A stretch of 64,000 nt of DNA from Nemertoderma westbladi. Its lineage: Eukaryota > Animalia > Xenacoelomorpha. The notes under the pieces were generated by a model. That model was given only the letters and a program-made list of their open reading frames with translations, ran no database searches and had not been told where the DNA came from. The stretch spans positions 29,754 through 93,753 of the forward strand of contig JAUCBJ010007765.1 in the NCBI GenBank assembly GCA_032718475.1. The letters are read 5' to 3'. Shown in pieces: positions 1-64,000 of the stretch; the first letter of the stretch is position 1, and the number at the start of each line of letters is the position of its first letter. A program made the translations under genes and the position numbers.

Positions 1-198
1 GTACGTATACTGTTTTATGGAGCTTGTGAATTATTTACTAGCTAGTAATAAGTATGTATTTAAAATGTGTAAAACTGATTATTTTATATATTGCGTACGT
101 ATACTGATTTATGGAGCTTGTGAATTATTTACTAGCTAGTAATAATGTATTTAAAATGTGTAAAACTGATTTTTTTATATATTGCGTACGTATACTGT
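1..198. repeat. ~92-94 bp tandem duplication (2 full copies + partial)
   Basis: gtacgtatactg...tatatattgc restarts at 1, 95 and 186. Confidence 0.85.
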
Positions 199-611
199 AT
201 GTGTTGTTGGTTGGTTAACAAGCCTAAATTATTATCCTAGATAATAGCTGGATCTCATTCAGGGACTGTTATAATATTATCAATATTTTTGGTAATTAAT
301 ATAATCAGCAACAGTTTAGTGAAATACCGAAATTATTGAAATACAGTCAACTGAAATATCAATGTTTTCACAAGTATTTTTATAATTTCAAGGAAATGCT
401 AGCTAGTAAAAAAAAACACTAGCTACACCTTAATAAGTAATATTTAATAATGTTCTCGAACACTTACCAATAACAAAAATAAAAAAAATATAGTATTTTT
501 AAAATTTCAAAAAATTCTAGCTAGTAAATAACACTAGCTACCATAAAAAAATATCTCTACTAATGTTCTAGAACATTCACCAATATCAAAAAAGCACTAA
601 AAAGCTGCTAT

Positions 612-840
612 CAGGAACCGGACAATTCGGTCCCGGACAATTCGGTCCCGGACAATTCGGTCCTAGGACAATTCGGTCCTAGGACAATTCGGTCCCGGAC
701 AATTCTGTCCCGGACAATTCGGTCCCATTTATTTAGTGTTTTGGGACCGAATTGTCCGGGACCGAATTGTCCGGGACCGAATTGTCCGGGACCGAATTGT
801 CCGGGACCGAATTGTGCGGGACTGAATTGTCCTACATCCG
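612..840. mobile_element. small foldback/MITE-like element built of 15-bp units in inverted arms
   Basis: ~7x ggacaattcggtccc (618-726), AT spacer, then ~6x the reverse complement gggaccgaattgtcc (743-832). Confidence 0.8.
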
Positions 841-1046
841 AATAATCGGTAAATTTTTTCCTTTACACCCCAGAAGATTACAGAACCTGGGTGAGCGCCC
901 TCTTGGTACGAATAAAATCCGGATAGGATCTAACTTGGGAGACCTCCCAAGAAACAAGAAAGACACATCTAGCTGTAGGCTAGAGGTAGACTTCCATAAT
1001 TATTATTTACCGAGATAATAATTTTTTTTTTCTTGTTATTTTGCAG

Positions 1047-1175
1047 ATTGTGTTGAGTTGGAGGACGCGAATTTCCATTGTCCAGGTTGGGCTGCCGACG
1101 GGGAATGTCTCGCCAATAAAGGATACATGTACACCAACTGCCAGACATCTTGTAACAAGTGTGACGACGGTGAAG
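1047..1175 (+). CDS. ShKT domain exon (first visible exon of the ShKT-mucin-DUF5648-like gene; upstream exons outside window)
   Basis: ttttgcag acceptor, G|gtaagt donor, 129 bp, phase 1-1; encodes CVELEDANFHCPGWAADGECLANKGYMYTNCQTSCNKC (six-Cys ShKT pattern); not in the ORF track. Confidence 0.9.
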
Positions 1176-1343
1176 GTAAGTTGTATGGAAATCTATTGTA
1201 GATCGACGTTCATCAAATATATACTTTCTTAACATCCATTCAAAAATCTATTATGTGATATATTAAATATTAGGATTGTGTTGGGCTTGGGAGCTCCGAG
1301 GTAGGTACATGAGGTTGAGGATCGAAATGGTTTTCTAGGATCA

Positions 1344-1391
1344 GTCAGACCATGGAATACTAAATATAGATTTAGTATTCCATGGTCAGAC
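1344..1391. mobile_element. 34-bp palindromic insert with 7-bp direct repeats; probable P-superfamily excision footprint
   Basis: gtcagac | catggaatactaaatat agatttagtattccatg | gtcagac. Confidence 0.55.
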
Positions 1392-1739
1392 AGATTTTAT
1401 TTCACCAGTACGTACAGTACAGGCCTGGTGGGCTATCATAAAGGTGAGGTGCGCAAGCCACAAGTTGCAGGTGGAGGTAGGCTGGTGGGAGCGGAGTGAC
1501 AGAGGGCTTCCGAGATAGATTATGTCGCGTTTGTAATTGAGGATGAACTTTATTTTTACTGACTACATTTTTATAGACTACAGAGCTCTATTAATCGAAT
1601 TTATTAATTATTGAAAATTTATTATTTCTTTATGTATTTTGCATTTGAGTATTGCATTTTCTTATTGGTTCTGGAACTGACAATGTTTATGTCGTTCCGA
1701 AATTTCCGTTTCTGCCGTGGTGTTGCAGACCTACAGAGG

Positions 1740-3715
1740 TAGTTGATTGTTGATTTACTAAGGAAGGATAACGAAGTCAACTAGGATAACAGCTAGAAGG
1801 GTATCTTTCTTTGTTGAATACTCGTTTCCTCCTAAGAAAGTCGGCTGCTCCATGTTCTTTAGGAATTCATTCTGGTTGCTGCGTAGAAGTCTCTCGATAG
1901 GATCTACAGTATGATGCATTCAATGTAATTAAATAATTGTATACCGGTAGCTATATCAGCAATCGAAATCAACGAAATTCCAAGAAAAGATCAGTGTGAA
2001 CTGGCACCAACATACTTATCTCGTTTTCTATTCTCTCTACCGGATGAATGTATCGGCCCGTTGAATGACCAGAGGGGAAGGAGGTAAACTTCCAGCCAAC
2101 AAATGGACTGCAACGGGGCAGCAATGTTCGAGTTCTTATCCCACATATTGGTCCATCACTCGAAAATTGGCTCTCATGACGATGGACGACATCCGAGAAG
2201 ATATAAAGTTGAGCACTAAACGCTGAGCAGCAGATACGAGGTTCTCACCTCTGAGGCAACAGATCACTGCGAGAGCTATACTGCCTTCACAGAAGCAGGT
2301 TATTTGCAGCTGAAGAAACAGTTCATGACCTCTCTAAGGCGCCGACCTGGGCACACGAGGACAACCAAGGTTGTAGTTTGTTAAGGCTGCATCTAAGTCC
2401 CTTAACAGGCAGTTGGGCCTACTCTGATAATCTGAAGGAGCTTATGAATAAACAAGTTGATGGCATTACAATGCTGATGACAGCAGACAATCAGCCCAGA
2501 CATGGCAATCAATAAACCTGCTCACTGGGAGGAAAAGCCAACCAACTACCAAGGTTAAGGCTGAATCTCCAGCTGAACGACTAAAAGGTTGGTAGGCCGA
2601 CTTTGAGAAGCTTCTAAACAATGACAGGGTGTTGCCTGGTAATAACTCGTGAGTGTGTGTGTCTGTGCATGAGTCTGTGCTCACAGATATCCCCATTGGT
2701 GACATCTGCTTTGCTGAAATCAAGACTGAATCTAGGAGCATCAAGACCAATCGTGCCAGTGGAGTAGATGGCGTGGCCCCTGAGGTCTTTAAAATTCCTG
2801 AGTGTTTGGAGCTCATTCACACCATTAATTTAATGTGGACATGTATAGGACAACGAGAGTCCCTCAAGAACGGAAAACAAAAAAAGTTGGTCCCTGTGTC
2901 CCTTCCCCCAAGAAGGGCAACCTAACAACACGTGGAACTTTTCTCGTGGAATCTCATTAATCTCGATTACTGCAAAGCTATACTACAGAATTATATTAAA
3001 TCGCATCATGGATCATGTTGAAAGACTGTTACATGGGAACCAAAATGGGTTCCGTAAAGGTCGTGGGACCATGGAGCCTATTCTGGCACTTAGAAGGATA
3101 ATTGAAGAGTTATCAATAAAGAAAGACAGACAACTATTATCTATACCAGAGGCTATTATCTTTGTTGACTTCTTTAAAGCCTTCGACTCAGTCTCCCGAC
3201 CACGTATGTTCAGCATACTGGCAGCAATCTGATCAGCATCTGATCGTAAGCTCTAAGGATGGCTTGCTTGAACACGTGGATGACTTCTGCTATTTGTGAT
3301 CATGGATCAGAAAGTTAGGTGAAGACCTTTGGATACGTAAGGGGAAGGCATGGGCAGCGTTAAATAGTCTGTCCAGGATTTGGAAGTCCCATAGAATAAA
3401 ACGGAACCTTAAGGTTCGATTATTTATGGCAGCAGTAGTACCAGTACTCTTATATATCATATATATCTCTCATACTCATACTCATACTCTCATATATATA
3501 TCTAACTGCAGAAGATACCAAATCTCTGGATAGCACTTTCACAAGACTGCTGCGCCGGATTCATTGTGTCAAGTACAATGGACACATCCCCAATCAGACT
3601 CTATACAACATTGGAGTGTTCCATTAATCTCCCCTAGCTTGACACTTCGACGGAACCGCCTCCGCTTTGCAGCATATTGCTTTCTGGGTGAGGACCAGCC
3701 AGTGCATAATCTAGG
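1740..3715 (+). mobile_element. degenerate RTE-clade LINE fragment (RT pseudogene)
   Basis: broken frames with NRASGVDGVAPEVFK, NQNGFRKGRGT, IFVDFFKAFDSV, DDFCYL and RRNRLRFAAYC; stops and frameshifts; ends approximate. Confidence 0.85.
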
Positions 3716-3916
3716 GATAGTAGTAGATTGTGACAACAGTCGAAAACAGGCGAAAACAGTTGGAATGTAGGGAAAACAGACGAAAACAGTGAGATCATTT
3801 AAAAATATTCATCCATGCATCCAGGTGAAAATAGATATTGAAGTAACTAGGTGTAATAATAGATTTACAATTTAGTGGCATTTATAATGTCGCTAACTTA
3901 AGATGACGTTCGACCC

Positions 3917-6900
3917 GAACATTTCTTCGCGATTTTCGCGATCTTCGCAAACGTCACGATTTTTGCGAAGATTGCGCAAATAGCGAAATTTCGCAAACGT
4001 CGCGATCTTCGCGATATTTTGTGTTTAACAATACTATAGGTGGAGCTTCGCAAACGTCCCGATCTTTGCGAATGTTCTACAACATTTTTTAAAAAGTAAG
4101 AAAATCTATAATGAAAAAATAAATTTTTTAAAATTTTTCAAGAATACAATATATTATTAGTTCTAGAGAAAAAAAAATAATTTTAAATAAAATATCTAAC
4201 ATGTTCTATAATATATATATATACTGACACTATTAGTATTGTTCACAGAATTCTAGAATGTATATATATACAGACAGATGGTATAAAATTGTATTCTAGA
4301 AGTCCATGTATTTGTGTAGGCCTTCCAGAAATTTTGCTATTTTTGCGTCGCTGTACCTATAATGGTATTAATAAATAATATTATTAAAGGTTGAGAAATT
4401 TTTTTATCGAAGCTCCACCTATAGTATTGGTAAACACAAAATTTCGCGAAGATCGCGACGTTTGCGAAGCTCCACCTATAGTATTGGTAAACACAAAATA
4501 TCGCGAAGATCGCGACGTTTGCGAAGCTCCACCTATAGTATTGGTAAACACAAAATATCGCGAAGATCGCGACGTTTGCGAAGCTCCACCTATAGTATTG
4601 GTAAACACAAAATATCGCGAAGATCGCGACGTTTGCGAAGCTCCACCTATAGTATTGGTAAACACAAAATATTCGCGAAGATCGCGACGTTTGCGAAGCT
4701 CCACCTATAGTATTGGTAAACACAAAATATTCGCGAAGATCGCGACGTTTGCGAAGCTCCACCTATAGTATTGGTAAACACAAAATATCGCGAAGATCGC
4801 GACGTTTGCGAAGCTCCACCTATAGTATTGGTAAACACAAAATATCGCGAAGATCGCGACGTTTGCGAAGCTCCACCTATAGTATTGGTAAACACAAAAT
4901 ATCGCGAAGATCGCGACGTTTGCGAAGCTCCACCTATAGTATTGGTAAACACAAAATATGTCGCGAAGATCGCGACGTTTGCGAAGCTCCACCTATAGTA
5001 TTGGTAAACACAAAATATGTCGCGAAGATCGCGACAGTTTGCGAAGTTCCACCTATAGTATTGGTAAACACAAAATATGTCGCGAAGATCGCGACGTTTG
5101 CGAAGCTCCACCTATAGTATTGGTAAACACAAAATATTCGCGAAGATCGCGACGTTTGCGAAGCTCCACCTATAGTATTGGTAAACACAAAATATTCGCG
5201 AAGATCGCGACGTTTGCGAAGCTCCACCTATAGTATTGGTAAACACAAAATATCGCGAAGATCGCGACGTTTGCGAAGCTCCACCTATAGTATTGGTAAA
5301 CACAAAATATTCGCGAAGATCGCGACGTTTGCGAAGCTCCACCTATAGTATTGGTAAACACAAAATATGTCGCGAAGATCGCGCACGTTTGCGAAGTTCC
5401 ACCTATAGTATTGGTAAACACAAAATATGTCGCGAAGATCGCGACGTTTGCGAAGCTCCACCTATAGTATTGGTAAACACAAAATATGTCGCGAAGATCG
5501 CGCAGTTTGCGAAGTTCCACCTATAGTATTGGTAAACACAAAATATGTCGCGAAGATCGCGACGTTTGCGAAGCTCCACCTATAGTATTGGTAAACACAA
5601 AATATGTCGCGAAGATCGCGACGTTTGCGAAGCTCCACCTATAGTATTGGTAAACACAAAATATCGCGAAGATCGCGACGTTTGCGAAGCTCCACCTATA
5701 GTATTGGTAAACACAAAATATGTCGCGAAGATCGCGACGTTTGCGAAGCTCCACCTATAGTATTGGTAAACACAAAATATCGCGAAGATCGCGACGTTTG
5801 CGAAGCTCCACCTATAGTATTGGTAAACACAAAATATTCGCGAAGATCGCGACGTTTGCGAAGCTCCACCTATAGTATTGGTAAACACAAAATATGTCGC
5901 GAAGATCGCGACGTTTGCGAAGCTCCACCTATAGTATTAGTAAACACAAAATATGTCGCGAAGATCGCGACGTTTGCGAAGCTCCACCTATAATATTGGT
6001 AAACACAAAATATCGCGAAGATCGCGACGTTTGCGAAGCTCCACCTATAGTATTGGTAAACACAAAATATGTCGCGAAGATCGCGACGTTTGCGAAGTTC
6101 CACCTATAGTATTGGTAAACACAAAATATGTCGCGAAGATCGCGACGTTTGCGAAGCTCCACCTATAGTATTGGTAAACACAAAATATGTCGCGAAGATC
6201 GCGACGTTTGCGAAGCTCCACCTATAGTATTGGTAAACACAAAATATCGCGAAGATCGCGACGTTTGCGAAGCTCCACCTATAGTATTGGTAAACACAAA
6301 ATATGTCGCGAAGATCGCGCAGTTTGCGAAGTTCCACCTATAGTATTGGTAAACACAAAATATGTCGCGAAGATCGCGACGTTTGCGAAGCTCCACCTAT
6401 AGTATTGGTAAACACAAAATATCGCGAAGATCGCGACGTTTGCGAAGCTCCACCTATAGTATTGGTAAACACAAAATATCGCGAAGATCGCGACGTTTGC
6501 GAAGCTCCACCTATAGTATTGGTAAACACAAAATATGTCGCGAAGATCGCGACGTTTGCGAAGCTCCACCTATAGTATTGGTAAACACAAAATATCGCGA
6601 AGATCGCGACGTTTGCGAAGCTCCACCTATAGTATTGGTAAACACAAAACATGTCGCGAAGATCGCGACGTTCGCGAAGCTCCACCTATAGTATTGGTAA
6701 ACACAAAATATGTCGCGAAGATCGCGACGTTTGTGAAGCTCCATCTATAGTATTGGTAAACACAAAACATGTCGCGAAGCTCCACCTATAGTATTGGTAA
6801 ACACAAAATATGTCGCGAAGATCGCGACGTTTGTGAAGCTCCATCTATAGTATTGGTAAACACAAAATATGTCGCGAAGATCGCGACGTTTGTGAAGCTC

Positions 6901-7926
6901 CATCTATAGTATTGGTAAACACAAAACATGTCGCGAAGTTCCACCTATAGTATTGGTAAACACAAAATATCGCGTAGATCGCGACGTTTGCGAAGCTCCA
7001 CCTATAGTATTGGTAAACACAAAATATGTCGCGAAGATCGCGACGTTTGTGAAGCTCCATCTATAGTATTGGTAAACACAAAATATCGCGTAGATCGCGA
7101 CGTTTGCGAAGCTCCACCTATAGTATTGGTAAACACAAAATATGTCGCGAAGATCGCGACGTTTGTGAAGCTCCATCTATAGTATTGGTAAACACAAAAT
7201 ATGTCGCGAAGATCGCGACGTTTGTGAAGCTCCATCTATAGTATTGGTAAACACAAAATATGTCGCGAAGATCGCGACGTTTGTGAAGCTCCATCTATAG
7301 TATTGGTAAACACAAAATATCGCGTAGATCGCGACGTTTGCGAAGCTCCACCTATAGTATTGGTAAACACAAAATATGTCGCGAAGATCGCGACGTTTGT
7401 GAAGCTCCATCTATAGTATTGGTAAACACAAAATATCGCGAAGATCGCGACGTTTGCGAAGCTCCACCTATAGTATTGGTAAACACAAAATATCGCGAAG
7501 ATCGCGACGTTTGCGAAGCTCCATCTATAGTATTGGTAAACACAAAATATGTCGCGAAGATCGCGACGTTTGTGAAGCTCCACCTATAGTATTGGTAAAC
7601 ACAAAATATGTCGCGTAGATCGCGACGTTTGCGAAGCTCCACCTATAGTATTGGTAAACACAAAATATGTCGCGAAGATCGCGACGTTTGCGAAGCTCCA
7701 CCTATAGTATTGGTAAACACAAAATATGTCGCGAAGATCGCGACGTTTGCGAAGCTCCACCTATAGTATTGGTAAACACAAAATATGTCGCGTAGATCGC
7801 GACGTTTGCGAAGCTCCACCTATAGTATTGGTAAACACAAAATATGTCGCGAAGATCGCGACGTTTGCGAAATTTCGCGATTTTCGCAATCTTCGCAATA
7901 ATCGCGACGTTTGCGAAGAAATGTTC
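3917..7926. mobile_element. foldback/TIR element with long inverted ends and an internally expanded satellite
   Basis: 3917-4073 (gaacatttcttcgc...) is the reverse complement of the right end (...gcgaagaaatgttc 7926) and includes an inverted satellite unit. Confidence 0.75.
4408..7870. repeat. tandem satellite, 57/58/59-bp units, ~59 copies, CpG-rich
   Basis: unit gcgaagctccacctatagtattggtaaacacaaaatat(c/tc/gtc)gcgaagatcgcgacgttt; no unique spacers. Confidence 0.97.
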
Positions 7927-8189
7927 AAAATCGTTGCCTTACTCGCTCGGGACGGCCTGCATCACGTAGATGCCCAAGATGGAGTCAAGCAAGATCCAAC
8001 TTGTAGAGTGACAGACTGAACTGCTAGGCCTAGGCCTACCTCATCGCGCCCTATCGGTAATGCAAAAAGGAATAATTTAATGATGGTAGTACTGTAGTGT
8101 ATGATAAACATTATATAGATTAATTTAAAAATCTTTGCGTTAACATTAATACTTATTATGTTTTTAATTTACTATGTTTGTATTGTTTG

Positions 8190-10550
8190 TTTAACTTGTT
8201 ACCGGATGAGTATGCTTTTGATACTCAGGAATTTGAAGGGATTGATATTTCGCATGTTAGAGACAGTAGTGTGACTCGTCCTTTATTATCTCTCATGGCA
8301 GGCAGGTGCCTTCTTTCTCTATGTAAGGCAAGAGAATATTCAATGGCCGAGTAGGCCTAGGTAGTGTGATAGGGGAGTTGGCAGCTGTACTTAATTTTGT
8401 AATGCTGGGAATAATAGAGTAGGATCATCGCTATTTGACTATTGTTTAGGTAGACCTGATTGCAATTTTTCAGTTGATAATCCTAATGTTTTCTCACACC
8501 ATGTATCTCTTTCAATTTCATTAAGAGGTTCCGGTCCCAGTATTGTGGCTCAAAGTAATTCAGATTATGTTTTGCAAACCTCATGTAAAATGCCTGAAGA
8601 AAAGGCTAGAATCTCTTAGAAGAATTGTGTAGGATCAGAGGATAAATTTCGGGCAGAATTAAAATCATATTATGCATCTGGTGTTTTGGATGACGTTAAT
8701 GATTTAGCTACCAGTACTGATTTAAATAGTGAAATAATTAATTTAGGGGCTGACAAGTTAACCACCCTTATTTTCAACTGTGCACAGAAAGTACCACCGG
8801 CACCGAAACACATTTCTAAGGATCATATACATAATGGTGCTAGGTGGTTTAATAATGATTGTGTTGTTTCTAAAAGTAAATTTAGTAATGCGCTTAGTGA
8901 TTGGCGCCGTGCCCGTTTCGATCTAGCGCTACTTAATTTGCAGAATGCAAGGAAAATTTATAAAAAAAACTCTCAGACAGGCAGGTGTTGTGTACGGAAA
9001 GGTAGAGTCCACTAAATTAATGAGGCTGGGTCTAAAAAATGTTAAAATGTTTTGGAATAAACTTAAAAATTCTTGTACTACCTCCAAGCTCCAAGGGCAA
9101 GGCTATGCCAAGTACCGAGGAGTTTGAAAGGTATTTTAAGGACTTGTGTGGTGGAAACTCGGATATTGAAGATATGGGGACTAGCCATAGCCAATCATAA
9201 AGTTTTAATGTATCTGATAGTAACTCAATGTTTGAGACATATATTTGTCAACCATTTGACGAGTCTGAAGTGGCTGCCGAGATGAAGAAATTAAAGTTGG
9301 GGAAAGCACCCGGTGAGGACATGATTTTGAGTGAATTTCTGGATCTTTTTAATGTACAGCTTTGTTTACAGGTAATTTCCCAACGGGATGGACCACTACT
9401 GGTCTTATTAAACCATTGTATAAGAACAAAGGCAGTCGCTTCGACCCGACAAACTTTCGTGGTATTACTTTGCTTTGTATTATTGGTAAATTGGTTACAA
9501 CTATTTTAAACAATAGGTTAATCTGGTGGACGGGGTGTTTTGGTATTATAGTGGAGGCCCAAGCTGGCTTTCAACTAGCGGAGAAGGCTAGTAAAGCTTA
9601 TTTTTCTCTTTGGAGGTATTTTATCCAGTTCCCGTGCATTTCTTTTCCATTTGCTCTGAAATTATTCAATAGCTTAATTAAACCGATCCTTATGTATGGT
9701 GCTACGGTGTGGGGATTTCATCCCGCCACGATATTGAGCGATTGCATCGAAAATTTATGCGTAACTATTTGGGTGTTAAAGAATCGATCCCGAATGTCAC
9801 CATTTATGGTGAATCGGGGGAGTTCCCATTATCTATTGATAGGAAAGTTACGATTATTAAATATTGGTTACATATTTTGGGTATGGTTGGGTGCAGGTTA
9901 CCGGTTCATGCATATAATATGCTCCTCAGTCCTCAATGATATTTCTGTTAACTATAATACCATTAATTTGGCCTCACGGGTGCGGGATATATTTCACTCT
10001 ACTGAATTTAGTGACGTCTGGGTCAACCAGGGTGTTAGCGATAAGAAATGGTTCCTATTGGAATTTAGACAGAGATTGAGAGATCAGTTTATTCAAGAAT
10101 GGTGGAGTGCAATAGATTCCTCATCTAAAGGTCGATTATATTTTGTGCATTCTTTAAATATGATGTCATATTTAGATATATTACATGACCATGTAGTGTT
10201 ACGGCGGTTCATTTCTAAAATATGGTGCTCCTCGCACAATTTAGAAACTGAACGGGGGGGGGGGGGGTGGGGGTGTGGTACAATACTGACTGTAGTGACC
10301 GTTTATGTTCTATGTGTAACAGCAATTTTGTGGAGGATGAGCTACATTTTTTGCTCGGTTGCCGGTGTTACGACGACTTAAGACTTCAATATCTGGGTGA
10401 ATATTTTCGAGACAGCCGGGTTTGTTAAAACTAAAGCAGGGTGAATAGTTACCTTTCGGGCAGTAATGCTGCCAAGATACGAATGATTGGTTTATTTATT
10501 TACAGAGCCTATCTGCGACGTAGTCTCTTATTGGGTCAATTGTAATTTTG
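8190..10550 (+). mobile_element. degenerate non-LTR retrotransposon, RTEX-like, with internal RT deletion
   Basis: KLKLGKAPGED, NFRGITLLCIIGKLV; EAQAGF joins directly to the post-RT region (RT core missing); PILMYGATVWG; SSHNLETERG; CSMC..VEDELHFLLGC Cys/His motif; clade is inferred. Confidence 0.8.
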
Positions 10551-10609
10551 TCATTCAGCAAGAGACTTCAATTTGCATTGCTTTGTGCTATTATGTAATT
10601 TTGGTATTA

Positions 10610-11610
10610 GGTGGAGTTATCATCACCCCACCATCTTTATGATGATCTAAGGACATGCGTAGAACATAGTCAACCACAATTATGAACAAGAATGGTGCAA
10701 GTGTGTCTCCCTGGAGGACGCCCCATAACACTTCAAATGGTTCCGTGTCACCGTCAACAGTAGACACAAATGTTGTCGAACCATCGTATACTGATCTGAT
10801 TGCTGCAATAATTTCATCAGGAATCCCATATAATGAAGTATGCTGAACATACGTGAGCGAGAACGAGAGACTGAATCAAAGCCCTTAAATCAAAATCAAA
10901 GGGTTAACTCTGCCCTAATGTGCCTAAGAGGCTCCCGTAGACATAAGACTGGCCGGCAAATGCGATCGGTAGCAGAAACTGGGGTTATGTCTGCTGCTGC
11001 GGAGGCTGGGTGCACTTAGTTCTAGTACCCCAACCATACTACATAATAATAATTTTAGTTATATTTCAATCCCGGTTACAGCCAATAATTACTGTGTATT
11101 TAGTGTTTATTATGTTATAAAAAAAAATACTTAAAGTTGCGATTCAATGAGATGCGAGAAAAAAAAAGAATCAAAGGCCTTGAAGAAGTCAACAAAGATA
11201 ACAGTCAGATGCCTGTCTTTCTTTTTTGATAACTCTTCAATTATCCCTTCTAAGTGCCAAAATGGGCACCATGGTCCCACGACCTTTACGGAACCCATTC
11301 TGATTTCCACGGAACAGTCTCTCAATGGGATCCCTGATGCGATTTAATAGAATTGTATTGTATAGCTTTGCAGCAATCGAGATCAATGAGATTCCCCGAA
11401 AAGAACCATAGAGTGTTAGGTTGCCCTTCTTGGGAACTGGCACCAACTTATTTGTTTTCATTTCTTGTGGGACTCTTGTTGTTCGGTATCGGTACATGTC
11501 TACTATGATGGGATAGTTGAGCTTTAAACACCCAGGTATTTAAAAGACCTCAGGGGGAACACCATCTACTCCACAGTAGGACTGGCACGATTGGTCGTAA
11601 TGCTCTTTGC
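10610..11610 (-). mobile_element. RTE-clade LINE fragment (same family as 1740-3715 and 50170-50455), interrupted by an insertion
   Basis: minus strand encodes LVPVPKKGNLTLYGSFRGISLISIAAKLYN, IFVDFFKAFDS and GVLQGDTLAPFLFIIVVDYVLR. Confidence 0.85.
10887..11167 (+). mobile_element. 5'-truncated non-LTR 3' end (CRE-like) inserted in the RTE fragment
   Basis: ~14-bp TSD gaatcaaag(c/g)cctt at 10873-10886 and 11168-11181; A-tail before the second copy; encodes SALMCLRGSR, resembling CRE-clade C-termini. Confidence 0.6.
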
Positions 11611-11880
11611 AGCGGCCACTAGCCGCTGCCGCTCTTCGCTCCTGTCACGTATCATGGCCTAAAGCCGATGAACATTTTGGCATATGGTTGATGACAATTG
11701 AGTGAAAAATGCAAAAAAAAGTTTGTAAGACTCTTTCTTTCATTTTGCCATATAGTTCGCAATATTTTGATTCAGGTTGTTTACATAGGTTAGGATAGGT
11801 ATGGTTACAGTGTTATACCACACAGAAAGCTTCATAAGTGAAGGAAATTTTTACTTTAATTTTTTACTGCGTATTTTCAG

Positions 11881-12015
11881 TTTGCGAAGAGCGTGAAGAT
11901 CTGAGCGCCCACTGTGGTTTTTGGGCATCAGACGGACAGTGCCAGGAAAATCCTAGGTATATGTATAACTACTGTCAGACCAGTTGCAACAAATGTGGCG
12001 ATAAAGCAACTAATG
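11881..12015 (+). CDS. second ShKT domain exon
   Basis: ttttcag acceptor, G|gtaatt donor, 135 bp, phase 1-1; CEEREDLSAHCGFWASDGQCQENPRYMYNYCQTSCNKC. Confidence 0.92.
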
Positions 12016-12143
12016 GTAATTGGATAAGTATTTTGATTATTTAAATAATTTCATATATTTATTGGTCAACAATATTTGTATACTACAGTAACTGTATAAT
12101 ATATTTTGCAATTTTGCAACATAAAACGTGTACTATTTACCAG

Positions 12144-12665
12144 AACCCACTACAGCCGAACCAACTACAGCCGAACCAACTACAGCCGAACCAACTACTG
12201 CCGAACCAACTAAGGCCGAACCAACTACAGCCGAACCAACTACTGCCGAACCAACTACAGCCGAACCAACTACTGCCGAACCAACTGCCGACCCAACTAC
12301 AGCCGAACCAACTCCTTCCGAACCAACTACAGCCGAACCAACTACAGCCGAACCAACTACAGCCGAACCCACTACAGCCGAACCAACTACAGCCGAACCC
12401 ACTACAGCCGAACCAACTACAGCCGAACCAACTACTGCCGAACCAATTGCCGACCCAACTACAGCCGAACCAACTCCTTCCGAACCAACTACAGCCGAAC
12501 CAACTACAGCTGAACCAACTACAGCTGAACCAACTACAGCCGAACCAACTACAGCCGAACCAACTACAGCCGAACCAACTACAGCCGAACCAACTACAGC
12601 CGAACCAACTACAGCCGAACCCACTACAGCCGAACCAACTACAGCCGAACCCATAGAAACCATAG
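12144..12665 (+). CDS. mucin-like exon of (EPTTA)n 15-bp repeats
   Basis: tttaccag acceptor, G|gtaatt donor, 522 bp, phase 1-1 selects the EPTTA frame; ~34 repeats. Confidence 0.88.
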
Positions 12666-13473
12666 GTAATTGGAAAGCATTTCAATATTGACTATTTTGT
12701 TTTATTTGCTGAAATGCATTATTTATTCCCGACTGCCGTTTACCACAATATGTATAATTTTGCAAGTTTCAGCAAGCGAGGTCAATTAGCGAGGGGTAAT
12801 AATAACTATCCTATAATTGTCATTATTACCGAATTATAGTGGGAGTTTCAAAATATAAGATTTTTTGCTATTTTATCCGGGTGCGAGATTTTCCCACTTG
12901 CTATTTTATCCGGGCGCGAAATTTTCCCACTTGATGACTCTTGATCTATGATTAAACTTAGTCGCTGACACTCGGGAAGTTATACTGTACATTACGGGGT
13001 CGGCGAGAAATATAGCACCACATTTTCCCCATACCTAATAGTTTTTAGTCGATTTATTTAAATATATAATTTATGTAGCTGGCTAACTCCCGAAAAATAT
13101 CATAACAAAGACAGTTGAAGCGATGAAATTATTAATGCATCGCGGAGGTATTCAATATTCTTTAACATAAAGTGCTTCTGTATCTGTATAAATTAAATTT
13201 ATTCTGTATATGGATATTTCTAACACAATCAATTTATGTCATTTTAATAAAGATAACAAATTTGTTAATTTATTCTAAATTGTTAAAGATCACAAATAAC
13301 TAAATATAGGAATCAAATTAATTATCATTGCTCTGTAACTTTCTGAATTTCTCAGTTTCTTGTAATTTCCAAGTTTTGTTAACATCAGTAGTTTTGACGA
13401 TTGTGTTCTAAGATATTTTCATTCCTAATATTTCTCAATTGTGTTATTCAATATCATTTATATTTTAAATTAG

Positions 13474-13652
13474 TTCCGTTCTATCGTTATTGGAACGGGA
13501 GAAGTAATCATTACTATACAACCAATGCTGATGAGATCGGAACCACTACACCCGGAGAAGTCGGAAATTACGGATACATTTCGGAAGGGATAGCGGCATA
13601 CGTACATAATCAACAAGTTTCAGGAACCGTTCCGCTTTATCGCTATTTTTGG
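13474..13652 (+). CDS. DUF5648-like (HFYT-repeat) domain exon 1
   Basis: aaattag acceptor, phase 1: VPFYRYWNGRSNHYYTTNADEIG...GYISEGIAAYV...VPLYRYFW; gtgtgt donor, phase 0. Confidence 0.85.
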
Positions 13653-14276
13653 GTGTGTATACTTTACAGTACGTCTACAGCAACTTGGGGGTTTGAATTC
13701 ACAGAGTCATTACCAAATGTAAAGGTACAGTAGTAGTACTGTAGCTGAGGAGGGGGGGGGGGGGCAGGGGCGGGTGGGTGTTAATGATGTTTGTGTTGGT
13801 GTGTGGGTAGACGCAGAAGTCTCCTTCCCAGTAAAAAGTACAGATGGGCCTACCGATCGAACCGTATTTCAAATTTATTGCGATCTTATTTGTAGAAAAT
13901 TAAGAATGAGGTGGGGGGGGGGGGGGGGGTGGTGTTAGGTTTAGCTACAGTCCGTTAATACACTACTAACTGTACAGGGGGGGGGGGGGGGGGGTGGTGT
14001 TAGGTTTAGCTACAGTCCGTTGATACTCTACTAACTGTACAAGTATATTAAAGATCTGCAGCCGGTGTTTCGCCGGACAGTACCACCCAACGACCCTTAC
14101 TAACAGTGAGTGATACATTGGGTTATTTGTGACATGAATTAGATAAATCTATAATAATTATGCCCAACTCAATGAAAAAGTGCAGGAAAGGTCACCGTAA
14201 ACAATAATAATTATTGATGAATTTCAAATATGAAGCTTTTATTGACAAATACAAATAAAATATGATATTATTTCAG

Positions 14277-14549
14277 GGTGATGGATATGATCATTTTTAC
14301 ACCATTGATGAAGAAGAAATTGGAACAATTGAGTATGGTGACGACTACATTAATGAAGGTGTAGCGGCTTTCTGTTACGACACCCAAGTAGCAGGTACCG
14401 TTCCTTTGTTACGGTACTGGCATAATTTGATCGTGGATCACTTTTACACAACGGATGCGGATTACATCGGTTCAACCACGCCTGAGGAGGTTGGCCACGA
14501 CTACGTATACGAAGGAGTGGCCTGTTACGTGTTTGGGACATTTGAATAA
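14277..14549 (+). CDS. DUF5648-like domain terminal exon
   Basis: tatttcag acceptor, phase 0; DHFYT..EGVAAF, VPLLRYW..DHFYT..EGVACYV; TAA stop. Confidence 0.88.
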   Translation, partial: GDGYDHFYTIDEEEIGTIEYGDDYINEGVAAFCYDTQVAGTVPLLRYWHNLIVDHFYTTDADYIGSTTPEEVGHDYVYEGVACYVFGTFE

Positions 14550-14575
14550 GTCTACTGTAGATTTAACTGAAAATG

Positions 14576-14581
14576 AATAAA
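14576..14581 (+). terminator. candidate polyadenylation signal of the ShKT gene
   Basis: AATAAA 26 nt after the stop; a second one at 14700-14705. Confidence 0.55.
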
Positions 14582-15922
14582 GAACATTTTACAGAGGGAA
14601 TTAGTACCAAATTACACGGTTTTAGTTCAGTCAATCTGGCATAAAACTCGAAAGAAATTGTCATTCTTCGATATCCAAATCGAATTGTTACGTTTCAGGA
14701 ATAAATATTAAACCTTTTTTTATACAAATATACATGGGATTTACTTTTATTCAGTTACTTTTATTCCTGAAAATGGAGGATTTTCACTTTCAAATATATT
14801 TACTTTTATCCCAGAAATAGCGGTTGTTAATTGTATTTTCTGTCAAACAATTTTTTTCCAACAAATATCCAATAAACTTAGTCAAGTTTTAATTTAATAT
14901 GATTGGGGGCTACCAGACAACCCCCTAAACAATAACAATAACAAAATTCAGATTTATGATTTATAACTTATTAGGAGCACCACTACTTAGGAGCACCACT
15001 ACAGTAGTCTACAAACACTATAATTATGCTTTTATTCCAAAACGTAGCCCATAAATTTGAGGATCTCTAAAAAAAATTTGGGACTGTACAATTTTACATT
15101 TCGTAGTAACAACAATTCTTAACACAAGTACAATTATACTAAAAATTATAAATGGTTCGAAAAAGTTAAGTTGCTTTGGAAACTACAGTGCATACAGTTT
15201 GTGCAGATTTCTGTAAAGAAATAAATTGGACTAAGGTTGTCTTGGTCATATTTGAGAAATATCCCACCAATAGTAATCTTGTTGCTATGTAAAACAATGT
15301 CGCTAAGGACAAATTATGAAATTGAAGGTGATTCACTTAGTACTGTATATTTATATATAGACTATTTTGAAGTACATTACAGTAGGCCTATAGGCAAGAT
15401 AAAGTTCGAATCCAAAAAAAATGGTTTGAATGAATTATGATTTAGACCAGTGTTGCTCAATGTTTTCCCTAGATTGACTGAACTATAATGTAGCTTTTGG
15501 GTGACTGTATATTTAAAAAAAATTGGTGTTGGATGTTAGTGTGTAATACATTCCACTCTGTATCATTGGGTATCAGAAATTATAATTGTTATTGCAGTTA
15601 TAATATTGATGTCTCGATGAAGGAACTGCCTTTAGCGGGTGGTTGGTTGGTGGCGACAGTACCAACAAACGTAGCCAGTCCAGGAAAAAGTCATATGGGT
15701 AAATTACAAATGATATTTAAGTTATCAATCAAAGTAAATGACACTAAACATAAGGAGTATGATAATTCGTAATTCGGAAGTAAAATATCACCACAATTCC
15801 ATATACAGAGGTAGGTCTACCACTACAAGACCTGTGCAAACTCGACACCGTTGCGTTCACTATCCTAACAATGTGTTATCCTTTTTGTGTTCTTGACGGA
15901 TCAACCATTAACCACGGAGTTT

Positions 15923-16028
15923 TTATTTTTTGTGAACGCCAAGTTGCACACCGCATACAGGGCAATAATGGTGGACATCTTTAAACTCATTCACCAAGAG
16001 CGGTATAAGACAACAACATGAACACCAC
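15923..16028 (-). CDS. LITAF-domain gene, exon 4 (terminal)
   Basis: GTGTTGCAG acceptor, phase 2; WCSCCCLIPLLVNEFKDVHHYCPVCGVQLGVHKK-TAA matches the LITAF C-terminal HxCxxC half. Confidence 0.92.
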
Positions 16029-16187
16029 CTGCAACACCAATAATGAAACTACAGTATATGAGTAGTAAAGTGATTGGTGAAAGTGCGTCATAAGTCAATA
16101 AGTCTACAGTAGTCAGGCCTCTGAAGTTAAAACGAATGTCGTGGGATCCATCATCAGGTATAATGATGGTAAACCTGATCGACTTAC

Positions 16188-16302
16188 CCGATAACAAATA
16201 GGGCGCAGCAGGCGTGGCAACTGAGATCTCCAAGTTTGTGTTTCGTAGTTGTTTTAATTTTACAGTTACAATACGGGCATTTAACTGCTACCGAACGGGG
16301 TC
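16188..16302 (-). CDS. LITAF-domain gene, exon 3
   Basis: TATTTTAG acceptor, GTAAGT donor, 115 bp, phase 1-2; GPRSVAVKCPYCNCKIKTTTKHKLGDLSCHACCALFVIG (CxxC knuckle plus hydrophobic segment). Confidence 0.92.
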
Positions 16303-16417
16303 CTAAAATACAAGGATATAAAAATAGCGATAATACTGTAGATATATGTAGCATCAATCATTCAATGTCAATCGATTCAAGATTTAAATTTACATGAATA
16401 TTGAATATGAAACTTAC

Positions 16418-16468
16418 CAAGGTATGTGACAGGTTCCGGTTTTTTTGTCATTTCTAATACCTTCGGAC
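16418..16468 (-). CDS. LITAF-domain gene, exon 2
   Basis: TGTTTCAG acceptor, GTAAGT donor, 51 bp, phase 1-1; GPKVLEMTKKPEPVTYL in frame with exon 3. Confidence 0.8.
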
Positions 16469-17696
16469 CTGAAACAGTTACAAACATACTGCTGAAATAA
16501 ACTATTGTAACATCATAATCTTGATTGTGACACCGCGCCATATGTTTTTTTTCAATATCCTCGAGGCATTTTATTTACCGAACGCCAGCGAGGTTAATAA
16601 AGTGTGATAGTGAAAAACAGTTCGACGTTTTACCTTTTCCCCATGTAATAAATAATTATATTATTTTGTTTTTTCTCCAAGAAAATAAAAAAAAAAATAA
16701 TATAAAATACAAAAAATTATTTCACTTCGTCAATGTTCAAAGCTATCAAATGCGTTATTGGCAAAATTTCATCACAAAAAACATTGTAAAATTATTTGTA
16801 TTATTATTATTAAAGTATTTTTATAGCGCCAATAATACGCATTGTTCTTGGCGCTACTCCTTACAGTAACACATGATAACGGGAACATTAGTGGCATTTA
16901 TTCTGGTTTTAATTGGTAGCCAGTGGAGATCTATGTGGTCCGACTTCCTTATGCCACACAACAATCTAGCTGCAGAATTTTGAACACATTGTAACTTTTT
17001 GATAAGCTTTTGGGGCAAACCATAATATAAGGAGTTGTTTAAATCTAGTTTGCTGCTAATAAAAGCGTGAATGAGAGTCTCAAGTTCTCGTCTCGGAAAG
17101 AAACGTCTCACTTTGGCCAAGTTTCTAAGATGATAGAAGGATTTACGAACAACCAAGCAGATGCGTTTCTAAAGAGTAAGGTGTGCATCCATCATCATGA
17201 CACCGATGTCCTCGGTGCATTCTACAGATTCGCCGCCAATATGTACGGCTAGTTGACTTAGCTGAATACTAAAAAGCGATTTCAATAACAGTGTTTCAGT
17301 TTTCTCAACGTTTAACATATCTTAAACATTCTTCAGTTAGTTTAACATTGGAGTCAATATCGGTCGGCTTAAACGCAACATATATTTGGGTATCATCTCA
17401 TCATACAGTACTGTATATGATAGGAAAGTGCATACTTATGTATAACGGAAGTTAGTAAACGGGTATAAATGCTGAAAAAAAGCGGACCCTATACTGACCC
17501 CTGTGGTACACCGAATCTCAACAACTTTTTTCCTGAAAACGAATCTCCAATAGGGACCTGCTGTGTGCGGTTAGCTAAATACAGTAGGACTCGAACCATT
17601 TCAGAGCAGCTCCTCGGACACCAATATCGTTTTCAAGGATCTTTAGCAGAATGGAGTGCTCGACCGTGTCAAACGCGGCGCTTAAATCCTACATCA

Positions 17697-17851
17697 TAAT
17701 TGAGTTGAGATAATGTCTGGGAGACCTCAGGTGACCAAAAAGAAAGGGTAACAACAGTTACGAGCTTTCACCCAACAGGGCTTCTTCAGGTAAAATAATA
17801 TACGAATATACAGAGAGGGAAGACTGCACCAGTATACAGAATGCAAAGAAA
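17697..17851 (-). mobile_element. 155-bp Penelope-like fragment inserted in L2
   Basis: 9-bp TSD cctacatca at 17688-17696 and 17852-17860 splits the L2 'LVM.DLSAAFD' motif; carries a hammerhead core. Confidence 0.65.
17758..17793 (-). ncRNA. minimal type I hammerhead ribozyme motif
   Basis: TTAC-CTGAAGA-A-GCCC-TGTT-GGGT-GAAA-GC-TC-GTAA: CUGANGA and GAAA cores, stem I TTAC/GTAA, stem II GCCC/GGGT, palindromic AGCT stem III. Confidence 0.7.
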
Positions 17852-18599
17852 CCTACATCACCAACATGACTGCCGAACCGTCATCAATGCTGCGATACAC
17901 ATGATTGTGAACCCGGAGAAGTGCCGACTCTACGCTATGGTGTTCTCTATTGGCGCTCTGAAAAGGATCATTCAGAGAATCCAGGTTTGAAATTGGTCGG
18001 AAGTTGTTCAATACAGATATAGCATATAGAGATATATATGCATATAGAGATACTGTAGTTTTTTTAATTTCAATGGATCCAGTACTGCATTTTTAAATAG
18101 AACTGGCATTGTTGATGTTGTTAATGATAGATTAATAAATCAGTGTAGGCCTAATGATAGGAAACAGGATGCTCAGTGAGTATTTCAGCAAGCTAGTTGG
18201 GAGAAGGTCACAGGGGCTTGTCTTAATTTGGCGCTCATTTGCCAATTCTTTAACTTCATCCTCAGTTACTGTTCGATAATCCGTTAATGGTATGCCAGTA
18301 AACTTTAACTCATTTGGATCATTATTTATCTATTTTTTCATCATTATTTATTTCATTGTCATCATAATTTATTTCATTGTGATTGGTATTTATCTCTTTA
18401 TTTAACAGATTTTCATCATTGACACTATCAATAGTTTCGTTCTCTATCTATATGTGGCGGTGCATATAGAAAGGCGTTATTCGCAGAAACAATGTTTCTG
18501 AGAAAAACGCATTTAACCCTTTCGCGCCTAATTAAAGATTTTATGTGTTCCCCAAAAACTGAAATCTCTCGGTATTTCTGGCAGTTTGTCTGTCAAGAC

Positions 18600-19975
18600 T
18601 TAACAAAGAATAAAATCTACTTTAACATTCTCGCTATGGGGGTTTTAAGGGTTGGTGATTTAATTTCTGATGTCAATTTTTACGACGTCAGAAATCTAGG
18701 CTGTCTGTGTATGTTTGTATGTCTGTTTGTCAGTCTTTCTATCAAAAAATAAGGAAGCATATTATGTAATAAAAACATTCGCCATGGGGGTTTTCCAGGT
18801 CTCTGACTTTATTTCTGATGTTAGTTATTACGACTGACCAACTCTAGGCTGTCTGTGTCTCTACGTCTTAAAAAATGTCTGTATGTGTCAAAAAAATAAG
18901 GAAGCATATTATGTAATAAAAACATTCGCCATGGGGGTTTTCCATGTCTGTGATTTTATTTCTGATGTCTTTTTTTTTACGACTGACCAACTCTAGGCTG
19001 TCTGTGTCTGTATGTATGTCTGTCAGTCTTTCTGTCAAAAAAATAAGGAAGCATATTATGTAATAAAAACATTCGCCATGGGGGTTTTCCATGTCTGTGA
19101 TTTTATTTCTGATGTCTTTTTTTTTACGACTGACCAACTCTAGGTTGTCTGTGTCTGTATGTATGTCTGTCAGTCTTTCTGTCAAAAAAATAAGGAAGCA
19201 TATTATGTAATAAAAACATTCACCAGGGGGGTTTTCTAGGTCTCTGATTTCATTTCGGATGTCAGTTTTTACGACTGACCAACTCTAAGCTGTCTGTATC
19301 TGTATGTATGTCTGTTTGTCTGTCAGTCCGTCTGTCTAAATAATAAGGAAGCATATTATGTAATAAAAACATTCGCCATAGGGGTTTTCCATTTTTCCGA
19401 TTTCATTTCTGATGTCAGTTATTTCGAGTGACCAACTCTAGGCTGCCTTTGTCTGTATGTATGTCTGTCAGTCTGTCTGTCAAAAAATAAGGATGCATAT
19501 TATGTAATAAAAACATTCGCCATGGGGGTTTTCCAGGTCGCTGACTTTATTTCTAATGTCAGTTTTTACGACTGACCAACTCTAGGCTGTCTGTATCTGT
19601 ATGTATGTCTGTCAGTCTGTTTGTCAAAATATAAGGAAGCATATTATACATACAGTCACAGTGAGTGGTGAGTCGAGCAGACGTGAAAACTGACATCAGA
19701 AATGAAATCAGAGACATGGAAAACCCCCATGGCTAATGTTTTCATTACATACTGTAGTATGCTTAACTGTCAGACAAACAGACATACATACAGACACAGA
19801 CAGCCTAGAGTTGGTCAAACGTAAAAAAAAATTAACATCAGAAATGAAATCAGCGACCTGGAAACCCCCATGGCGAATGTTTCGAATGTTTCTGTTACAT
19901 AATATTCTTCCTTATTTTTTGACTGACGGACAGACAAACAGACATACATACAGACACAGACATCCTAGAGTTTGT
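18600..19975. repeat. ~140-bp minisatellite (~7 copies) followed by ~2 inverted copies
   Basis: recurring aaggaagcatattatgtaataaaaacattcgccatgggggttttcc...ccaactctaggctgtctg; reverse-complement units at 19690-19975. Confidence 0.9.
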
Positions 19976-21194
19976 CATTTTATAGCTGTCAGCACTTTTC
20001 GTGCACCATATTGGGTGACAAAAAGTGTAATTTTTCACATCTGGGTAACCCTAAAACATGTTACATTGTAATCAGCACCTCAAAAAACCCCATATGGTAA
20101 ATTCCACGTTGTCGGACGTTATGGACATTCTCAATTTTTGAATGTTTTTCTTTAAAATTACAAAAATACTTGAATTTTCGACATCAGATTGCGTTTAATA
20201 AATGAGACTATTTATTAAACTTTCAGAATAACATAAATACTCTGCATTGGGAAACGTTACTCTTCTCGTGCAGATTACTTTTAAAAAAGTGTCGGCCAAA
20301 ATAGGACACTTTTTATTGTACATATTATATTTTTGATTGCATTTAATGCCGAAGACTGGTATGTTATCATTGTTGGGCTCAAATTGTAGCTCAACTATTC
20401 TATTTTTTGAAAATGTTTTCATAATTTCATTGCATATCTTCTGTAGCCGATATCTCCAATTCAAAGTTGTGCGGAATGGTGTCGGACGTTACGTGTCGGA
20501 CCTTGCATAACAATTAGCAATATTTAGCCACCTCTGTCGACTTTAATTTTCGTCTTTGGAATGTATTCTACATATCACTAGAACCGCCTTCATCTACAGA
20601 TTCTGAATCTGAAAACCATTTTAAATTTCACCAACACTTGCCAAATATATTATCAAAATACTAAGGTGTGAATTTTGAGTCGAAATCGCAGTTATTGAAA
20701 AGTATTTTTATTTATTTATGCCTTTACACTATACACTGCAATTTAGACATTAATTACGGTACATTAAATACGGCAGTGATTTTTTATGTCCTTTTATTTG
20801 ACTTTTTTTGTCCTCCTTTTTTTACGAATTGTGCATAATGACCTTTGTTGTCCTTTTAATGACTTTTATTGTCCTTTTAATGACTTTTTATGTATGTATT
20901 TCTTCAAACTGTCAGACTGCTGATTTCTGGACTGTCACACAGTTGATTTCAACATGCCTATGCCAAAACATTCAAAATTTGTTGATTTCTGGTCTGTCGG
21001 ACAGTTGGTTTCACTATGCCTGTGCCAAAACATTCCATGATTCCACGATTTATAGACTATGAGAGAGAATTCCATATGCGCCTGTGGTAAAAGACTCTAA
21101 ATTTAATAGTTTGTGGTTGTTGTCGATAATCGATTACCACATGACGTAGCAAAACACTCATTTTATAGCCAAAAACAATTACCAATTGATGGAA

Positions 21195-21785
21195 AGGATG
21201 AGCAGGTTAAGGCCGGATTTTCTAACCAAAACAATAAACAGTCACTTTACCAAATCAGGGAAAGGATCAGGTTACAGAGGCGGGATTTTCTAACCAAAAC
21301 AATAAACGATCATTTAACTAATTGAGGGAAAGGAGCAGGTTGCAGAGACGGGATTTTCTAACCAAAACAACAAACGATAACATTACCAATTGAGAGAAAG
21401 GAGCAGGTTACAGATGCGGGATTTTCTAACCAAAACAATAAACAGTCACTTTACCAAATCAGGGAAAGGAGCAGGTTACAGAGACGGGATTTTCCAACCA
21501 AAACAATAAACGATAACATTACCAATTGAGAGAAAGGAGCAGGTTACAGAGGCGGGATTTCCTAACCAAAACAATAAACGATCACTTAATTAATTGAGGG
21601 AAAGGGGCAGTTTACAGAGGCGGGATTTTCTAACCAAAACAATAAACAGTCACTTTACAAAATGAAGGAAAGGAGCAGGTTACAGAGACGGGCCTTTCTA
21701 ACCAAAACCATAAACGGTCACTTTACCAAATCAGGCAATGGAGCAGGTTACAGATGAGGCGGGATTTTCTAACCAAAACAACCGG
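21195..21785. repeat. ~60-bp minisatellite (~10 copies)
   Basis: recurring aaaggagcaggttacagaggcgggattttctaaccaaaacaataaac. Confidence 0.9.
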
Positions 21786-23523
21786 TCAGCCGGTAGGCCT
21801 ACCAGTACCGTATTTAAATGGTAGGATACACAGTAGGCCTACAGCAGTACCGGTGCCGGTACCGGTACTAAAATACAGAAATGCCTGCTTTATACTGTAC
21901 CTACATCTGTACATACAATACAGCAAAATAGTGCTATATATACTAATACCGGTACTGATAGCCTGAGAGAACAGCAGTAGAGAAACCGGTAGCATGGAAC
22001 CTAACATTAGATTTTTGGAGGACATAAAAAATGAAAAAAAGGACATAAAAAATGATTTAAACAGACAATAAAAATTATTGCGATTAAATAATAATAGTGT
22101 CGGACGTTACAGGTGTCTGACGTTACAAACTTAATTCACTGAAATCACAGCCCTTATGGTAGCCTGGATTGCTGTAAATGGCAGAAGAGACGTCATCTTA
22201 CGTCGGCATTAGGTCATTTTAATTTCCATATGATTTGCCATACAATAGAGAAGTAATTGAGAAAAAATGTAAAAAAAAGTGTCGGACGTTACAATTGGGT
22301 ACAGGTAGCGTTTAATGCTTTTTGTATGAGAAGCCTTCTATGTTTATGGCGTTGAACTACCTCATTGGAATGTGCATTACGGCTGATTACAATGATACCA
22401 AGGATAGATGGATGAACAGTACAAAAAATATTTTTTTAAGAAAATATTTTTTTTCGTTTTTACGTGTTATCTTGATGATGGTCGATATAATCGCAAAATT
22501 TCCTACTTTATACCCTCAAATCAATGTACATTTTGTCAAATTCGAAAAATTTATGAAATTTTACCCAATAAATGCTTATTTTTTAAAGTTTTATTTTTTC
22601 ATATCGTGTCCCATTTTCTGTGGAAATGCCCATATGGCATTGAATAGTGATCGAAAATCGTATCTGCAAAAAATGTCGTTTTTTTTGTTTGACACCATGA
22701 AAACTGATATTTCACAGAAACCACACCAGTTTATTTAAAGTTTTAGTCACTTTTAAAAAATCGAAATAGGCCTACAGTATAAAATATACCATCTAAAAGA
22801 GCGAAAAATTCTCTATCAAATAGGGCAATAAACTCAATTTCGATTTTTTGACGAATAACGCCATTCTATATGCACCGCACCATGTCCTCGGATATTGTGT
22901 CGAAATTAAGTGTTCAGTGACGCCCCCCCCCCCCCCCCCCCCCCCTCCTCGCTCAGAATAACTGCCGTGTACCTGGTTAAATTTGACCGGAGTCTCTCTT
23001 TTTTAAACGCTAGTACCCCTACAGTAGCTAAATATTGAATGCTAAAATTAAAATTCTGAACCACCCAGTAATTAAGGAGAACGGAGGTGAAGTTTTCTTT
23101 AGGAGAGCCGTGAAACTGAATCTGATTTAGGGGTGATGTCAGTGAACTACGACACTATATTTCAGAACATTGTGTATTACTGCAAACAACGTGAAACCTA
23201 ACATGTCCTCTAGACCAAACATGTAGGCCTACTGCTAGAACATTGTAAACAATAAAATTAACAAAACTATCCAAGCTATTTTCATCGACAAATGAAATAA
23301 TATTGATCATTTAAAGCGATATTTTAATAAATATAAAATAATACGGTAAATGGAGTAGCCGGTGCAATGTGGTAAAATATGAAACATAGTAACATACTGT
23401 ACAGTACAGTAAATACATACATACTGTAGGCCTACTGTACATAGTCCAGTATAATAGTACAGTACGGTAGGCCTAATTAATTAGGCGATAGTCAGAGGGT
23501 TATTTATAAATCTCACAACTTAC

Positions 23524-23605
23524 CCGAAATTAAGGGATACTTCTCTTTCCCTTTTATTTGACTTGCTGGTGTGCCTGGAGATTTCGATTTCGTTTTTGAA
23601 AACAT
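23524..23605 (-). CDS. LITAF-domain gene, probable first coding exon
   Basis: ATG...MFSKTKSKSPGTPASQIKGKEKYPLIS G|GTAAGT; phase 1 fits exon 2; the four exons give 354 nt = 117 aa + stop; possible upstream acceptor at 23671. Confidence 0.6.
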
Positions 23606-24654
23606 AATTGTTATCGATAATCGATTACAGTAGGCCTACCACTGTATTTATCTATTTTATTATTATCTCCCTAAAAAGGAAACTAATTTTTCCTTAAAAT
23701 AATTTGGACAAATTATTAGTGCAATCATAATAAATCGTAATTAACTACGGGAATATCAAATTATTTATTGTTAACCTGATGTAAACAAATTAGGGGGCTA
23801 ATTTCGATATGTTTAATGTCCATGGAAACGCCAAAGTATTGATTTCATTTATCGCTGGTAGGCATGATTTTTGTACTGTACCACCTTGATAATAGTGAGT
23901 TTAAGATGGCCTTGCTTATACTATTGACTCAAGACATAAAAAGACTCCAATTAATTTCCGAATGCTGTATATTATGCATACAGTATGCACTACTGAGTCT
24001 CCGGTATGTTGTGAGGCTTCAAACAGCGTTTCTAAACTATAGTTTATGTCGCCATGACTTCACACGGGGTGTCCGACTGTACACGGTAAATATGGTCGCC
24101 ATGGATGGCCTCAAACGAGGTCTAAACTATAGTCCAGGGCGCCTTGACCTCAGATGAACAACTTATTTCAGCAACATGTAGGCCTACTTAGGCATTATTA
24201 GTTTGACTATAATCCGGATTTACAGCCCCATCTACTGTATCATCCGCGATCACTTCTTTCTTCGAGCTAATTTAATGATATTCCTAACCAAACTCTTGTA
24301 CTGCACACAAACATTATAGACCCACCCAAACCTACGGTGTGTGTGGTCTTTAACCAAGGCGTACTTTGGTACGCAAAAGACGACTTTGTTAACCCGGTAC
24401 GTAATTCTACATCTCAAAAACAATACCGCGTGGGCAGTACTACAGTAATTACAGTGTAACATTATGTGAAAATTTAAATGAAATTTATTATTATAAATTT
24501 ATTATCTAAATATATTAATTATAAATAATTATTGAACTGGTTTAAACAAACAATCAAGAAAATACGTATATATTATTTGTGTTACTGTATTAAATAATCA
24601 AATTTTGGCTACAGTAGGCTTATTCGTTTGTGTTACTGTACAAGTATTGCTCAA

Positions 24655-26331
24655 CTACGTTGATGTAGGCCCACTACTGTTTTCAAACGATTCTCTTTTA
24701 GTTTTAGTTATAATCTCGGTCACATGTCGGTTCGTAATATTAACGGTTGGAATTGGTTTGTTTCGTAGCGACACGCTATTGCAAGATATGCTCTTCCGTC
24801 TGGTTGGATCACTGGTTTTAAAGTTCCGATGACGTCGCCTTCCAATCATGTCGTCTATAGTGTGACTGTGATTGTGACATTGGAGATCGCAAAGCACAGT
24901 TTGGGAGACACGAGGGGAAAGGTATGGCGATTGTGTAAAGTCTGCTGGACTACGACTACACGCTCTGTTGTAATTCGGCATGTTTGCCCTAATGTTAGAG
25001 TGACGTTTACCAATGGGATGTGAGTATTGAGGTTTCGGTAGTTCCGAACTGTGAGTCTGTGACCAATAGGAGCTCACAGTGGAATTGTAAAGGTTCTTCA
25101 TTGGATTCTCATTTTTACTTGTATTATCCCAACTGATTTTCGGAATTTGAGCCTTTATGACGTTATTTAGATTCGCCCATCTTCCAACGGAGATGCTACC
25201 TGGGACCACCCAATGAGCAGCCGTTGCTATATCTAAGGAACTACATACCACTTCCTTCCTCCCTTCCTCTGATCCCAGACTTTGCTTCGCTGAATCATAA
25301 TTGTTGTGCTTCACAATTTCTGCTTCTAATTCACCCAAATGCCGGCCAACGTTGTTGAGTTCTTCTATTAACATCTGTTTATTTGTTTTGTTTAGTTTAG
25401 GAATGCTGGACTCATCGGATAGACTCCTGATAGACCCACACCCCTTGTTTCCGCCATCGCTGTCAACGACTTGTGTAATGTACTGCTTGTTTAACGCTAC
25501 GACATTCTTCTCTAAATTATATTCTGAGCTAATTGCAACTTGTAGGAGTTTCGACCACTTATCTTCCAGAAGTGAAGTTCTCCCACACAATTGATCATCG
25601 GCGTTAAATAAGCCAAGTAAAATAGTGACCAAATCGTCTTTGCTGAGAATCTCATTCCGAATATTTTGGACAAACTGAACTTTGTCACTTAATGTTTCTT
25701 TTGCGTCATTATTTGAATTATTTATAGTTTCCAAAATCCCCAAAAGCCATGTTTGCAGACTTTTTATCTTCTCAATTATATCGTTATTTTCTGTTTTATT
25801 AGTATTCGCAAGATTATTTTCGAGGTCTTTTAGGACTGGCTCTATTTTATTACCCCAATCTTTGAATGACGTTGTAACGTCTTCTACGGTTTCATTTGTT
25901 GATTTATGAACTCCACTTTTGATTTTCTGTTGCGCTGATTGTTCAGTAATGACGTTTAAATCTTCTAAACATCCCTCCGGGGATATTTTGATGGTCATAG
26001 CGGTTGCACCTAAAGTTTCATCATTAGCAATGTTACTTCTAGTCTCATCTCCGTCAAGTACTGCCTCTTCAGCGTCAGGTACTGTGTCTACATCTATGGC
26101 GGATGAAGGTTTGGTATCTGAAGCATTATTTTCTTCATTTAAGTTATTATTTGTAAGTTCTGTATCTGCGGGCCATATTTTTTCATCTTTGTTTTTTCTG
26201 TCTTCCGGTAAAAGTTTTTCAGATGAATCATTTATATTGCCAATCGAACCACCAATTGGGTTGACTGATCCACTTTTCCTTGAAATCAAATTTTCCCGAG
26301 CGCATTTATCTAACATAACTTCCATATCCAT
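24655..26331 (-). CDS. intronless 558-aa ORF; disordered ends, central spectrin-repeat-like helical region (weakly AKAP6/klarsicht-like)
   Basis: 1677-nt open frame in AT-rich DNA; ACCATGG start context with an upstream in-frame TGA; LQTWLLGILE..LEDKWSKLLQVAISSEYNLE spectrin-like Trp pattern. Confidence 0.7.
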   Translation of the reverse strand: MDMEVMLDKCARENLISRKSGSVNPIGGSIGNINDSSEKLLPEDRKNKDEKIWPADTELTNNNLNEENNASDTKPSSAIDVDTVPDAEEAVLDGDETRSNIANDETLGATAMTIKISPEGCLEDLNVITEQSAQQKIKSGVHKSTNETVEDVTTSFKDWGNKIEPVLKDLENNLANTNKTENNDIIEKIKSLQTWLLGILETINNSNNDAKETLSDKVQFVQNIRNEILSKDDLVTILLGLFNADDQLCGRTSLLEDKWSKLLQVAISSEYNLEKNVVALNKQYITQVVDSDGGNKGCGSIRSLSDESSIPKLNKTNKQMLIEELNNVGRHLGELEAEIVKHNNYDSAKQSLGSEEGRKEVVCSSLDIATAAHWVVPGSISVGRWANLNNVIKAQIPKISWDNTSKNENPMKNLYNSTVSSYWSQTHSSELPKPQYSHPIGKRHSNIRANMPNYNRACSRSPADFTQSPYLSPRVSQTVLCDLQCHNHSHTIDDMIGRRRHRNFKTSDPTRRKSISCNSVSLRNKPIPTVNITNRHVTEIITKTKRESFENSSGPTST

Positions 26332-29300
26332 GGTATGAATTACGGGTTTATAAACTCATTTAAATATTATTATAAATATGAATATGATTTTTTTTATATT
26401 TTAAGGCCTAATTTTTTTGTAATTATGTAATATTCTTTATGTAATATTAATTGCCTACTCTCTAATATAATTTGAGTAATATGATTTCTATGCTGACAAA
26501 CACACTAACTAAAAAGTATTATGTTGTAATTCAATCATTAACGCTGAAATAAGCAGACATTAATCCAAAATTAATTATGTCAATTATTATACTGAAATCA
26601 ATCAAACGCGCAATGCAATGAAATATCATAATAATGCCAACGCAATGGTAAATGGATGTTAATTTAAATGTTACACTTGGCATTCAATGATTTATTACAA
26701 CATTTCGCGATTGATAACAGTAGACATTTCCTTCGTTATGTATTCGCGTATCGTTCATCGTTATAGACCACCCAGTAGGCCTACTATAGTTAAACCTTCT
26801 ACGGACTTCCTATCCTAGGAGTTTGGCAATTCGCACGTCCATTAAAGCGTAGCGCTACGTATTACTGAAAATCCTATCCAATTTGCCTCCAACTAATAAA
26901 CCTTGTCAAGAAAGTTGAATTAAAATAATACTGTAAATGCAGTATCATATGTATTGTGTTTGCGAATTTCTGAACCGAAAATAACAACTCCTTTAGTTCC
27001 TACATCAGGTCCACCACCGGATTGCTTTAATTTAATTTGGCAACCAAATCAAAATCCATTCGATATCTCGAGCAGAAATATTTATAGTGTTTTCCATAAC
27101 AATACAGTAATGTAATGGTAACCGCAACAATACTGTACAGTAGGCCTAGAGTCTACGTAATTTCTTTATCGTGATTTACTCACAGCGGCTTTGATTCATG
27201 TTAAGAGATAGTATGAAAGCCTACTGTATTTGATATTGATATGATAAAATCACCATATCGGGAAATGTAAAGTAAATTACTACAAATACTACACTGTACT
27301 GTATAAGATAAATATAACTCATGATTTGCGTGTACTTTAATATCGGACCATAAGAATCGCGTAAGGTTCTCCTCTTGCAATTTAAATTCCAGTTTATAAA
27401 ACTTATTCTGCAGTTACAGTTTAGTCAATGGACTTCTTCCGGTAGAATATTATTTATACCTATAAAATAAAAGGTAATAACTATATACTGTATAGGCCTA
27501 TACGTCATTGTTCAGAAAGTAGCACATTATAGTGTTACGGCACGAGTGATCATAGAACGAGGGCCGGTGCAGATTGTTGTTATCCTACTGTACACTATAT
27601 CAAGTGTTTACAGGGTGCAACAAGCGCATGGCTTTCTTACCCTTTACTTACACATCATACAATACTTTTCAGTATCAGTACCAGTATTGAAATCGTGGCT
27701 GAGACTTGCAGTTACGGCAGTACGGTTACTTACTGATAGTCGCCTATTCCTATTTATTGCAAGATTGCAAGATAAGTTCAAGTTGTCTGGTTGTTGCCTA
27801 TTTAGACAACAATGATTCTATGTCAGTATGTGTTGCCAGTATAGGCATCACTGGCATCAGACAGTCAGAGCCGAAAAGTGTGCCCCCTAGCGCGGGTTTC
27901 CTGCTTATGTAAGTTGTAAGTTTTAATATTACAGTATTACAGGATGTACTGTACAGAAAAATAAAGTAGAAAAACAAGCATAACCGGTACAGTTAACAGT
28001 TCTACGTACAGTACTTTCTCAATTCATTCGCCATTTTTGCTGATTGGCAGATTGGGAAAATTATTTCTTTTTCCTACAGTTCATACTACTAAACACAATT
28101 TAGATTTTCTAAATTTTTTTCCAACCGTTTAGAAACTTTTCACAATGAACATTTTGAGAAAAATCCAAAAAGTGTCCTGAAAAGAAGGGATGTGTAACAC
28201 TTCCCAAGCATGAACACTTCATAAATCATAAATATTCAACCTTTTGTTTCTCCCTTACTGCCTTAGGGCCCTATACAGTTATAAGCTACCGGTACTGAGC
28301 TAGGCAAAGGTCAGTACAGCAGTAGGTTCATACTGTCATACAGTCATACTGATACCAGGATACTGTTGGATTTGCGATTTGCGTAAGAACTAGGGACTAA
28401 AGTGTCCGTTTATTGTTCTTCTGTTCTTTCTATGCCCTACTGCAATACTGCCTTCCAGCCTTATCCAGTTATCTGGCAGCCTTGCTTTAACAATTTTTGC
28501 TAATGACAGAATGAAGCTTTTGTTTTCGTCTTGGCACTTTAAAATTGTATAATCATGTAGGCGCTGAAACTGAAATCGTTTACTAGCATAGGCCTAGTTT
28601 AAGTTATCGGTATACTGTCAGACTGTCTGACTGTCAGTTTGCGATTTTACCTGTTGCGCTGTTGGTTTGTGTCTTTTGTTGTCGGTGGTACCCAGGCTGC
28701 CAGGTCAGCAGGTACCGTATGTAAATTGGAGAGATACGCCTATTCCTACTATCGGAAGAGACGGTAACAATACCTGCAATATCCTACTGTAAAGTTTGTA
28801 AATCAAATCATAAATCCGACCTTCTCACCAAAACAGTAAACCCCAAGTAAGCGAATATATTGCAGTATCGATCTCTTTTAACCGGTGAGGCAGAAAACAG
28901 TCTACGAGCAGACAAACTTCGATAAAACAAAATCCCGCGCAGCGAATCCTAAAATCAGGCTGACTCACTGACGGACTAAGAGGCTCGTATACTTTGCCGC
29001 GGTGTGATTTATATGGTTGGGCAAAGGGACGCTAGCTAGGTATAGAGCAGATTTGGAGATGTCTAACTAGCGAGCAAAGTGCAGTAAGGACGAAAGTTAA
29101 TTTTATATATTTCGAGGTGTAAATAATTTCTAACGCGCGTGTGTTAATTCTGAACGGTCAAAGCAGTTTTGCTCCTTCACATATATAATTACTGGGTACG
29201 GTGTGTATTTTACGAATATTCTAATTTTATAACTTGTAGGTCCAATACTCACGAATGGTAAGGTTCCTTCCCCTCTTGCGTATTTCCAGGACTCAAATTC

Positions 29301-30216
29301 AGGCATAAGGTTAATACTACGCCCAGAATTCGGCAATTTTAGGTACCAGGTCCCTGATACTAAGAAGAGATGTGTTAGTTTACTACGGTAGGCGTACGGG
29401 TACTAATAGCTATCCTGGCTCCTATCTAGAATTTTAGTCACCCAGGTAGTCCGGGTAACTTCCTATTAGGGCGTTGGCGGGGACACGGTAGATGTTAGTA
29501 TATCCCTGATAGCCTCAATTTATTTGCGCCTAGTGTAAACTGCCCTACCGCCTGAACGGTACAATCCCAATTCAGGTGAAAACACAGCAACCCCCTAGCC
29601 TACAAGTTCTGATGTAACGGACACCGTTGTACGGCAAATAGTCGCACACACACCTGTACTTAGCAAGAGTTAAGCGTACAGTTTGCTGCACCCTAACCAA
29701 TGTGTATGCCTTGTACCGGTGTGCCTACGTCCTATCTGCGTACTAGTATCTGCTCTCTCTCCCTCTCCCCCCGTAGGAATATGAAGGTCTACTGCGGTTT
29801 TTCCTGAATCAAGACAGTACAGTCCCTATGATGTAATTTTGGGCTTACAGCGTGTCACTACGTCTACCTTTTGATCTTTGGTCTTACACTTAGGTAGCAA
29901 GGATCGAACGCTGTCTAACCTTTCAGGCGATGGGCGAATAACTTTAAATGGTATTGCGGGTTGTCTCTCGTCTACATTCCCGTGATGTTCCCGTTCATTG
30001 CTGCGGCCCGATCTCTAGCTGGCCATCCTGTCCCTGAGTTTGTTCACCGTAGTGAAACCATATTAAAACAGATAGAAAAGGGCTGAGATGTGACTAGTAT
30101 TTCTGACTTTATTACAAAACATATAATAACTATTATACAATAAACAATGTAATCTGAAATAAGACAGAAAGCGAATGATGGAAATTGCAGTGAATAACTA
30201 ATGAACAAATCGCACC

Positions 30217-30224
30217 TTTATATA
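30217..30224 (-). promoter_or_regulatory. TATA-like box in the LTR (also 46836-46843); AATAAA at 30108-30113 / 46717-46722
   Basis: element strand reads GTATATAAAGG, with AATAAA ~105-115 nt downstream in both LTRs. Confidence 0.5.
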
Positions 30225-30421
30225 CTAAATTTGTGCTGCAATCAATCGAGAAAATTCTCGATTGTTCTATGGGTTCTAACAAGGTTTTAAAGATAGCTTA
30301 TTGGTCCAGCTAATATATAACTTGCACGACATTGGTTACAATCAAATAACTACAGCCTTATTGGTACAGATAAATGCAATTAATTTGTAGCGGTTAATTT
30401 AAATGAGTTGAAATTCTGCAC

Positions 30422-30508
30422 AAAAAATGATTCGCACTTACTAGGATTCGAACTCGATACCTACTACACATATAATTTCCAACGCTCTACCAACTGAGCT
30501 ACTGAACC
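30422..30508 (-). ncRNA. tRNA-derived Pol III unit in the 3' LTR (not a functional tRNA)
   Basis: A box TAGCTCAGTTGG with intact D stem GCTC/GAGC, B box GAGTTCGAATCC, TTTTTT terminator; anticodon and T stems degenerate. Confidence 0.7.
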
Positions 30509-30742
30509 ACTTGACCGATAGATGCATAATAGATAGAACCAATACTAATGAGAACTCAAAGCAATCTTTACAAAGTTAATTCGAATAAAATAAAATTTTG
30601 AAAATCCACGGCATTTAGGGAATATAATTCTATACCGCTCCATGAAAACAGGATATTATCGTGCATAAATATACGGTTTTCACCAATAATCAATCAAACT
30701 ATAGAATACTTAGGGCGTACTTACATATTTACAATTAAGTTT

Positions 30743-31121
30743 CAAACAATACTTCCTTTCTACGTAATGATTCGATACAAAATAATTACAAATTCAAACT
30801 TTACGTATTTAAGGCTTTACTAAGTAAGTACAATATAAATCTAAATTAAATTCACCAATATAAATCTATTGCATCTCAAATATTGCATAAATTCAAACAA
30901 TTACAAATACAAATAAATGAAAACAATGAAAACAAACAAACAATACTTCCTTTCTACGTAATGATTCGATACAAAATAATTACAAATTCAAACTTTACGT
31001 ATTTAAGGCTTTACTAAGTAAGTACAATATAAATCTAAATTAAATTCACCAATATAAATCTATTGCATCTCAAATATTGCATAAATTCAAACAATTACAA
31101 ATACAAATAAATGAAAACAAT
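30743..31121. repeat. 185-bp tandem duplication in the element's AT-rich 3' UTR
   Basis: 30743-30927 matches 30937-31121. Confidence 0.9.
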
Positions 31122-31736
31122 AAGAAAGGCTCGCAAGTCTTCCATCTACTATTGCATCTCAAATATTGCATAAATTCAAGTAATTACAAATACTTTCGTA
31201 CCTAAATGTAGATTGCATAGGTTTGGAATAATTACAAATATGAGTCTTTCTGAGCACAAAATTTTCTGTCTATAAAACTTTCTCTTTAGGTACAAATACT
31301 GCTTATAAAATGTAAATTGCATAATATTCGGAACAATATAAATTGCATAAGTTGGACTCTTTAGGTAAGTTCGGAATAATTACAAATATAAAATATAAAT
31401 TCTTACTAAATATAGATCTTACTAAATATAAGTCTTTACTTAAATATAAATATAGACTGCATAAGTTTAGAATAATATAAACCTTTGCATCTCAAATATG
31501 AAACATAAATCTTTCAAATATAAGTTCCTTCTAAATATAAACTTTCTAAATTTCATAAATTCGGAACAATACAAATTACATAAGTTTTGAATAAGCACAA
31601 ATATAAAATATAAGTTTTTACTAAATATGAGTCCCTTTCAGAATACAAAACTTTCTAAATATAAAACATATAATTCAAATAAATCACAAATCATAAGAAA
31701 GGCCCACGAGTCTTCCGTCCACCCTTGCCCTCCCTT

Positions 31737-34283
31737 TTATCGCTTAGTAGATCGAGCCCTGCCGCGTCCTCGAAAACTGCGCACAGGTGACTTTGCTCGC
31801 GATATGGGACTAATGGGGCGAGTCACTGGTTTACTTGGGACGTTAAGAGACGGTGCGACTATTTCCTCACAAATTCGTCTATTTGGCATCCCAAAACCTC
31901 GACCAATTCCTCGTGACCGATCAGTTGTCACTACAGTTGGTAGAACGTCTGGGAACGCGTGAGAAGCGGACGACGCAGACCCAAGAGTAGCTTGCGCCCC
32001 CTGTTGATCAGCTGGTGTATGTCCCGATCCTCCTACTGGTTCTCTTGGAAGTGATACCGTATCCCGAGTAACTCGAATAGTCGGCTCAACTCCCTTGCGT
32101 TCTTCTACATTAATAATTTTCTTCAATTGTTGGCCCACTTTCTGGACCCGTATGATCCTACCCTGCCCGTCCTCCCGAGGGTGACGTGCAGACGGCGCAA
32201 CCGGAGTGGCTGATATATTCGTCGCCTCTAGGACCTCTTCTTCCTCGAATACGCTCGCTCGTATACGTTTATGGTAAAACGCGGCTCGGTACGCCCATGC
32301 GACGGTTAACCAAGCTCCTTTATTCCGCTTTTCGGTTCGGAAACGATCAAATTCACCATACGTGATACGATTTACGACTTTCTGAAAATTCCACGTGTTT
32401 TTGTTATCCGGGTGAATCTGTAACAGATACTCGCGCACCACTCGAAATCCGCTGTCGTGGGGCAAAATATCGACAACCTCGATAAGTTCGTCATATTGAG
32501 GCATAGCGGAGATGTATCCTTCCGACATCATCGTTTGAGGATTTACCGCCCAAAATCCGAGATGCGCTCTCATCGGAAACCGTCTTCTCTGTGCCGATAC
32601 ATGTTCGTCGGCCAAATCTTCCCACTCATCAAATAACTTCCTCACGAGTTTAACAGATTCGTGTTCATAGGGTATGTCTCTTAGTTGGCATTCAGATGCT
32701 CGATGTCCCTTTATATTGCAGTAAGTACATTGAGCCATAAATCTCCAGCAAGTATAAAAGGTATGAGACCCTTGATCCCCACACCATCCACAGATTAGCT
32801 GAGTCGTAGTAATGTGCTTTCCACTGCACTTTGCCATATGATGTCCAGCGACGCCACATTTACTACACATCGTATTAGCAGGGTACCACACTCGTTCGTA
32901 TATAAGATCTCCAATCGGTCGAGCGCTTCCTCCCATACTATAATCGTAATCATCTGGGTCTATGGGTTGGTAGGTTTCTGAAGGTTGTATGCAAACTATA
33001 GCATCTGTTGCTTCAAGTTGTCGAATCTCCGTCTGAGATTTCTTCGGGAGGTTCCTTTCTATCTCAAGAAGTTCCTCTAAAGGATCGTCGGCGATCGTAG
33101 TAGTTACGTTGAAATCATCACCGAGGTGACCGATAGGCGCGCGCGTCTGCCGTGATTCATCCGTAATTTCCACAATACGTTCTCCTTCATAGGGTAACAA
33201 TGTAAACATAGATGGTCTTTCGATAAGAGATCCCGCACAGCGAAGATACACGTCTCGAAATATGCTAAATCCTGCTCGAGTAAAGGCATTACACTGAGCG
33301 TCGGAGTTGTAGAAGGGTTCAAGGAATCGTCTAAACACGTCGGTACGAATTCTCCCTTCCATGTAGAACGTATGATCTTCTCCGAGACAAAGTGGATGTC
33401 TTTTGAGAGTCCGAGACACAATGTCGGCGATTAGGCAAACATTCACTGACGACTCTATCGCTAAATAATATTGTAAGACCGCTCTTGGAGGTGACGTAAT
33501 AGCCCAATACACGCATCCTCTCCATTTAAGCTGTGATTCAAACTCACTCATATCTGGAGTATCACCTTCTCCATAAGTTTCAATATACTTGTTTCTTTTA
33601 CCTTCCTTATAATCCCAATTGAATAACAGGTAGGAAATGTATCCAGTTCCAGTCTTCTGAGTATTATACTCACGAAAATATCCCTGTTCTATAGACCACA
33701 GAATAAGAGGTCGAGTGTCGACGTATGGTGTCGGTAGTCGGTCATCGCTGTCCGTCATGCCGGCGAAGTCGCTAATTAGATCCTCCCTTACTCCTGATCC
33801 AACCTTTACAACAGTTTTATCTAAAATCATGTTTCTTACCATCTTCGGTAACATTCTAGCGTCAATATTACAAGCTTGGTCCATCTTCTTTACTATATCG
33901 GTGATAAGATGGTGTCGCTTTGTATTCGCTGGAGGTATCGGCATTCGTTTGTCGCTCCTCTGTCTACTGAAAACGTGCAGGACTCCGTCCGCCGCTCTAA
34001 TCTGTATAGTCTTAGAAGTCAAACTCTGCTGATGACTGCCGCCCTCGTTATCGTAAAACATATAACCGTTTTCCTGAAACGATCTAAACGTCCTAGTCCA
34101 TTCATCCAATAATTCTTCCGAAGGTTGCCAAATCTTCTCTATATCCTTATCCTCATCGAAACGAATAACCTTACCTCGCCAATCTGCGGCAATATCCGTA
34201 TCCGACTCGAAGGTTCCGATTCCAATCCATAAACGAATCGTCTTGGTTAGATATCCTTTCAGATTACTATGTCGGCACCAGCT
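31737..34283 (-). CDS. accessory ORF, C-terminal part: DEDDy 3'-5' exonuclease-like domain + 3 zinc knuckles + basic RS/RG-rich tail
   Basis: frame open from 34283; ExoI-like FYDNE, TIQI..GVLHVF, LPKMVRNMILDKTVVKVGSGVRED (ExoII-like), YVDT, W..SPPRAVLQYYLAIE (ExoIII-like, E in place of D); CSKCGVAGHHMAKC, CGWCGDQGSHTFYTC, CTYCNIKGHRASEC. Confidence 0.8.
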   Translation of the reverse strand, partial: SWCRHSNLKGYLTKTIRLWIGIGTFESDTDIAADWRGKVIRFDEDKDIEKIWQPSEELLDEWTRTFRSFQENGYMFYDNEGGSHQQSLTSKTIQIRAADGVLHVFSRQRSDKRMPIPPANTKRHHLITDIVKKMDQACNIDARMLPKMVRNMILDKTVVKVGSGVREDLISDFAGMTDSDDRLPTPYVDTRPLILWSIEQGYFREYNTQKTGTGYISYLLFNWDYKEGKRNKYIETYGEGDTPDMSEFESQLKWRGCVYWAITSPPRAVLQYYLAIESSVNVCLIADIVSRTLKRHPLCLGEDHTFYMEGRIRTDVFRRFLEPFYNSDAQCNAFTRAGFSIFRDVYLRCAGSLIERPSMFTLLPYEGERIVEITDESRQTRAPIGHLGDDFNVTTTIADDPLEELLEIERNLPKKSQTEIRQLEATDAIVCIQPSETYQPIDPDDYDYSMGGSARPIGDLIYERVWYPANTMCSKCGVAGHHMAKCSGKHITTTQLICGWCGDQGSHTFYTCWRFMAQCTYCNIKGHRASECQLRDIPYEHESVKLVRKLFDEWEDLADEHVSAQRRRFPMRAHLGFWAVNPQTMMSEGYISAMPQYDELIEVVDILPHDSGFRVVREYLLQIHPDNKNTWNFQKVVNRITYGEFDRFRTEKRNKGAWLTVAWAYRAAFYHKRIRASVFEEEEVLEATNISATPVAPSARHPREDGQGRIIRVQKVGQQLKKIINVEERKGVEPTIRVTRDTVSLPREPVGGSGHTPADQQGAQATLGSASSASHAFPDVLPTVVTTDRSRGIGRGFGMPNRRICEEIVAPSLNVPSKPVTRPISPISRAKSPVRSFRGRGRARSTKR

Positions 34284-35455
34284 CTATCCAGTTCCTTAAA
34301 ATCTTGGATATGAGGTGGAACGTTGTTCACGACCTTTTGAGTAATATGTCTACGCAAATCATATATCTTACTCATATCGCTGAAAACAACTGCAGGAAGA
34401 AACTCCAAGTTTGAAATGATTTCTGGATGATCCACGATGGGTATTTCGTACGTCGTATCCTGTCGGACTGGTATACTAATAGGGAAATTGAGTGTCGTAC
34501 TCAATGGTTTCGTAACTGAAGTACTATACGATTGCATTTCTCTTGGCCTCTCCGGGGATGCAATCTGTAGTCTCTGAATAACGTTTTGAGCGAAGTTTAT
34601 GCTCTCGAAAACTTCCGGTGTCATCTCCTTAGCTGAAGTTTGATCGTGTGACGTCCAATGGCAAGGTAGGCTCGCGAGTCTTCCACCCCATTCTTCCATC
34701 TCACCTTTCTCGAAAGCCTTGTAGGCTCTGTATAGGCTAAGAGCTTCTTTCTTTTCGCGGGTTGACTGATTCGCCTCGTCCAGCGTAAGTTCAAATACAT
34801 CGGGTTCAACAACCTTAGGTGGGTAAATGACAGTTTCTCCCGCCTTTGGTCCGGTCATAGCAAATGAGTGATATGGATTCGATAAAGGATACCCTCCTTC
34901 CTGGTAGCGTAGTTGTTGATGATTCGAACACCTCGCCAATATCGGTTCGGGATTTTCCTTATTCAAACGCATCGGAATCGCATTTCGTTGTTCGCGCATA
35001 CAAGAACCGCATTGATAATAAAGTTTATAAACTGAAAATGCTTCCTTGGTTTCTCTATCGTCCCCTCGAGTTCGTCTGTAAAGATGCATTCCATCGAATT
35101 CATCGCGTACCGCGGGCATAGGTTCATGCGCCTTTAGGTATTGCATGGTATGATACAAACGACTAATTTCAGTATCGGGGTCTTCGCTAATGTCTCCCGT
35201 ATCACACAAAGCATCGTACGGGTAAAGTTCATTGAAGGTTTGGCGCAAACTTTCGATTCTTTCGTTCAATGCGTTTTGCCTTCTCTTTAATACGTTCGAG
35301 TCATATTTAGTTCTCGCGAGTTTCGCTGTACTTTCCGATAATTCTTTTATACCAAATATAGTATAATCCTTGGCTCCAAATCTTTCGAATGGCGCTGCTG
35401 CCTCCTCTTGGATATCATATCCCCATCTCGGCTCTCCTTGTATCCCTTTCTCCAT
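34259..35455 (-). CDS. accessory ORF, N-terminal part (398 aa), joined to the next ORF by a -1 shift
   Basis: true ATG start; overlaps the downstream frame at 34259-34283; coiled-coil-like segment and a CGSC..CSNH motif; function unknown. Confidence 0.75.
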   Translation of the reverse strand: MEKGIQGEPRWGYDIQEEAAAPFERFGAKDYTIFGIKELSESTAKLARTKYDSNVLKRRQNALNERIESLRQTFNELYPYDALCDTGDISEDPDTEISRLYHTMQYLKAHEPMPAVRDEFDGMHLYRRTRGDDRETKEAFSVYKLYYQCGSCMREQRNAIPMRLNKENPEPILARCSNHQQLRYQEGGYPLSNPYHSFAMTGPKAGETVIYPPKVVEPDVFELTLDEANQSTREKKEALSLYRAYKAFEKGEMEEWGGRLASLPCHWTSHDQTSAKEMTPEVFESINFAQNVIQRLQIASPERPREMQSYSTSVTKPLSTTLNFPISIPVRQDTTYEIPIVDHPEIISNLEFLPAVVFSDMSKIYDLRRHITQKVVNNVPPHIQDFKELDRAGADIVI

Positions 35456-36115
35456 AATTAGGGTGTAGTTACATAATCATTACTACTAGAGGGAATACAA
35501 CAGAGTTTGTAGTTAGTTGTGAGGAGACGTGAGAGTTTCGTCTGCCCTTTGGGCTTCGACAACGCTCTAACCTCCTACCCATAGCCTAAGATCTAGGGTT
35601 TCTTTAATGACACGCTGCTTCTTATCTAAAATTTTTTGCCGAAATAAAAACGAATTTGGGCTAAACTGGCCGTGAGTCTAAAATACTCACTTTTTGATCC
35701 CAAACTATTATCAGAAAATAAGCAATCAAGAATTAGTAATAAATATAGGGGAGTCTATTTATTTGCGTAACTTATTGAAACAAGACCGTGTAAAATTTAA
35801 TTAAAATTTTAAGAAAGGCTCGCAAGTCTTCCTCTCTTGTTTCTCTAATTTTAAGTTCCACCCGACTGTACCCTGAAATCTATTCACTGGAGAAATTTTT
35901 AAAAATTTTCAAATCCAAATGGATTGTCTAAAATTTCGAAAATGTCTCAATATTGTGAGTTCCAAGTAGAATTCCATTTCTTATACCTACAAATCCCGCT
36001 CCTATGTGACACATAAGGGTACTACCCTCAATGTTCACATATAAAGACAATGGAATTCTACCGCTGTCCTTAATACGGTGTACAGGTACGTGGAAATCTA
36101 TTTGTAAACTCCTAA

Positions 36116-39100
36116 TTATTTACTAGTATTAGGTGGAGATTTGTAGTCTCCAGACTCGTTACGAGTCTCTTCAAGAAGTACGAGACGTTGAGTCGGTCTG
36201 TCTACTGTACGACCGTCAATTGTTCGTACCGTCACAGTTCTTGTCACTCCATCCATAGATGGATGTGTGGCTAAAATGACACCTGTTATCCAGAAGCGTC
36301 TTTTCAGATTCACTTCTGCCAACAGCACGTGGTCTCCCGGCTTTAATGCGCGGGTGTTATTGTACCAGTTTGTTCTGGCAGAAATAGAGGGCAAATAATG
36401 GTTTTGCCATATTTCCCAGAATTTGTTAGCCAGTAGTTGCGTGATTTTCCACGCTTTTCTACCGTAGCTATCGCTTTCCATTGGAATGGAAAGCGGCGTC
36501 AAAGTCGTCGGTGCCTGCATTAGCAGGTGTGCCGGTGTCAAAGCAAACTGAGATTGTTTGTCATCGGGTACTAATACTATTGGTCTAGTATTTAGTATTG
36601 CCTCGATTTCAACAAACAATGTTGTCAGTTGGTCGTCTGTTAATATGTGGTTTACTGGAATGACCTTTGCCATTGCTGTCTTTATAGATCTAATCAGTCT
36701 CTCCCAGACTCCGCCTCTCCAAGGACTATCTGGAGGATTGAACTTCCAAACAATCTTGTGAGGTTGCAGTTCGTTCGAGATTTGATCATGATCTAATTTC
36801 TTAAAGGCTCTAGCAATCTCATTCCGAGCACCAACGAAGTTTGTCCCTTGGTCTGAGTACAAGCATTTTACTAGTCCGCGTCTAGCGATAAATCGCCGCA
36901 GTGCTAGTATAAACGCGTTGGTGGAAAGATCCATCACACGTTCAATGTGAACTGCCCTACTGGACATACATGTGAAAATCAGTCCCCAGCGTTTTACTAG
37001 TATACGTCCACGTTTAGTATGTATGGGACCAAAGCAATCAATTCCAGTCTCTGTAAAAGGTGGTCTGAATGCTTGAAGTCGTGCTTGTGGTAGTTCACTC
37101 ATTTCTTGGGTACCTATTCTAGAATGTACCTTTTTACAAATAATACACGTACGTGTCACTGAACTTAATGCTTTACTGGGTCTAATTAATACAAATCTAG
37201 TACGTAAGTAGGAAAGACAGTGGTGTCTTCCAGCGTGTTTCAGATGTAGATGTGCGTCCAGTATCATTGCACGTTGTAGTTCGTGATGTTGCGGTATTAT
37301 TATTGGGTACCTAAAGTTCGTGTTAAAGTCAATGTTTTGAAGCCGAGATTTATGACAAATTAAGCCATTATAAATAATCGGACTCCAACTCAGTATCGGT
37401 GACGACTTGATTGGTTGACCTTGATTTATAGATGTGAATTCGCGCGCGAAATATCGCAGTTGGTAATGGCGAATTAATTTAATCTCACACCTGTCAATCT
37501 CAGCCAATGTAAGTCGACGTGTGAAGTCACGTTTGCCTTTAACGTATTGTACAAAACGTACAATCCACGCTAATTTTCGGCAAGCGTTTGACCAAGAATC
37601 TGTTAGGTTTACAATACGGTCGACATAAGTATTTGTGACGTCATCAGGTAAGTCAATGGAGAACTTGGAAGGTTTCGAATTACTAGAAGGGCCCACGGGT
37701 CCGCCGGTAAGTATTCCCTTGTTGACTGTTGATCCGTCCGGGTCTACAAGTAATTTGTCCTTCTTTGTCTTCTTACCTTGATTGTCGGTACTTTGTAAGT
37801 CGATCGTTAATGGTGGTTTGAACTCTATGGGGTCAGCAGGTTTCGGTAAACTTATTTTTCTGCCGACATTAATCCCAGGTCTCACCACAGGTTGTAAGTT
37901 CGGTATGTCTCTTGAGCGCAAAGTAACACCTGTATTTACATTAGCGTAGGTACTACCCACATCTGCAATACATGAGGTTTCACCATGCTTATGGTTGTCC
38001 AAGTGTGTCAAAATTGGTAGTTTGTCAATACAAGGCCGCTCCAATAGGGAAACTGCGGCTTTATTGTTAGTCAATACATTACTAGTGTCTAGTCGACTGT
38101 CTAGTAGTGTGTCTGGCGATACGTCTGGTAACGTATCTGGTTGTTTGTCAATAGAAGGCCGCTCCAATAGGGAAACTGCGGCTTTACTGTTTGTCAGTGC
38201 GTTACTAACGTCTGGTGGAACATTTTGTGATATGTCTGGCAAAATGTCTGGTTGACTGTCTAGTAACGTGTCTGGTTGACCGTCTGGCGATATGTCTGGT
38301 CGACCGTCTGGCGATATGTCTGGTGTAGAAAGGCTCGCAAGTCTTCCTCTCTTGACCTTTGAAGTTATATCCTTCCATTTCGCCTTCGGTTTTTTCTTGA
38401 GTTTCGCCGCTGTCGTCCTTTTCTTTGTCTTCCCCTTTTTTGGTTTCTTGATTTCGGCGTCCTTAGGAATGGTGTTGGATTTGTTGTCGTATAACGGAGG
38501 CCAATCTTGTGTCGATTTCTGCAAGAACTGGGGTCCGTGTTGCCAAAACTCTTTGTTCTCCGGTTTACAGAATTCCTCAGGCATCATTCCTCGCGACGCA
38601 ATATCAGCTGGGTTTTGTGGTCCTGGACAATGTCGCCAATCTTCTTTTATCGAACGGTCTAGAATTTCCGCGCGACGGTTAGCTACGAATGTCTTGAATT
38701 CGAGAGTGTCGTTGTTTATGTAAAATAAAACTAACGTCGCGTCAGTCCAATAAAATATCTGTAAACTCGACTGTAGTTCTGTCTGTATGAGGTTCACGAT
38801 GGTGGTTGACAGGGTCGCGGCTTGTAGCTCGGCTCGTGGTGTCGTCATGTACTTAGTAGGCATGGTCTTAGCCTTGGAAGTAATGAGCGAAACATCGAAC
38901 TCGTCTGATTCTACTTGTCTGCGCAAATACGCTGCCACACCAAACCCGTTGTCACTGGCGTCAGAAAAACAGTGTAGTTCCAAGTTGTCAGGAAATGTAC
39001 TCTGTAATGGAAAGTAAACCCTGGGTATGGAATAATCCTCTAACGAAGACAATTCCGCCTCCCAGGTCTTCCATAAGTCCACTTGATCTGATGAGATCGG

Positions 39101-42100
39101 CTCGTCCCACGTTAGTCCATCCTTCCAGATACTGCGCATATAAATGCGAGCTTGCAGTATTACTGGACTGATGAATCCTAACGGGTCGAACAATCGGCTC
39201 AACTTTGACAAGCATGATCTCTTGGTCAGTGTGTCTCCTTGACTGTCCAGTCTCACCTTCACTCGAAAGTTGTCTGTGTTTGGGTCCCAAAAGAGCCCCA
39301 ACACCTTAGTCGTCGGTAGTGGTTCGAACTCTAGGTCTATATCACCACCTCCACGCTCAGTAGTTCCGAATGAGTCAACTAATTCGGCACTGTTTGAGGC
39401 GAATTTGGTGAGGTTAAAACCTCCGCCCGCCAAGCAGTCCCGTAATTGATGTGCTACTGTTGTAGCACGTTCTACTGTGTCGCAACTCTGTAATCCGTCG
39501 TCAACGTAAAAGTCACGTTCTACAATTCTAACTATCTCTGGGTCATACAGATGTTTCTGATCTCTAGCGGCTTGCTTCAAGGCGTACATCGTACAATTCG
39601 GGCTGTCTCTGGCACCGAAAACGCGAACTTGCATTTGGTAAGTCGCTGGTGGTAGACTTAAGTCCCCTTCCGGATACCAGAGAAACCGCAAACTGTCTCT
39701 GTCTCGCTCTAACGCTTTCACTTGGTGAAACATCGCTTCTACGTCGCAAGTAAAGGCTACTTGACGCTGACGGAAGCGCATAATCACCCCCATAAGATAG
39801 TTATTCATGTTCGGTCCATCCATCAATTCACTATTGAGGGACATTCCCTCAAACAGAGCCGCACAGTCATTGACTACGCGTACTTTATCTGGTTTGTCGG
39901 GATGTCTCACATAGTGATGTGGCAAGTAGTACGTCTGGTCTGTCACTCGCTCCGGGTTAGTCATTCGGATAGCGTATCCCTTCGTCAAATACGTCTCCAT
40001 CTGAGTGTTATACTGCAGATGGGCTTTCTCGTCCTTTAATAGACGTTGTCGGATTGAGTGTAGACGTCTTAAAGCCAGTGGGTAGTTATTTATAAGTTTA
40101 GGACTTTGGCTACGCCATAACATACCCACCTCGTAATGTCCGTCCTCCGTCTGTCGGATAGTATCCTCCATGATCTTTAGAGATTGTTTCTCCTGTTCCG
40201 ACATACAAGGGTCGTAGCTACCAGGTTCAGCTGTATCTTGTTCTAACCACCTGATAGTCTTCTCCGTTAATTCTTTGTCCAAGGCGGCTTGTTCCAACTG
40301 ATGAGTTTTCAACGCGTCATCGTCGATATCGACGGGCACTGTTGAGGTTATTGGGGTAGGTAGACTCGCAAGCCTATCATCTGTCGTCGATGGAATCTCT
40401 AGCTGACTCATCTTCTCCCCAATTTCTAAACTCACCTTGTGGGTTAGCTGCTCCTTGTGACTTATCATACTAGTTACACGTCTGTCATGTTTTGTCAACT
40501 GTAGCGTAGTATGGTTCACGTCGTGTGAAAAGGAATGAATTGAGTTTGTAGTCAATAAACTACATGTACTCTGTACGTCGTCTTCCTCGTCACTTACGTC
40601 CAGTGTGCGCACAGGCGCTCGAGTATACCACCCTATCGGCGTTCTGCAGGCGTATGCGTTTCCTGCTACAACTGCCGATGGTCTGGTTTCCCACACCTGA
40701 TGTAGGTTGAATTGGTCCGTCCTGATCAGCATTGCTACCGATCTATAATTGACGGGACATTCGGGTACACCAAGGTGTCTGAAATACTTACGGTCCTCCA
40801 GAGATTGTTCCGGCACTGGACCTAGTAGGTTACTAAAGTCCTTCGTGGCCGCAAAGGTTAGATCTCTAAAGGGCAACAAAGACCTCTCCCTCTCGCTGTG
40901 TTGCGATTTTGGAAGAAGAGAGTCTAAGTCCAACTTAACTCGTGTCACTGGTATTGCACGCTGGCCGTGCATACTACTTACTGTATAACTGACGTGTTTA
41001 CCTTGTCTGAGATCCGTTACGACGTCAGCGATCTTTTCATCCACGTAACTGTGAGATGAGGCTGAATCTAGAATCGCGTAGATCCTCTTACTCCCCTTTG
41101 TGCCAGTAACTTTAATCGGGATTACACTAAATCCCTTCAGTTGGTCAGTGGTCAGGAGCGCGATTGACGGTTGTTCGTCTCCATTAGAATATTCGTCGTC
41201 GTCTGATTCTTCGTCCGACGATCCGGATTGTTCCGAAAAGCAATCCTCTATATGGGTCACGAAAGTCGGAGTCGTTTTCGATTCCCGTTTTCGGTAAGCC
41301 GCATCACATCTCGCTGCTGCTTCCGGGTGTTCCCTGGCGAAGCGTTTCGTCGGCGTGTGGCTGTCTGTGTGGAGCAGACCGTCGTGGTTGCGTCCACAGG
41401 ATGGACAAGTGTCGGTATTCGGGCAATCCTTGCGGACGTGTCCGTGTTGCGTACACCGCCAACAAGAGTCCAGTGGCCGTATCTGCAGCCGTCGTTCTTC
41501 TGAGTTCAACTCGCGAAATTGTCGACAACCCCGTAACTTGTGACCAATATACCGCTTACCTAAATGTTCGCAGTATTGGCAGCCGTTGAAGTCGGCGCTG
41601 AGTTGCTGTCTCGTCTGTTTTGTCCCAATGGGCGCAGATACTCTATTACCGTCTGAGAATTGTCGTGATTCCGTCGGTGTGGCGTAAGTGGCCGTCTTTG
41701 TGGATGTTGTCTGGGGTTTTTGTCGGTTTGAAGAGGATGGCAGTGTGATCCCTTCTGCCACGATGTGCTGGTCGGTATAGTTAGATCGAGTCTCTACTAC
41801 CGCCTCCCTGGATATTAAAAGGTACACATCTTCTAATTTTAGGAATCCTCCTCGCTCCTCTCGCTGATATTCGACCTTCCTCCACTCCCGACGAAGTCGA
41901 TGGTGGAGTCGTCCTATTATCTTTAATAGGACTGTAGGCGTATTCCCGTAATCAAGTTGTCCAATTGATCTTAAGGTAGTGATAGCGTTCTTAATCTCGT
42001 CGGCCAGTTTTAGTAAGTCGACAGGTTTAGTGATAGCCCCTCCCTTACAGAGTTCTTCTATTACTGACCTGGCCATACTCACTGTACCTCCGTATATCGA

Positions 42101-42712
42101 AGTCAAACGATCGTACGCTAGTTCGAAAGCGTCTGGTACACCGACGAAAGTCTCCGCCAAACGTTTAGGTTCTCCTGACAACGTTTGGAGCAAGTAATTG
42201 AACTTCTCTCGTGATGTAAAGGCGCACACGGCGATCTGGGATTCGATATAGTCTACGAAGGTATGCCAGTGTTTTGAGCTACCGGAGAACTTCGGTGGTT
42301 GTTGTACCGGCAATCCCTGTCTGGCTGCGAATTTCGCTATCTCCTCGGCAACGTTCAGAGTTTCGCGTCCTTGGTTGGTAACCTGGTTGATGTTCTCCCT
42401 TCTAGGCGCTTTTCCCTGATACGATGTGGGGTTTGAAGGTACCGGTCTTTGTGGTCCCTTCGGGTGTCTATTGTGTTCGAATTCGGAATTTCTCGAACTG
42501 TCGGTGTAACCTTCCTCCAGACGTTCCTCGATCTGAGCCAACTTATTGACAACTGGTCGCAGAATGTCGGCGAACTGTTGTGTACTAATTGCGTCCGTTG
42601 GTTGTAACGCCTTCTGTGTTGGTGTATTCTGTGGAGGATTGTCTGCAAAGGAGTTGTCTGAACTGGCCTTGTAGGTCGAAACGTCATTGGGTAAGCGTAA
42701 TGTGTAACGGGT
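36116..42712 (-). CDS. pol: BEL/Pao Gag C-terminal part and Pol polyprotein
   Basis: frame open from 42712; PPKFSG..EKFNYLLQTLSGEP (DUF1759), CQYC/CWRC..H..C/CPSC..H..LLH, ILDSAS protease, DVEAMFHQV and FYVDD RT, HCFSDAS RNase H, H..H..CIIC, IDCFGP, SDQGTNF and GVWERL integrase. Confidence 0.95.
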   Translation of the reverse strand, partial: TRYTLRLPNDVSTYKASSDNSFADNPPQNTPTQKALQPTDAISTQQFADILRPVVNKLAQIEERLEEGYTDSSRNSEFEHNRHPKGPQRPVPSNPTSYQGKAPRRENINQVTNQGRETLNVAEEIAKFAARQGLPVQQPPKFSGSSKHWHTFVDYIESQIAVCAFTSREKFNYLLQTLSGEPKRLAETFVGVPDAFELAYDRLTSIYGGTVSMARSVIEELCKGGAITKPVDLLKLADEIKNAITTLRSIGQLDYGNTPTVLLKIIGRLHHRLRREWRKVEYQREERGGFLKLEDVYLLISREAVVETRSNYTDQHIVAEGITLPSSSNRQKPQTTSTKTATYATPTESRQFSDGNRVSAPIGTKQTRQQLSADFNGCQYCEHLGKRYIGHKLRGCRQFRELNSEERRLQIRPLDSCWRCTQHGHVRKDCPNTDTCPSCGRNHDGLLHTDSHTPTKRFAREHPEAAARCDAAYRKRESKTTPTFVTHIEDCFSEQSGSSDEESDDDEYSNGDEQPSIALLTTDQLKGFSVIPIKVTGTKGSKRIYAILDSASSHSYVDEKIADVVTDLRQGKHVSYTVSSMHGQRAIPVTRVKLDLDSLLPKSQHSERERSLLPFRDLTFAATKDFSNLLGPVPEQSLEDRKYFRHLGVPECPVNYRSVAMLIRTDQFNLHQVWETRPSAVVAGNAYACRTPIGWYTRAPVRTLDVSDEEDDVQSTCSLLTTNSIHSFSHDVNHTTLQLTKHDRRVTSMISHKEQLTHKVSLEIGEKMSQLEIPSTTDDRLASLPTPITSTVPVDIDDDALKTHQLEQAALDKELTEKTIRWLEQDTAEPGSYDPCMSEQEKQSLKIMEDTIRQTEDGHYEVGMLWRSQSPKLINNYPLALRRLHSIRQRLLKDEKAHLQYNTQMETYLTKGYAIRMTNPERVTDQTYYLPHHYVRHPDKPDKVRVVNDCAALFEGMSLNSELMDGPNMNNYLMGVIMRFRQRQVAFTCDVEAMFHQVKALERDRDSLRFLWYPEGDLSLPPATYQMQVRVFGARDSPNCTMYALKQAARDQKHLYDPEIVRIVERDFYVDDGLQSCDTVERATTVAHQLRDCLAGGGFNLTKFASNSAELVDSFGTTERGGGDIDLEFEPLPTTKVLGLFWDPNTDNFRVKVRLDSQGDTLTKRSCLSKLSRLFDPLGFISPVILQARIYMRSIWKDGLTWDEPISSDQVDLWKTWEAELSSLEDYSIPRVYFPLQSTFPDNLELHCFSDASDNGFGVAAYLRRQVESDEFDVSLITSKAKTMPTKYMTTPRAELQAATLSTTIVNLIQTELQSSLQIFYWTDATLVLFYINNDTLEFKTFVANRRAEILDRSIKEDWRHCPGPQNPADIASRGMMPEEFCKPENKEFWQHGPQFLQKSTQDWPPLYDNKSNTIPKDAEIKKPKKGKTKKRTTAAKLKKKPKAKWKDITSKVKRGRLASLSTPDISPDGRPDISPDGQPDTLLDSQPDILPDISQNVPPDVSNALTNSKAAVSLLERPSIDKQPDTLPDVSPDTLLDSRLDTSNVLTNNKAAVSLLERPCIDKLPILTHLDNHKHGETSCIADVGSTYANVNTGVTLRSRDIPNLQPVVRPGINVGRKISLPKPADPIEFKPPLTIDLQSTDNQGKKTKKDKLLVDPDGSTVNKGILTGGPVGPSSNSKPSKFSIDLPDDVTNTYVDRIVNLTDSWSNACRKLAWIVRFVQYVKGKRDFTRRLTLAEIDRCEIKLIRHYQLRYFAREFTSINQGQPIKSSPILSWSPIIYNGLICHKSRLQNIDFNTNFRYPIIIPQHHELQRAMILDAHLHLKHAGRHHCLSYLRTRFVLIRPSKALSSVTRTCIICKKVHSRIGTQEMSELPQARLQAFRPPFTETGIDCFGPIHTKRGRILVKRWGLIFTCMSSRAVHIERVMDLSTNAFILALRRFIARRGLVKCLYSDQGTNFVGARNEIARAFKKLDHDQISNELQPHKIVWKFNPPDSPWRGGVWERLIRSIKTAMAKVIPVNHILTDDQLTTLFVEIEAILNTRPIVLVPDDKQSQFALTPAHLLMQAPTTLTPLSIPMESDSYGRKAWKITQLLANKFWEIWQNHYLPSISARTNWYNNTRALKPGDHVLLAEVNLKRRFWITGVILATHPSMDGVTRTVTVRTIDGRTVDRPTQRLVLLEETRNESGDYKSPPNTSK

Positions 42713-44511
42713 TTAGGCGTCAAAGGTGGACTCACCTGTTTTGTCGTCAGTAGCGCAGGTCCGGTCAATAAACTACTACGATCTGTAATCGGTGGGTTAC
42801 TTACCTTGACTCTCGGAATAGGCGACGACGTTGCTCTTGGCGGTATAAACTCGTTCGGAATAACAAACCTGTGTTCCGTCGCACCATGGATAGGAGAAAT
42901 ATCACTACTACCCGCAATCGAAACAGGTTCCTTAGTCGTAACCGGTGCAAACATATGAGTTACCTGTGGGAATCGTTGACACACGTCTTTTACTAATTGT
43001 CGTTCCCGTCCGGGTGCTCCTACGCTTCCTTCCTTCTTCCGTTCCTGAATTTGGCGATGTCTTACCTCTAACTGGTCCAAATCATGTCCGTCGCGAGATC
43101 TCATCGATCTATCGCGGGCTAGAAGATCCAGATTTTCCTTAGTTTCGGCTAATTCTCTCGCCCTCTTCTCAAGTTCGAAACGAAGTTTAACCTCCTTTTC
43201 TCGTTGTTCCGTTTGTTGTTGTTGCGCCTCGAACTCTGCTTGTCGTATCGCTTGTTGGGCTTTTATTTGCCGTGTCTTCATCTCGACTCTGGCTTCCGAA
43301 ACTACTCTTTGTCGCTCTAACTCTGCCGCAGCCGTTTGTCGCTCTAACTCTGCCGCAGCCGTTTGTCGCTCTAACTCGGCCGCTGCCGTTTGTCGCTCTA
43401 ACTCGGCCGCTGCCGTTTGTCGCTCTAACTCGGCCGCTGCAGCTGCCGTTTGTCGCTCTAACTCGGCTGTTGCCGTTCGTTGCGCTAACTCGGCCGTTGC
43501 CGCTTGTTGGGCAATGTCCAACTCTAACCTTTCCATTTCGGCCGCTTCGAGTTCGGCTTGTTCCTGCAGATGAGAGATTCTCGCTACATTTGCAACACGT
43601 ATTTTCTCTTCCTCTACTGCTGTTTGTATCATTAGAAGTTGAGCTTGTTCTTCTATCTCGTGTTGCTGTCTGTAGAACTGCTGCTGTTGTCGAGCAACTT
43701 CTGACGTGACTATACTTCCTTCGCAGATTTCGCTACGAATACTTACCAATGATTGATTTAGTATTCCCGGTGCCGATTCGATTTGTGTGAATGAAGTTTC
43801 CCTCGTGTATTCCGGCTCGGTTTCCAAATCGCCGACGTCTTCGCCGCACATGCGTAAGTGGTCCGTCAGATGTTTCAATTGTCCATCCAGTCGGTACAAT
43901 TCCTGTTCTTCCTCGGGTTGTAATAATTCGTCCGAAACTGACTCACCTAACAACTGGTCCGCTTGTTCCTGTTGTATCTGTCTAATCGTCGACTTAAACT
44001 GAATCAGTTTCTCTCTAGTGATCATTAGTTTCTCGAGGATTCTAAGTTGAGTATCCATGTCCTGTCTCTGTCTAGCTAGATCTTGTAGGCCAACTAGATT
44101 ATCTACGGACTTATATACTTTACTCTGTACTCTAACCTGGAGGGTGTAGAACTCGAATCGAGACATCGGAGCGGTCAACCCGTCTAATATGCGTTGGCCT
44201 TCTCCAATACTCCTGGTTATATGCGCCATGTAACCTCCGACGCTTCTAACCACACTTTCCTGGCTTCCTGCTGAACTTACCATGTCCGTTTCCCTGTATC
44301 TAGGTTGCGGAACAGTTAGAAAGTCCTCGGTCCTGCCGTCGCCTCGTACTACGGCATCCGGTACTCCCGTTGGATGTACTGGTGACGCACACGGTGTAGG
44401 TTCGGTAGGCTTGCGAGTCTTCCTCTGTTGTTCTTCCGCTGCTGACTTATCTCCGTCACACGAGTCATAGTCGGTTTGTGTATTCTTCGTATAGTCTTGT
44501 TTGTCACTCAT
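42355..44511 (-). CDS. gag: BEL/Pao Gag N-terminal region (coiled coil)
   Basis: ATG start, 718 codons, E/Q/R-rich coiled coil; overlaps the pol frame by 358 nt in a -1 relationship. Confidence 0.85.
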   Translation of the reverse strand: MSDKQDYTKNTQTDYDSCDGDKSAAEEQQRKTRKPTEPTPCASPVHPTGVPDAVVRGDGRTEDFLTVPQPRYRETDMVSSAGSQESVVRSVGGYMAHITRSIGEGQRILDGLTAPMSRFEFYTLQVRVQSKVYKSVDNLVGLQDLARQRQDMDTQLRILEKLMITREKLIQFKSTIRQIQQEQADQLLGESVSDELLQPEEEQELYRLDGQLKHLTDHLRMCGEDVGDLETEPEYTRETSFTQIESAPGILNQSLVSIRSEICEGSIVTSEVARQQQQFYRQQHEIEEQAQLLMIQTAVEEEKIRVANVARISHLQEQAELEAAEMERLELDIAQQAATAELAQRTATAELERQTAAAAAELERQTAAAELERQTAAAELERQTAAAELERQTAAAELERQRVVSEARVEMKTRQIKAQQAIRQAEFEAQQQQTEQREKEVKLRFELEKRARELAETKENLDLLARDRSMRSRDGHDLDQLEVRHRQIQERKKEGSVGAPGRERQLVKDVCQRFPQVTHMFAPVTTKEPVSIAGSSDISPIHGATEHRFVIPNEFIPPRATSSPIPRVKVSNPPITDRSSLLTGPALLTTKQVSPPLTPKPVTHYAYPMTFRPTRPVQTTPLQTILHRIHQHRRRYNQRTQLVHNSSPTFCDQLSISWLRSRNVWRKVTPTVREIPNSNTIDTRRDHKDRYLQTPHRIREKRLEGRTSTRLPTKDAKL
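43308..43505 (-). repeat. 27-bp coding tandem repeat (AAAELERQT)n in gag
   Basis: gccgtttgtcgctctaactc(t/g)gccgc(a/t) repeated ~6-7 times. Confidence 0.9.
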
Positions 44512-44593
44512 TTCGGTAGTTGTAAGTCAAGTGAAGTGAGTGTCAAAGTATCGAGTTTACCGTATTTGTATAAGACGGTACTAATTACAGTCA

Positions 44594-44718
44594 TATAAAA
44601 TTAGCCTACCGGCCGATTTTATAGCAGATGGATAAAATTAGCCTAAACGGCCAATTTTACAACAAATTAATGTCACGGAGTAAGTATATAATAAAATTAG
44701 CCTAGCGGCCAATTTTAT
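44594..44718 (-). other. three repeated hairpins in the 5' leader
   Basis: ATAAAAT(T/C)GGCC-loop-GGCTAATTTTAT x3, with G-U pairs only on the element strand. Confidence 0.7.
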
Positions 44719-45321
44719 AACAAATAAATCGGATAACGATATGCGTTATCAAAAGGTAAATTAAATACAATAATACGGACTAATTCAGCAATGAACAAAG
44801 AAATCATACGGAATGCATAAATACTTGAGACAGTGGAACCCACAATAATTTTAACTAATACGGTAATGCCTAACTTATTTATGCAACTTTTCGAACTCAC
44901 CCACTCCAATAATTCTCCAGAAAAACAGATTCCCAGATACAAACCGGACGTGAACCTTTCCGTTTTTAACGTTGCGGACGAAACGCGATTTTCCCAACCA
45001 AAGTTGTTGAGTTATCTATCTCCCAAACTTGATAAACACGGTCTTGCTCCCGTTACAGTCTAGAAAATGAGTTCTGAATCCTGAAAAACAAAAGAGTTAG
45101 GTTTTACTTTACGAAAAATTTTGTACCGGTACAATATGGTATTTAAACCCTTTTAAACACCGGTATTCAATTCCAAAAATATTTTACACGCGGTTCAAAT
45201 CAAATTTTATTTCAAAAAATTAGCACTTAGCTAATCAAAATACAAAATTTTACCTCAAAATACAAAATTTTCAAATAACTTTAGTCCTACCGAACCGTAG
45301 TTCAGTAAAACATATTCCTAC

Positions 45322-47254
45322 TAAATTGGAGAGATACGCCTATTCCTACTATCGGAAAAGACGGTAACAATACCTGCAATATCCTACTGTAAAGTTTGTA
45401 AATCAAATCATAAATCCGACCTTCTCACCAAAACAGTAAACCCCAAGTAAGCGAATATATTGCAGTATCGATCTCTTTTAACCGGTGAGGCAGAAAACAG
45501 TCTACGAGCAGACAAACTTCGATAAAACAAAATCCCGCGCAGCGAATCCTAAAATCAGGCTGACTCACTGACGGACTAAGAGGCTCGTATACTTTGCCGC
45601 GGTGTGATTTATATGGTTGGGCAAAGGGACGCTAGCTAGGTACAGAGGCAGATATTTGGAGATGTCTAACTAGCGAGCAAAGTGCAGTAAGGACGAAAGT
45701 TAATTTTATATATTTTGAGGTGTAAATAATTTCTAACGCGCGTGTGTTAATTCTGAACGGTCAAAGCAGTTTTGCTCCTTCACATATATAATTACTGGGT
45801 ACGGTGTGCATTTTACGAATATTCTAATTTTATAACTTGTAGGTCCAATACTCACGAATGGTAAGGTTCCTTCCCCTCTTGCGTATTTCCAGGACTCAAA
45901 TTCAGGCATAAGGTTAATACTACGCCCAGAATTCGGCAATTTTAGGTACCAGGTCCCTGATACTAAGAAGAGATGTGTTAGTTTACTACTATAGGCGTAC
46001 GGGTACTAATAGCTATCCTGGCTCCTATCTAGAATTTTAGTCACCCAGGTAGTCCAGGTAACTTCCTATTAGGGCGTTGGCGGGGACACGGTAGATGTTA
46101 GTATATCCCTGATAGCCTCAATTTATTTGCGCCTAGCGTAAACTGCCCTACCGCCTGAACGGTACAATCCTAATTCAGGTGAAAACACAGCAACCCCCCT
46201 AGCCTACAAGTTCTGATGTAACGGACACCGTTGTACGGCAAATAGTCGCACACACACCTGTACTTAGCAAGAGTTAAGCGTACAGTTTGCTGCACCCTAA
46301 CCAATGTGTATGCCTTGTACCGGTGTGCCTACGTCCTATCTGCGTACTAGTATCTGCTCTCTCTCCCTCTCCCCCCCCGTAGGAATATGAAAGGTCTACT
46401 GCGGTTTTCCCTGAATCAAGACAGTACAGTCCCTATGATGTAATTTTGGGCTTACAGCGTGTCACTACGTCTACCTTTGATCTTTTGGTCTTACACTTAG
46501 GTAGCAAGGATCGAACGCTGTCTAACCTTTCAGGCGATGGGCGAATAACTTTAAGATGGTATTGCGGGTTGTCTCTCGTCTACATTCCCGTGACGTTCCC
46601 GTTCATTGCTGCGGCCCGATCTCTAGCCGGCCATCCTGTCCCTGAGTTTGTTCACCGTAGTGAAACCATAGTAAAACAGATAGAAAAGGGCTGAGATGTG
46701 ACTAGTATTTCTGACCTTTATTACAAAAGATATAATAACTATTATACAATAAACAATGTAATCTGAAATAAGACAGAAAGTGAATGATGGATTGAGAGTA
46801 GTGATTGATTAGATAACTAATGAACGAATCGCACCTTTATATACTAAATTTGTGCTGCAATCAATCGAGAAAATTCTCGATTGTTCTATGGGTTCTAACA
46901 AGGTTTTAAAGATAGCTTATTGGTCCAGCTAATATATAACTTGCACGACATTGGTTACAATCAAATAACTACAGCCTTATTGGTACAGACAAATGCAATT
47001 AATTTGTAGCGGTTAATTTAAATGAGTTGAAATTCTGCACAAAAAATAATTCGCACTTACTAGGATTCGAACTCGATACCTACTACACATATAATTTCCA
47101 ACGCTCTACCAACTGAGCTACTGAACCACTTGACCGATAGATACACAATAGATAGAACCAATACTAATGAGAACTCAAAGCAATCTTTACAAAGTTAATT
47201 CGAATAAAATAAAATTTTGAAAATCCACGGCATTTAGGGAATATAATTCTATAC
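45322..47254 (-). repeat. 5' LTR (1933 bp)
   Basis: direct repeat of 28722-30635. Confidence 0.95.
47041..47127 (-). ncRNA. tRNA-derived Pol III unit in the 5' LTR
   Basis: same A box, B box and T6 as 30422-30508. Confidence 0.7.
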
Positions 47255-47529
47255 TTAATTTTATTTTATTTTATGATTGAATACAGCCAGCGGGCGTCAA
47301 ACCTGAAGTGAAATTAAAAAATTACGGCAATAAAGTTACAATAGTTTGCAAATCATTTTATTGACTCCAATAAATTGACTTGAAATTAAGGCTTATAAGC
47401 GTGAGGTTATATTTGCTGATCAGTGATTTCATTTCCAATGTCAGTTTTCAAATTTGACGGCGTTGCATCTGCCTGTAAGGAAATGAGTAAACTAAAAATT
47501 TCGGGAATATCTCAATGTTTAGGATGTGC

Positions 47530-47725
47530 AAGGTTTTGTTTACCAATGCAAACTATAATAGATGGAACTTCGCAATTTTCGCGAAAGTAAAACATTTCTA
47601 AATAAGTAAGAAAATGGATAATTAATTGAAAAAATACTTTAACATTTTTCTAGAATAAAATGTATTAGTTCTAGAGAAAAAAGTATTTTTAAATATAATA
47701 GCTAACATGTTCTATAGTATATAGA
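47530..47725. repeat. diverged relative of the 4020-4220 segment of the satellite-bearing element, without an array
   Basis: gtttaccaat..ctata.atggaacttcgc, aagtaagaaaat, tattagttctagagaaaaaa and ctaacatgttctata occur in the same order. Confidence 0.6.
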
Positions 47726-47758
47726 CCATGGCCTACTATACTATATTTATACGGCATA

Positions 47759-48542
47759 CAGGTCACTTGAAGTGGCCTCTTAAAAAGAGGCCAGTTGTTT
47801 TTGTAATATTTAGATATTTTGATATGGGAGAATTCTATAAATTTTCGTTTGCTGCAATTTGGTCAACGGTCGTAATTGAAGTCTCTTCGTTAATAAAATT
47901 GATTGATTTTAAACACGTTTTGGAACGATTCCAAGTGTTTTAAATTGAATCCAGATTTTTTTCAAAAAAATGTTCTCGGACAAAAAATATTTGTTCTAGA
48001 ACATAATTGTTTTTTTAAATGAATAGCTAACATGTTCTGTGTTATACCTAGTCATGTAAAGAGTTCTTACATTAACCGCTTGATGTCGCATGACAACCAT
48101 AGTTACTAGCTTAACCAATGAATGAAACTAACTAACTTCTGTGTGATTCAAATATATATATTGAAGTATAGTTTAGAATGAATATTATAATGTATTATCA
48201 TCGAATAGACATTATCTTCATTACATACAATACAACATTCTGGAACATTTTCTATACAAATACTGGCTACATTACAACATTGGCTTCTATACAATAACTA
48301 GCTACTACAAAATATTTACAGAGGGAAGTAGGATGTCGGAACCAGTGTCGAAATTACTAGCTAAACCTACCTAAATCACTAGCTACCATAAAATTTAGTA
48401 TCTTGCCTAACGAAGAGACTTCAATTACGACCGTTGACCAAATTGCAGCAAAAGAAAATTTAAGAACTCTCCCCATATCAAAATATCTAAATATTGTAAA
48501 AAAAAACTGGCCTCTTTTTAAGAGGTCACTTCAAGTGACCTG
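47759..48542. mobile_element. MITE with ~135-bp TIRs (Tc1/mariner-pogo-like CAGG ends)
   Basis: caggtcacttgaagtggcctc...gtctcttcgtta is inverted at 48408-48542; TA on the left, TT on the right. Confidence 0.8.
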
Positions 48543-49144
48543 TTAGTTGGTAAGCTGTCTGTTTATGTTGTTAAGCGGCTCTCTAGTTACGTAATAAATA
48601 TTCGTGAACTCTAAATTATTGTAACATTGAGTAAGGCAGCGTCAGGAGTTGAAGAGTTAAATAATATGAATAGCAGTAACTATGGAAGCAATATAGTAAA
48701 TTACTACAGTTTAATTTATTTTGTAACACTATCGTTCTATTGTTTATTAAAGAATTGAGCAACAAAAAGTACCAATTTAAGAATAAAATTGCGTATTACA
48801 TGGGAAAAAACACGTAGAACATTTTTTTTCAATATTCTCTCGACCCTGACGCTGACGCTCGGTAAATAAAGTGCCCGAGAATAATGAAAAAATAGTTCTA
48901 CTTTATTCCCATGTAATAAAATATTTTGAAATTTTTAAAAAGTTTTTAAAGTTTCAGAACACAATGTTTATCTTCCATGGGGTCAGAGTAAATCGCGGAT
49001 CCGGATTCTACATTTAACATTATCCCTACGGAAGTCGATTTTTTTTACATTTTTATAACTCCCAAAAATAAAACTATAACCTGTTCTATTGACTTTAGTT
49101 TATTGTTTTGGTTAAAATAACGTGCCACTGTAACGTGCAAAAAT

Positions 49145-49400
49145 ATGATAACTGTGATAACTGTTGGATAGCCTGTAAAAATTTGATAACTGTTGGATAG
49201 TCTGTGCAAAAATAGGACTGTTGGATAAGTCTGTGCAAAAATTGGATAACTGCTGGATAGTCTGTGCAAAAATAGGATAACTGCTGGATAGCCTGTGCAA
49301 AAATTTGGTAACTGTTTGATATAGTCTGGTCAAAAATTGGATAACTGTTGGGAAAAATAGGATTACTGTTGGATAGTCTGGTCAAAAATTGGATAGCATG
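49145..49400. repeat. ~29-bp minisatellite
   Basis: recurring gataactgttggatagtctgtgcaaaaattg. Confidence 0.85.
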
Positions 49401-49534
49401 TAATAACCGGTGGTTGACAACCGTCAAGTAAATATTACAGTACTATCCAATGGATAATGTGTTTTTTCATTTTTTGGGCAATTGAAAACTCACAAACAAA
49501 TTCAAACATCGTATATGTGTATTTTTGTTTTCAG

Positions 49535-49852
49535 GTAGTTGATTTGGAAACGCGCGCAACTTCTCTAGAAGAGATCCGCCAGCGGTCAACTCGAGAACTG
49601 CAAAATCTTCTTAATCAACAGCAATCGTTAGCCGCTAGATGGCGCGAGGAAAGTAAATCACAATCGGCGGTGACGGAAACCAAGGTTGCTGAACTAAAGA
49701 ACGAAATAATTGGTTATAAATCCCGAATATCGGAATTAACGGACCTGCTAAACGACCTCAGAAATAAACGCCCGACTAAACAACTACAAACTGTCGACAA
49801 TAAACTAACCAATAGCGGTTTAATATCGGACTCTAACAAACTATTATTATAA
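49535..49852 (+). CDS. SCLT1: terminal exon of a sodium channel and clathrin linker 1-like coiled-coil protein
   Basis: tttttgttttcag acceptor, phase 0; ELQNLLNQQQSLAARWREESKSQSAVTETKVAELKNE resembles the SCLT1 C-terminus (ELRHLL..QQK.ANRWKEE.K) as recalled from memory; TAA stop. Confidence 0.65.
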   Translation, partial: VVDLETRATSLEEIRQRSTRELQNLLNQQQSLAARWREESKSQSAVTETKVAELKNEIIGYKSRISELTDLLNDLRNKRPTKQLQTVDNKLTNSGLISDSNKLLL

Positions 49853-50169
49853 TTGGTTTTATTTTACAGTATTTGTTTATTAAATTATTAATAATAAGTG
49901 GCTTTTGTTCAGGAATGTTGAATAATGTTTTGGTAGTACGTCGTTAGGGGTTGAACCAGCGCGTTTCGGCCTTTCCGGTTCCCGAACTCCGCGATATTAA
50001 CTGGAATTATGACAAGTTACATATTAATTAATATACAGTAAGTATGCAGACAGACACCGCCCCCGCATCCCATCGCGCCTAAGTAACGTACGCAAGTATC
50101 CGCAAGGTGGCGTATGAGTTTGTTAGTTTATCAGTGCATCATTCCCCTTTCGACAGTTGCCACCATTTT

Positions 50170-50455
50170 GGGGCAACCTAACACTCTATGGTTCTTTTCG
50201 GGGAATCTCATTGATCTCGATTGCTGCAAAGCTATACAATAGGATTCTATTAAATCGCATCAGGGATCCCATTGAGAGACTGCTACGTGGAAATCAGAAT
50301 GGGTTCCGTAAAGGTCGTGGGACCATGGAGCCCATTTTGGCACTTAGAAGGATAATTGAAGAGTTATCAAAAAAGAAAGACAGGCATCTGGCTGTTATCT
50401 TTGTTGACTTCTTCAAGGCCTTTGATTCAGTCTCTCGCTCACGTATATTCACGTA
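50170..50455 (+). mobile_element. RTE-clade RT fragment (third copy of the family)
   Basis: GNLTLYGSFRGISLISIAAKLYNRILLNRIR..NQNGFRKGR..IFVDFFKAFDSVSR; nearly identical to the reverse complement of 11170-11430. Confidence 0.9.
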
Positions 50456-51920
50456 TAGTCAAATTTCAAATATAATTATTTCGGTAGCTCAGCGCTATCA
50501 TTATCGCAGCCTACGGACGCGGCGACGCGTATAAGCCCAAACAACACACCGGTCGGGGTTCAGACTGCCACCTCCTGAGTCCCGTCACACGTTGCGTTCG
50601 TTCTTTTTTTGACCAAACTTGAGATTCTTTCTAAACTTTTGCCGGACTACATACAGTACGTACCAAGTTTCGTTTAATTTCATCAAGGAATAACCGAGTT
50701 AATAGCGATCATAAATTTGCGACGACGACAGACAACTCGTTAATGGTACCCATAAGCTAAGGCTTCGCTCACTTCGTGGCTCGCCCCACAACATTAAACT
50801 TTAATTAGATTAGATACAGTATAAATTTATAGTACCGCGCGGTACCTGTTAATAATTTTCACTAATATTCGAAATACTATAGTACCATGCCTAAAATATT
50901 CAATTGAGCATCCATAAAATCCTTTCTTCACATACCGAACGCTGATAAGTTGACGTAATGTAACAAAATTACATACATCATTGCTTGCAAAGATCACTTT
51001 TTAGCGTTAAAGTCCCTTGTTTATTTATGTAAACCTCCCTCGCTTCGCTCGCTCGGTACATAAATAAACTCGCGTCATAACGCTGCAAAGTGCTACTTTG
51101 CACACAATGATGTAAATAGTTATTACGGCCCTCGTTCGATTATTCCCCTCGCCATATACAGTAGAAACATTAAAGTGCGAAATGTATACGAAATGGCGAA
51201 ATGTATAGATTCTTCAGATGGATTTGAACCTGCGCCGCCAATCATTAAACAGTTCAGGCGCTGTATCCACTCGGATACTTCGACTGGTATCGCATATTTT
51301 TGGAGATTATTCTAAACAATACAAAATTTTATTATGCAAAGGATGGATGAGTATATGGTTTGGTAAATTCTGGTTACATCCCTGCAAACAATTTAACGTT
51401 ATATTAATAATGCATTAAAATACGTTATTTTCTGACAATGCCAGCGTTAAATATTAACGTAAAAAATACATATAAATAACGTTAGTTTGGCCGCCCTTTT
51501 AACGTTACAAATTAACGCAGATTAACATTCATTTTAAACGGTAGTGATTTGGGTCGTCAAAATATATTGTATGTTTAACGTTAAAAAATTACAAACAACT
51601 GATAGTGATAAAAACAACTGTAATAATTAACGCTTAATTAACGTTAATTAACGATTAATGCAATTAACGATTAACGAAAATTAATTAACGTTAAATGACA
51701 TATAAACAATATGACAATAAATGACATATTCCAGACAATTTCTATTCTCTGGCTATATGTCTAAACTTACATCTTGATGGTCAGACTGGTAGACAGTGAT
51801 AACTCGAAAACTAAAAATGAACTCGCTTAAAGCGCCTACTGTACCACCTAAAAAGGCATTATCATATTAAATAGTTAGGGTCGGTTGGGTTTGCCTCAGG
51901 AGACACTATTGGAATTAATA

Positions 51921-52607
51921 ACACGTTCGTGGGACCTTCGCGCAGCACGAGGCCCAGTTATGAGATACAAATTAAAATCGAGCGACTGTATCACAAAATC
52001 AGTTTTTAACTTTATAAATTAGTTAAATTTAGAAATTTAACCACATCGCCAATCAATCAAAGAAAGAGGGACAGTACGTGTTCAGTCCTTTTAATTTGCA
52101 CCCCCCCCCCCCCCCCCCCCCACCCTTCCCACCCACCAATACATAACCGCGACATCTACCACCCACGGAAGGGTAGCACGAACTTATTTCCAATCGCACG
52201 TTCAATATGCGAAGCCAGGTGGTTTATAGGAATATAATCAACGCAGTGCTAAATACAGTCGATGCAGTAATGAATGATATTCAAATAATTTATTTAATAT
52301 ACTGTTAATGCCTCTGAAAACTTAGACAATTAAAATACACAGAAATCCCATCAAAAAATAATATGCCTAATATTTTGAGAAATAAACAATTTTGGATATA
52401 AGCCTTCTGCAGTGGTAATGTTATTGACTGACAATCATTAAATGAGATCTGTCTATTACCTGAGACTAAAGAACACAGACTCTATAGTGTAATAGGAGGT
52501 AGGGAATGCAGGTTTCAATCTCGTTAGGTCTAGCTGGCCAATCTCTCTACCAGCCGTGTGGCTAGTTACATACCCCCCCTCCACTGGCATTCCCAGCAAC
52601 TGGCTGC
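51921..52607. repeat. ~685-bp direct repeat, copy 1
   Basis: near-identical to 55008-55690. Confidence 0.92.
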
Positions 52608-55007
52608 CTTACACACACATCCTTCCCATCTATGTACCAGCCAACTTGCATGTTGGCCAATAAATGAGCAGTATTTAATGAGAATCAATTTGTTGTGCCG
52701 TTTTAATTACTTTAGATCAACTAAAGACACAATTATTAAAGCAAATCACTTGAACTAATTAAAAACTATAATAGAATGGGGTATGTGGATTACATCTGTA
52801 TAATTTTTAAGTATAATTATTGAAGTCTTATACTGTAAAACAATTAATTTCTGTAAAAGCTTTTGCGGAATTAGCCGGTTATTTTCCCCGCAAAGTACTC
52901 TGTAGTTGGTTTAACGGGCATAAAAAGCCGTTTCCTTACTGTACTGGTGTTTTAGTGGACATAAAAAGCCATTTCTTCTGTATGTGTACTTTAGCGGACA
53001 TAACTAGCAATTCTATGTCGCAATACGCTAAATCCTCTTGAAACAGTGTAGTTACTATGACGACAGCTAACAGCTGATCTGTACACGTGTAGCTTTTTCC
53101 TTGTTCTCTGGTGTTTCTTTGTTCGGTCAACCAATCAGAGCGATTTTCCTGCTTTTTGTACAGAAACCTCCGGGAAATCGCGCAATGCATTATGGGTCAA
53201 TGTTTACCTTTTTCCTGAGCCCAGAAGACCGGCTTTGGAATCTCTGTGTTTTCAGGCTTTAGCCCAACATTAGTAGGCTTAATTATAGAACGTATATCTG
53301 TTATCTTAACTTAACAAATCAATCATAACTCACTCACCTAATCATATTGTCAACTACAAACACCGCATTTTTACTGCTATTTACTGTCGGTTATTCATTA
53401 TATCAGTTGATGGAATATTATTATATTTGGAATATCGATAAATAATTACAAAACCCTCAATCTTTTTGATATACTGAAGGTAAGAGAGACCGGTTACATA
53501 TAACGATTGCGACTTACATTAAAGTGGTTTTGAAGTAAATTTAATGCTATTTCATAGGCACTACATGAGTCGGTTGTTGTTCTCTTTATATGTGACTAAA
53601 ATTAGTGAAGGTCGGCAGATCGGTGTGCAGTATTGTGCAGTAGTGTGTATGATTGTGACTGATAACAAAGCATCTCCTAAAGAATGCGCTACGTGAATCC
53701 ATAGCTATCCCGTTGTGTCTAGTTTAAGTCATAACTCTGTTTACATATTTAGAGCGCCACGTCCTAAAGGAACTGTTAATATTTCCCGAAAGTGAATAAT
53801 ATTTGTCAGAGATTATATATTACGATCAGTCGAATAATACAGTAGGCCTACACCGCAATAAGGTTAGGCTTCCGAATCTAGTCTCCCGGGTATATCCAGC
53901 GGGTGAATGGTCGCGCATAGACTGGCTTCGGCTAATGTAGTGTATCAAATACTCGTCATAGGCTAAAGTCGATTTATTATCTAGAAGACATCCAAATTTG
54001 GCAGGTTAAACTGCTAAAGGTCTGAAAGCGCGAACAATTTCCTTTAACAGGCAGGTTGAAAGTGCTGTTTTTACCGTAATCAATTTACAGTACAGGCCAC
54101 CAGAAAACGCAGATTTGTACAATTGTGAACACATTTTATCAAATGTGTACCAGTGTAATGTAATGTTGTTGAACGGGACAATTGAACATAATTGAACATA
54201 ATTGAATTGGCAACAACCAAAATTTTTTCGCCAAAGGATACAATTGAATACTTTTGAAACGCTTAGTAATCTGGAAACTCTCTGTAGTTTGCCGCTAACT
54301 GTCACTCACTGCAGCTGGAAATGCGATAAGGATATCGTTTACCTTTATAGTGTGCGGTTAATAGTGTCTAGTAGGCAGGCCTATAGTTAGTGATGTTAAG
54401 GCATCTTCTGGTGTTTCTCTGTGCCTCTCGGTGTCAGACTAATGGCGCGACATCTCCCTGCACTAAATTAATTATTCAATGGTCTAGGCTCCTCCATCCA
54501 TATACCCATACACTCCATGAACATTAACAGTGTGCGGTTAGTAGTGTCTATATACACTCCATGAACCTCCATGTGGTCTTGTATGTAGTTCTCTCTCTAC
54601 CAATACAGCCCATGTCCGCAATGTTACGCCCTGGGGGCTCTCTCATCTACCTGATATCAGACATACAGCTGCGCACCGCACACAAAGCCTTTGTCGGTCC
54701 CAGCAAGTTAGCCTCCTGCTGTGTGATCTAGAAGATAACTCGCCATAACCTGCCAATCAGATGACTTGAACAAATGTGTTCACATGTGATCACATTGGAT
54801 GAAATCTGCTTTTTCTGGTGGCCTGTACTGTAATTAACTAATTAACTGCTATTATCTTAGCTTCTCGAAGGCCACACGAAAATTAAACTTGGAAAATTTC
54901 TAAACTTTTGCCAAACAACATGTGTACCAAGTTTGGATAGATTTCATCGAAGTTTGGCCGAGTTATTAACGTTTAAAATTGAACACTGCAAAAAAAGCAA
55001 CAGCACG

Positions 55008-55690
55008 ACACGTTCGCGGGCCTTCGCGCAGCACGACGCCCAGTTATGAGATACAAATTAAAATCGAGCGACTGTATCACAAAATCAGTATTTAACTTTA
55101 TAAATTAGTAAAATTTAGAAATTTAACCACATCGCCAATCAATCAAAGAAAGAGGGACAGTACGTGTTCAGCCCTTTTAATCTGCACCCCCCCCCCCCCC
55201 CCCACCCTTCCCACCCACCAATACATAACCGCGACATCTACCACCCACGGAAGGGTAGAACGAACTTATTTCCAATCGCACGTTCAATATGCGAAGCCAG
55301 GTGGTTTATAGGAATATAATCAACGCAGTACTAAATACAGTCGATGCAGTAATGAATGATATTCAAATAATTTATTTAATATACTGTTAATGCCTCTGAA
55401 AACTTAGACAATTAAAATACACAGAAATCCCATCAAAAAATAATAAGCCTAATATTTTGAGAAATAAACAATTTTGGATATAAGCCTTCTGCAGTGGTAA
55501 TGTTATTGACTGACAATCATTAAATGAGATCTGTCTATTACCTGAGACTAAAGAACACAGACTCTATAGTGTAATAGGAGGTAGGGAATGCAGGTTTCAA
55601 TCTCGTTAGGTCTAGCTGGCCAATCTCTCTACCAGCCGTGTGGCTAGTTACATACCCCCCCCTCCACTGGCATTCCCAGCAACTGGCTGC
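55008..55690. repeat. ~685-bp direct repeat, copy 2
   Basis: near-identical to 51921-52607. Confidence 0.92.
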
Positions 55691-56922
55691 AATATGCAAA
55701 CCGGGCTCCATGTCATTTGTTACGGATTATTTAGAAAAACGCTGGTCTTTGACTCGGCGAATAAGTCACACTTGGAATTGTCCATAAACACTATATTTAA
55801 ACTTTTGAACGGTAGTTTGTTTTTTCAGTGTAGTACACATGATCGCAAATGAACAACACATTCTTGAATGTGTCATCATGAATGTGATACATTTAGTGTA
55901 ATTCAGATGGTTAGGTCAGGATAATAACTCAACCAGCTACTCTAGACAGGAAAAAAATATGACGCCGTATTCACAAAGTTTGTTTACTACTTACAGTATT
56001 TCAACAATACAACAGAGAGACCACAGGTGAGTCAACAGAGCGAACCAATGAGAGTCAAATAAGAGACAACTATTGAGTCAACCGAAAGGATATGTGTTTC
56101 AGTATTTTGTAAATGCATGTGGTAGTCAATACTGTAACTCTTTGTAACCGTAATTGGGTCCACGGCCCAAAGTAAGTCGTTCGTCACCTCCAATAATATC
56201 GCATTCGTACAAAGTTAGTTTCTAAATTAGTTTTTTCGTCTCCTGAACATTTCGTCGCCAAAACCATTTTGTTTTTATCGATATATAATCTTCAATAAAA
56301 TTATTTAATAAAAGTCAAAACGTTATGACAATAAAGTTGGAATTGTCAATAAAATGTATGCCCTGGCTATACTGTACGCTTGGTACTGGTACACAGATGC
56401 TGACGAGTAAGGAAAATATTTAAAAAAATTACACTCGTATCACAAAAATTTAACAAAATACGAAATGAACGTAGTCATCGGATGGTCAGCTAGACATAGC
56501 CAATGTTATCCATTGATGAATCAGTTAAGTGATTCACTAATCATCGTTAAGATCTGATGTATTTTAATGCTAAATTAACGTTAATAATGAACGTTAATAA
56601 TGAACGTTAAAAATTAACGTTAAAAAATTTGGAAATGTCAGATCTCTGTTGATTTTTAACGTATAATAACTGTAAAAATTAACGTTAAAAATTAACATTA
56701 AAGTAACGTTAAAAAATATGGTATTGTCTGATATTTGTCTATTTTTGACGTATAATTACTGTAAAAAATTAACGTTAAAAATTTACAGAATTCTAACGTA
56801 TTTTAACGTAGGTTTATGGTTAAATTCTAACTGTCATTTTTTAACGAATGTCTAACATAAACCCAACGTTAGATTAACGTTGGTGGTTTGCAGGGATGTA
56901 TTACGATTAAAGACGATCACTA

Positions 56923-57620
56923 CCCTGTAAACAATTTAACGTTAATAATGCATTAATATACGTTATTTTCTGACAATGCCAACGTTAATTATTAACGTTA
57001 ATAATACATATAAATAACGTTAGTTTGGCCGCCCTTTTAACGTTAAAAATTAACGCAAATTAACGTTAATTTTAAACGGTAGGTATTTTGATCGTCAAAA
57101 TATATTGTATGTTTAACGTTAAAAAATGACATATTACTGACAATCAGTTTGGATCGTCAAAATATATTGTATGTTTAACGTTAAAAAATGACATATTACT
57201 GACAATCAGTTTGGATCGTCAAAATATATTGTATGTTTAACGTTAAAAAATGACATATTACTGACAATCAGTTTGGATCGTCAAAATATATTGTATGTTT
57301 AACGTTAAAAAATGACATATTACTGACAATCAGTTTGGATCGTCAAAATATATTGTATTTAATGTTAAAAAATTACAAACAACTGACAGTGATAAAAACA
57401 TAATTATAATAATTAACGCTTAATTACCTTAACGTTAATTAACGTCAAATAATCACATATTCCAGACAATTGCTATTATCTTATCTGGCTCTGTCTAAAT
57501 TTACATCTTGACGGTCAGACCGGTAGACAGTGATAACTCGAAACAACCTAAGAAGGCATTCTCATATTAAACAGTTAGGGTAGGGTGGGTTGACCTCAGG
57601 TGACTAATGGAATTAATAAC
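56923..57620. mobile_element. second copy of the left arm of the EnSpm-like element, with an internal 60-bp tandem expansion (~57090-57370)
   Basis: ccctgtaaacaatttaacg... collinear with 51380-51922; right end not identified. Confidence 0.75.
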
Positions 57621-58046
57621 AATAGTTTAATTACAAGCTTTCTCTCATCGGAGCTACTTCTGGTAATTATTGAAAATGCATACAACAGATCTCGCCAAGC
57701 CATTTCCAGATGTGAAATCCTCATTAAATTCTGATGACAAAAAACCGCAAGTCTTGTTGACTTACGGTTTTTTGCATAAATTTAAGTAGTTGCGGTCTTT
57801 TGTATTGCACTTACTCTGCTGAAACTCAGCTCGAATCTATGATCCTCTCGGTTTATTGTCGCCGTGGTTGCATTAAAAATAGCATTCAGAGAAATTCCAA
57901 ATACTATTGTATTTGTTAGCATCAAAATGTGTTGTTATGATTAATATTGATATTAGTAATGATAGATAATCTATATGTCAATGTCAATGTCCAGCATTCG
58001 ACGCCACATTTGATCAAGCAAAAATCTAACATTTTTTATGTTCTTC

Positions 58047-58230
58047 CCGCCCTTGTAGTTTGTGTAGTGTTAATCCGTTGCCTTTAATTAACATCTCTCC
58101 AGAGGTCATGGGTTCGATCCCCGCAAAGGGGTCGGGAGAGTTTTCGTTTCAGGACGAACGCTTTAAAGGGACGAGCTAGGGCGCATTTCTCAAGGGCGTC
58201 CTTTAATGGGTACTGGAGTATCCTCTGGTG
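58047..58230 (+). mobile_element. possible tRNA-derived SINE head
   Basis: B box GGTTCGATCCC at 58111; A box weak. Confidence 0.35.
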
Positions 58231-59341
58231 AATAAAAATATGGTGGAATTAGGTGGCGTTCATAAAGTATGTCACGCAAATTTTCCATTTTTTTGACCCC
58301 CCCCCCCCCCCTTCTGTTACAAAAAACCTATTTTCGTAAATTTATAACCCCCCCCCCCCCCCCCCCCCCCCTTGACGAAAAATATTTTATTTCAGTAATT
58401 TAATAACAGTTAGAAAGCACAATAGAAAGTGAAACATTTTGACTGAAGTAGTTCTTACTAAAAGCCTATACATACTTTAGCAGCTTCAAACTACAATACT
58501 GTATAATGTACATGTACAAGGCAGACTAGACAGGGGTGCCCTGTTAATGTTAGGGATTAAATTCAATGTTATTGCGCCAATGTGGAAGGAAGCTAAGAAT
58601 GATATATGTATCAGTATATGATAATATAATAACAGAGAAGCGGCATTATACTGGCTTCTGGTCCGCGGACCAATGTATAATGTAATCATGTGTAATCATG
58701 TACAATAAAATAATAATAACAATGAAGTAATTCAATGTTTATTGTTTTGGTTCCCCCAACAAGCCACTGTAACCTGCTCCTTTACTAACCTGCTCATTTA
58801 AATGGCTTTGCCGGAAAACGTATTTGGTCCGCGGACCAAATACCAGTATATGGCCAGAGAAGCTATATGGTACTAAAAGTGGCAATAACACAAGATACAG
58901 CAATAATGGTAGGTACTGAGGTACCGTGTACCGGTATCGGTAGGTAAGAATCCCAGTATATGACGGGATCGGTAAAAGTGTTATACACATGCAGACCAGT
59001 AGTACCGGTTGGCCAGGCATGGCCTACAGTCAATCCCAATAGGGCAGGTAGCGCAATAGTGCTGCGCGGACTGGCGCAATATCTTCATTTTTCTTCCTTT
59101 ATTTTATTTTTTTTTGAGGTTGAAATAATTGGACACAAGTCCATTGAGGCAAGTGAGAAAGAGACAATAAACGAAATATGTACCACCATAATGTACTGGT
59201 GGTGATTGGCGAAGATATAACGACAATCTATCTAACTACTGTAAAACAATATAGTGGTTAAAGATGAATATATACTATTCAAAACACTAAATGAAACACT
59301 AAACTTCAGTTTTAAAATTCCTTATATATATATATGTATAT

Positions 59342-59446
59342 ATAGTTTGGAACAGTCTCTATAAGGTTGCGAGTATTTGTAATATCAACATATTGACTCA
59401 GTTTGTAGAATCGCTTGCAAGCGGTTTTAAACTAACAGTATAATTA
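59342..59446 (-). repeat. possible short 3' LTR of the Gypsy element, next to a (TA)n tract
   Basis: follows PPT-like AGTGGAGGTGA just after the stop; the partner LTR is outside the window, so boundaries are unverified. Confidence 0.35.
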
Positions 59447-59466
59447 TCACCTCCACTGGGCTGGCA

Positions 59467-62400
59467 CTACTGTGCAGGGAAACCATAGTAATCTGGTTTG
59501 CGTAATCCTCTCCGTGGGCGTAGTGATGTCAAGGGGTTGTTCGTATTCGTTTGGGTATACTCACTAGTAAGTGAGGGGGATATAGGAACACCACTAGTCA
59601 TTGGAGTGCCGAGAAGTGGTGTACGGCTTGGTTCTTCTTCCGCATGACATGGTTGATCTGTTATGGTAGTATTCAAATCATCCTCGTCAGAAAATTCATA
59701 TGGTGGGATAAGTGTAGGGATATGGTATGGCACCCGATAACAATCAGTGTATTGGACACGGTAGGCATGTGAACGTAATTGGCGTCCAACAAACTTTCTA
59801 ATATGACACCACTGTCCATCAATGGAAGCTATAATATAGCGGGGACGAGCCCAAGACTTTGAACCATCCGAGTAAAGGTGGACAAGATCTCCAACACTGA
59901 GAGATTCGGCTGGTGCTGCCAATGCAGGGCGACGCAGCTTGGACCTTTCACTAGACTGGTGGTTGGATAAACGAGTGTCCTGTTGACGGGAAATGAGGTC
60001 GACATCAGATACAGTCTGGTTGGTACAGATTGGTCTCGATGGGATATGATTTCCCTAGATGCAAGTCCACAAGAGCGGATCCGTGCATTAACATTGGCGA
60101 TAGCAAATACGAGAGTAAGAGAAGAGAATGGTCCACCAGTGGGTTGCAGATGAAGTAACTCCTCTTCGAGTTCACGCATAGCCCGTTCAGCTACCGGGTT
60201 CTTGTTTATGTTTTTACGACGGCCAAGCTCAAGCTGTAGGTTATGGGATGCTAGTGTTGTATCATTCACAAGGGCCTGGAAGGCTGGGGCAGGGTCGACA
60301 CGAATAACAGCTGGTGGACCATCGATAGGATTGAGGCCCACACAGAGTGTTAGTATAGCATCACGCATGGTTTCATGGCGCTCATCAGGGATGACACAAG
60401 CTGCTGTATATGACGAAACTGTTTCACGAATAAGGAAAATCAGTTGGCGGTTTTGACGAAGAACATCACCAGCAAATGAAAGGCCAACTGCAACAGGTGG
60501 TGGCTCACTGCTCTGAGGTATGAGGCGGGGGGGTGCTGTTGCGAGAGCAGCACACTGATGACAACATGAGGAGACTTGTCCAATAGCAGCATCCATGTCA
60601 AGAGCATAAAAGTACCGTGACACAATTCGTCGAAGTTGAGCACGTGGAGGATGCTTTAACTCTAAGTGGATAGAGGTTAGGAGGCCTATAAGAGCATGCC
60701 GGGGAATAACAATGAGTTCCCGGGGGGAGTTGAAGGGGGCACTGTGTTTGACGACAAGGAGGTCGTCTGAAGAGACAATTGTATTGCCAAGATATCGTTT
60801 GACGTCACGAATATTCGTGAGCTTCTTAGAGGGTCGGGTGCCCTGGCGAAGGTGTGCCTTGGTACGACGAATATCACCACATTCATCTTGGGTGAGGCGC
60901 CATGCAGGACGACTGGCATATATGGGATGGCTGGGAGGTACCGTATTGGACTCACATGCCCCAGTACGGTAATGTAGGGGTGGAGCGTCTGTTGTCAAGT
61001 CACATCTAGGGGGTAATATGTCTGTAGTATCAGTCAGAGCACGAATGATAGGGGATGATGACTCAATATTGACAAACTGGCAGATTTTACATGTTTGGGA
61101 ACTGCAGGGGAGGGCATTGCGGCTCTGAAAGTCTGCAGTTAAGTTGGTAGCACCCTTTATGTGTGATATGGTTATATTAAACTGGGACACTGTAGCCAGA
61201 AACGTTGAGAGTCGAGGGCTGGCTGAATAGGCCCCACGTGATAACTTTAGAAAGGCCTGAACACATGGCTTACTATCTGTTAAGACAGTAGATTGATGAA
61301 TAGAATGAGTTATATAGGGAGAGAAGTGCTGAACAGCCATGGCGATAGCAAGTCCCTCAAGCTCACAAGGGAGCCATGAGGCCTGATGGCTGCGTAGTTT
61401 TGCTGAATAATACCCAGCTATAAGGAAGGTTGATGCTCGTTGTGCATACAAAACAGCGCCAAGGCCATCTGTGCTCGAGGCAGCATCGGTGACAATATAG
61501 AGATGATCTGAAGGTCGCGGGATGACTACAGAGCGACAGGACTTGAGGGAGGCCTGCGCACGGCGAAAAGTCACAGATGTATCCTCAGTCCAAGCAACAG
61601 AATCACGGGGTTGGTCAGATAGTAAAGCTTCAAGAGGGCCAATCAGTGATGAACATCGTGGGAGCACTTTAGAAAGGACTTTATAGGAGCCTATAAAGGA
61701 ACGTAGCTCTCGGATGGTTGTTGGCATAGGACAACTAGCAAGTGTAGCAATGATATGGGGGGATGCTGTTAGTGAACCCTGTGTCCATTGCCAGCCCAGG
61801 ATAGAGGTAGTTCGGGGGCATATAACTGTTTTCTTTGGGGATAATCTTAAATTACAACGGTATAGCGCTGTGAGGAGAGCAGAGAAGTTTGTTAATAGTT
61901 CATTGATGGTATTTCCTCCACAATAGAGGTCGTCAGCTAACTTAGTAACTCCTCCTTGTATAAGCAGGTCACCGAGAACACGGCACATTAATTCTTCAAG
62001 AGCCGTCTCTGAACCTGGCATCCCCATGGCACACCTGACATACACTCGTACACCGCGGAATGGTGTTACAACCCCACAAAACTTCATCGATGCCTGCTCT
62101 AAAGGGATTTGGTAGAAGGCAGATGTTAAATCAGTTTTAATGAGATATTTGTAAGACCCGAGTATGCGCAGGGTTGAAGTAACATCTGGGAGCAATGCTG
62201 GTTGAGGTTTGCAGTAACGAGCCACTTCATTAAAAGCTGTCACGAGACGTGTGCCACCATTTGGCTTAGCTACTAAGAATGATGGGGAAAGATATTCTAC
62301 ATTGACAGGTACAGATTCGGGTGTAGCAAAAACACCGAGGTGTTCCAGCTCATCAAAACGTTGCTGTAACTCAAGTAGACGGTTCCGGGCATATTGGGGT

Positions 62401-64000
62401 AGGCGTCCTTTATGTTGGGGTGGGAGGGTTGGTCCCATATTCACAACAGCTTTGTAAGGACCAGCAGCCCCATTATATCCTGGGTACCTGGTATCAAATA
62501 CGGAATCAAACTCTTCTAACAAGGTCTGGAACTGCTTTTGATCAGAACTGGTAAGGATGTTATCTGGGTCCAGGGATACAGATAGAGAGTGCTGCACAGA
62601 TGGGGATGGTGAGTTACAAATATTCTTACTTGGTGTGGTAATAATAGTATGTGCTGCATCAGGTTGGATTATAGCAGGGGTGGATGTGCAGATGTGGGAG
62701 TTCCGTTTAATGGAAACAGGGGAGGGTGACATATTTGGGATGCTGATTTTGCCAGCAGAGGGATGTACGACCATAGGGGAAAACCATGAAGACGGTGAAG
62801 GACACTTATCATGTGGTATATGTGGTGCAACAAGAAGGGGAGTATCTGGATTGATATGCGAAGGTAGGGGTAGGGATAAATGGTCTCCAGGCCATATTAC
62901 AGTGGATTGTGGCGGTGCACGTAGTAGAAGGGTTTCAACACGTCTTACGTGTGGTGTATGTAAAGTAGATGGGACATAAGAGATGGAACTACCATCTCGA
63001 AATGTTAGGCGGTTAAGTGCAGGGCGAATGGATATATCATTGGCCTGCAAAAATGGCATGCCGGCAATGATTGGGGTTCCTAGAGTGGTAACAACTAGCC
63101 CATTAAAGGGAAAGGAGAAAGACTCATATTGTATGTTGAATGTGGTTTCACCAACTACTTGAAGTTTTGATACACCATCTGCAAGGGCAGGAATCTGCCG
63201 GGAACTGGGGTTTATGGGGACATTGAGCTTATGTGCTAATGACTCTAGGAGTAGGTTGGACTCTGAACCGCTGTCAATTGTGATGCAGTATGGGTACCCA
63301 TTAGTATAGATATTAAGGGAAGGTGAACGGACAACCGCAACACGCTGCACTAGAGGGGGGTCATCGATGTGTCTCTCAGGTGTCGTATCAATATTATTGT
63401 CATCCTGGTAAGTAGACTCTTCATTATCCTCAAGGTCTATAAACCGGGTATGAGTGATATATTGGCGATCCTTTTCAGGCAGGAAGGGGCAGCTGCTCAA
63501 GAAGTGGTTGGTCTGTTGGCGGCCTACCTGGTGGCAAAGTGGACATGTAGGGTTGGGTCGCTTTCGTACTGCCTGGCGCTGAAACTGTGAAGATGAGCGA
63601 GAATTGTATCGACGCCCTGGTGGGTATGCTGAGGTAGTTTGCGCACGGAAGGAGCATACTTCCATTGAAGTGTTTATCTGTTCAAGCAGGGAGGGCAATG
63701 CTTGACTAATTTCTGGTTTGATAGAAGCCAAAGTGCGGGATCTGAGCTCTGTACCATAGCGTTGTTGCACTAGGCGCGGAAGTTCCTCATTAATGAGGTG
63801 TAACCAGGTTAGAACAATAAAATTTTCTAACGATGGCGAAACTTCCTCATCACTATCAGGGATCACTCCGTGGTGTGAAATTCCACCAGCATGTGATAGT
63901 AAGTTGTCTTCCATGAATGCTGTAAGTCTCTGGAACAAGTCTTCAGGGCGTTCTTCAGCTTCAAGATGGAGTGAAGCAAAATCAAGGAACCTGGCACCTT
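59467..64000 (-). CDS. pol: Ty3/Gypsy gag-pol (5' end beyond the window; one frameshift near 60028)
   Basis: CPLC..HFLSSC, IDSGS protease, DLTSAFYQ and KLADDL RT, VTDAA..CELE..TDSKP RNase H, H..H..CHQC, FAGDV, RVDPA and AERAMRE integrase; frame stays open to the window end. Confidence 0.93.

What the first reader, a model, noticed from the sequence alone, without database searches (positions are those of the whole stretch)
28722..47254. Hypothesis: self-contained priming/RNA-processing system (LTR-encoded tRNA-like RNA + no canonical PBS + element-encoded RNase D-like enzyme)
Three oddities co-occur in one element: a Pol III tRNA-like unit in each LTR, no TGG-type PBS after the 5' LTR, and a 3'-trimming nuclease with RNA-binding knuckles. 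Also seen: TACTGAACTAC at 45307-45297 (element strand, 14 nt after the LTR) can form 11 bp (one G-U) with GTGGTTCAGTA at the 5' end of the tRNA-like unit. Established: fission yeast Tf1 self-primes through an 11-nt pairing, and plant Cassandra TRIMs carry Pol III 5S units in their LTRs. The functional link here is inference only, and an 11-bp match could be chance.
Basis: inference. Interest (0 to 1): 0.78.

Follow-up and report, generated by a model that had tools for sequence, protein, structure and literature searches.

The report
Self-priming BEL/Pao retrotransposon

Summary
The proposed link is not supported. A better pairing was missed: the first 11 nt after the 5' LTR (45321-45311) are the perfect complement of LTR bases 46389-46379 (7 of 3000 shuffles). 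That places a primer's 3' end exactly at the LTR border, as in yeast Tf1. In other copies the only substitution listed across 91 nt around the site is at 45313, the predicted partner of a variant seen earlier at 46387; linkage is not shown. LTR termini are TA...TA and this copy has no target-site duplication. Best reading: Tf1-like self-priming (0.68); the RNA start and the cut are inferred. The nuclease may help trim the primer (untested). No report of BEL/Pao self-priming was found in the papers searched, though unchecked scan notes propose it in other genomes.

The parts
45322..47253 (-). 5' LTR, 1932 nt, termini TA...TA
   Evidence: borders from flanks of other copies
28722..30634 (-). 3' LTR, 1913 nt; no target-site duplication with the 5' flank
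45311..45321 (-). Predicted primer-binding site: the first 11 nt after the 5' LTR, no TGG
   Evidence: perfect complement of 46389-46379; variant at 45313
46379..46389 (-). Predicted self-primer, in an initiator-like YYANWYY context starting at 46390
   Evidence: (variant at 46387)
29773..29783 (-). Identical copy of the self-primer 11-mer in the 3' LTR
45284..45311 (-).
47041..47129 (-). tRNA-like Pol III-type unit (A box 47120-47109, B box 47074-47063, T6 47046-47041); not a cloverleaf tRNA
30422..30510 (-). Copy of the tRNA-like unit in the 3' LTR
46717..46843 (-). TATA-like box (46843) and upstream AATAAA (46722): a competing promoter and poly(A) reading of the LTR
46122..46127 (-). Only AATAAA downstream of the self-primer; would end R at about 46100
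42355..44526 (-). First ORF (ATG 44511), coiled-coil-like N-terminal gag region with a 27-nt repeat; overlaps the next ORF in another frame
   Evidence: no Pfam hit
36116..42712 (-). BEL/Pao gag-pol ORF: DUF1759, zinc knuckles, protease, RT (YVDD), RNase H/Peptidase_A17, integrase, DUF5641
34259..35476 (-). ORF3, first piece (ATG 35455), no homologue found
31737..34283 (-). ORF3, second piece (other frame, break near 34270): likely DEDD/WRN-like 3'-5' exonuclease domain (about 34060-33450, last acidic motif YxxxE) and two CCHC knuckles (32867, 32729)
30635..30641 (-). Position of the plus-strand primer: only a 7-nt purine-rich patch, no 10-nt polypurine tract

Best explanation
This BEL/Pao retrotransposon has no tRNA primer site and likely primes reverse transcription with its own RNA, as yeast Tf1 does. 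Shown: the 11 bases after the 5' LTR are the exact complement of LTR bases 46389-46379, the pairing ends at the LTR border, and both strands carry a variant at one matching base pair among other copies. Inferred: the genomic RNA starts at or near 46389; a 1057-nt folded R-U5 region brings its first 11 bases onto the primer site; a cut after base 11 (RNase H in Tf1) frees a 3' end at the LTR border; poly(A) addition near 46100 supplies the R overlap for strand transfer. The tRNA-like unit then lies in U3 and is likely an accessory Pol III/TFIIIC element (short RNA, insulator or captured SINE head), not the primer. The ORF3 nuclease is likely an accessory RNA-processing or anti-silencing protein.
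For: Perfect 11 bp at offset 0, the longest perfect match from any of 30 offsets; 7 of 3000 LTR shuffles give it at offset 0 and 21 of 3000 at offsets 0-5. It meets the published criterion of >=10 bp starting 0-5 bp after the LTR (57 of 3000 shuffles meet it). Same length as the Tf1 primer. One search showed a substitution at 46387; pairing predicts a partner change at 45313, and one search lists exactly one substitution at >=1% in 45275-45365, at 45313, in 4 of 4 runs (22-31% of depth; 3 samples), together turning U-A into C-G. The 87 nt from 46389 bind the LTR-end/PBS region better than 400 of 400 shuffles (-19.9 kcal/mol). The helix forms at mean probability 0.92-0.98 for RNA starts 46410-46388. 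Flanks of other copies begin at 45322.
Against: No RNA start is mapped. A TATA-like box at 46843 and an AATAAA at 46722 suggest another start and end; with starts at 46810 or 47129 the helix has probability 0, is absent from the minimum-energy folds at 46600 and 46450 and is 0.52 at 46420. The two variants are 1074 nt apart and not phased. Their frequencies differ: 46387 is 1.6-1.7% in X1/X2 and 94% in X4, against 24-31% for 45313 in those runs; the 45313 change alone also fits a G.U wobble. The four other markers on the X4 contig that carries the 46387 change are commoner in X1/X2 (three at 10-42%, one at 92-99%), so 46387 may be undercounted, but this is not shown. The neighbouring R/U5 helix has only 0.18 probability in one register. 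No host tRNA set could be tested. No related element from another species with LTRs was recovered.
Confidence: 0.68

Rival explanations
1. Same 11-mer is the primer, but its 3' end is made by the element's own DEDD nuclease, which trims an LTR-derived RNA (the 3' R copy, or a roughly cut leader) back until the duplex with the primer site stops it.
For: An identical 11-mer is in the 3' LTR. ORF3 resembles WRN-like 3'-5' exonucleases (30 of 30 named Atlas hits carry PF01612, score 0.93; DnaQ model E=0.026) and has RNA-binding-type knuckles. It would not need an RNA start at 46389.
Against: Complementarity stops at an initiator-like site, which fits a transcript start. Tf1 needs only RNase H. The last acidic motif is YxxxE and activity is untested. 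In rotifer elements DEDDy ORF3s come and go without a known role.
Confidence: 0.12
2. A host tRNA fragment or another host small RNA primes at the site; the LTR match is a structural helix that shields the site, or chance.
For: No host tRNA set was available. Half-tRNA primers exist in Copia lineages. A >=10-bp match arises in 57 of 3000 shuffles.
Against: A mature tRNA needs TGG, absent in the first 50 nt. A 22-31% variant inside an 11-nt site, at the partner of an LTR variant, is not expected if a fixed host RNA binds there, although G.U wobble could allow it.
Confidence: 0.12
3. One reading: the Pol III tRNA-like RNA, cut or trimmed to its first 11 nt, primes at 45307-45297.
For: 11 bp with one G.U; 26 of 20000 shuffles when restricted to the unit's 5' end; duplex energy of the bare 11-mer equals that of the self-primer (-13.9 against -13.7); no substitution listed in 45307-45297.
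Against: 14 nt away from the LTR while other copies end at 45322; target predicted inside a stable hairpin; whole RNA binds no better than shuffles (94 of 400); needs removal of about 75 nt from a structured RNA.
Confidence: 0.05

Closest known systems
Tf1/Tf2 (Schizosaccharomyces pombe), Tj1 and the Tf1/sushi group; also predicted for plant Tcn1 and TAR lineages
   Same: No tRNA site; 11-nt LTR-internal sequence complementary to the bases right after the 5' LTR.
   Different: Those are Ty3/gypsy or Ty1/copia elements; this is BEL/Pao. The loop here is 1057 nt, termini are TA...TA, and start site and cleavage are not shown.
Belpaoviridae (BEL/Pao), ICTV profile PMC8742986
   Same: Gag-pol domain set and order; RT region 39-44% identical to most of the 120 listed BEL/Pao proteins of molluscs, echinoderms, cnidarians and others.
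   Different: Profile gives LTRs of 0.2-1.2 kb, genomes of 4.2-10 kb, an 18-nt tRNA-Arg/Gly site and a ~10-nt polypurine tract. Here 1.9 kb, 18.5 kb, no tRNA site, no such tract.
Juno/Vesta LTR elements of bdelloid rotifers with RNase D-like DEDDy ORF3 (PMC5408684)
   Same: A DEDD-type 3'-5' exonuclease ORF in the env slot, with an altered acidic motif; role unknown.
   Different: Those have TG...CA LTRs of 159-551 bp and a DEED motif; here the motif reads D-E-D-E by eye, with CCHC knuckles and a long N-terminal piece. Their sequences were not compared.
Cassandra TRIMs (5S unit in LTR) and foamy-virus LTR Pol III cassettes (both recalled, not checked by a call)
   Same: A Pol III-type unit inside each LTR.
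   Different: Here it is a tRNA-type A/B-box unit in an autonomous element; transcription is untested.
C. elegans Cer7 (recalled as encoding its own tRNA-like primer; source not held)
   Same: If the recollection is right, a BEL-type element with a self-encoded tRNA-like sequence.
   Different: Unverified; here the unit has no acceptor stem or CCA and does not match the site at the LTR border.

Membership tests
BEL/Pao (Belpaoviridae) | Gag and Pol with PR-RT-RNase H-IN order and BEL-specific domains | tested here: met
   Peptidase_A17 E=2e-42, DUF5641, DUF1759, integrase zinc domain; motifs in order
BEL/Pao (Belpaoviridae) | Flanking LTRs | tested here: met
   1932 and 1913 nt, 21 substitutions; longer than the 0.2-1.2 kb of the profile
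BEL/Pao (Belpaoviridae) | 18-nt site complementary to the 3' end of a host tRNA | tested here: not met
   No TGG within 50 nt; so it is BEL/Pao by its proteins but departs from the profile's priming description
BEL/Pao (Belpaoviridae) | Polypurine tract of about 10 nt before the 3' LTR | tested here: not met
   Only a 7-nt purine-rich patch
Canonical LTR retrotransposon ends | TG...CA termini and 4-6 bp target-site duplication | tested here: not met
   TA...TA; no 4-8 bp duplication with borders moved by up to 3; duplication in other copies not testable
Tf1-type self-priming (mechanism) | >=10 bp LTR complement starting 0-5 bp after the 5' LTR | tested here: met
   11 bp at offset 0
Tf1-type self-priming (mechanism) | Pairing kept through compensating change | tested here: inconclusive
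   Variants at both partners 46387 and 45313; unphased, frequencies differ
Tf1-type self-priming (mechanism) | Primer is the 5' end of the transcript | not testable with these tools
   Only contigs, no raw RNA reads; initiator-like context at 46390
Tf1-type self-priming (mechanism) | Cleavage after base 11 by RNase H | not testable with these tools
   Needs biochemistry
Tf1/sushi group (membership) | Ty3/gypsy chromovirus-type Pol | tested here: not met
   Pol is BEL/Pao; works like Tf1, is not a member
tRNA gene | Cloverleaf with acceptor, anticodon and T arms | tested here: not met
Pol III type-2 unit | A box, B box, T run | tested here: met
   (48 nt between box starts); transcription untested
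DEDDy/RNase D-WRN exonuclease | Similarity to the family and ExoI-III acidic motifs | tested here: inconclusive
   Atlas 0.92-0.93 to PF01612 clusters, DnaQ E=0.026; no Pfam, PDB or phmmer hit; model unusable, pLDDT 32; motifs assigned by eye, last one YxxxE
DEDDy/RNase D-WRN exonuclease | 3'-5' exonuclease activity | not testable with these tools
   Needs an assay

The most novel reading that the evidence does not exclude
A BEL/Pao lineage that has become fully independent of host tRNA: it folds a 1-kb leader to bring its own first 11 bases onto the primer site, uses its captured DEDD nuclease to trim that primer flush to the duplex, integrates with TA...TA ends, and uses an LTR-borne tRNA-like Pol III RNA to open the hairpin beside the primer site as a switch.
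Probability: 0.1. Interest if true: 0.85.

Novelty: new variant of a known kind. Interest (0 to 1): 0.6.

Why it matters
The ICTV profile describes BEL/Pao replication as primed by a host tRNA, and self-priming is described for Ty3/gypsy and some Ty1/copia lineages. A self-priming BEL/Pao family would put the mechanism in the third large LTR superfamily and suggest repeated escape from tRNA dependence, and from silencing that targets the tRNA site (inference). The TA...TA ends and missing tRNA site also mean that standard LTR finders would likely miss such families. It offers a testable role for the unexplained DEDD ORF3 of animal retroelements.

Tried and rejected
Own genome not held, so no host tRNA comparison and no full-length sister copies. 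No RNA holder listed. Related loci: one unrelated 1276-nt hit at 29% in metagenomes, none in viral contigs. ORF3 homologues: none. Single-sequence structure model unusable, so no fold search was run. An X3 loose end at 45311 first looked like a copy ending right after the primer site; rejected, because the LTR holds a 10-of-11 near-copy of the site at 45349 that explains it as a misalignment. A TGG at about 46669 inside the LTR as a hidden tRNA site: rejected as the element border, because both repeats run on identically for 1.3 kb and flanks start at 45322; not tested against host tRNAs. A tyrosine-recombinase or split-repeat element: rejected, Pol carries a DDE-type integrase. Splicing-built primer, as in scan notes for other genomes: not needed, the 11-mer is contiguous in the DNA. 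Literature searches for BEL/Pao self-priming, Cer7 and tRNA-like units in LTRs found no report in the listings; most subscription papers and all supplements were unseen. Scan look-ups by place, by sequence and by one word set were empty.
Full report
What is there. The stretch is an 18,532-nt LTR retrotransposon on the minus strand. Its long ORF (42712-36116) hits Peptidase_A17, DUF1759, DUF5641 and an integrase zinc domain, and its RT region is 39-44% identical to most of the 120 listed BEL/Pao proteins from marine invertebrates, so it is BEL/Pao by its proteins with no close relative on record. The LTRs span 47253-45322 and 30634-28722 and differ by 21 substitutions in 1910 aligned bases and 12 indel events. 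Flanks of other copies start at 47253 (2 contigs in X4) and at 45322 (5 listed records in X3 and X4), so the termini are TA...TA, not TG...CA. This copy has no target-site duplication. Summed contig depth is of the order of 100,000 over the LTR against 9-27 over the unique flank in X1 and X2, so the family is abundant; the tool warns that this is no copy number.

There is no TGG in the first 50 nt after the 5' LTR. Each LTR has an A-box-like and a B-box-like motif and a T6 run, but ARAGORN and Rfam see no tRNA and only the D-arm pairs well. ORF3 is in two pieces with a break near 34270. Its second piece has two CCHC knuckles and a domain that the ESM Atlas places beside WRN-like 3'-5' exonucleases (score 0.92-0.93; 30 of 30 named hits carry PF01612, on 34-50% of members in the rows shown), with a weak DnaQ hit over the first motif (E=0.026). 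Pfam, PDB and two large protein searches gave nothing, and the fold model was unusable. The nuclease is therefore likely, not proven; by eye the motifs read DxE, D and YxxxE.

It exists (45307-45297 with 47129-47119, one G.U). Against the whole LTR such a match occurs in 345 of 3000 shuffles; restricted to the unit's 5' end, in 26 of 20000, so it is not trivially dismissed. But it starts 14 nt from the LTR, whereas copies end at 45322; it is the left arm of a predicted 12-bp hairpin with a UACG loop (probability 0.93-1.0 in six folds); and the whole tRNA-like RNA binds the region no better than its shuffles (94 of 400).

The pairing that was missed. The first 11 nt after the LTR (45321-45311) are the exact complement of 46389-46379, with the 3' base of that 11-mer opposite the first base after the LTR. 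Shuffled LTRs give this in 7 of 3000 cases at offset 0 and 21 of 3000 at offsets 0-5. Tf1 uses its first 11 bases, released by RNase H (PMC7175516, passages; PMC4600332 and PMC5341516, passages). The 11-mer begins in an initiator-like context (one of 19 such motifs in the LTR, so weak alone), an AATAAA follows at 46127, and an RNA starting between 46410 and 46388 closes the helix at 0.92-0.98. The 87 nt from 46389 bind the LTR-end region better than all 400 shuffles.

Variation among copies. One search listed one substitution inside the 11-mer, at 46387 (40 rows shown, 101 hidden). Its partner is 45313. I chose the stretch for to test that; it lists a single substitution at 1% or more in 91 nt, at 45313, in all 4 runs (3 samples), in the direction that restores Watson-Crick pairing with the 46387 variant. 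Against: the sites cannot be phased on short contigs; 46387 is at 1.6-1.7% in X1 and X2 but 94% in X4, while 45313 is at 26, 24, 22 and 31%; and the 45313 change alone is tolerated as G.U. The X4 contig with the 46387 change carries four other substitutions, three of which are at 10-42% in X1 and X2 and one at 92-99%; this fits a subfamily of about a quarter of copies with 46387 undercounted next to variable runs, but is not shown.

Main weakness. The RNA start is unknown. A TATA-like box at 46843 and an AATAAA at 46722 give an ordinary reading of the outer LTR, and folds from 46810 or 47129 do not form the helix. If all RNA ended near 46700 there would be no R overlap for a primer at 46389 (inference). 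Run X4 shows a depth step near there, but contigs cannot show RNA ends. No host tRNA set was available and no relative from another species was recovered.

Comparison. The ICTV profile (PMC8742986, whole text) gives host-tRNA priming, LTRs up to 1.2 kb and genomes up to 10 kb. DEDDy ORF3s are known from rotifer LTR elements, with role unknown (PMC5408684, passages and Discussion). Non-TG...CA ends are known for Troyka and Zam (PMC12440569, abstract and passages; PMC3601003, passages). The main text of PMC3118150 has no mention of primer, PBS or tRNA. bioRxiv 10.1101/825315 (passages) bears only on ADAR and LTR elements. Searches listed no report of BEL/Pao self-priming; most subscription papers and all supplements were unseen, and Cer7, Cassandra and foamy-virus parallels are recalled only. 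After my reading was fixed, the scan's own notes showed four unchecked proposals of BEL/Pao self-priming in other genomes among 8 shown; they are not evidence, but the idea is not unique to this window. Two involve splicing, which is not needed here.

Verdict. New variant of a known kind; interest 0.6.

Noticed in passing
window 45493-46196: One 701-nt contig of run X4 differs at 90 places; the 16 listed T>C sites are all A on the element strand and 12 of the 16 show no such change in X1 (11 of 16 in X2). This looks like ADAR-type A-to-G hyper-editing of the predicted folded U5 RNA, or one hypermutated copy. Whether X4 is RNA is unknown.
   Followed up: partly
window 46800-47250: In X4 summed contig depth is 16,000-40,000 over this outer part of the LTR against about 900-1,400 over 45800-46440, a step not seen in X1 or X2. 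Could be a separate short family or RNA ending near the upstream AATAAA; contigs cannot tell.
   Followed up: no
window 46791-46812: The two LTRs differ by a replaced patch about 30 nt after the TATA-like box, a region that is highly variable among copies. With the missing target-site duplication this suggests a recombinant of two copies.
   Followed up: partly
window 45081-45105: Branch-point-like CTAAC, pyrimidine tract and AG in the 5' leader: a likely splice acceptor downstream of the primer site.
   Followed up: no
window 44590-44720: Three similar hairpins in tandem before the first ATG, possibly a packaging or dimerisation signal.
   Followed up: partly
window 45339-45349: A 10-of-11 near-copy of the primer site inside U5, 28 nt upstream of the real one.
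   Followed up: partly
window 30743-31126: 190-nt tandem duplication in the long AT-rich 3' untranslated region.
   Followed up: no
window 37950-38400: Pol carries a low-complexity insertion of 12-nt repeats between RNase H and integrase.
   Followed up: no
window 24655-26355: 566-aa open frame, probably a host exon with spectrin-like helical repeats (judged by eye; only sub-threshold Pfam hits).
   Followed up: partly
window 4318-7600: 57-59-nt satellite array of more than 40 copies with an inverted copy at 3990-4076; other tandem arrays at 12098-12720 (15 nt), 18631-19634 (147 nt) and 21142-21821 (68 nt).
   Followed up: no
window 51404-57395: Direct repeats 3.1 and 5.5 kb apart, possibly another mobile element or a local duplication.
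   Followed up: no

Follow-up and report, generated by a model that had tools for sequence, protein, structure and literature searches.

A selected third gene with a predicted DEDDy exonuclease and zinc knuckles in a BEL/Pao retrotransposon of Nemertoderma westbladi

DEDDy exonucleases have been described in several types of mobile elements. In their sections on bdelloid rotifers, Rodriguez et al. 2017 (PMC5408684) reported DEDDy ORF3s in the LTR elements Juno and Vesta and in the Athena/Terminon retroelements; these ORFs, which carry one D-to-E swap, were described as intact, and processing of the 3′ end of element RNA was proposed for them. According to the same sections, the enzymatic ORF3s show no significant departure from neutrality and their activity was not shown, leaving open whether retroelement exonuclease ORF3s do anything. 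A different example is provided by the Dada DNA transposons, where, in the account of the element's proteins given in PMC3706591, the DEDDy exonuclease is inserted within the DDE transposase and was proposed to process DNA ends. Additionally, the RNase D of Trypanosoma brucei (TbRND; PDB 7c42-7c47) is presented in the structural part of PMC7797062 as a cellular mitochondrial enzyme of ~375 aa in which four CCHC fingers lie close behind the nuclease; exonuclease and fingers bind and trim RNA, the fingers themselves bind RNA, and the combination is called very unusual there.

The locus presented here lies in a 64,000-nt window, that is, the whole stretch of DNA that was analysed, in which a minus-strand BEL/Pao element carries a third gene (ORF3, 35455-31737) between pol and its 3′ repeat. 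Like the ORF3s of Juno, Vesta and Athena as portrayed in those sections of PMC5408684, it is a predicted RNase D-like ORF in the env position, with a likely D-to-E swap and without a transmembrane segment. Unlike them, it has a BEL/Pao carrier, ~1240 codons, three zinc knuckles and long regions without a recognised domain, and its family shows purifying selection and a spliced join; the bdelloid proteins were compared by published description. As in TbRND, several CCHC fingers stand in succession behind the exonuclease, here a predicted one of the DEDDy type, with a middling structural match (Z 5.9) and no sequence similarity between the two proteins. With Dada it shares a transposon-encoded exonuclease of the DEDDy type, predicted in the present case.

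The BEL/Pao element

45322..47254, minus strand: 5′ direct repeat, 1.9 kb, 97.7% identical to 28722-30635
42355..44511, minus strand: N-terminal part of gag, coiled-coil-like, with tandem repeats, split from the remaining gag-pol by a break
36116..42712, minus strand: remaining gag and pol (Pfam domain matches)
31722..31738, minus strand: purine tract with a TG behind it, immediately downstream of the ORF3 stop (sequence)
28722..30635, minus strand: 3′ direct repeat, 97.7% identity to the 5′ repeat

Peptidase_A17, DUF1759 and DUF5641 score above the Pfam cut-off in the polyprotein upstream of ORF3, and the element is consequently assigned to BEL/Pao, as an earlier note made from the sequence had done. 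The order of the pol domains is of the Pao type (PR-RT-RH-IN), and the segment at 36116..42712 reads DUF1759, knuckles, protease, RT, RNase H (Peptidase_A17), a low-complexity insert, integrase and DUF5641, so that the gag-pol domain set and order are those of Belpaoviridae as summarised in PMC3118150. Among the matches listed, the closest pol relatives share ~44% identity over RT-RNase H, and the named ones are mostly from marine invertebrates. A pol-based scan for relatives with flanking DNA found none among viral contigs; in metagenomes it found a single contig, short and distant. ARAGORN and Rfam gave no matches inside the element. At the gag break, loose contig ends at 42663 in sequencing runs X1, X2 and X3 indicate that other copies differ there.

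The direct repeats span 18,533 nt (28722-47254). The description of the element as giant, made in the earlier note, was overstated: 18.5 kb is more than twice the median of the BEL/Pao elements tabulated in file S9 of PMC3118150 (median 7.4 kb, maxima 16-22.8 kb) and stands at the top of that range, but under the bar of a 20-kb internal region used for giant elements (PMC6431247). In the window copy, TG..CA ends and a target-site duplication are absent at the ends of the direct repeats, which are probably not the true LTR ends; for this reason, both those ends and the size of the element are uncertain. The 5′ repeat likely comprises part of the LTR plus ~1.3 kb of 5′ leader beginning at a TGG motif, a division that we infer from the motif positions (TATA 46843, AATAAA 46722, TGG 46668). 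The same TGG is, by sequence, a candidate tRNA primer site. The purine tract at 31722..31738 is a candidate polypurine tract, with the following TG as the putative true start of the 3′ LTR.

ORF3 and its message

44900..44901, minus strand: splice donor GG/GTGAGT in the 5′ leader, upstream of the gag ATG (contig joint)
35486..35510, minus strand: acceptor region of ORF3: branch-point-like CTAAC, pyrimidine tract, and an AG that lies 30 nt ahead of the ATG
34259..35455, minus strand: first frame of ORF3, 398 aa, with one CxxC...C..H motif
34259..34283, minus strand: 25-nt frame overlap, the frame break of the window copy; other copies have an indel there

The two stop-free frames that had been noted, overlapping by 25 nt between pol and the 3′ repeat, are both present on the minus strand (35476-34259, 405 codons, first ATG 35455; and 34283-31737, 848 codons). 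An indel is found at the overlap in 4/4 sequencing runs, from three studies, and its size fits the frame offset, so that the two frames are best read as one gene broken in the window copy, and the single gene of ~1240 codons that had been proposed is the intact state in family copies. The indel accounts for ~20-40% of contig depth at the break in X2-X4 and for all of it in X1. A programmed frameshift was rejected, since other copies carry an indel at that point. No recognised domain (Pfam, NCBIfam) and no usable ESM Atlas match were found in the first frame. The protein is not an env, as had been argued from its lack of a signal peptide or transmembrane segment: in a hydropathy scan, the best 19-residue windows reach 1.07 and 1.38.

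ORF3 is covered end to end by contigs of runs X1, X2 and X3, and its copies fall into subfamilies at ~83-85% identity. A one-off capture, which the earlier note had named beforehand as speaking against its proposal, was thus not seen. In the exonuclease region (33420-34330), 29/39 listed differences are silent when 29% would be expected (P 4e-9), which indicates purifying selection; 26 of the 39 fall at third codon positions. None of them changes the four candidate catalytic acids, and the codons of two of these acids, E80 and D168, vary silently only. Silent changes also make up 12 of the 17 best-supported differences in ORF3 overall, with a similar proportion in pol (10/13), and 5/7 of those listed in the first frame; the tables hold best-supported rows (the best 40 of 80, and the best 40 of 767). 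We are very confident of this anatomy of the element and of selection on ORF3. Diverged X1 contigs align only at 33994-34076 and 33423-33545, which contain the ExoI and ExoIII motifs, and some copies have lost the exonuclease region, as seen from joints 33178/35296 and 33290/35316. Run X5 (organism B, 0.21 of words, depth <10) was not taken as a second host.

One X1 contig joins 35485 to 44901, with GT..AG ends on the coding strand; the joint has 30 letters on its short side and comes from a run labelled 'DNA?'. Together with the donor and acceptor motifs, it suggests that ORF3 is likely translated from a spliced message lacking gag-pol, as env is. This mode of expression and the position of the gene would parallel the env of BEL/Pao elements as treated in PMC3118150; unlike that env, ORF3 is enzyme-like and is no glycoprotein. 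A rise of X1 depth toward the 3′ end and the most A-rich tract (38449), as from an oligo-dT library, was discounted, because regions cannot be ranked by contig depth and because deletion derivatives are a confounder.

The predicted exonuclease and the zinc knuckles

33399..34121, minus strand: predicted DEDDy-like 3′-5′ exonuclease domain (motifs, Atlas features, guided model)
32688..32867, minus strand: three CCHC zinc knuckles (motif; sub-threshold zf-CCHC)
31737..31826, minus strand: short R/S-rich C-terminal tail and stop (composition)

Every motif of the RNase D/WRN-type series that had been reported is found in place and in order, at 34058 (FYDNE), 34007 (IQI), 33986 (GVLHVF), 33851 (LPKMVR), 33827 (ILDKTVVKVGSGVRED), 33725 (YVDT), 33506 (WAITSPP) and 33473 (QYYLAIE). 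The series is beyond chance, since an ordered six-block DEDDy score reached 42.0, compared with 8.6 +/- 5.1 in 300 shuffles, which peaked at 26.3, and 0.6-11.6 in five further ORFs of the window. The ExoI DxE and the ExoII D have the right order and spacing, and when aligned by MAFFT with reference proteins, D78, E80, Q94, K160 and D168 fall on invariant columns. The candidate acids, in the numbering of the 848-codon frame, are D78 (34052), E80 (34046), D168 (33782) and E277 (33455), with Y273 at 33467. The last acid is most likely E277, an E rather than a D as had been observed, and Y273xxxE277 is the best ExoIII register; it is weakly scored, and Y237/D241 and D287 compete with it.

The PF01612 profile does not match ORF3 at E<=10 in Pfam, the NCBIfam DnaQ model PRK06309.1 matches residues 74-137 weakly (E 0.029), and a profile comparison of the ORF with our own DEDDy alignment gave a probability of 5.4%. 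Of four local HMMs, one scored the ORF higher than each of 500 shuffles, with a margin of only 0.4 bit, and another did not match it. In the ESM Atlas, queried with the window sequence alone, 24/30 matches belong to clusters with PF01612 on 50% of members, with a score of 0.92 (163 features shared), a range (>=0.9) also reached by 4-10 per 100 shuffled proteins. With EXD2, WRN-exo, Mut-7/Nibbler, EXD1 and Egalitarian, ORF3 shares the KVG.G...D ExoII motif and the motif order; it departs from the PF01612 group in its identity of ~13-20%, insertions of 30-50 residues and YxxxE for YxxxD, and stays under all profile cut-offs.

An unguided single-sequence AlphaFold model failed, with a pLDDT of 31. 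A second model, guided over the N-terminal core only and hence circular there, had a mean pLDDT of 58.5, mostly 70-88 in the core and <50 over residues 203-279, Y273 included; in the part of this model that was left unguided, a helix (278-295) aligns to the last helix of DEDD enzymes. Its strand and helix order matches DEDD enzymes; its top structural match is EXD2 (Foldseek E 1e-3; VIA Z 9.0, rmsd 6.1, 120 aligned), and nothing in a viral fold library matched at E<=0.001. From these indirect or partly circular tests, we consider a DEDD fold highly probable.

The knuckles lie ~180 residues behind the predicted nuclease. As had been stated, there are three (two CX2CX4HX4C and one CX2CX5HX4C, at 32867-32688), with sub-threshold zf-CCHC Pfam scores (E 0.011 and 0.0037). 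The tail described as RS/RG-rich is indeed enriched in R and S, but modestly (of the last 29 residues, 8 are R and 5 are S).

No homologue of residues 1-470 was found among 1.84 billion representatives, a library from which the ORF3 family itself is absent. The same was true of word searches with the 848-aa frame and, against longer proteins, with the exonuclease domain; PDB sequences, phage records and metagenome contigs likewise had no ORF3 homologue. PF01612 was on none of the 120 pol relatives listed, a check that a separate ORF would escape. In the literature searched, with Repbase, Dfam and subscription journals outside its scope, we found no BEL/Pao element with an exonuclease ORF.

Possible roles of ORF3

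The reading that we prefer, at a probability of roughly 0.45, is that of a selected third gene for a predicted, very diverged DEDDy exonuclease with knuckles, likely expressed by splicing, that likely trims RNA 3′ ends against host surveillance. In this model, D78, E80, D168 and E277 of the predicted DEDD fold would bind two metals, and the knuckles, by analogy with the trypanosome RNase D, would grip single-stranded RNA and direct its 3′ end into the nuclease. The protein may act in trans on silencing small RNAs or inhibitory 3′ tails, and trans action is preferred to a part in core replication because ORF3 is produced separately from Gag-Pol and because most BEL/Pao elements replicate with no such gene. 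The domain is probably an active nuclease and, given activity, counter-surveillance would be somewhat the better bet for its role. A more specific version, in which env was replaced by an active small-RNA-trimming exonuclease that suppresses piRNA or 3′-tail surveillance and so enables high copy number, is doubtful.

If the fold prediction holds, DEDDy capture extends to a further retroelement superfamily, BEL/Pao, and the exonuclease-plus-knuckle design of trypanosome RNase D has a second case. The function of exonuclease ORF3s also becomes testable, given that the domain is under strong purifying selection and that the family has a message that is likely spliced and many copies, with deletion derivatives among its natural forms. 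Should the substrate be a piRNA or a 3′ tail, an animal transposon would here encode its own enzymatic counter-defence.

Among the alternatives, the one that survives best, though still unlikely, is an exonuclease of the replication cycle, packaged via its knuckles and trimming the primer, the RNA 3′ end or cDNA overhangs. The knuckles are nucleocapsid-like, selection on ORF3 is as strong as on pol, the element has no clear TG..CA ends or obvious primer site at the repeat end, and element RNA 3′-end processing is what the bdelloid sections of PMC5408684 proposed. By contrast, ORF3 is encoded apart from Gag-Pol with its own acceptor, copies deleted for the exonuclease domain exist, and none of the 120 pol relatives has PF01612, in so far as a separate ORF would show.

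Less likely still is a catalytically weak or dead DEDD fold that binds RNA as an adaptor, in the manner of EXD1 or Egalitarian, for instance to move element RNA to the germ line. Both proteins are among the structural matches (Egalitarian Z 6.7, EXD1 Z 6.5); the E at ExoIII and the long insertions between motifs would also fit. The leaning of the earlier note toward a pseudo-nuclease is nevertheless not borne out, as each of the four positions carries an acid that no listed difference alters, while EXD1 lacks several of them, and as it is at ExoI and ExoIII that diverged contigs are most conserved in nucleotide sequence. An E at the fourth acid need not mean a dead enzyme, since bdelloid ORFs with a D-to-E swap were described as intact in those sections (PMC5408684).

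That the motifs resemble DEDD enzymes by chance, ORF3 being a selected protein of another fold, is improbable. It would account for the lack of any significant profile or sequence match to a DEDD family and for the Atlas scores of shuffled proteins, but the Atlas features, the DnaQ match and the ordered-motif test agree on DEDD independently of any fold model, and the strand and helix order fits. The last alternative, in which a host gene was captured a single time and is decaying, or the two frames are separate genes, is already largely refuted: although the window copy is broken in ORF3 and gag, and the indel is not in every contig at the break, so that some copies may share the break, ORF3 is an intronless, multi-copy gene with a dedicated splice acceptor, diverged subfamilies and a strong excess of silent changes.

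Anatomy of the BEL/Pao element

The element lies on the minus strand and comprises the following features.

Features of the element (window positions)
47254-45322, minus: 1.9-kb repeat, first copy, 97.7% identical to the second
44511 (ATG) to 42355, minus: gag frame
42712-36116, minus: gag-pol frame
35476-34259, minus: first ORF3 frame, ATG at 35455
34283-31737, minus: second ORF3 frame, overlapping the first by 25 nt
30635-28722, minus: repeat, second copy, 97.7% identical to the first

In the pol frame, Peptidase_A17, DUF1759 and DUF5641 are all above the Pfam cut-off, and of 7980 proteins scored against the RT-RNase H region, 1452 match it at E<=1e-30. The closest relatives in this protein database search are ~44% identical, and the named ones come chiefly from corals, mussels and sea urchins. 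Judged by its sequence, the element is BEL/Pao, and its lineage has no close relatives in the database searched. A low-complexity insert of ~300 residues, first lysine-rich and then composed of PD-rich 12-nt repeats, separates RNase H from the integrase (~38500-37600, minus). Four copies of a 20-nt motif able to form a weak hairpin (-3.2 kcal/mol) lie at 38346, 35831, 31715 and 31142 (minus), each preceded by a purine-rich run, and 28 nt are identical in pol and in the pol-ORF3 spacer.

Neither TG..CA ends nor a target-site duplication was found at the repeat ends of this copy. From its start, the repeat contains a TATA box at ~410 nt, AATAAA at ~530 nt and a TGG motif at ~590 nt, followed by a donor-like site; a purine tract and then TG lie immediately 3' of the ORF3 stop. 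We infer that the true LTR extends from ~31721 to ~30061 and that the repeats represent a tandem junction including leader DNA. As the repeat period is 16.6 kb, the full unit would be ~18.3 kb. At that size the element, described as an 18.5-kb giant in an earlier note, would be large, but still inside the BEL/Pao size range surveyed in PMC3118150 S9. Both repeats also contain, ~230 nt 5' of the TATA box, a tRNA-like stretch with an A-box and a B-box (47128-47050 and 30509-30431, minus) that has no copy elsewhere in the window and is called by neither ARAGORN nor Rfam; it may be an insulator or a Pol III promoter within U3.

Integrity, selection and expression of ORF3

The two stop-free frames overlapping by 25 nt that had been reported in the position of env were confirmed, and a hydropathy scan detected no hydrophobic segment of transmembrane strength, in agreement with the view that ORF3 is not env. 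Other copies of the family were compared through four sequencing runs, X1-X4 (one organism, three studies), in which the region is 64-75% present by sampled words. Contigs of X1, X2 and X3 over 31200-45300 cover ORF3, gag and pol, so the gene is indeed found in other copies. Contigs from each of the four runs carry, at the overlap, a short indel relative to the window, the sole one listed in 911 bases, whose length fits the frame offset. Consequently, ORF3 of the family is one gene of ~1240 codons, broken in the window copy; a programmed frameshift at the overlap is ruled out, since other copies carry the indel there. The indel accounts for all X1 depth but only ~20-40% of counted depth in X2-X4, and thus the break may be common to some copies; numerous short X2-X4 contigs terminate at the overlap. 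Loose contig ends at 42663 in three runs show the break in gag to be of the same kind. Deletion derivatives with joints 33178/35296 and 33290/35316, present in three runs, retain the knuckles but lack the exonuclease region and the greater part of the first ORF3 frame.

In the exonuclease region (33420-34330), the best 40 of 80 differences were taken and the 39 outside the overlap were scored. Silent differences amount to 29 of 39, compared with 29% expected from the transition/transversion mix of the differences (P 4e-9); third codon positions hold 26 of the 39. Among these 39 listed differences, the codons of E80 and D168 (numbering of the 848-codon second frame) vary only silently, and D78, Y273, E277, Y237 and D241 are altered by none. 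A wider comparison (best 40 of 767 rows) gave 12/17 silent in ORF3 and 10/13 in pol. These figures are site counts rather than codon-model estimates, and well-supported rows are biased to old differences; even so, the silent excess over expectation is large, which points to purifying selection on the protein. Diverged X1 contigs align solely at 33994-34076 and 33423-33545, the regions of the ExoI and ExoIII motifs, respectively.

Env genes are expressed from spliced RNA that skips gag-pol. In one X1 contig, 44901 is joined to 35485, with 30 letters on the short side. On the coding strand, the 9415 nt skipped begin with GTGAGT after GG. At their 3' end stand a branch-like CTAAC, a pyrimidine tract and then AG; the ORF3 ATG follows 30 nt further on, and a single two-codon upstream frame lies between this acceptor and the ATG. 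GT..AG ends occur at two of the 15 joints listed (41 found), against a chance rate of 0.4% per joint; at the second such joint, five extra letters separate the two sides and the branch and pyrimidine context is missing. X1 is listed as 'DNA?': were it RNA, the join would be a spliced message, and were it DNA, a reverse-transcribed copy of such a message. Whichever it is, this contig indicates that a spliced RNA skipping gag-pol was likely made. Additionally, an X1 loose end at 45082 coincides with a second acceptor-like site (45081, minus), and its sequence corresponds to window DNA immediately 5' of a donor-like site (46526, minus); this pairing suggests a possible first leader intron, from 46526 to 45081.

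A predicted DEDD exonuclease and its fourth acid

Every motif named in the earlier note was at its place, as were the three CCHC knuckles after them (32867-32688). The PF01612 profile that it proposed as a check has no match to ORF3 (Pfam), a PDB sequence search gave no match, and no ORF3 homologue was found among 1.84 billion representatives or in word searches. Two tests that took only the window sequence as input favour DEDD: 24 of 30 ESM Atlas matches to residues 40-380 are in clusters with PF01612 in half of their members (score 0.92), and NCBIfam has a single match, to a DnaQ model (residues 74-137; E 0.029). For motif and alignment tests, bacterial EXD2-like, NrnC and RNase D proteins served as references. 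An ordered six-block score, with blocks centred on invariant reference columns with the query known, reached 42.0, whereas 300 shuffles scored 8.6 +/- 5.1 and at most 26.3. The score finds four of the motifs first noticed again but places ExoI and ExoIII elsewhere. MAFFT sets D78, E80, Q94, K160 and D168 on invariant columns. Two further comparisons came out weak: hhalign assigns a probability of 5.4% to ORF3 versus the DEDDy alignment, and local HMM scores are near zero. A guided AlphaFold model, with reference rows essentially over the N-terminal core only, has a mean pLDDT of 58.5, with the core mostly at 70-88, and forms a long helix at residues 278-295, where it was unguided. Its first Foldseek match is EXD2 (E 1e-3), and the top VIA-align rows are all DEDD-type domains (EXD2: Z 9.0, rmsd 6.1, 120 aligned). 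AlphaFold from the single ORF3 sequence gave no usable model. The match of the guided model is circular for its core, and these matches express compatibility with DEDD only.

There are three candidates for the ExoIII acid: E277 (with Y273), D241 (with Y237) and D287. Y237/D241 has canonical spacing and is MAFFT's choice, and D241 falls in a G/P-rich loop of the guided model; the register K-x6-W plus Y at 253/270 has the top, though weak, score. Read from VIA-align range ends, with the last helix assumed gap-free, the ExoIII aspartates of three known enzymes, Klenow (501), DnaQ (167) and mouse WRN (210), correspond to residues 276, 275 and 279. Because these adjoin E277, the acid set is most likely D-E-D-E. 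The earlier reading of E as the last acid therefore probably stands, but an E there need not mean lost activity. DDE integrases, of the same fold, also end in E. Bdelloid ORF3s, with DEED, are described as intact in PMC5408684.

Precedents, possible roles and neighbouring features

DEDDy ORF3s are known in the bdelloid Juno and Vesta and in Athena elements (PMC5408684; also PMC6431247, PMC5718144 and PMC6338049), and a DEDDy domain lies inside Dada transposases (PMC3706591). A literature search, with Repbase and Dfam outside its scope, found no BEL/Pao with a DEDDy ORF, and the main texts of a BEL/Pao survey and an annelid survey lack the word 'exonuclease'. The ORF3 observation is real; such genes were already known in other retroelements, and here a predicted one is found in BEL/Pao.

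Trypanosome RNase D has the design predicted for ORF3, an exonuclease followed by CCHC fingers, and in it the fingers hold the RNA on the 5' side of the end being trimmed (PMC7797062). By analogy, the ORF3 knuckles may hold RNA in the same way for the predicted exonuclease. The favoured reading is that the protein would act in trans against host surveillance, with silencing small RNAs or inhibitory 3' tails as the RNAs that it trims. We give the whole chain, from exonuclease to trans action and candidate substrates, a probability of about 0.45. Trans action is favoured because most BEL/Pao elements are without such a gene and ORF3 is made apart from Gag-Pol; for these same reasons, processing of the primer or cDNA ranks below it and is rather unlikely. 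Less probable still is a non-catalytic RNA adaptor, and another fold altogether is improbable.

Elsewhere in the window, a second gag-pol frame, Ty3/Gypsy-like, runs at 59829-63998 (minus) and is open at the window end. A 566-codon frame (24655-26355, minus), to which Pfam gives only weak coiled-coil-type scores, is possibly a retroelement ORF1. A tandem array at 4300-7600 has units of 57-59 nt and an inverted copy at 3990-4076. Finally, two direct copies of a 690-nt sequence (51921-52607 and 55008-55690), 97.8% identical, flank 3.1 kb that contains no long ORF, and may represent a small non-autonomous LTR element.
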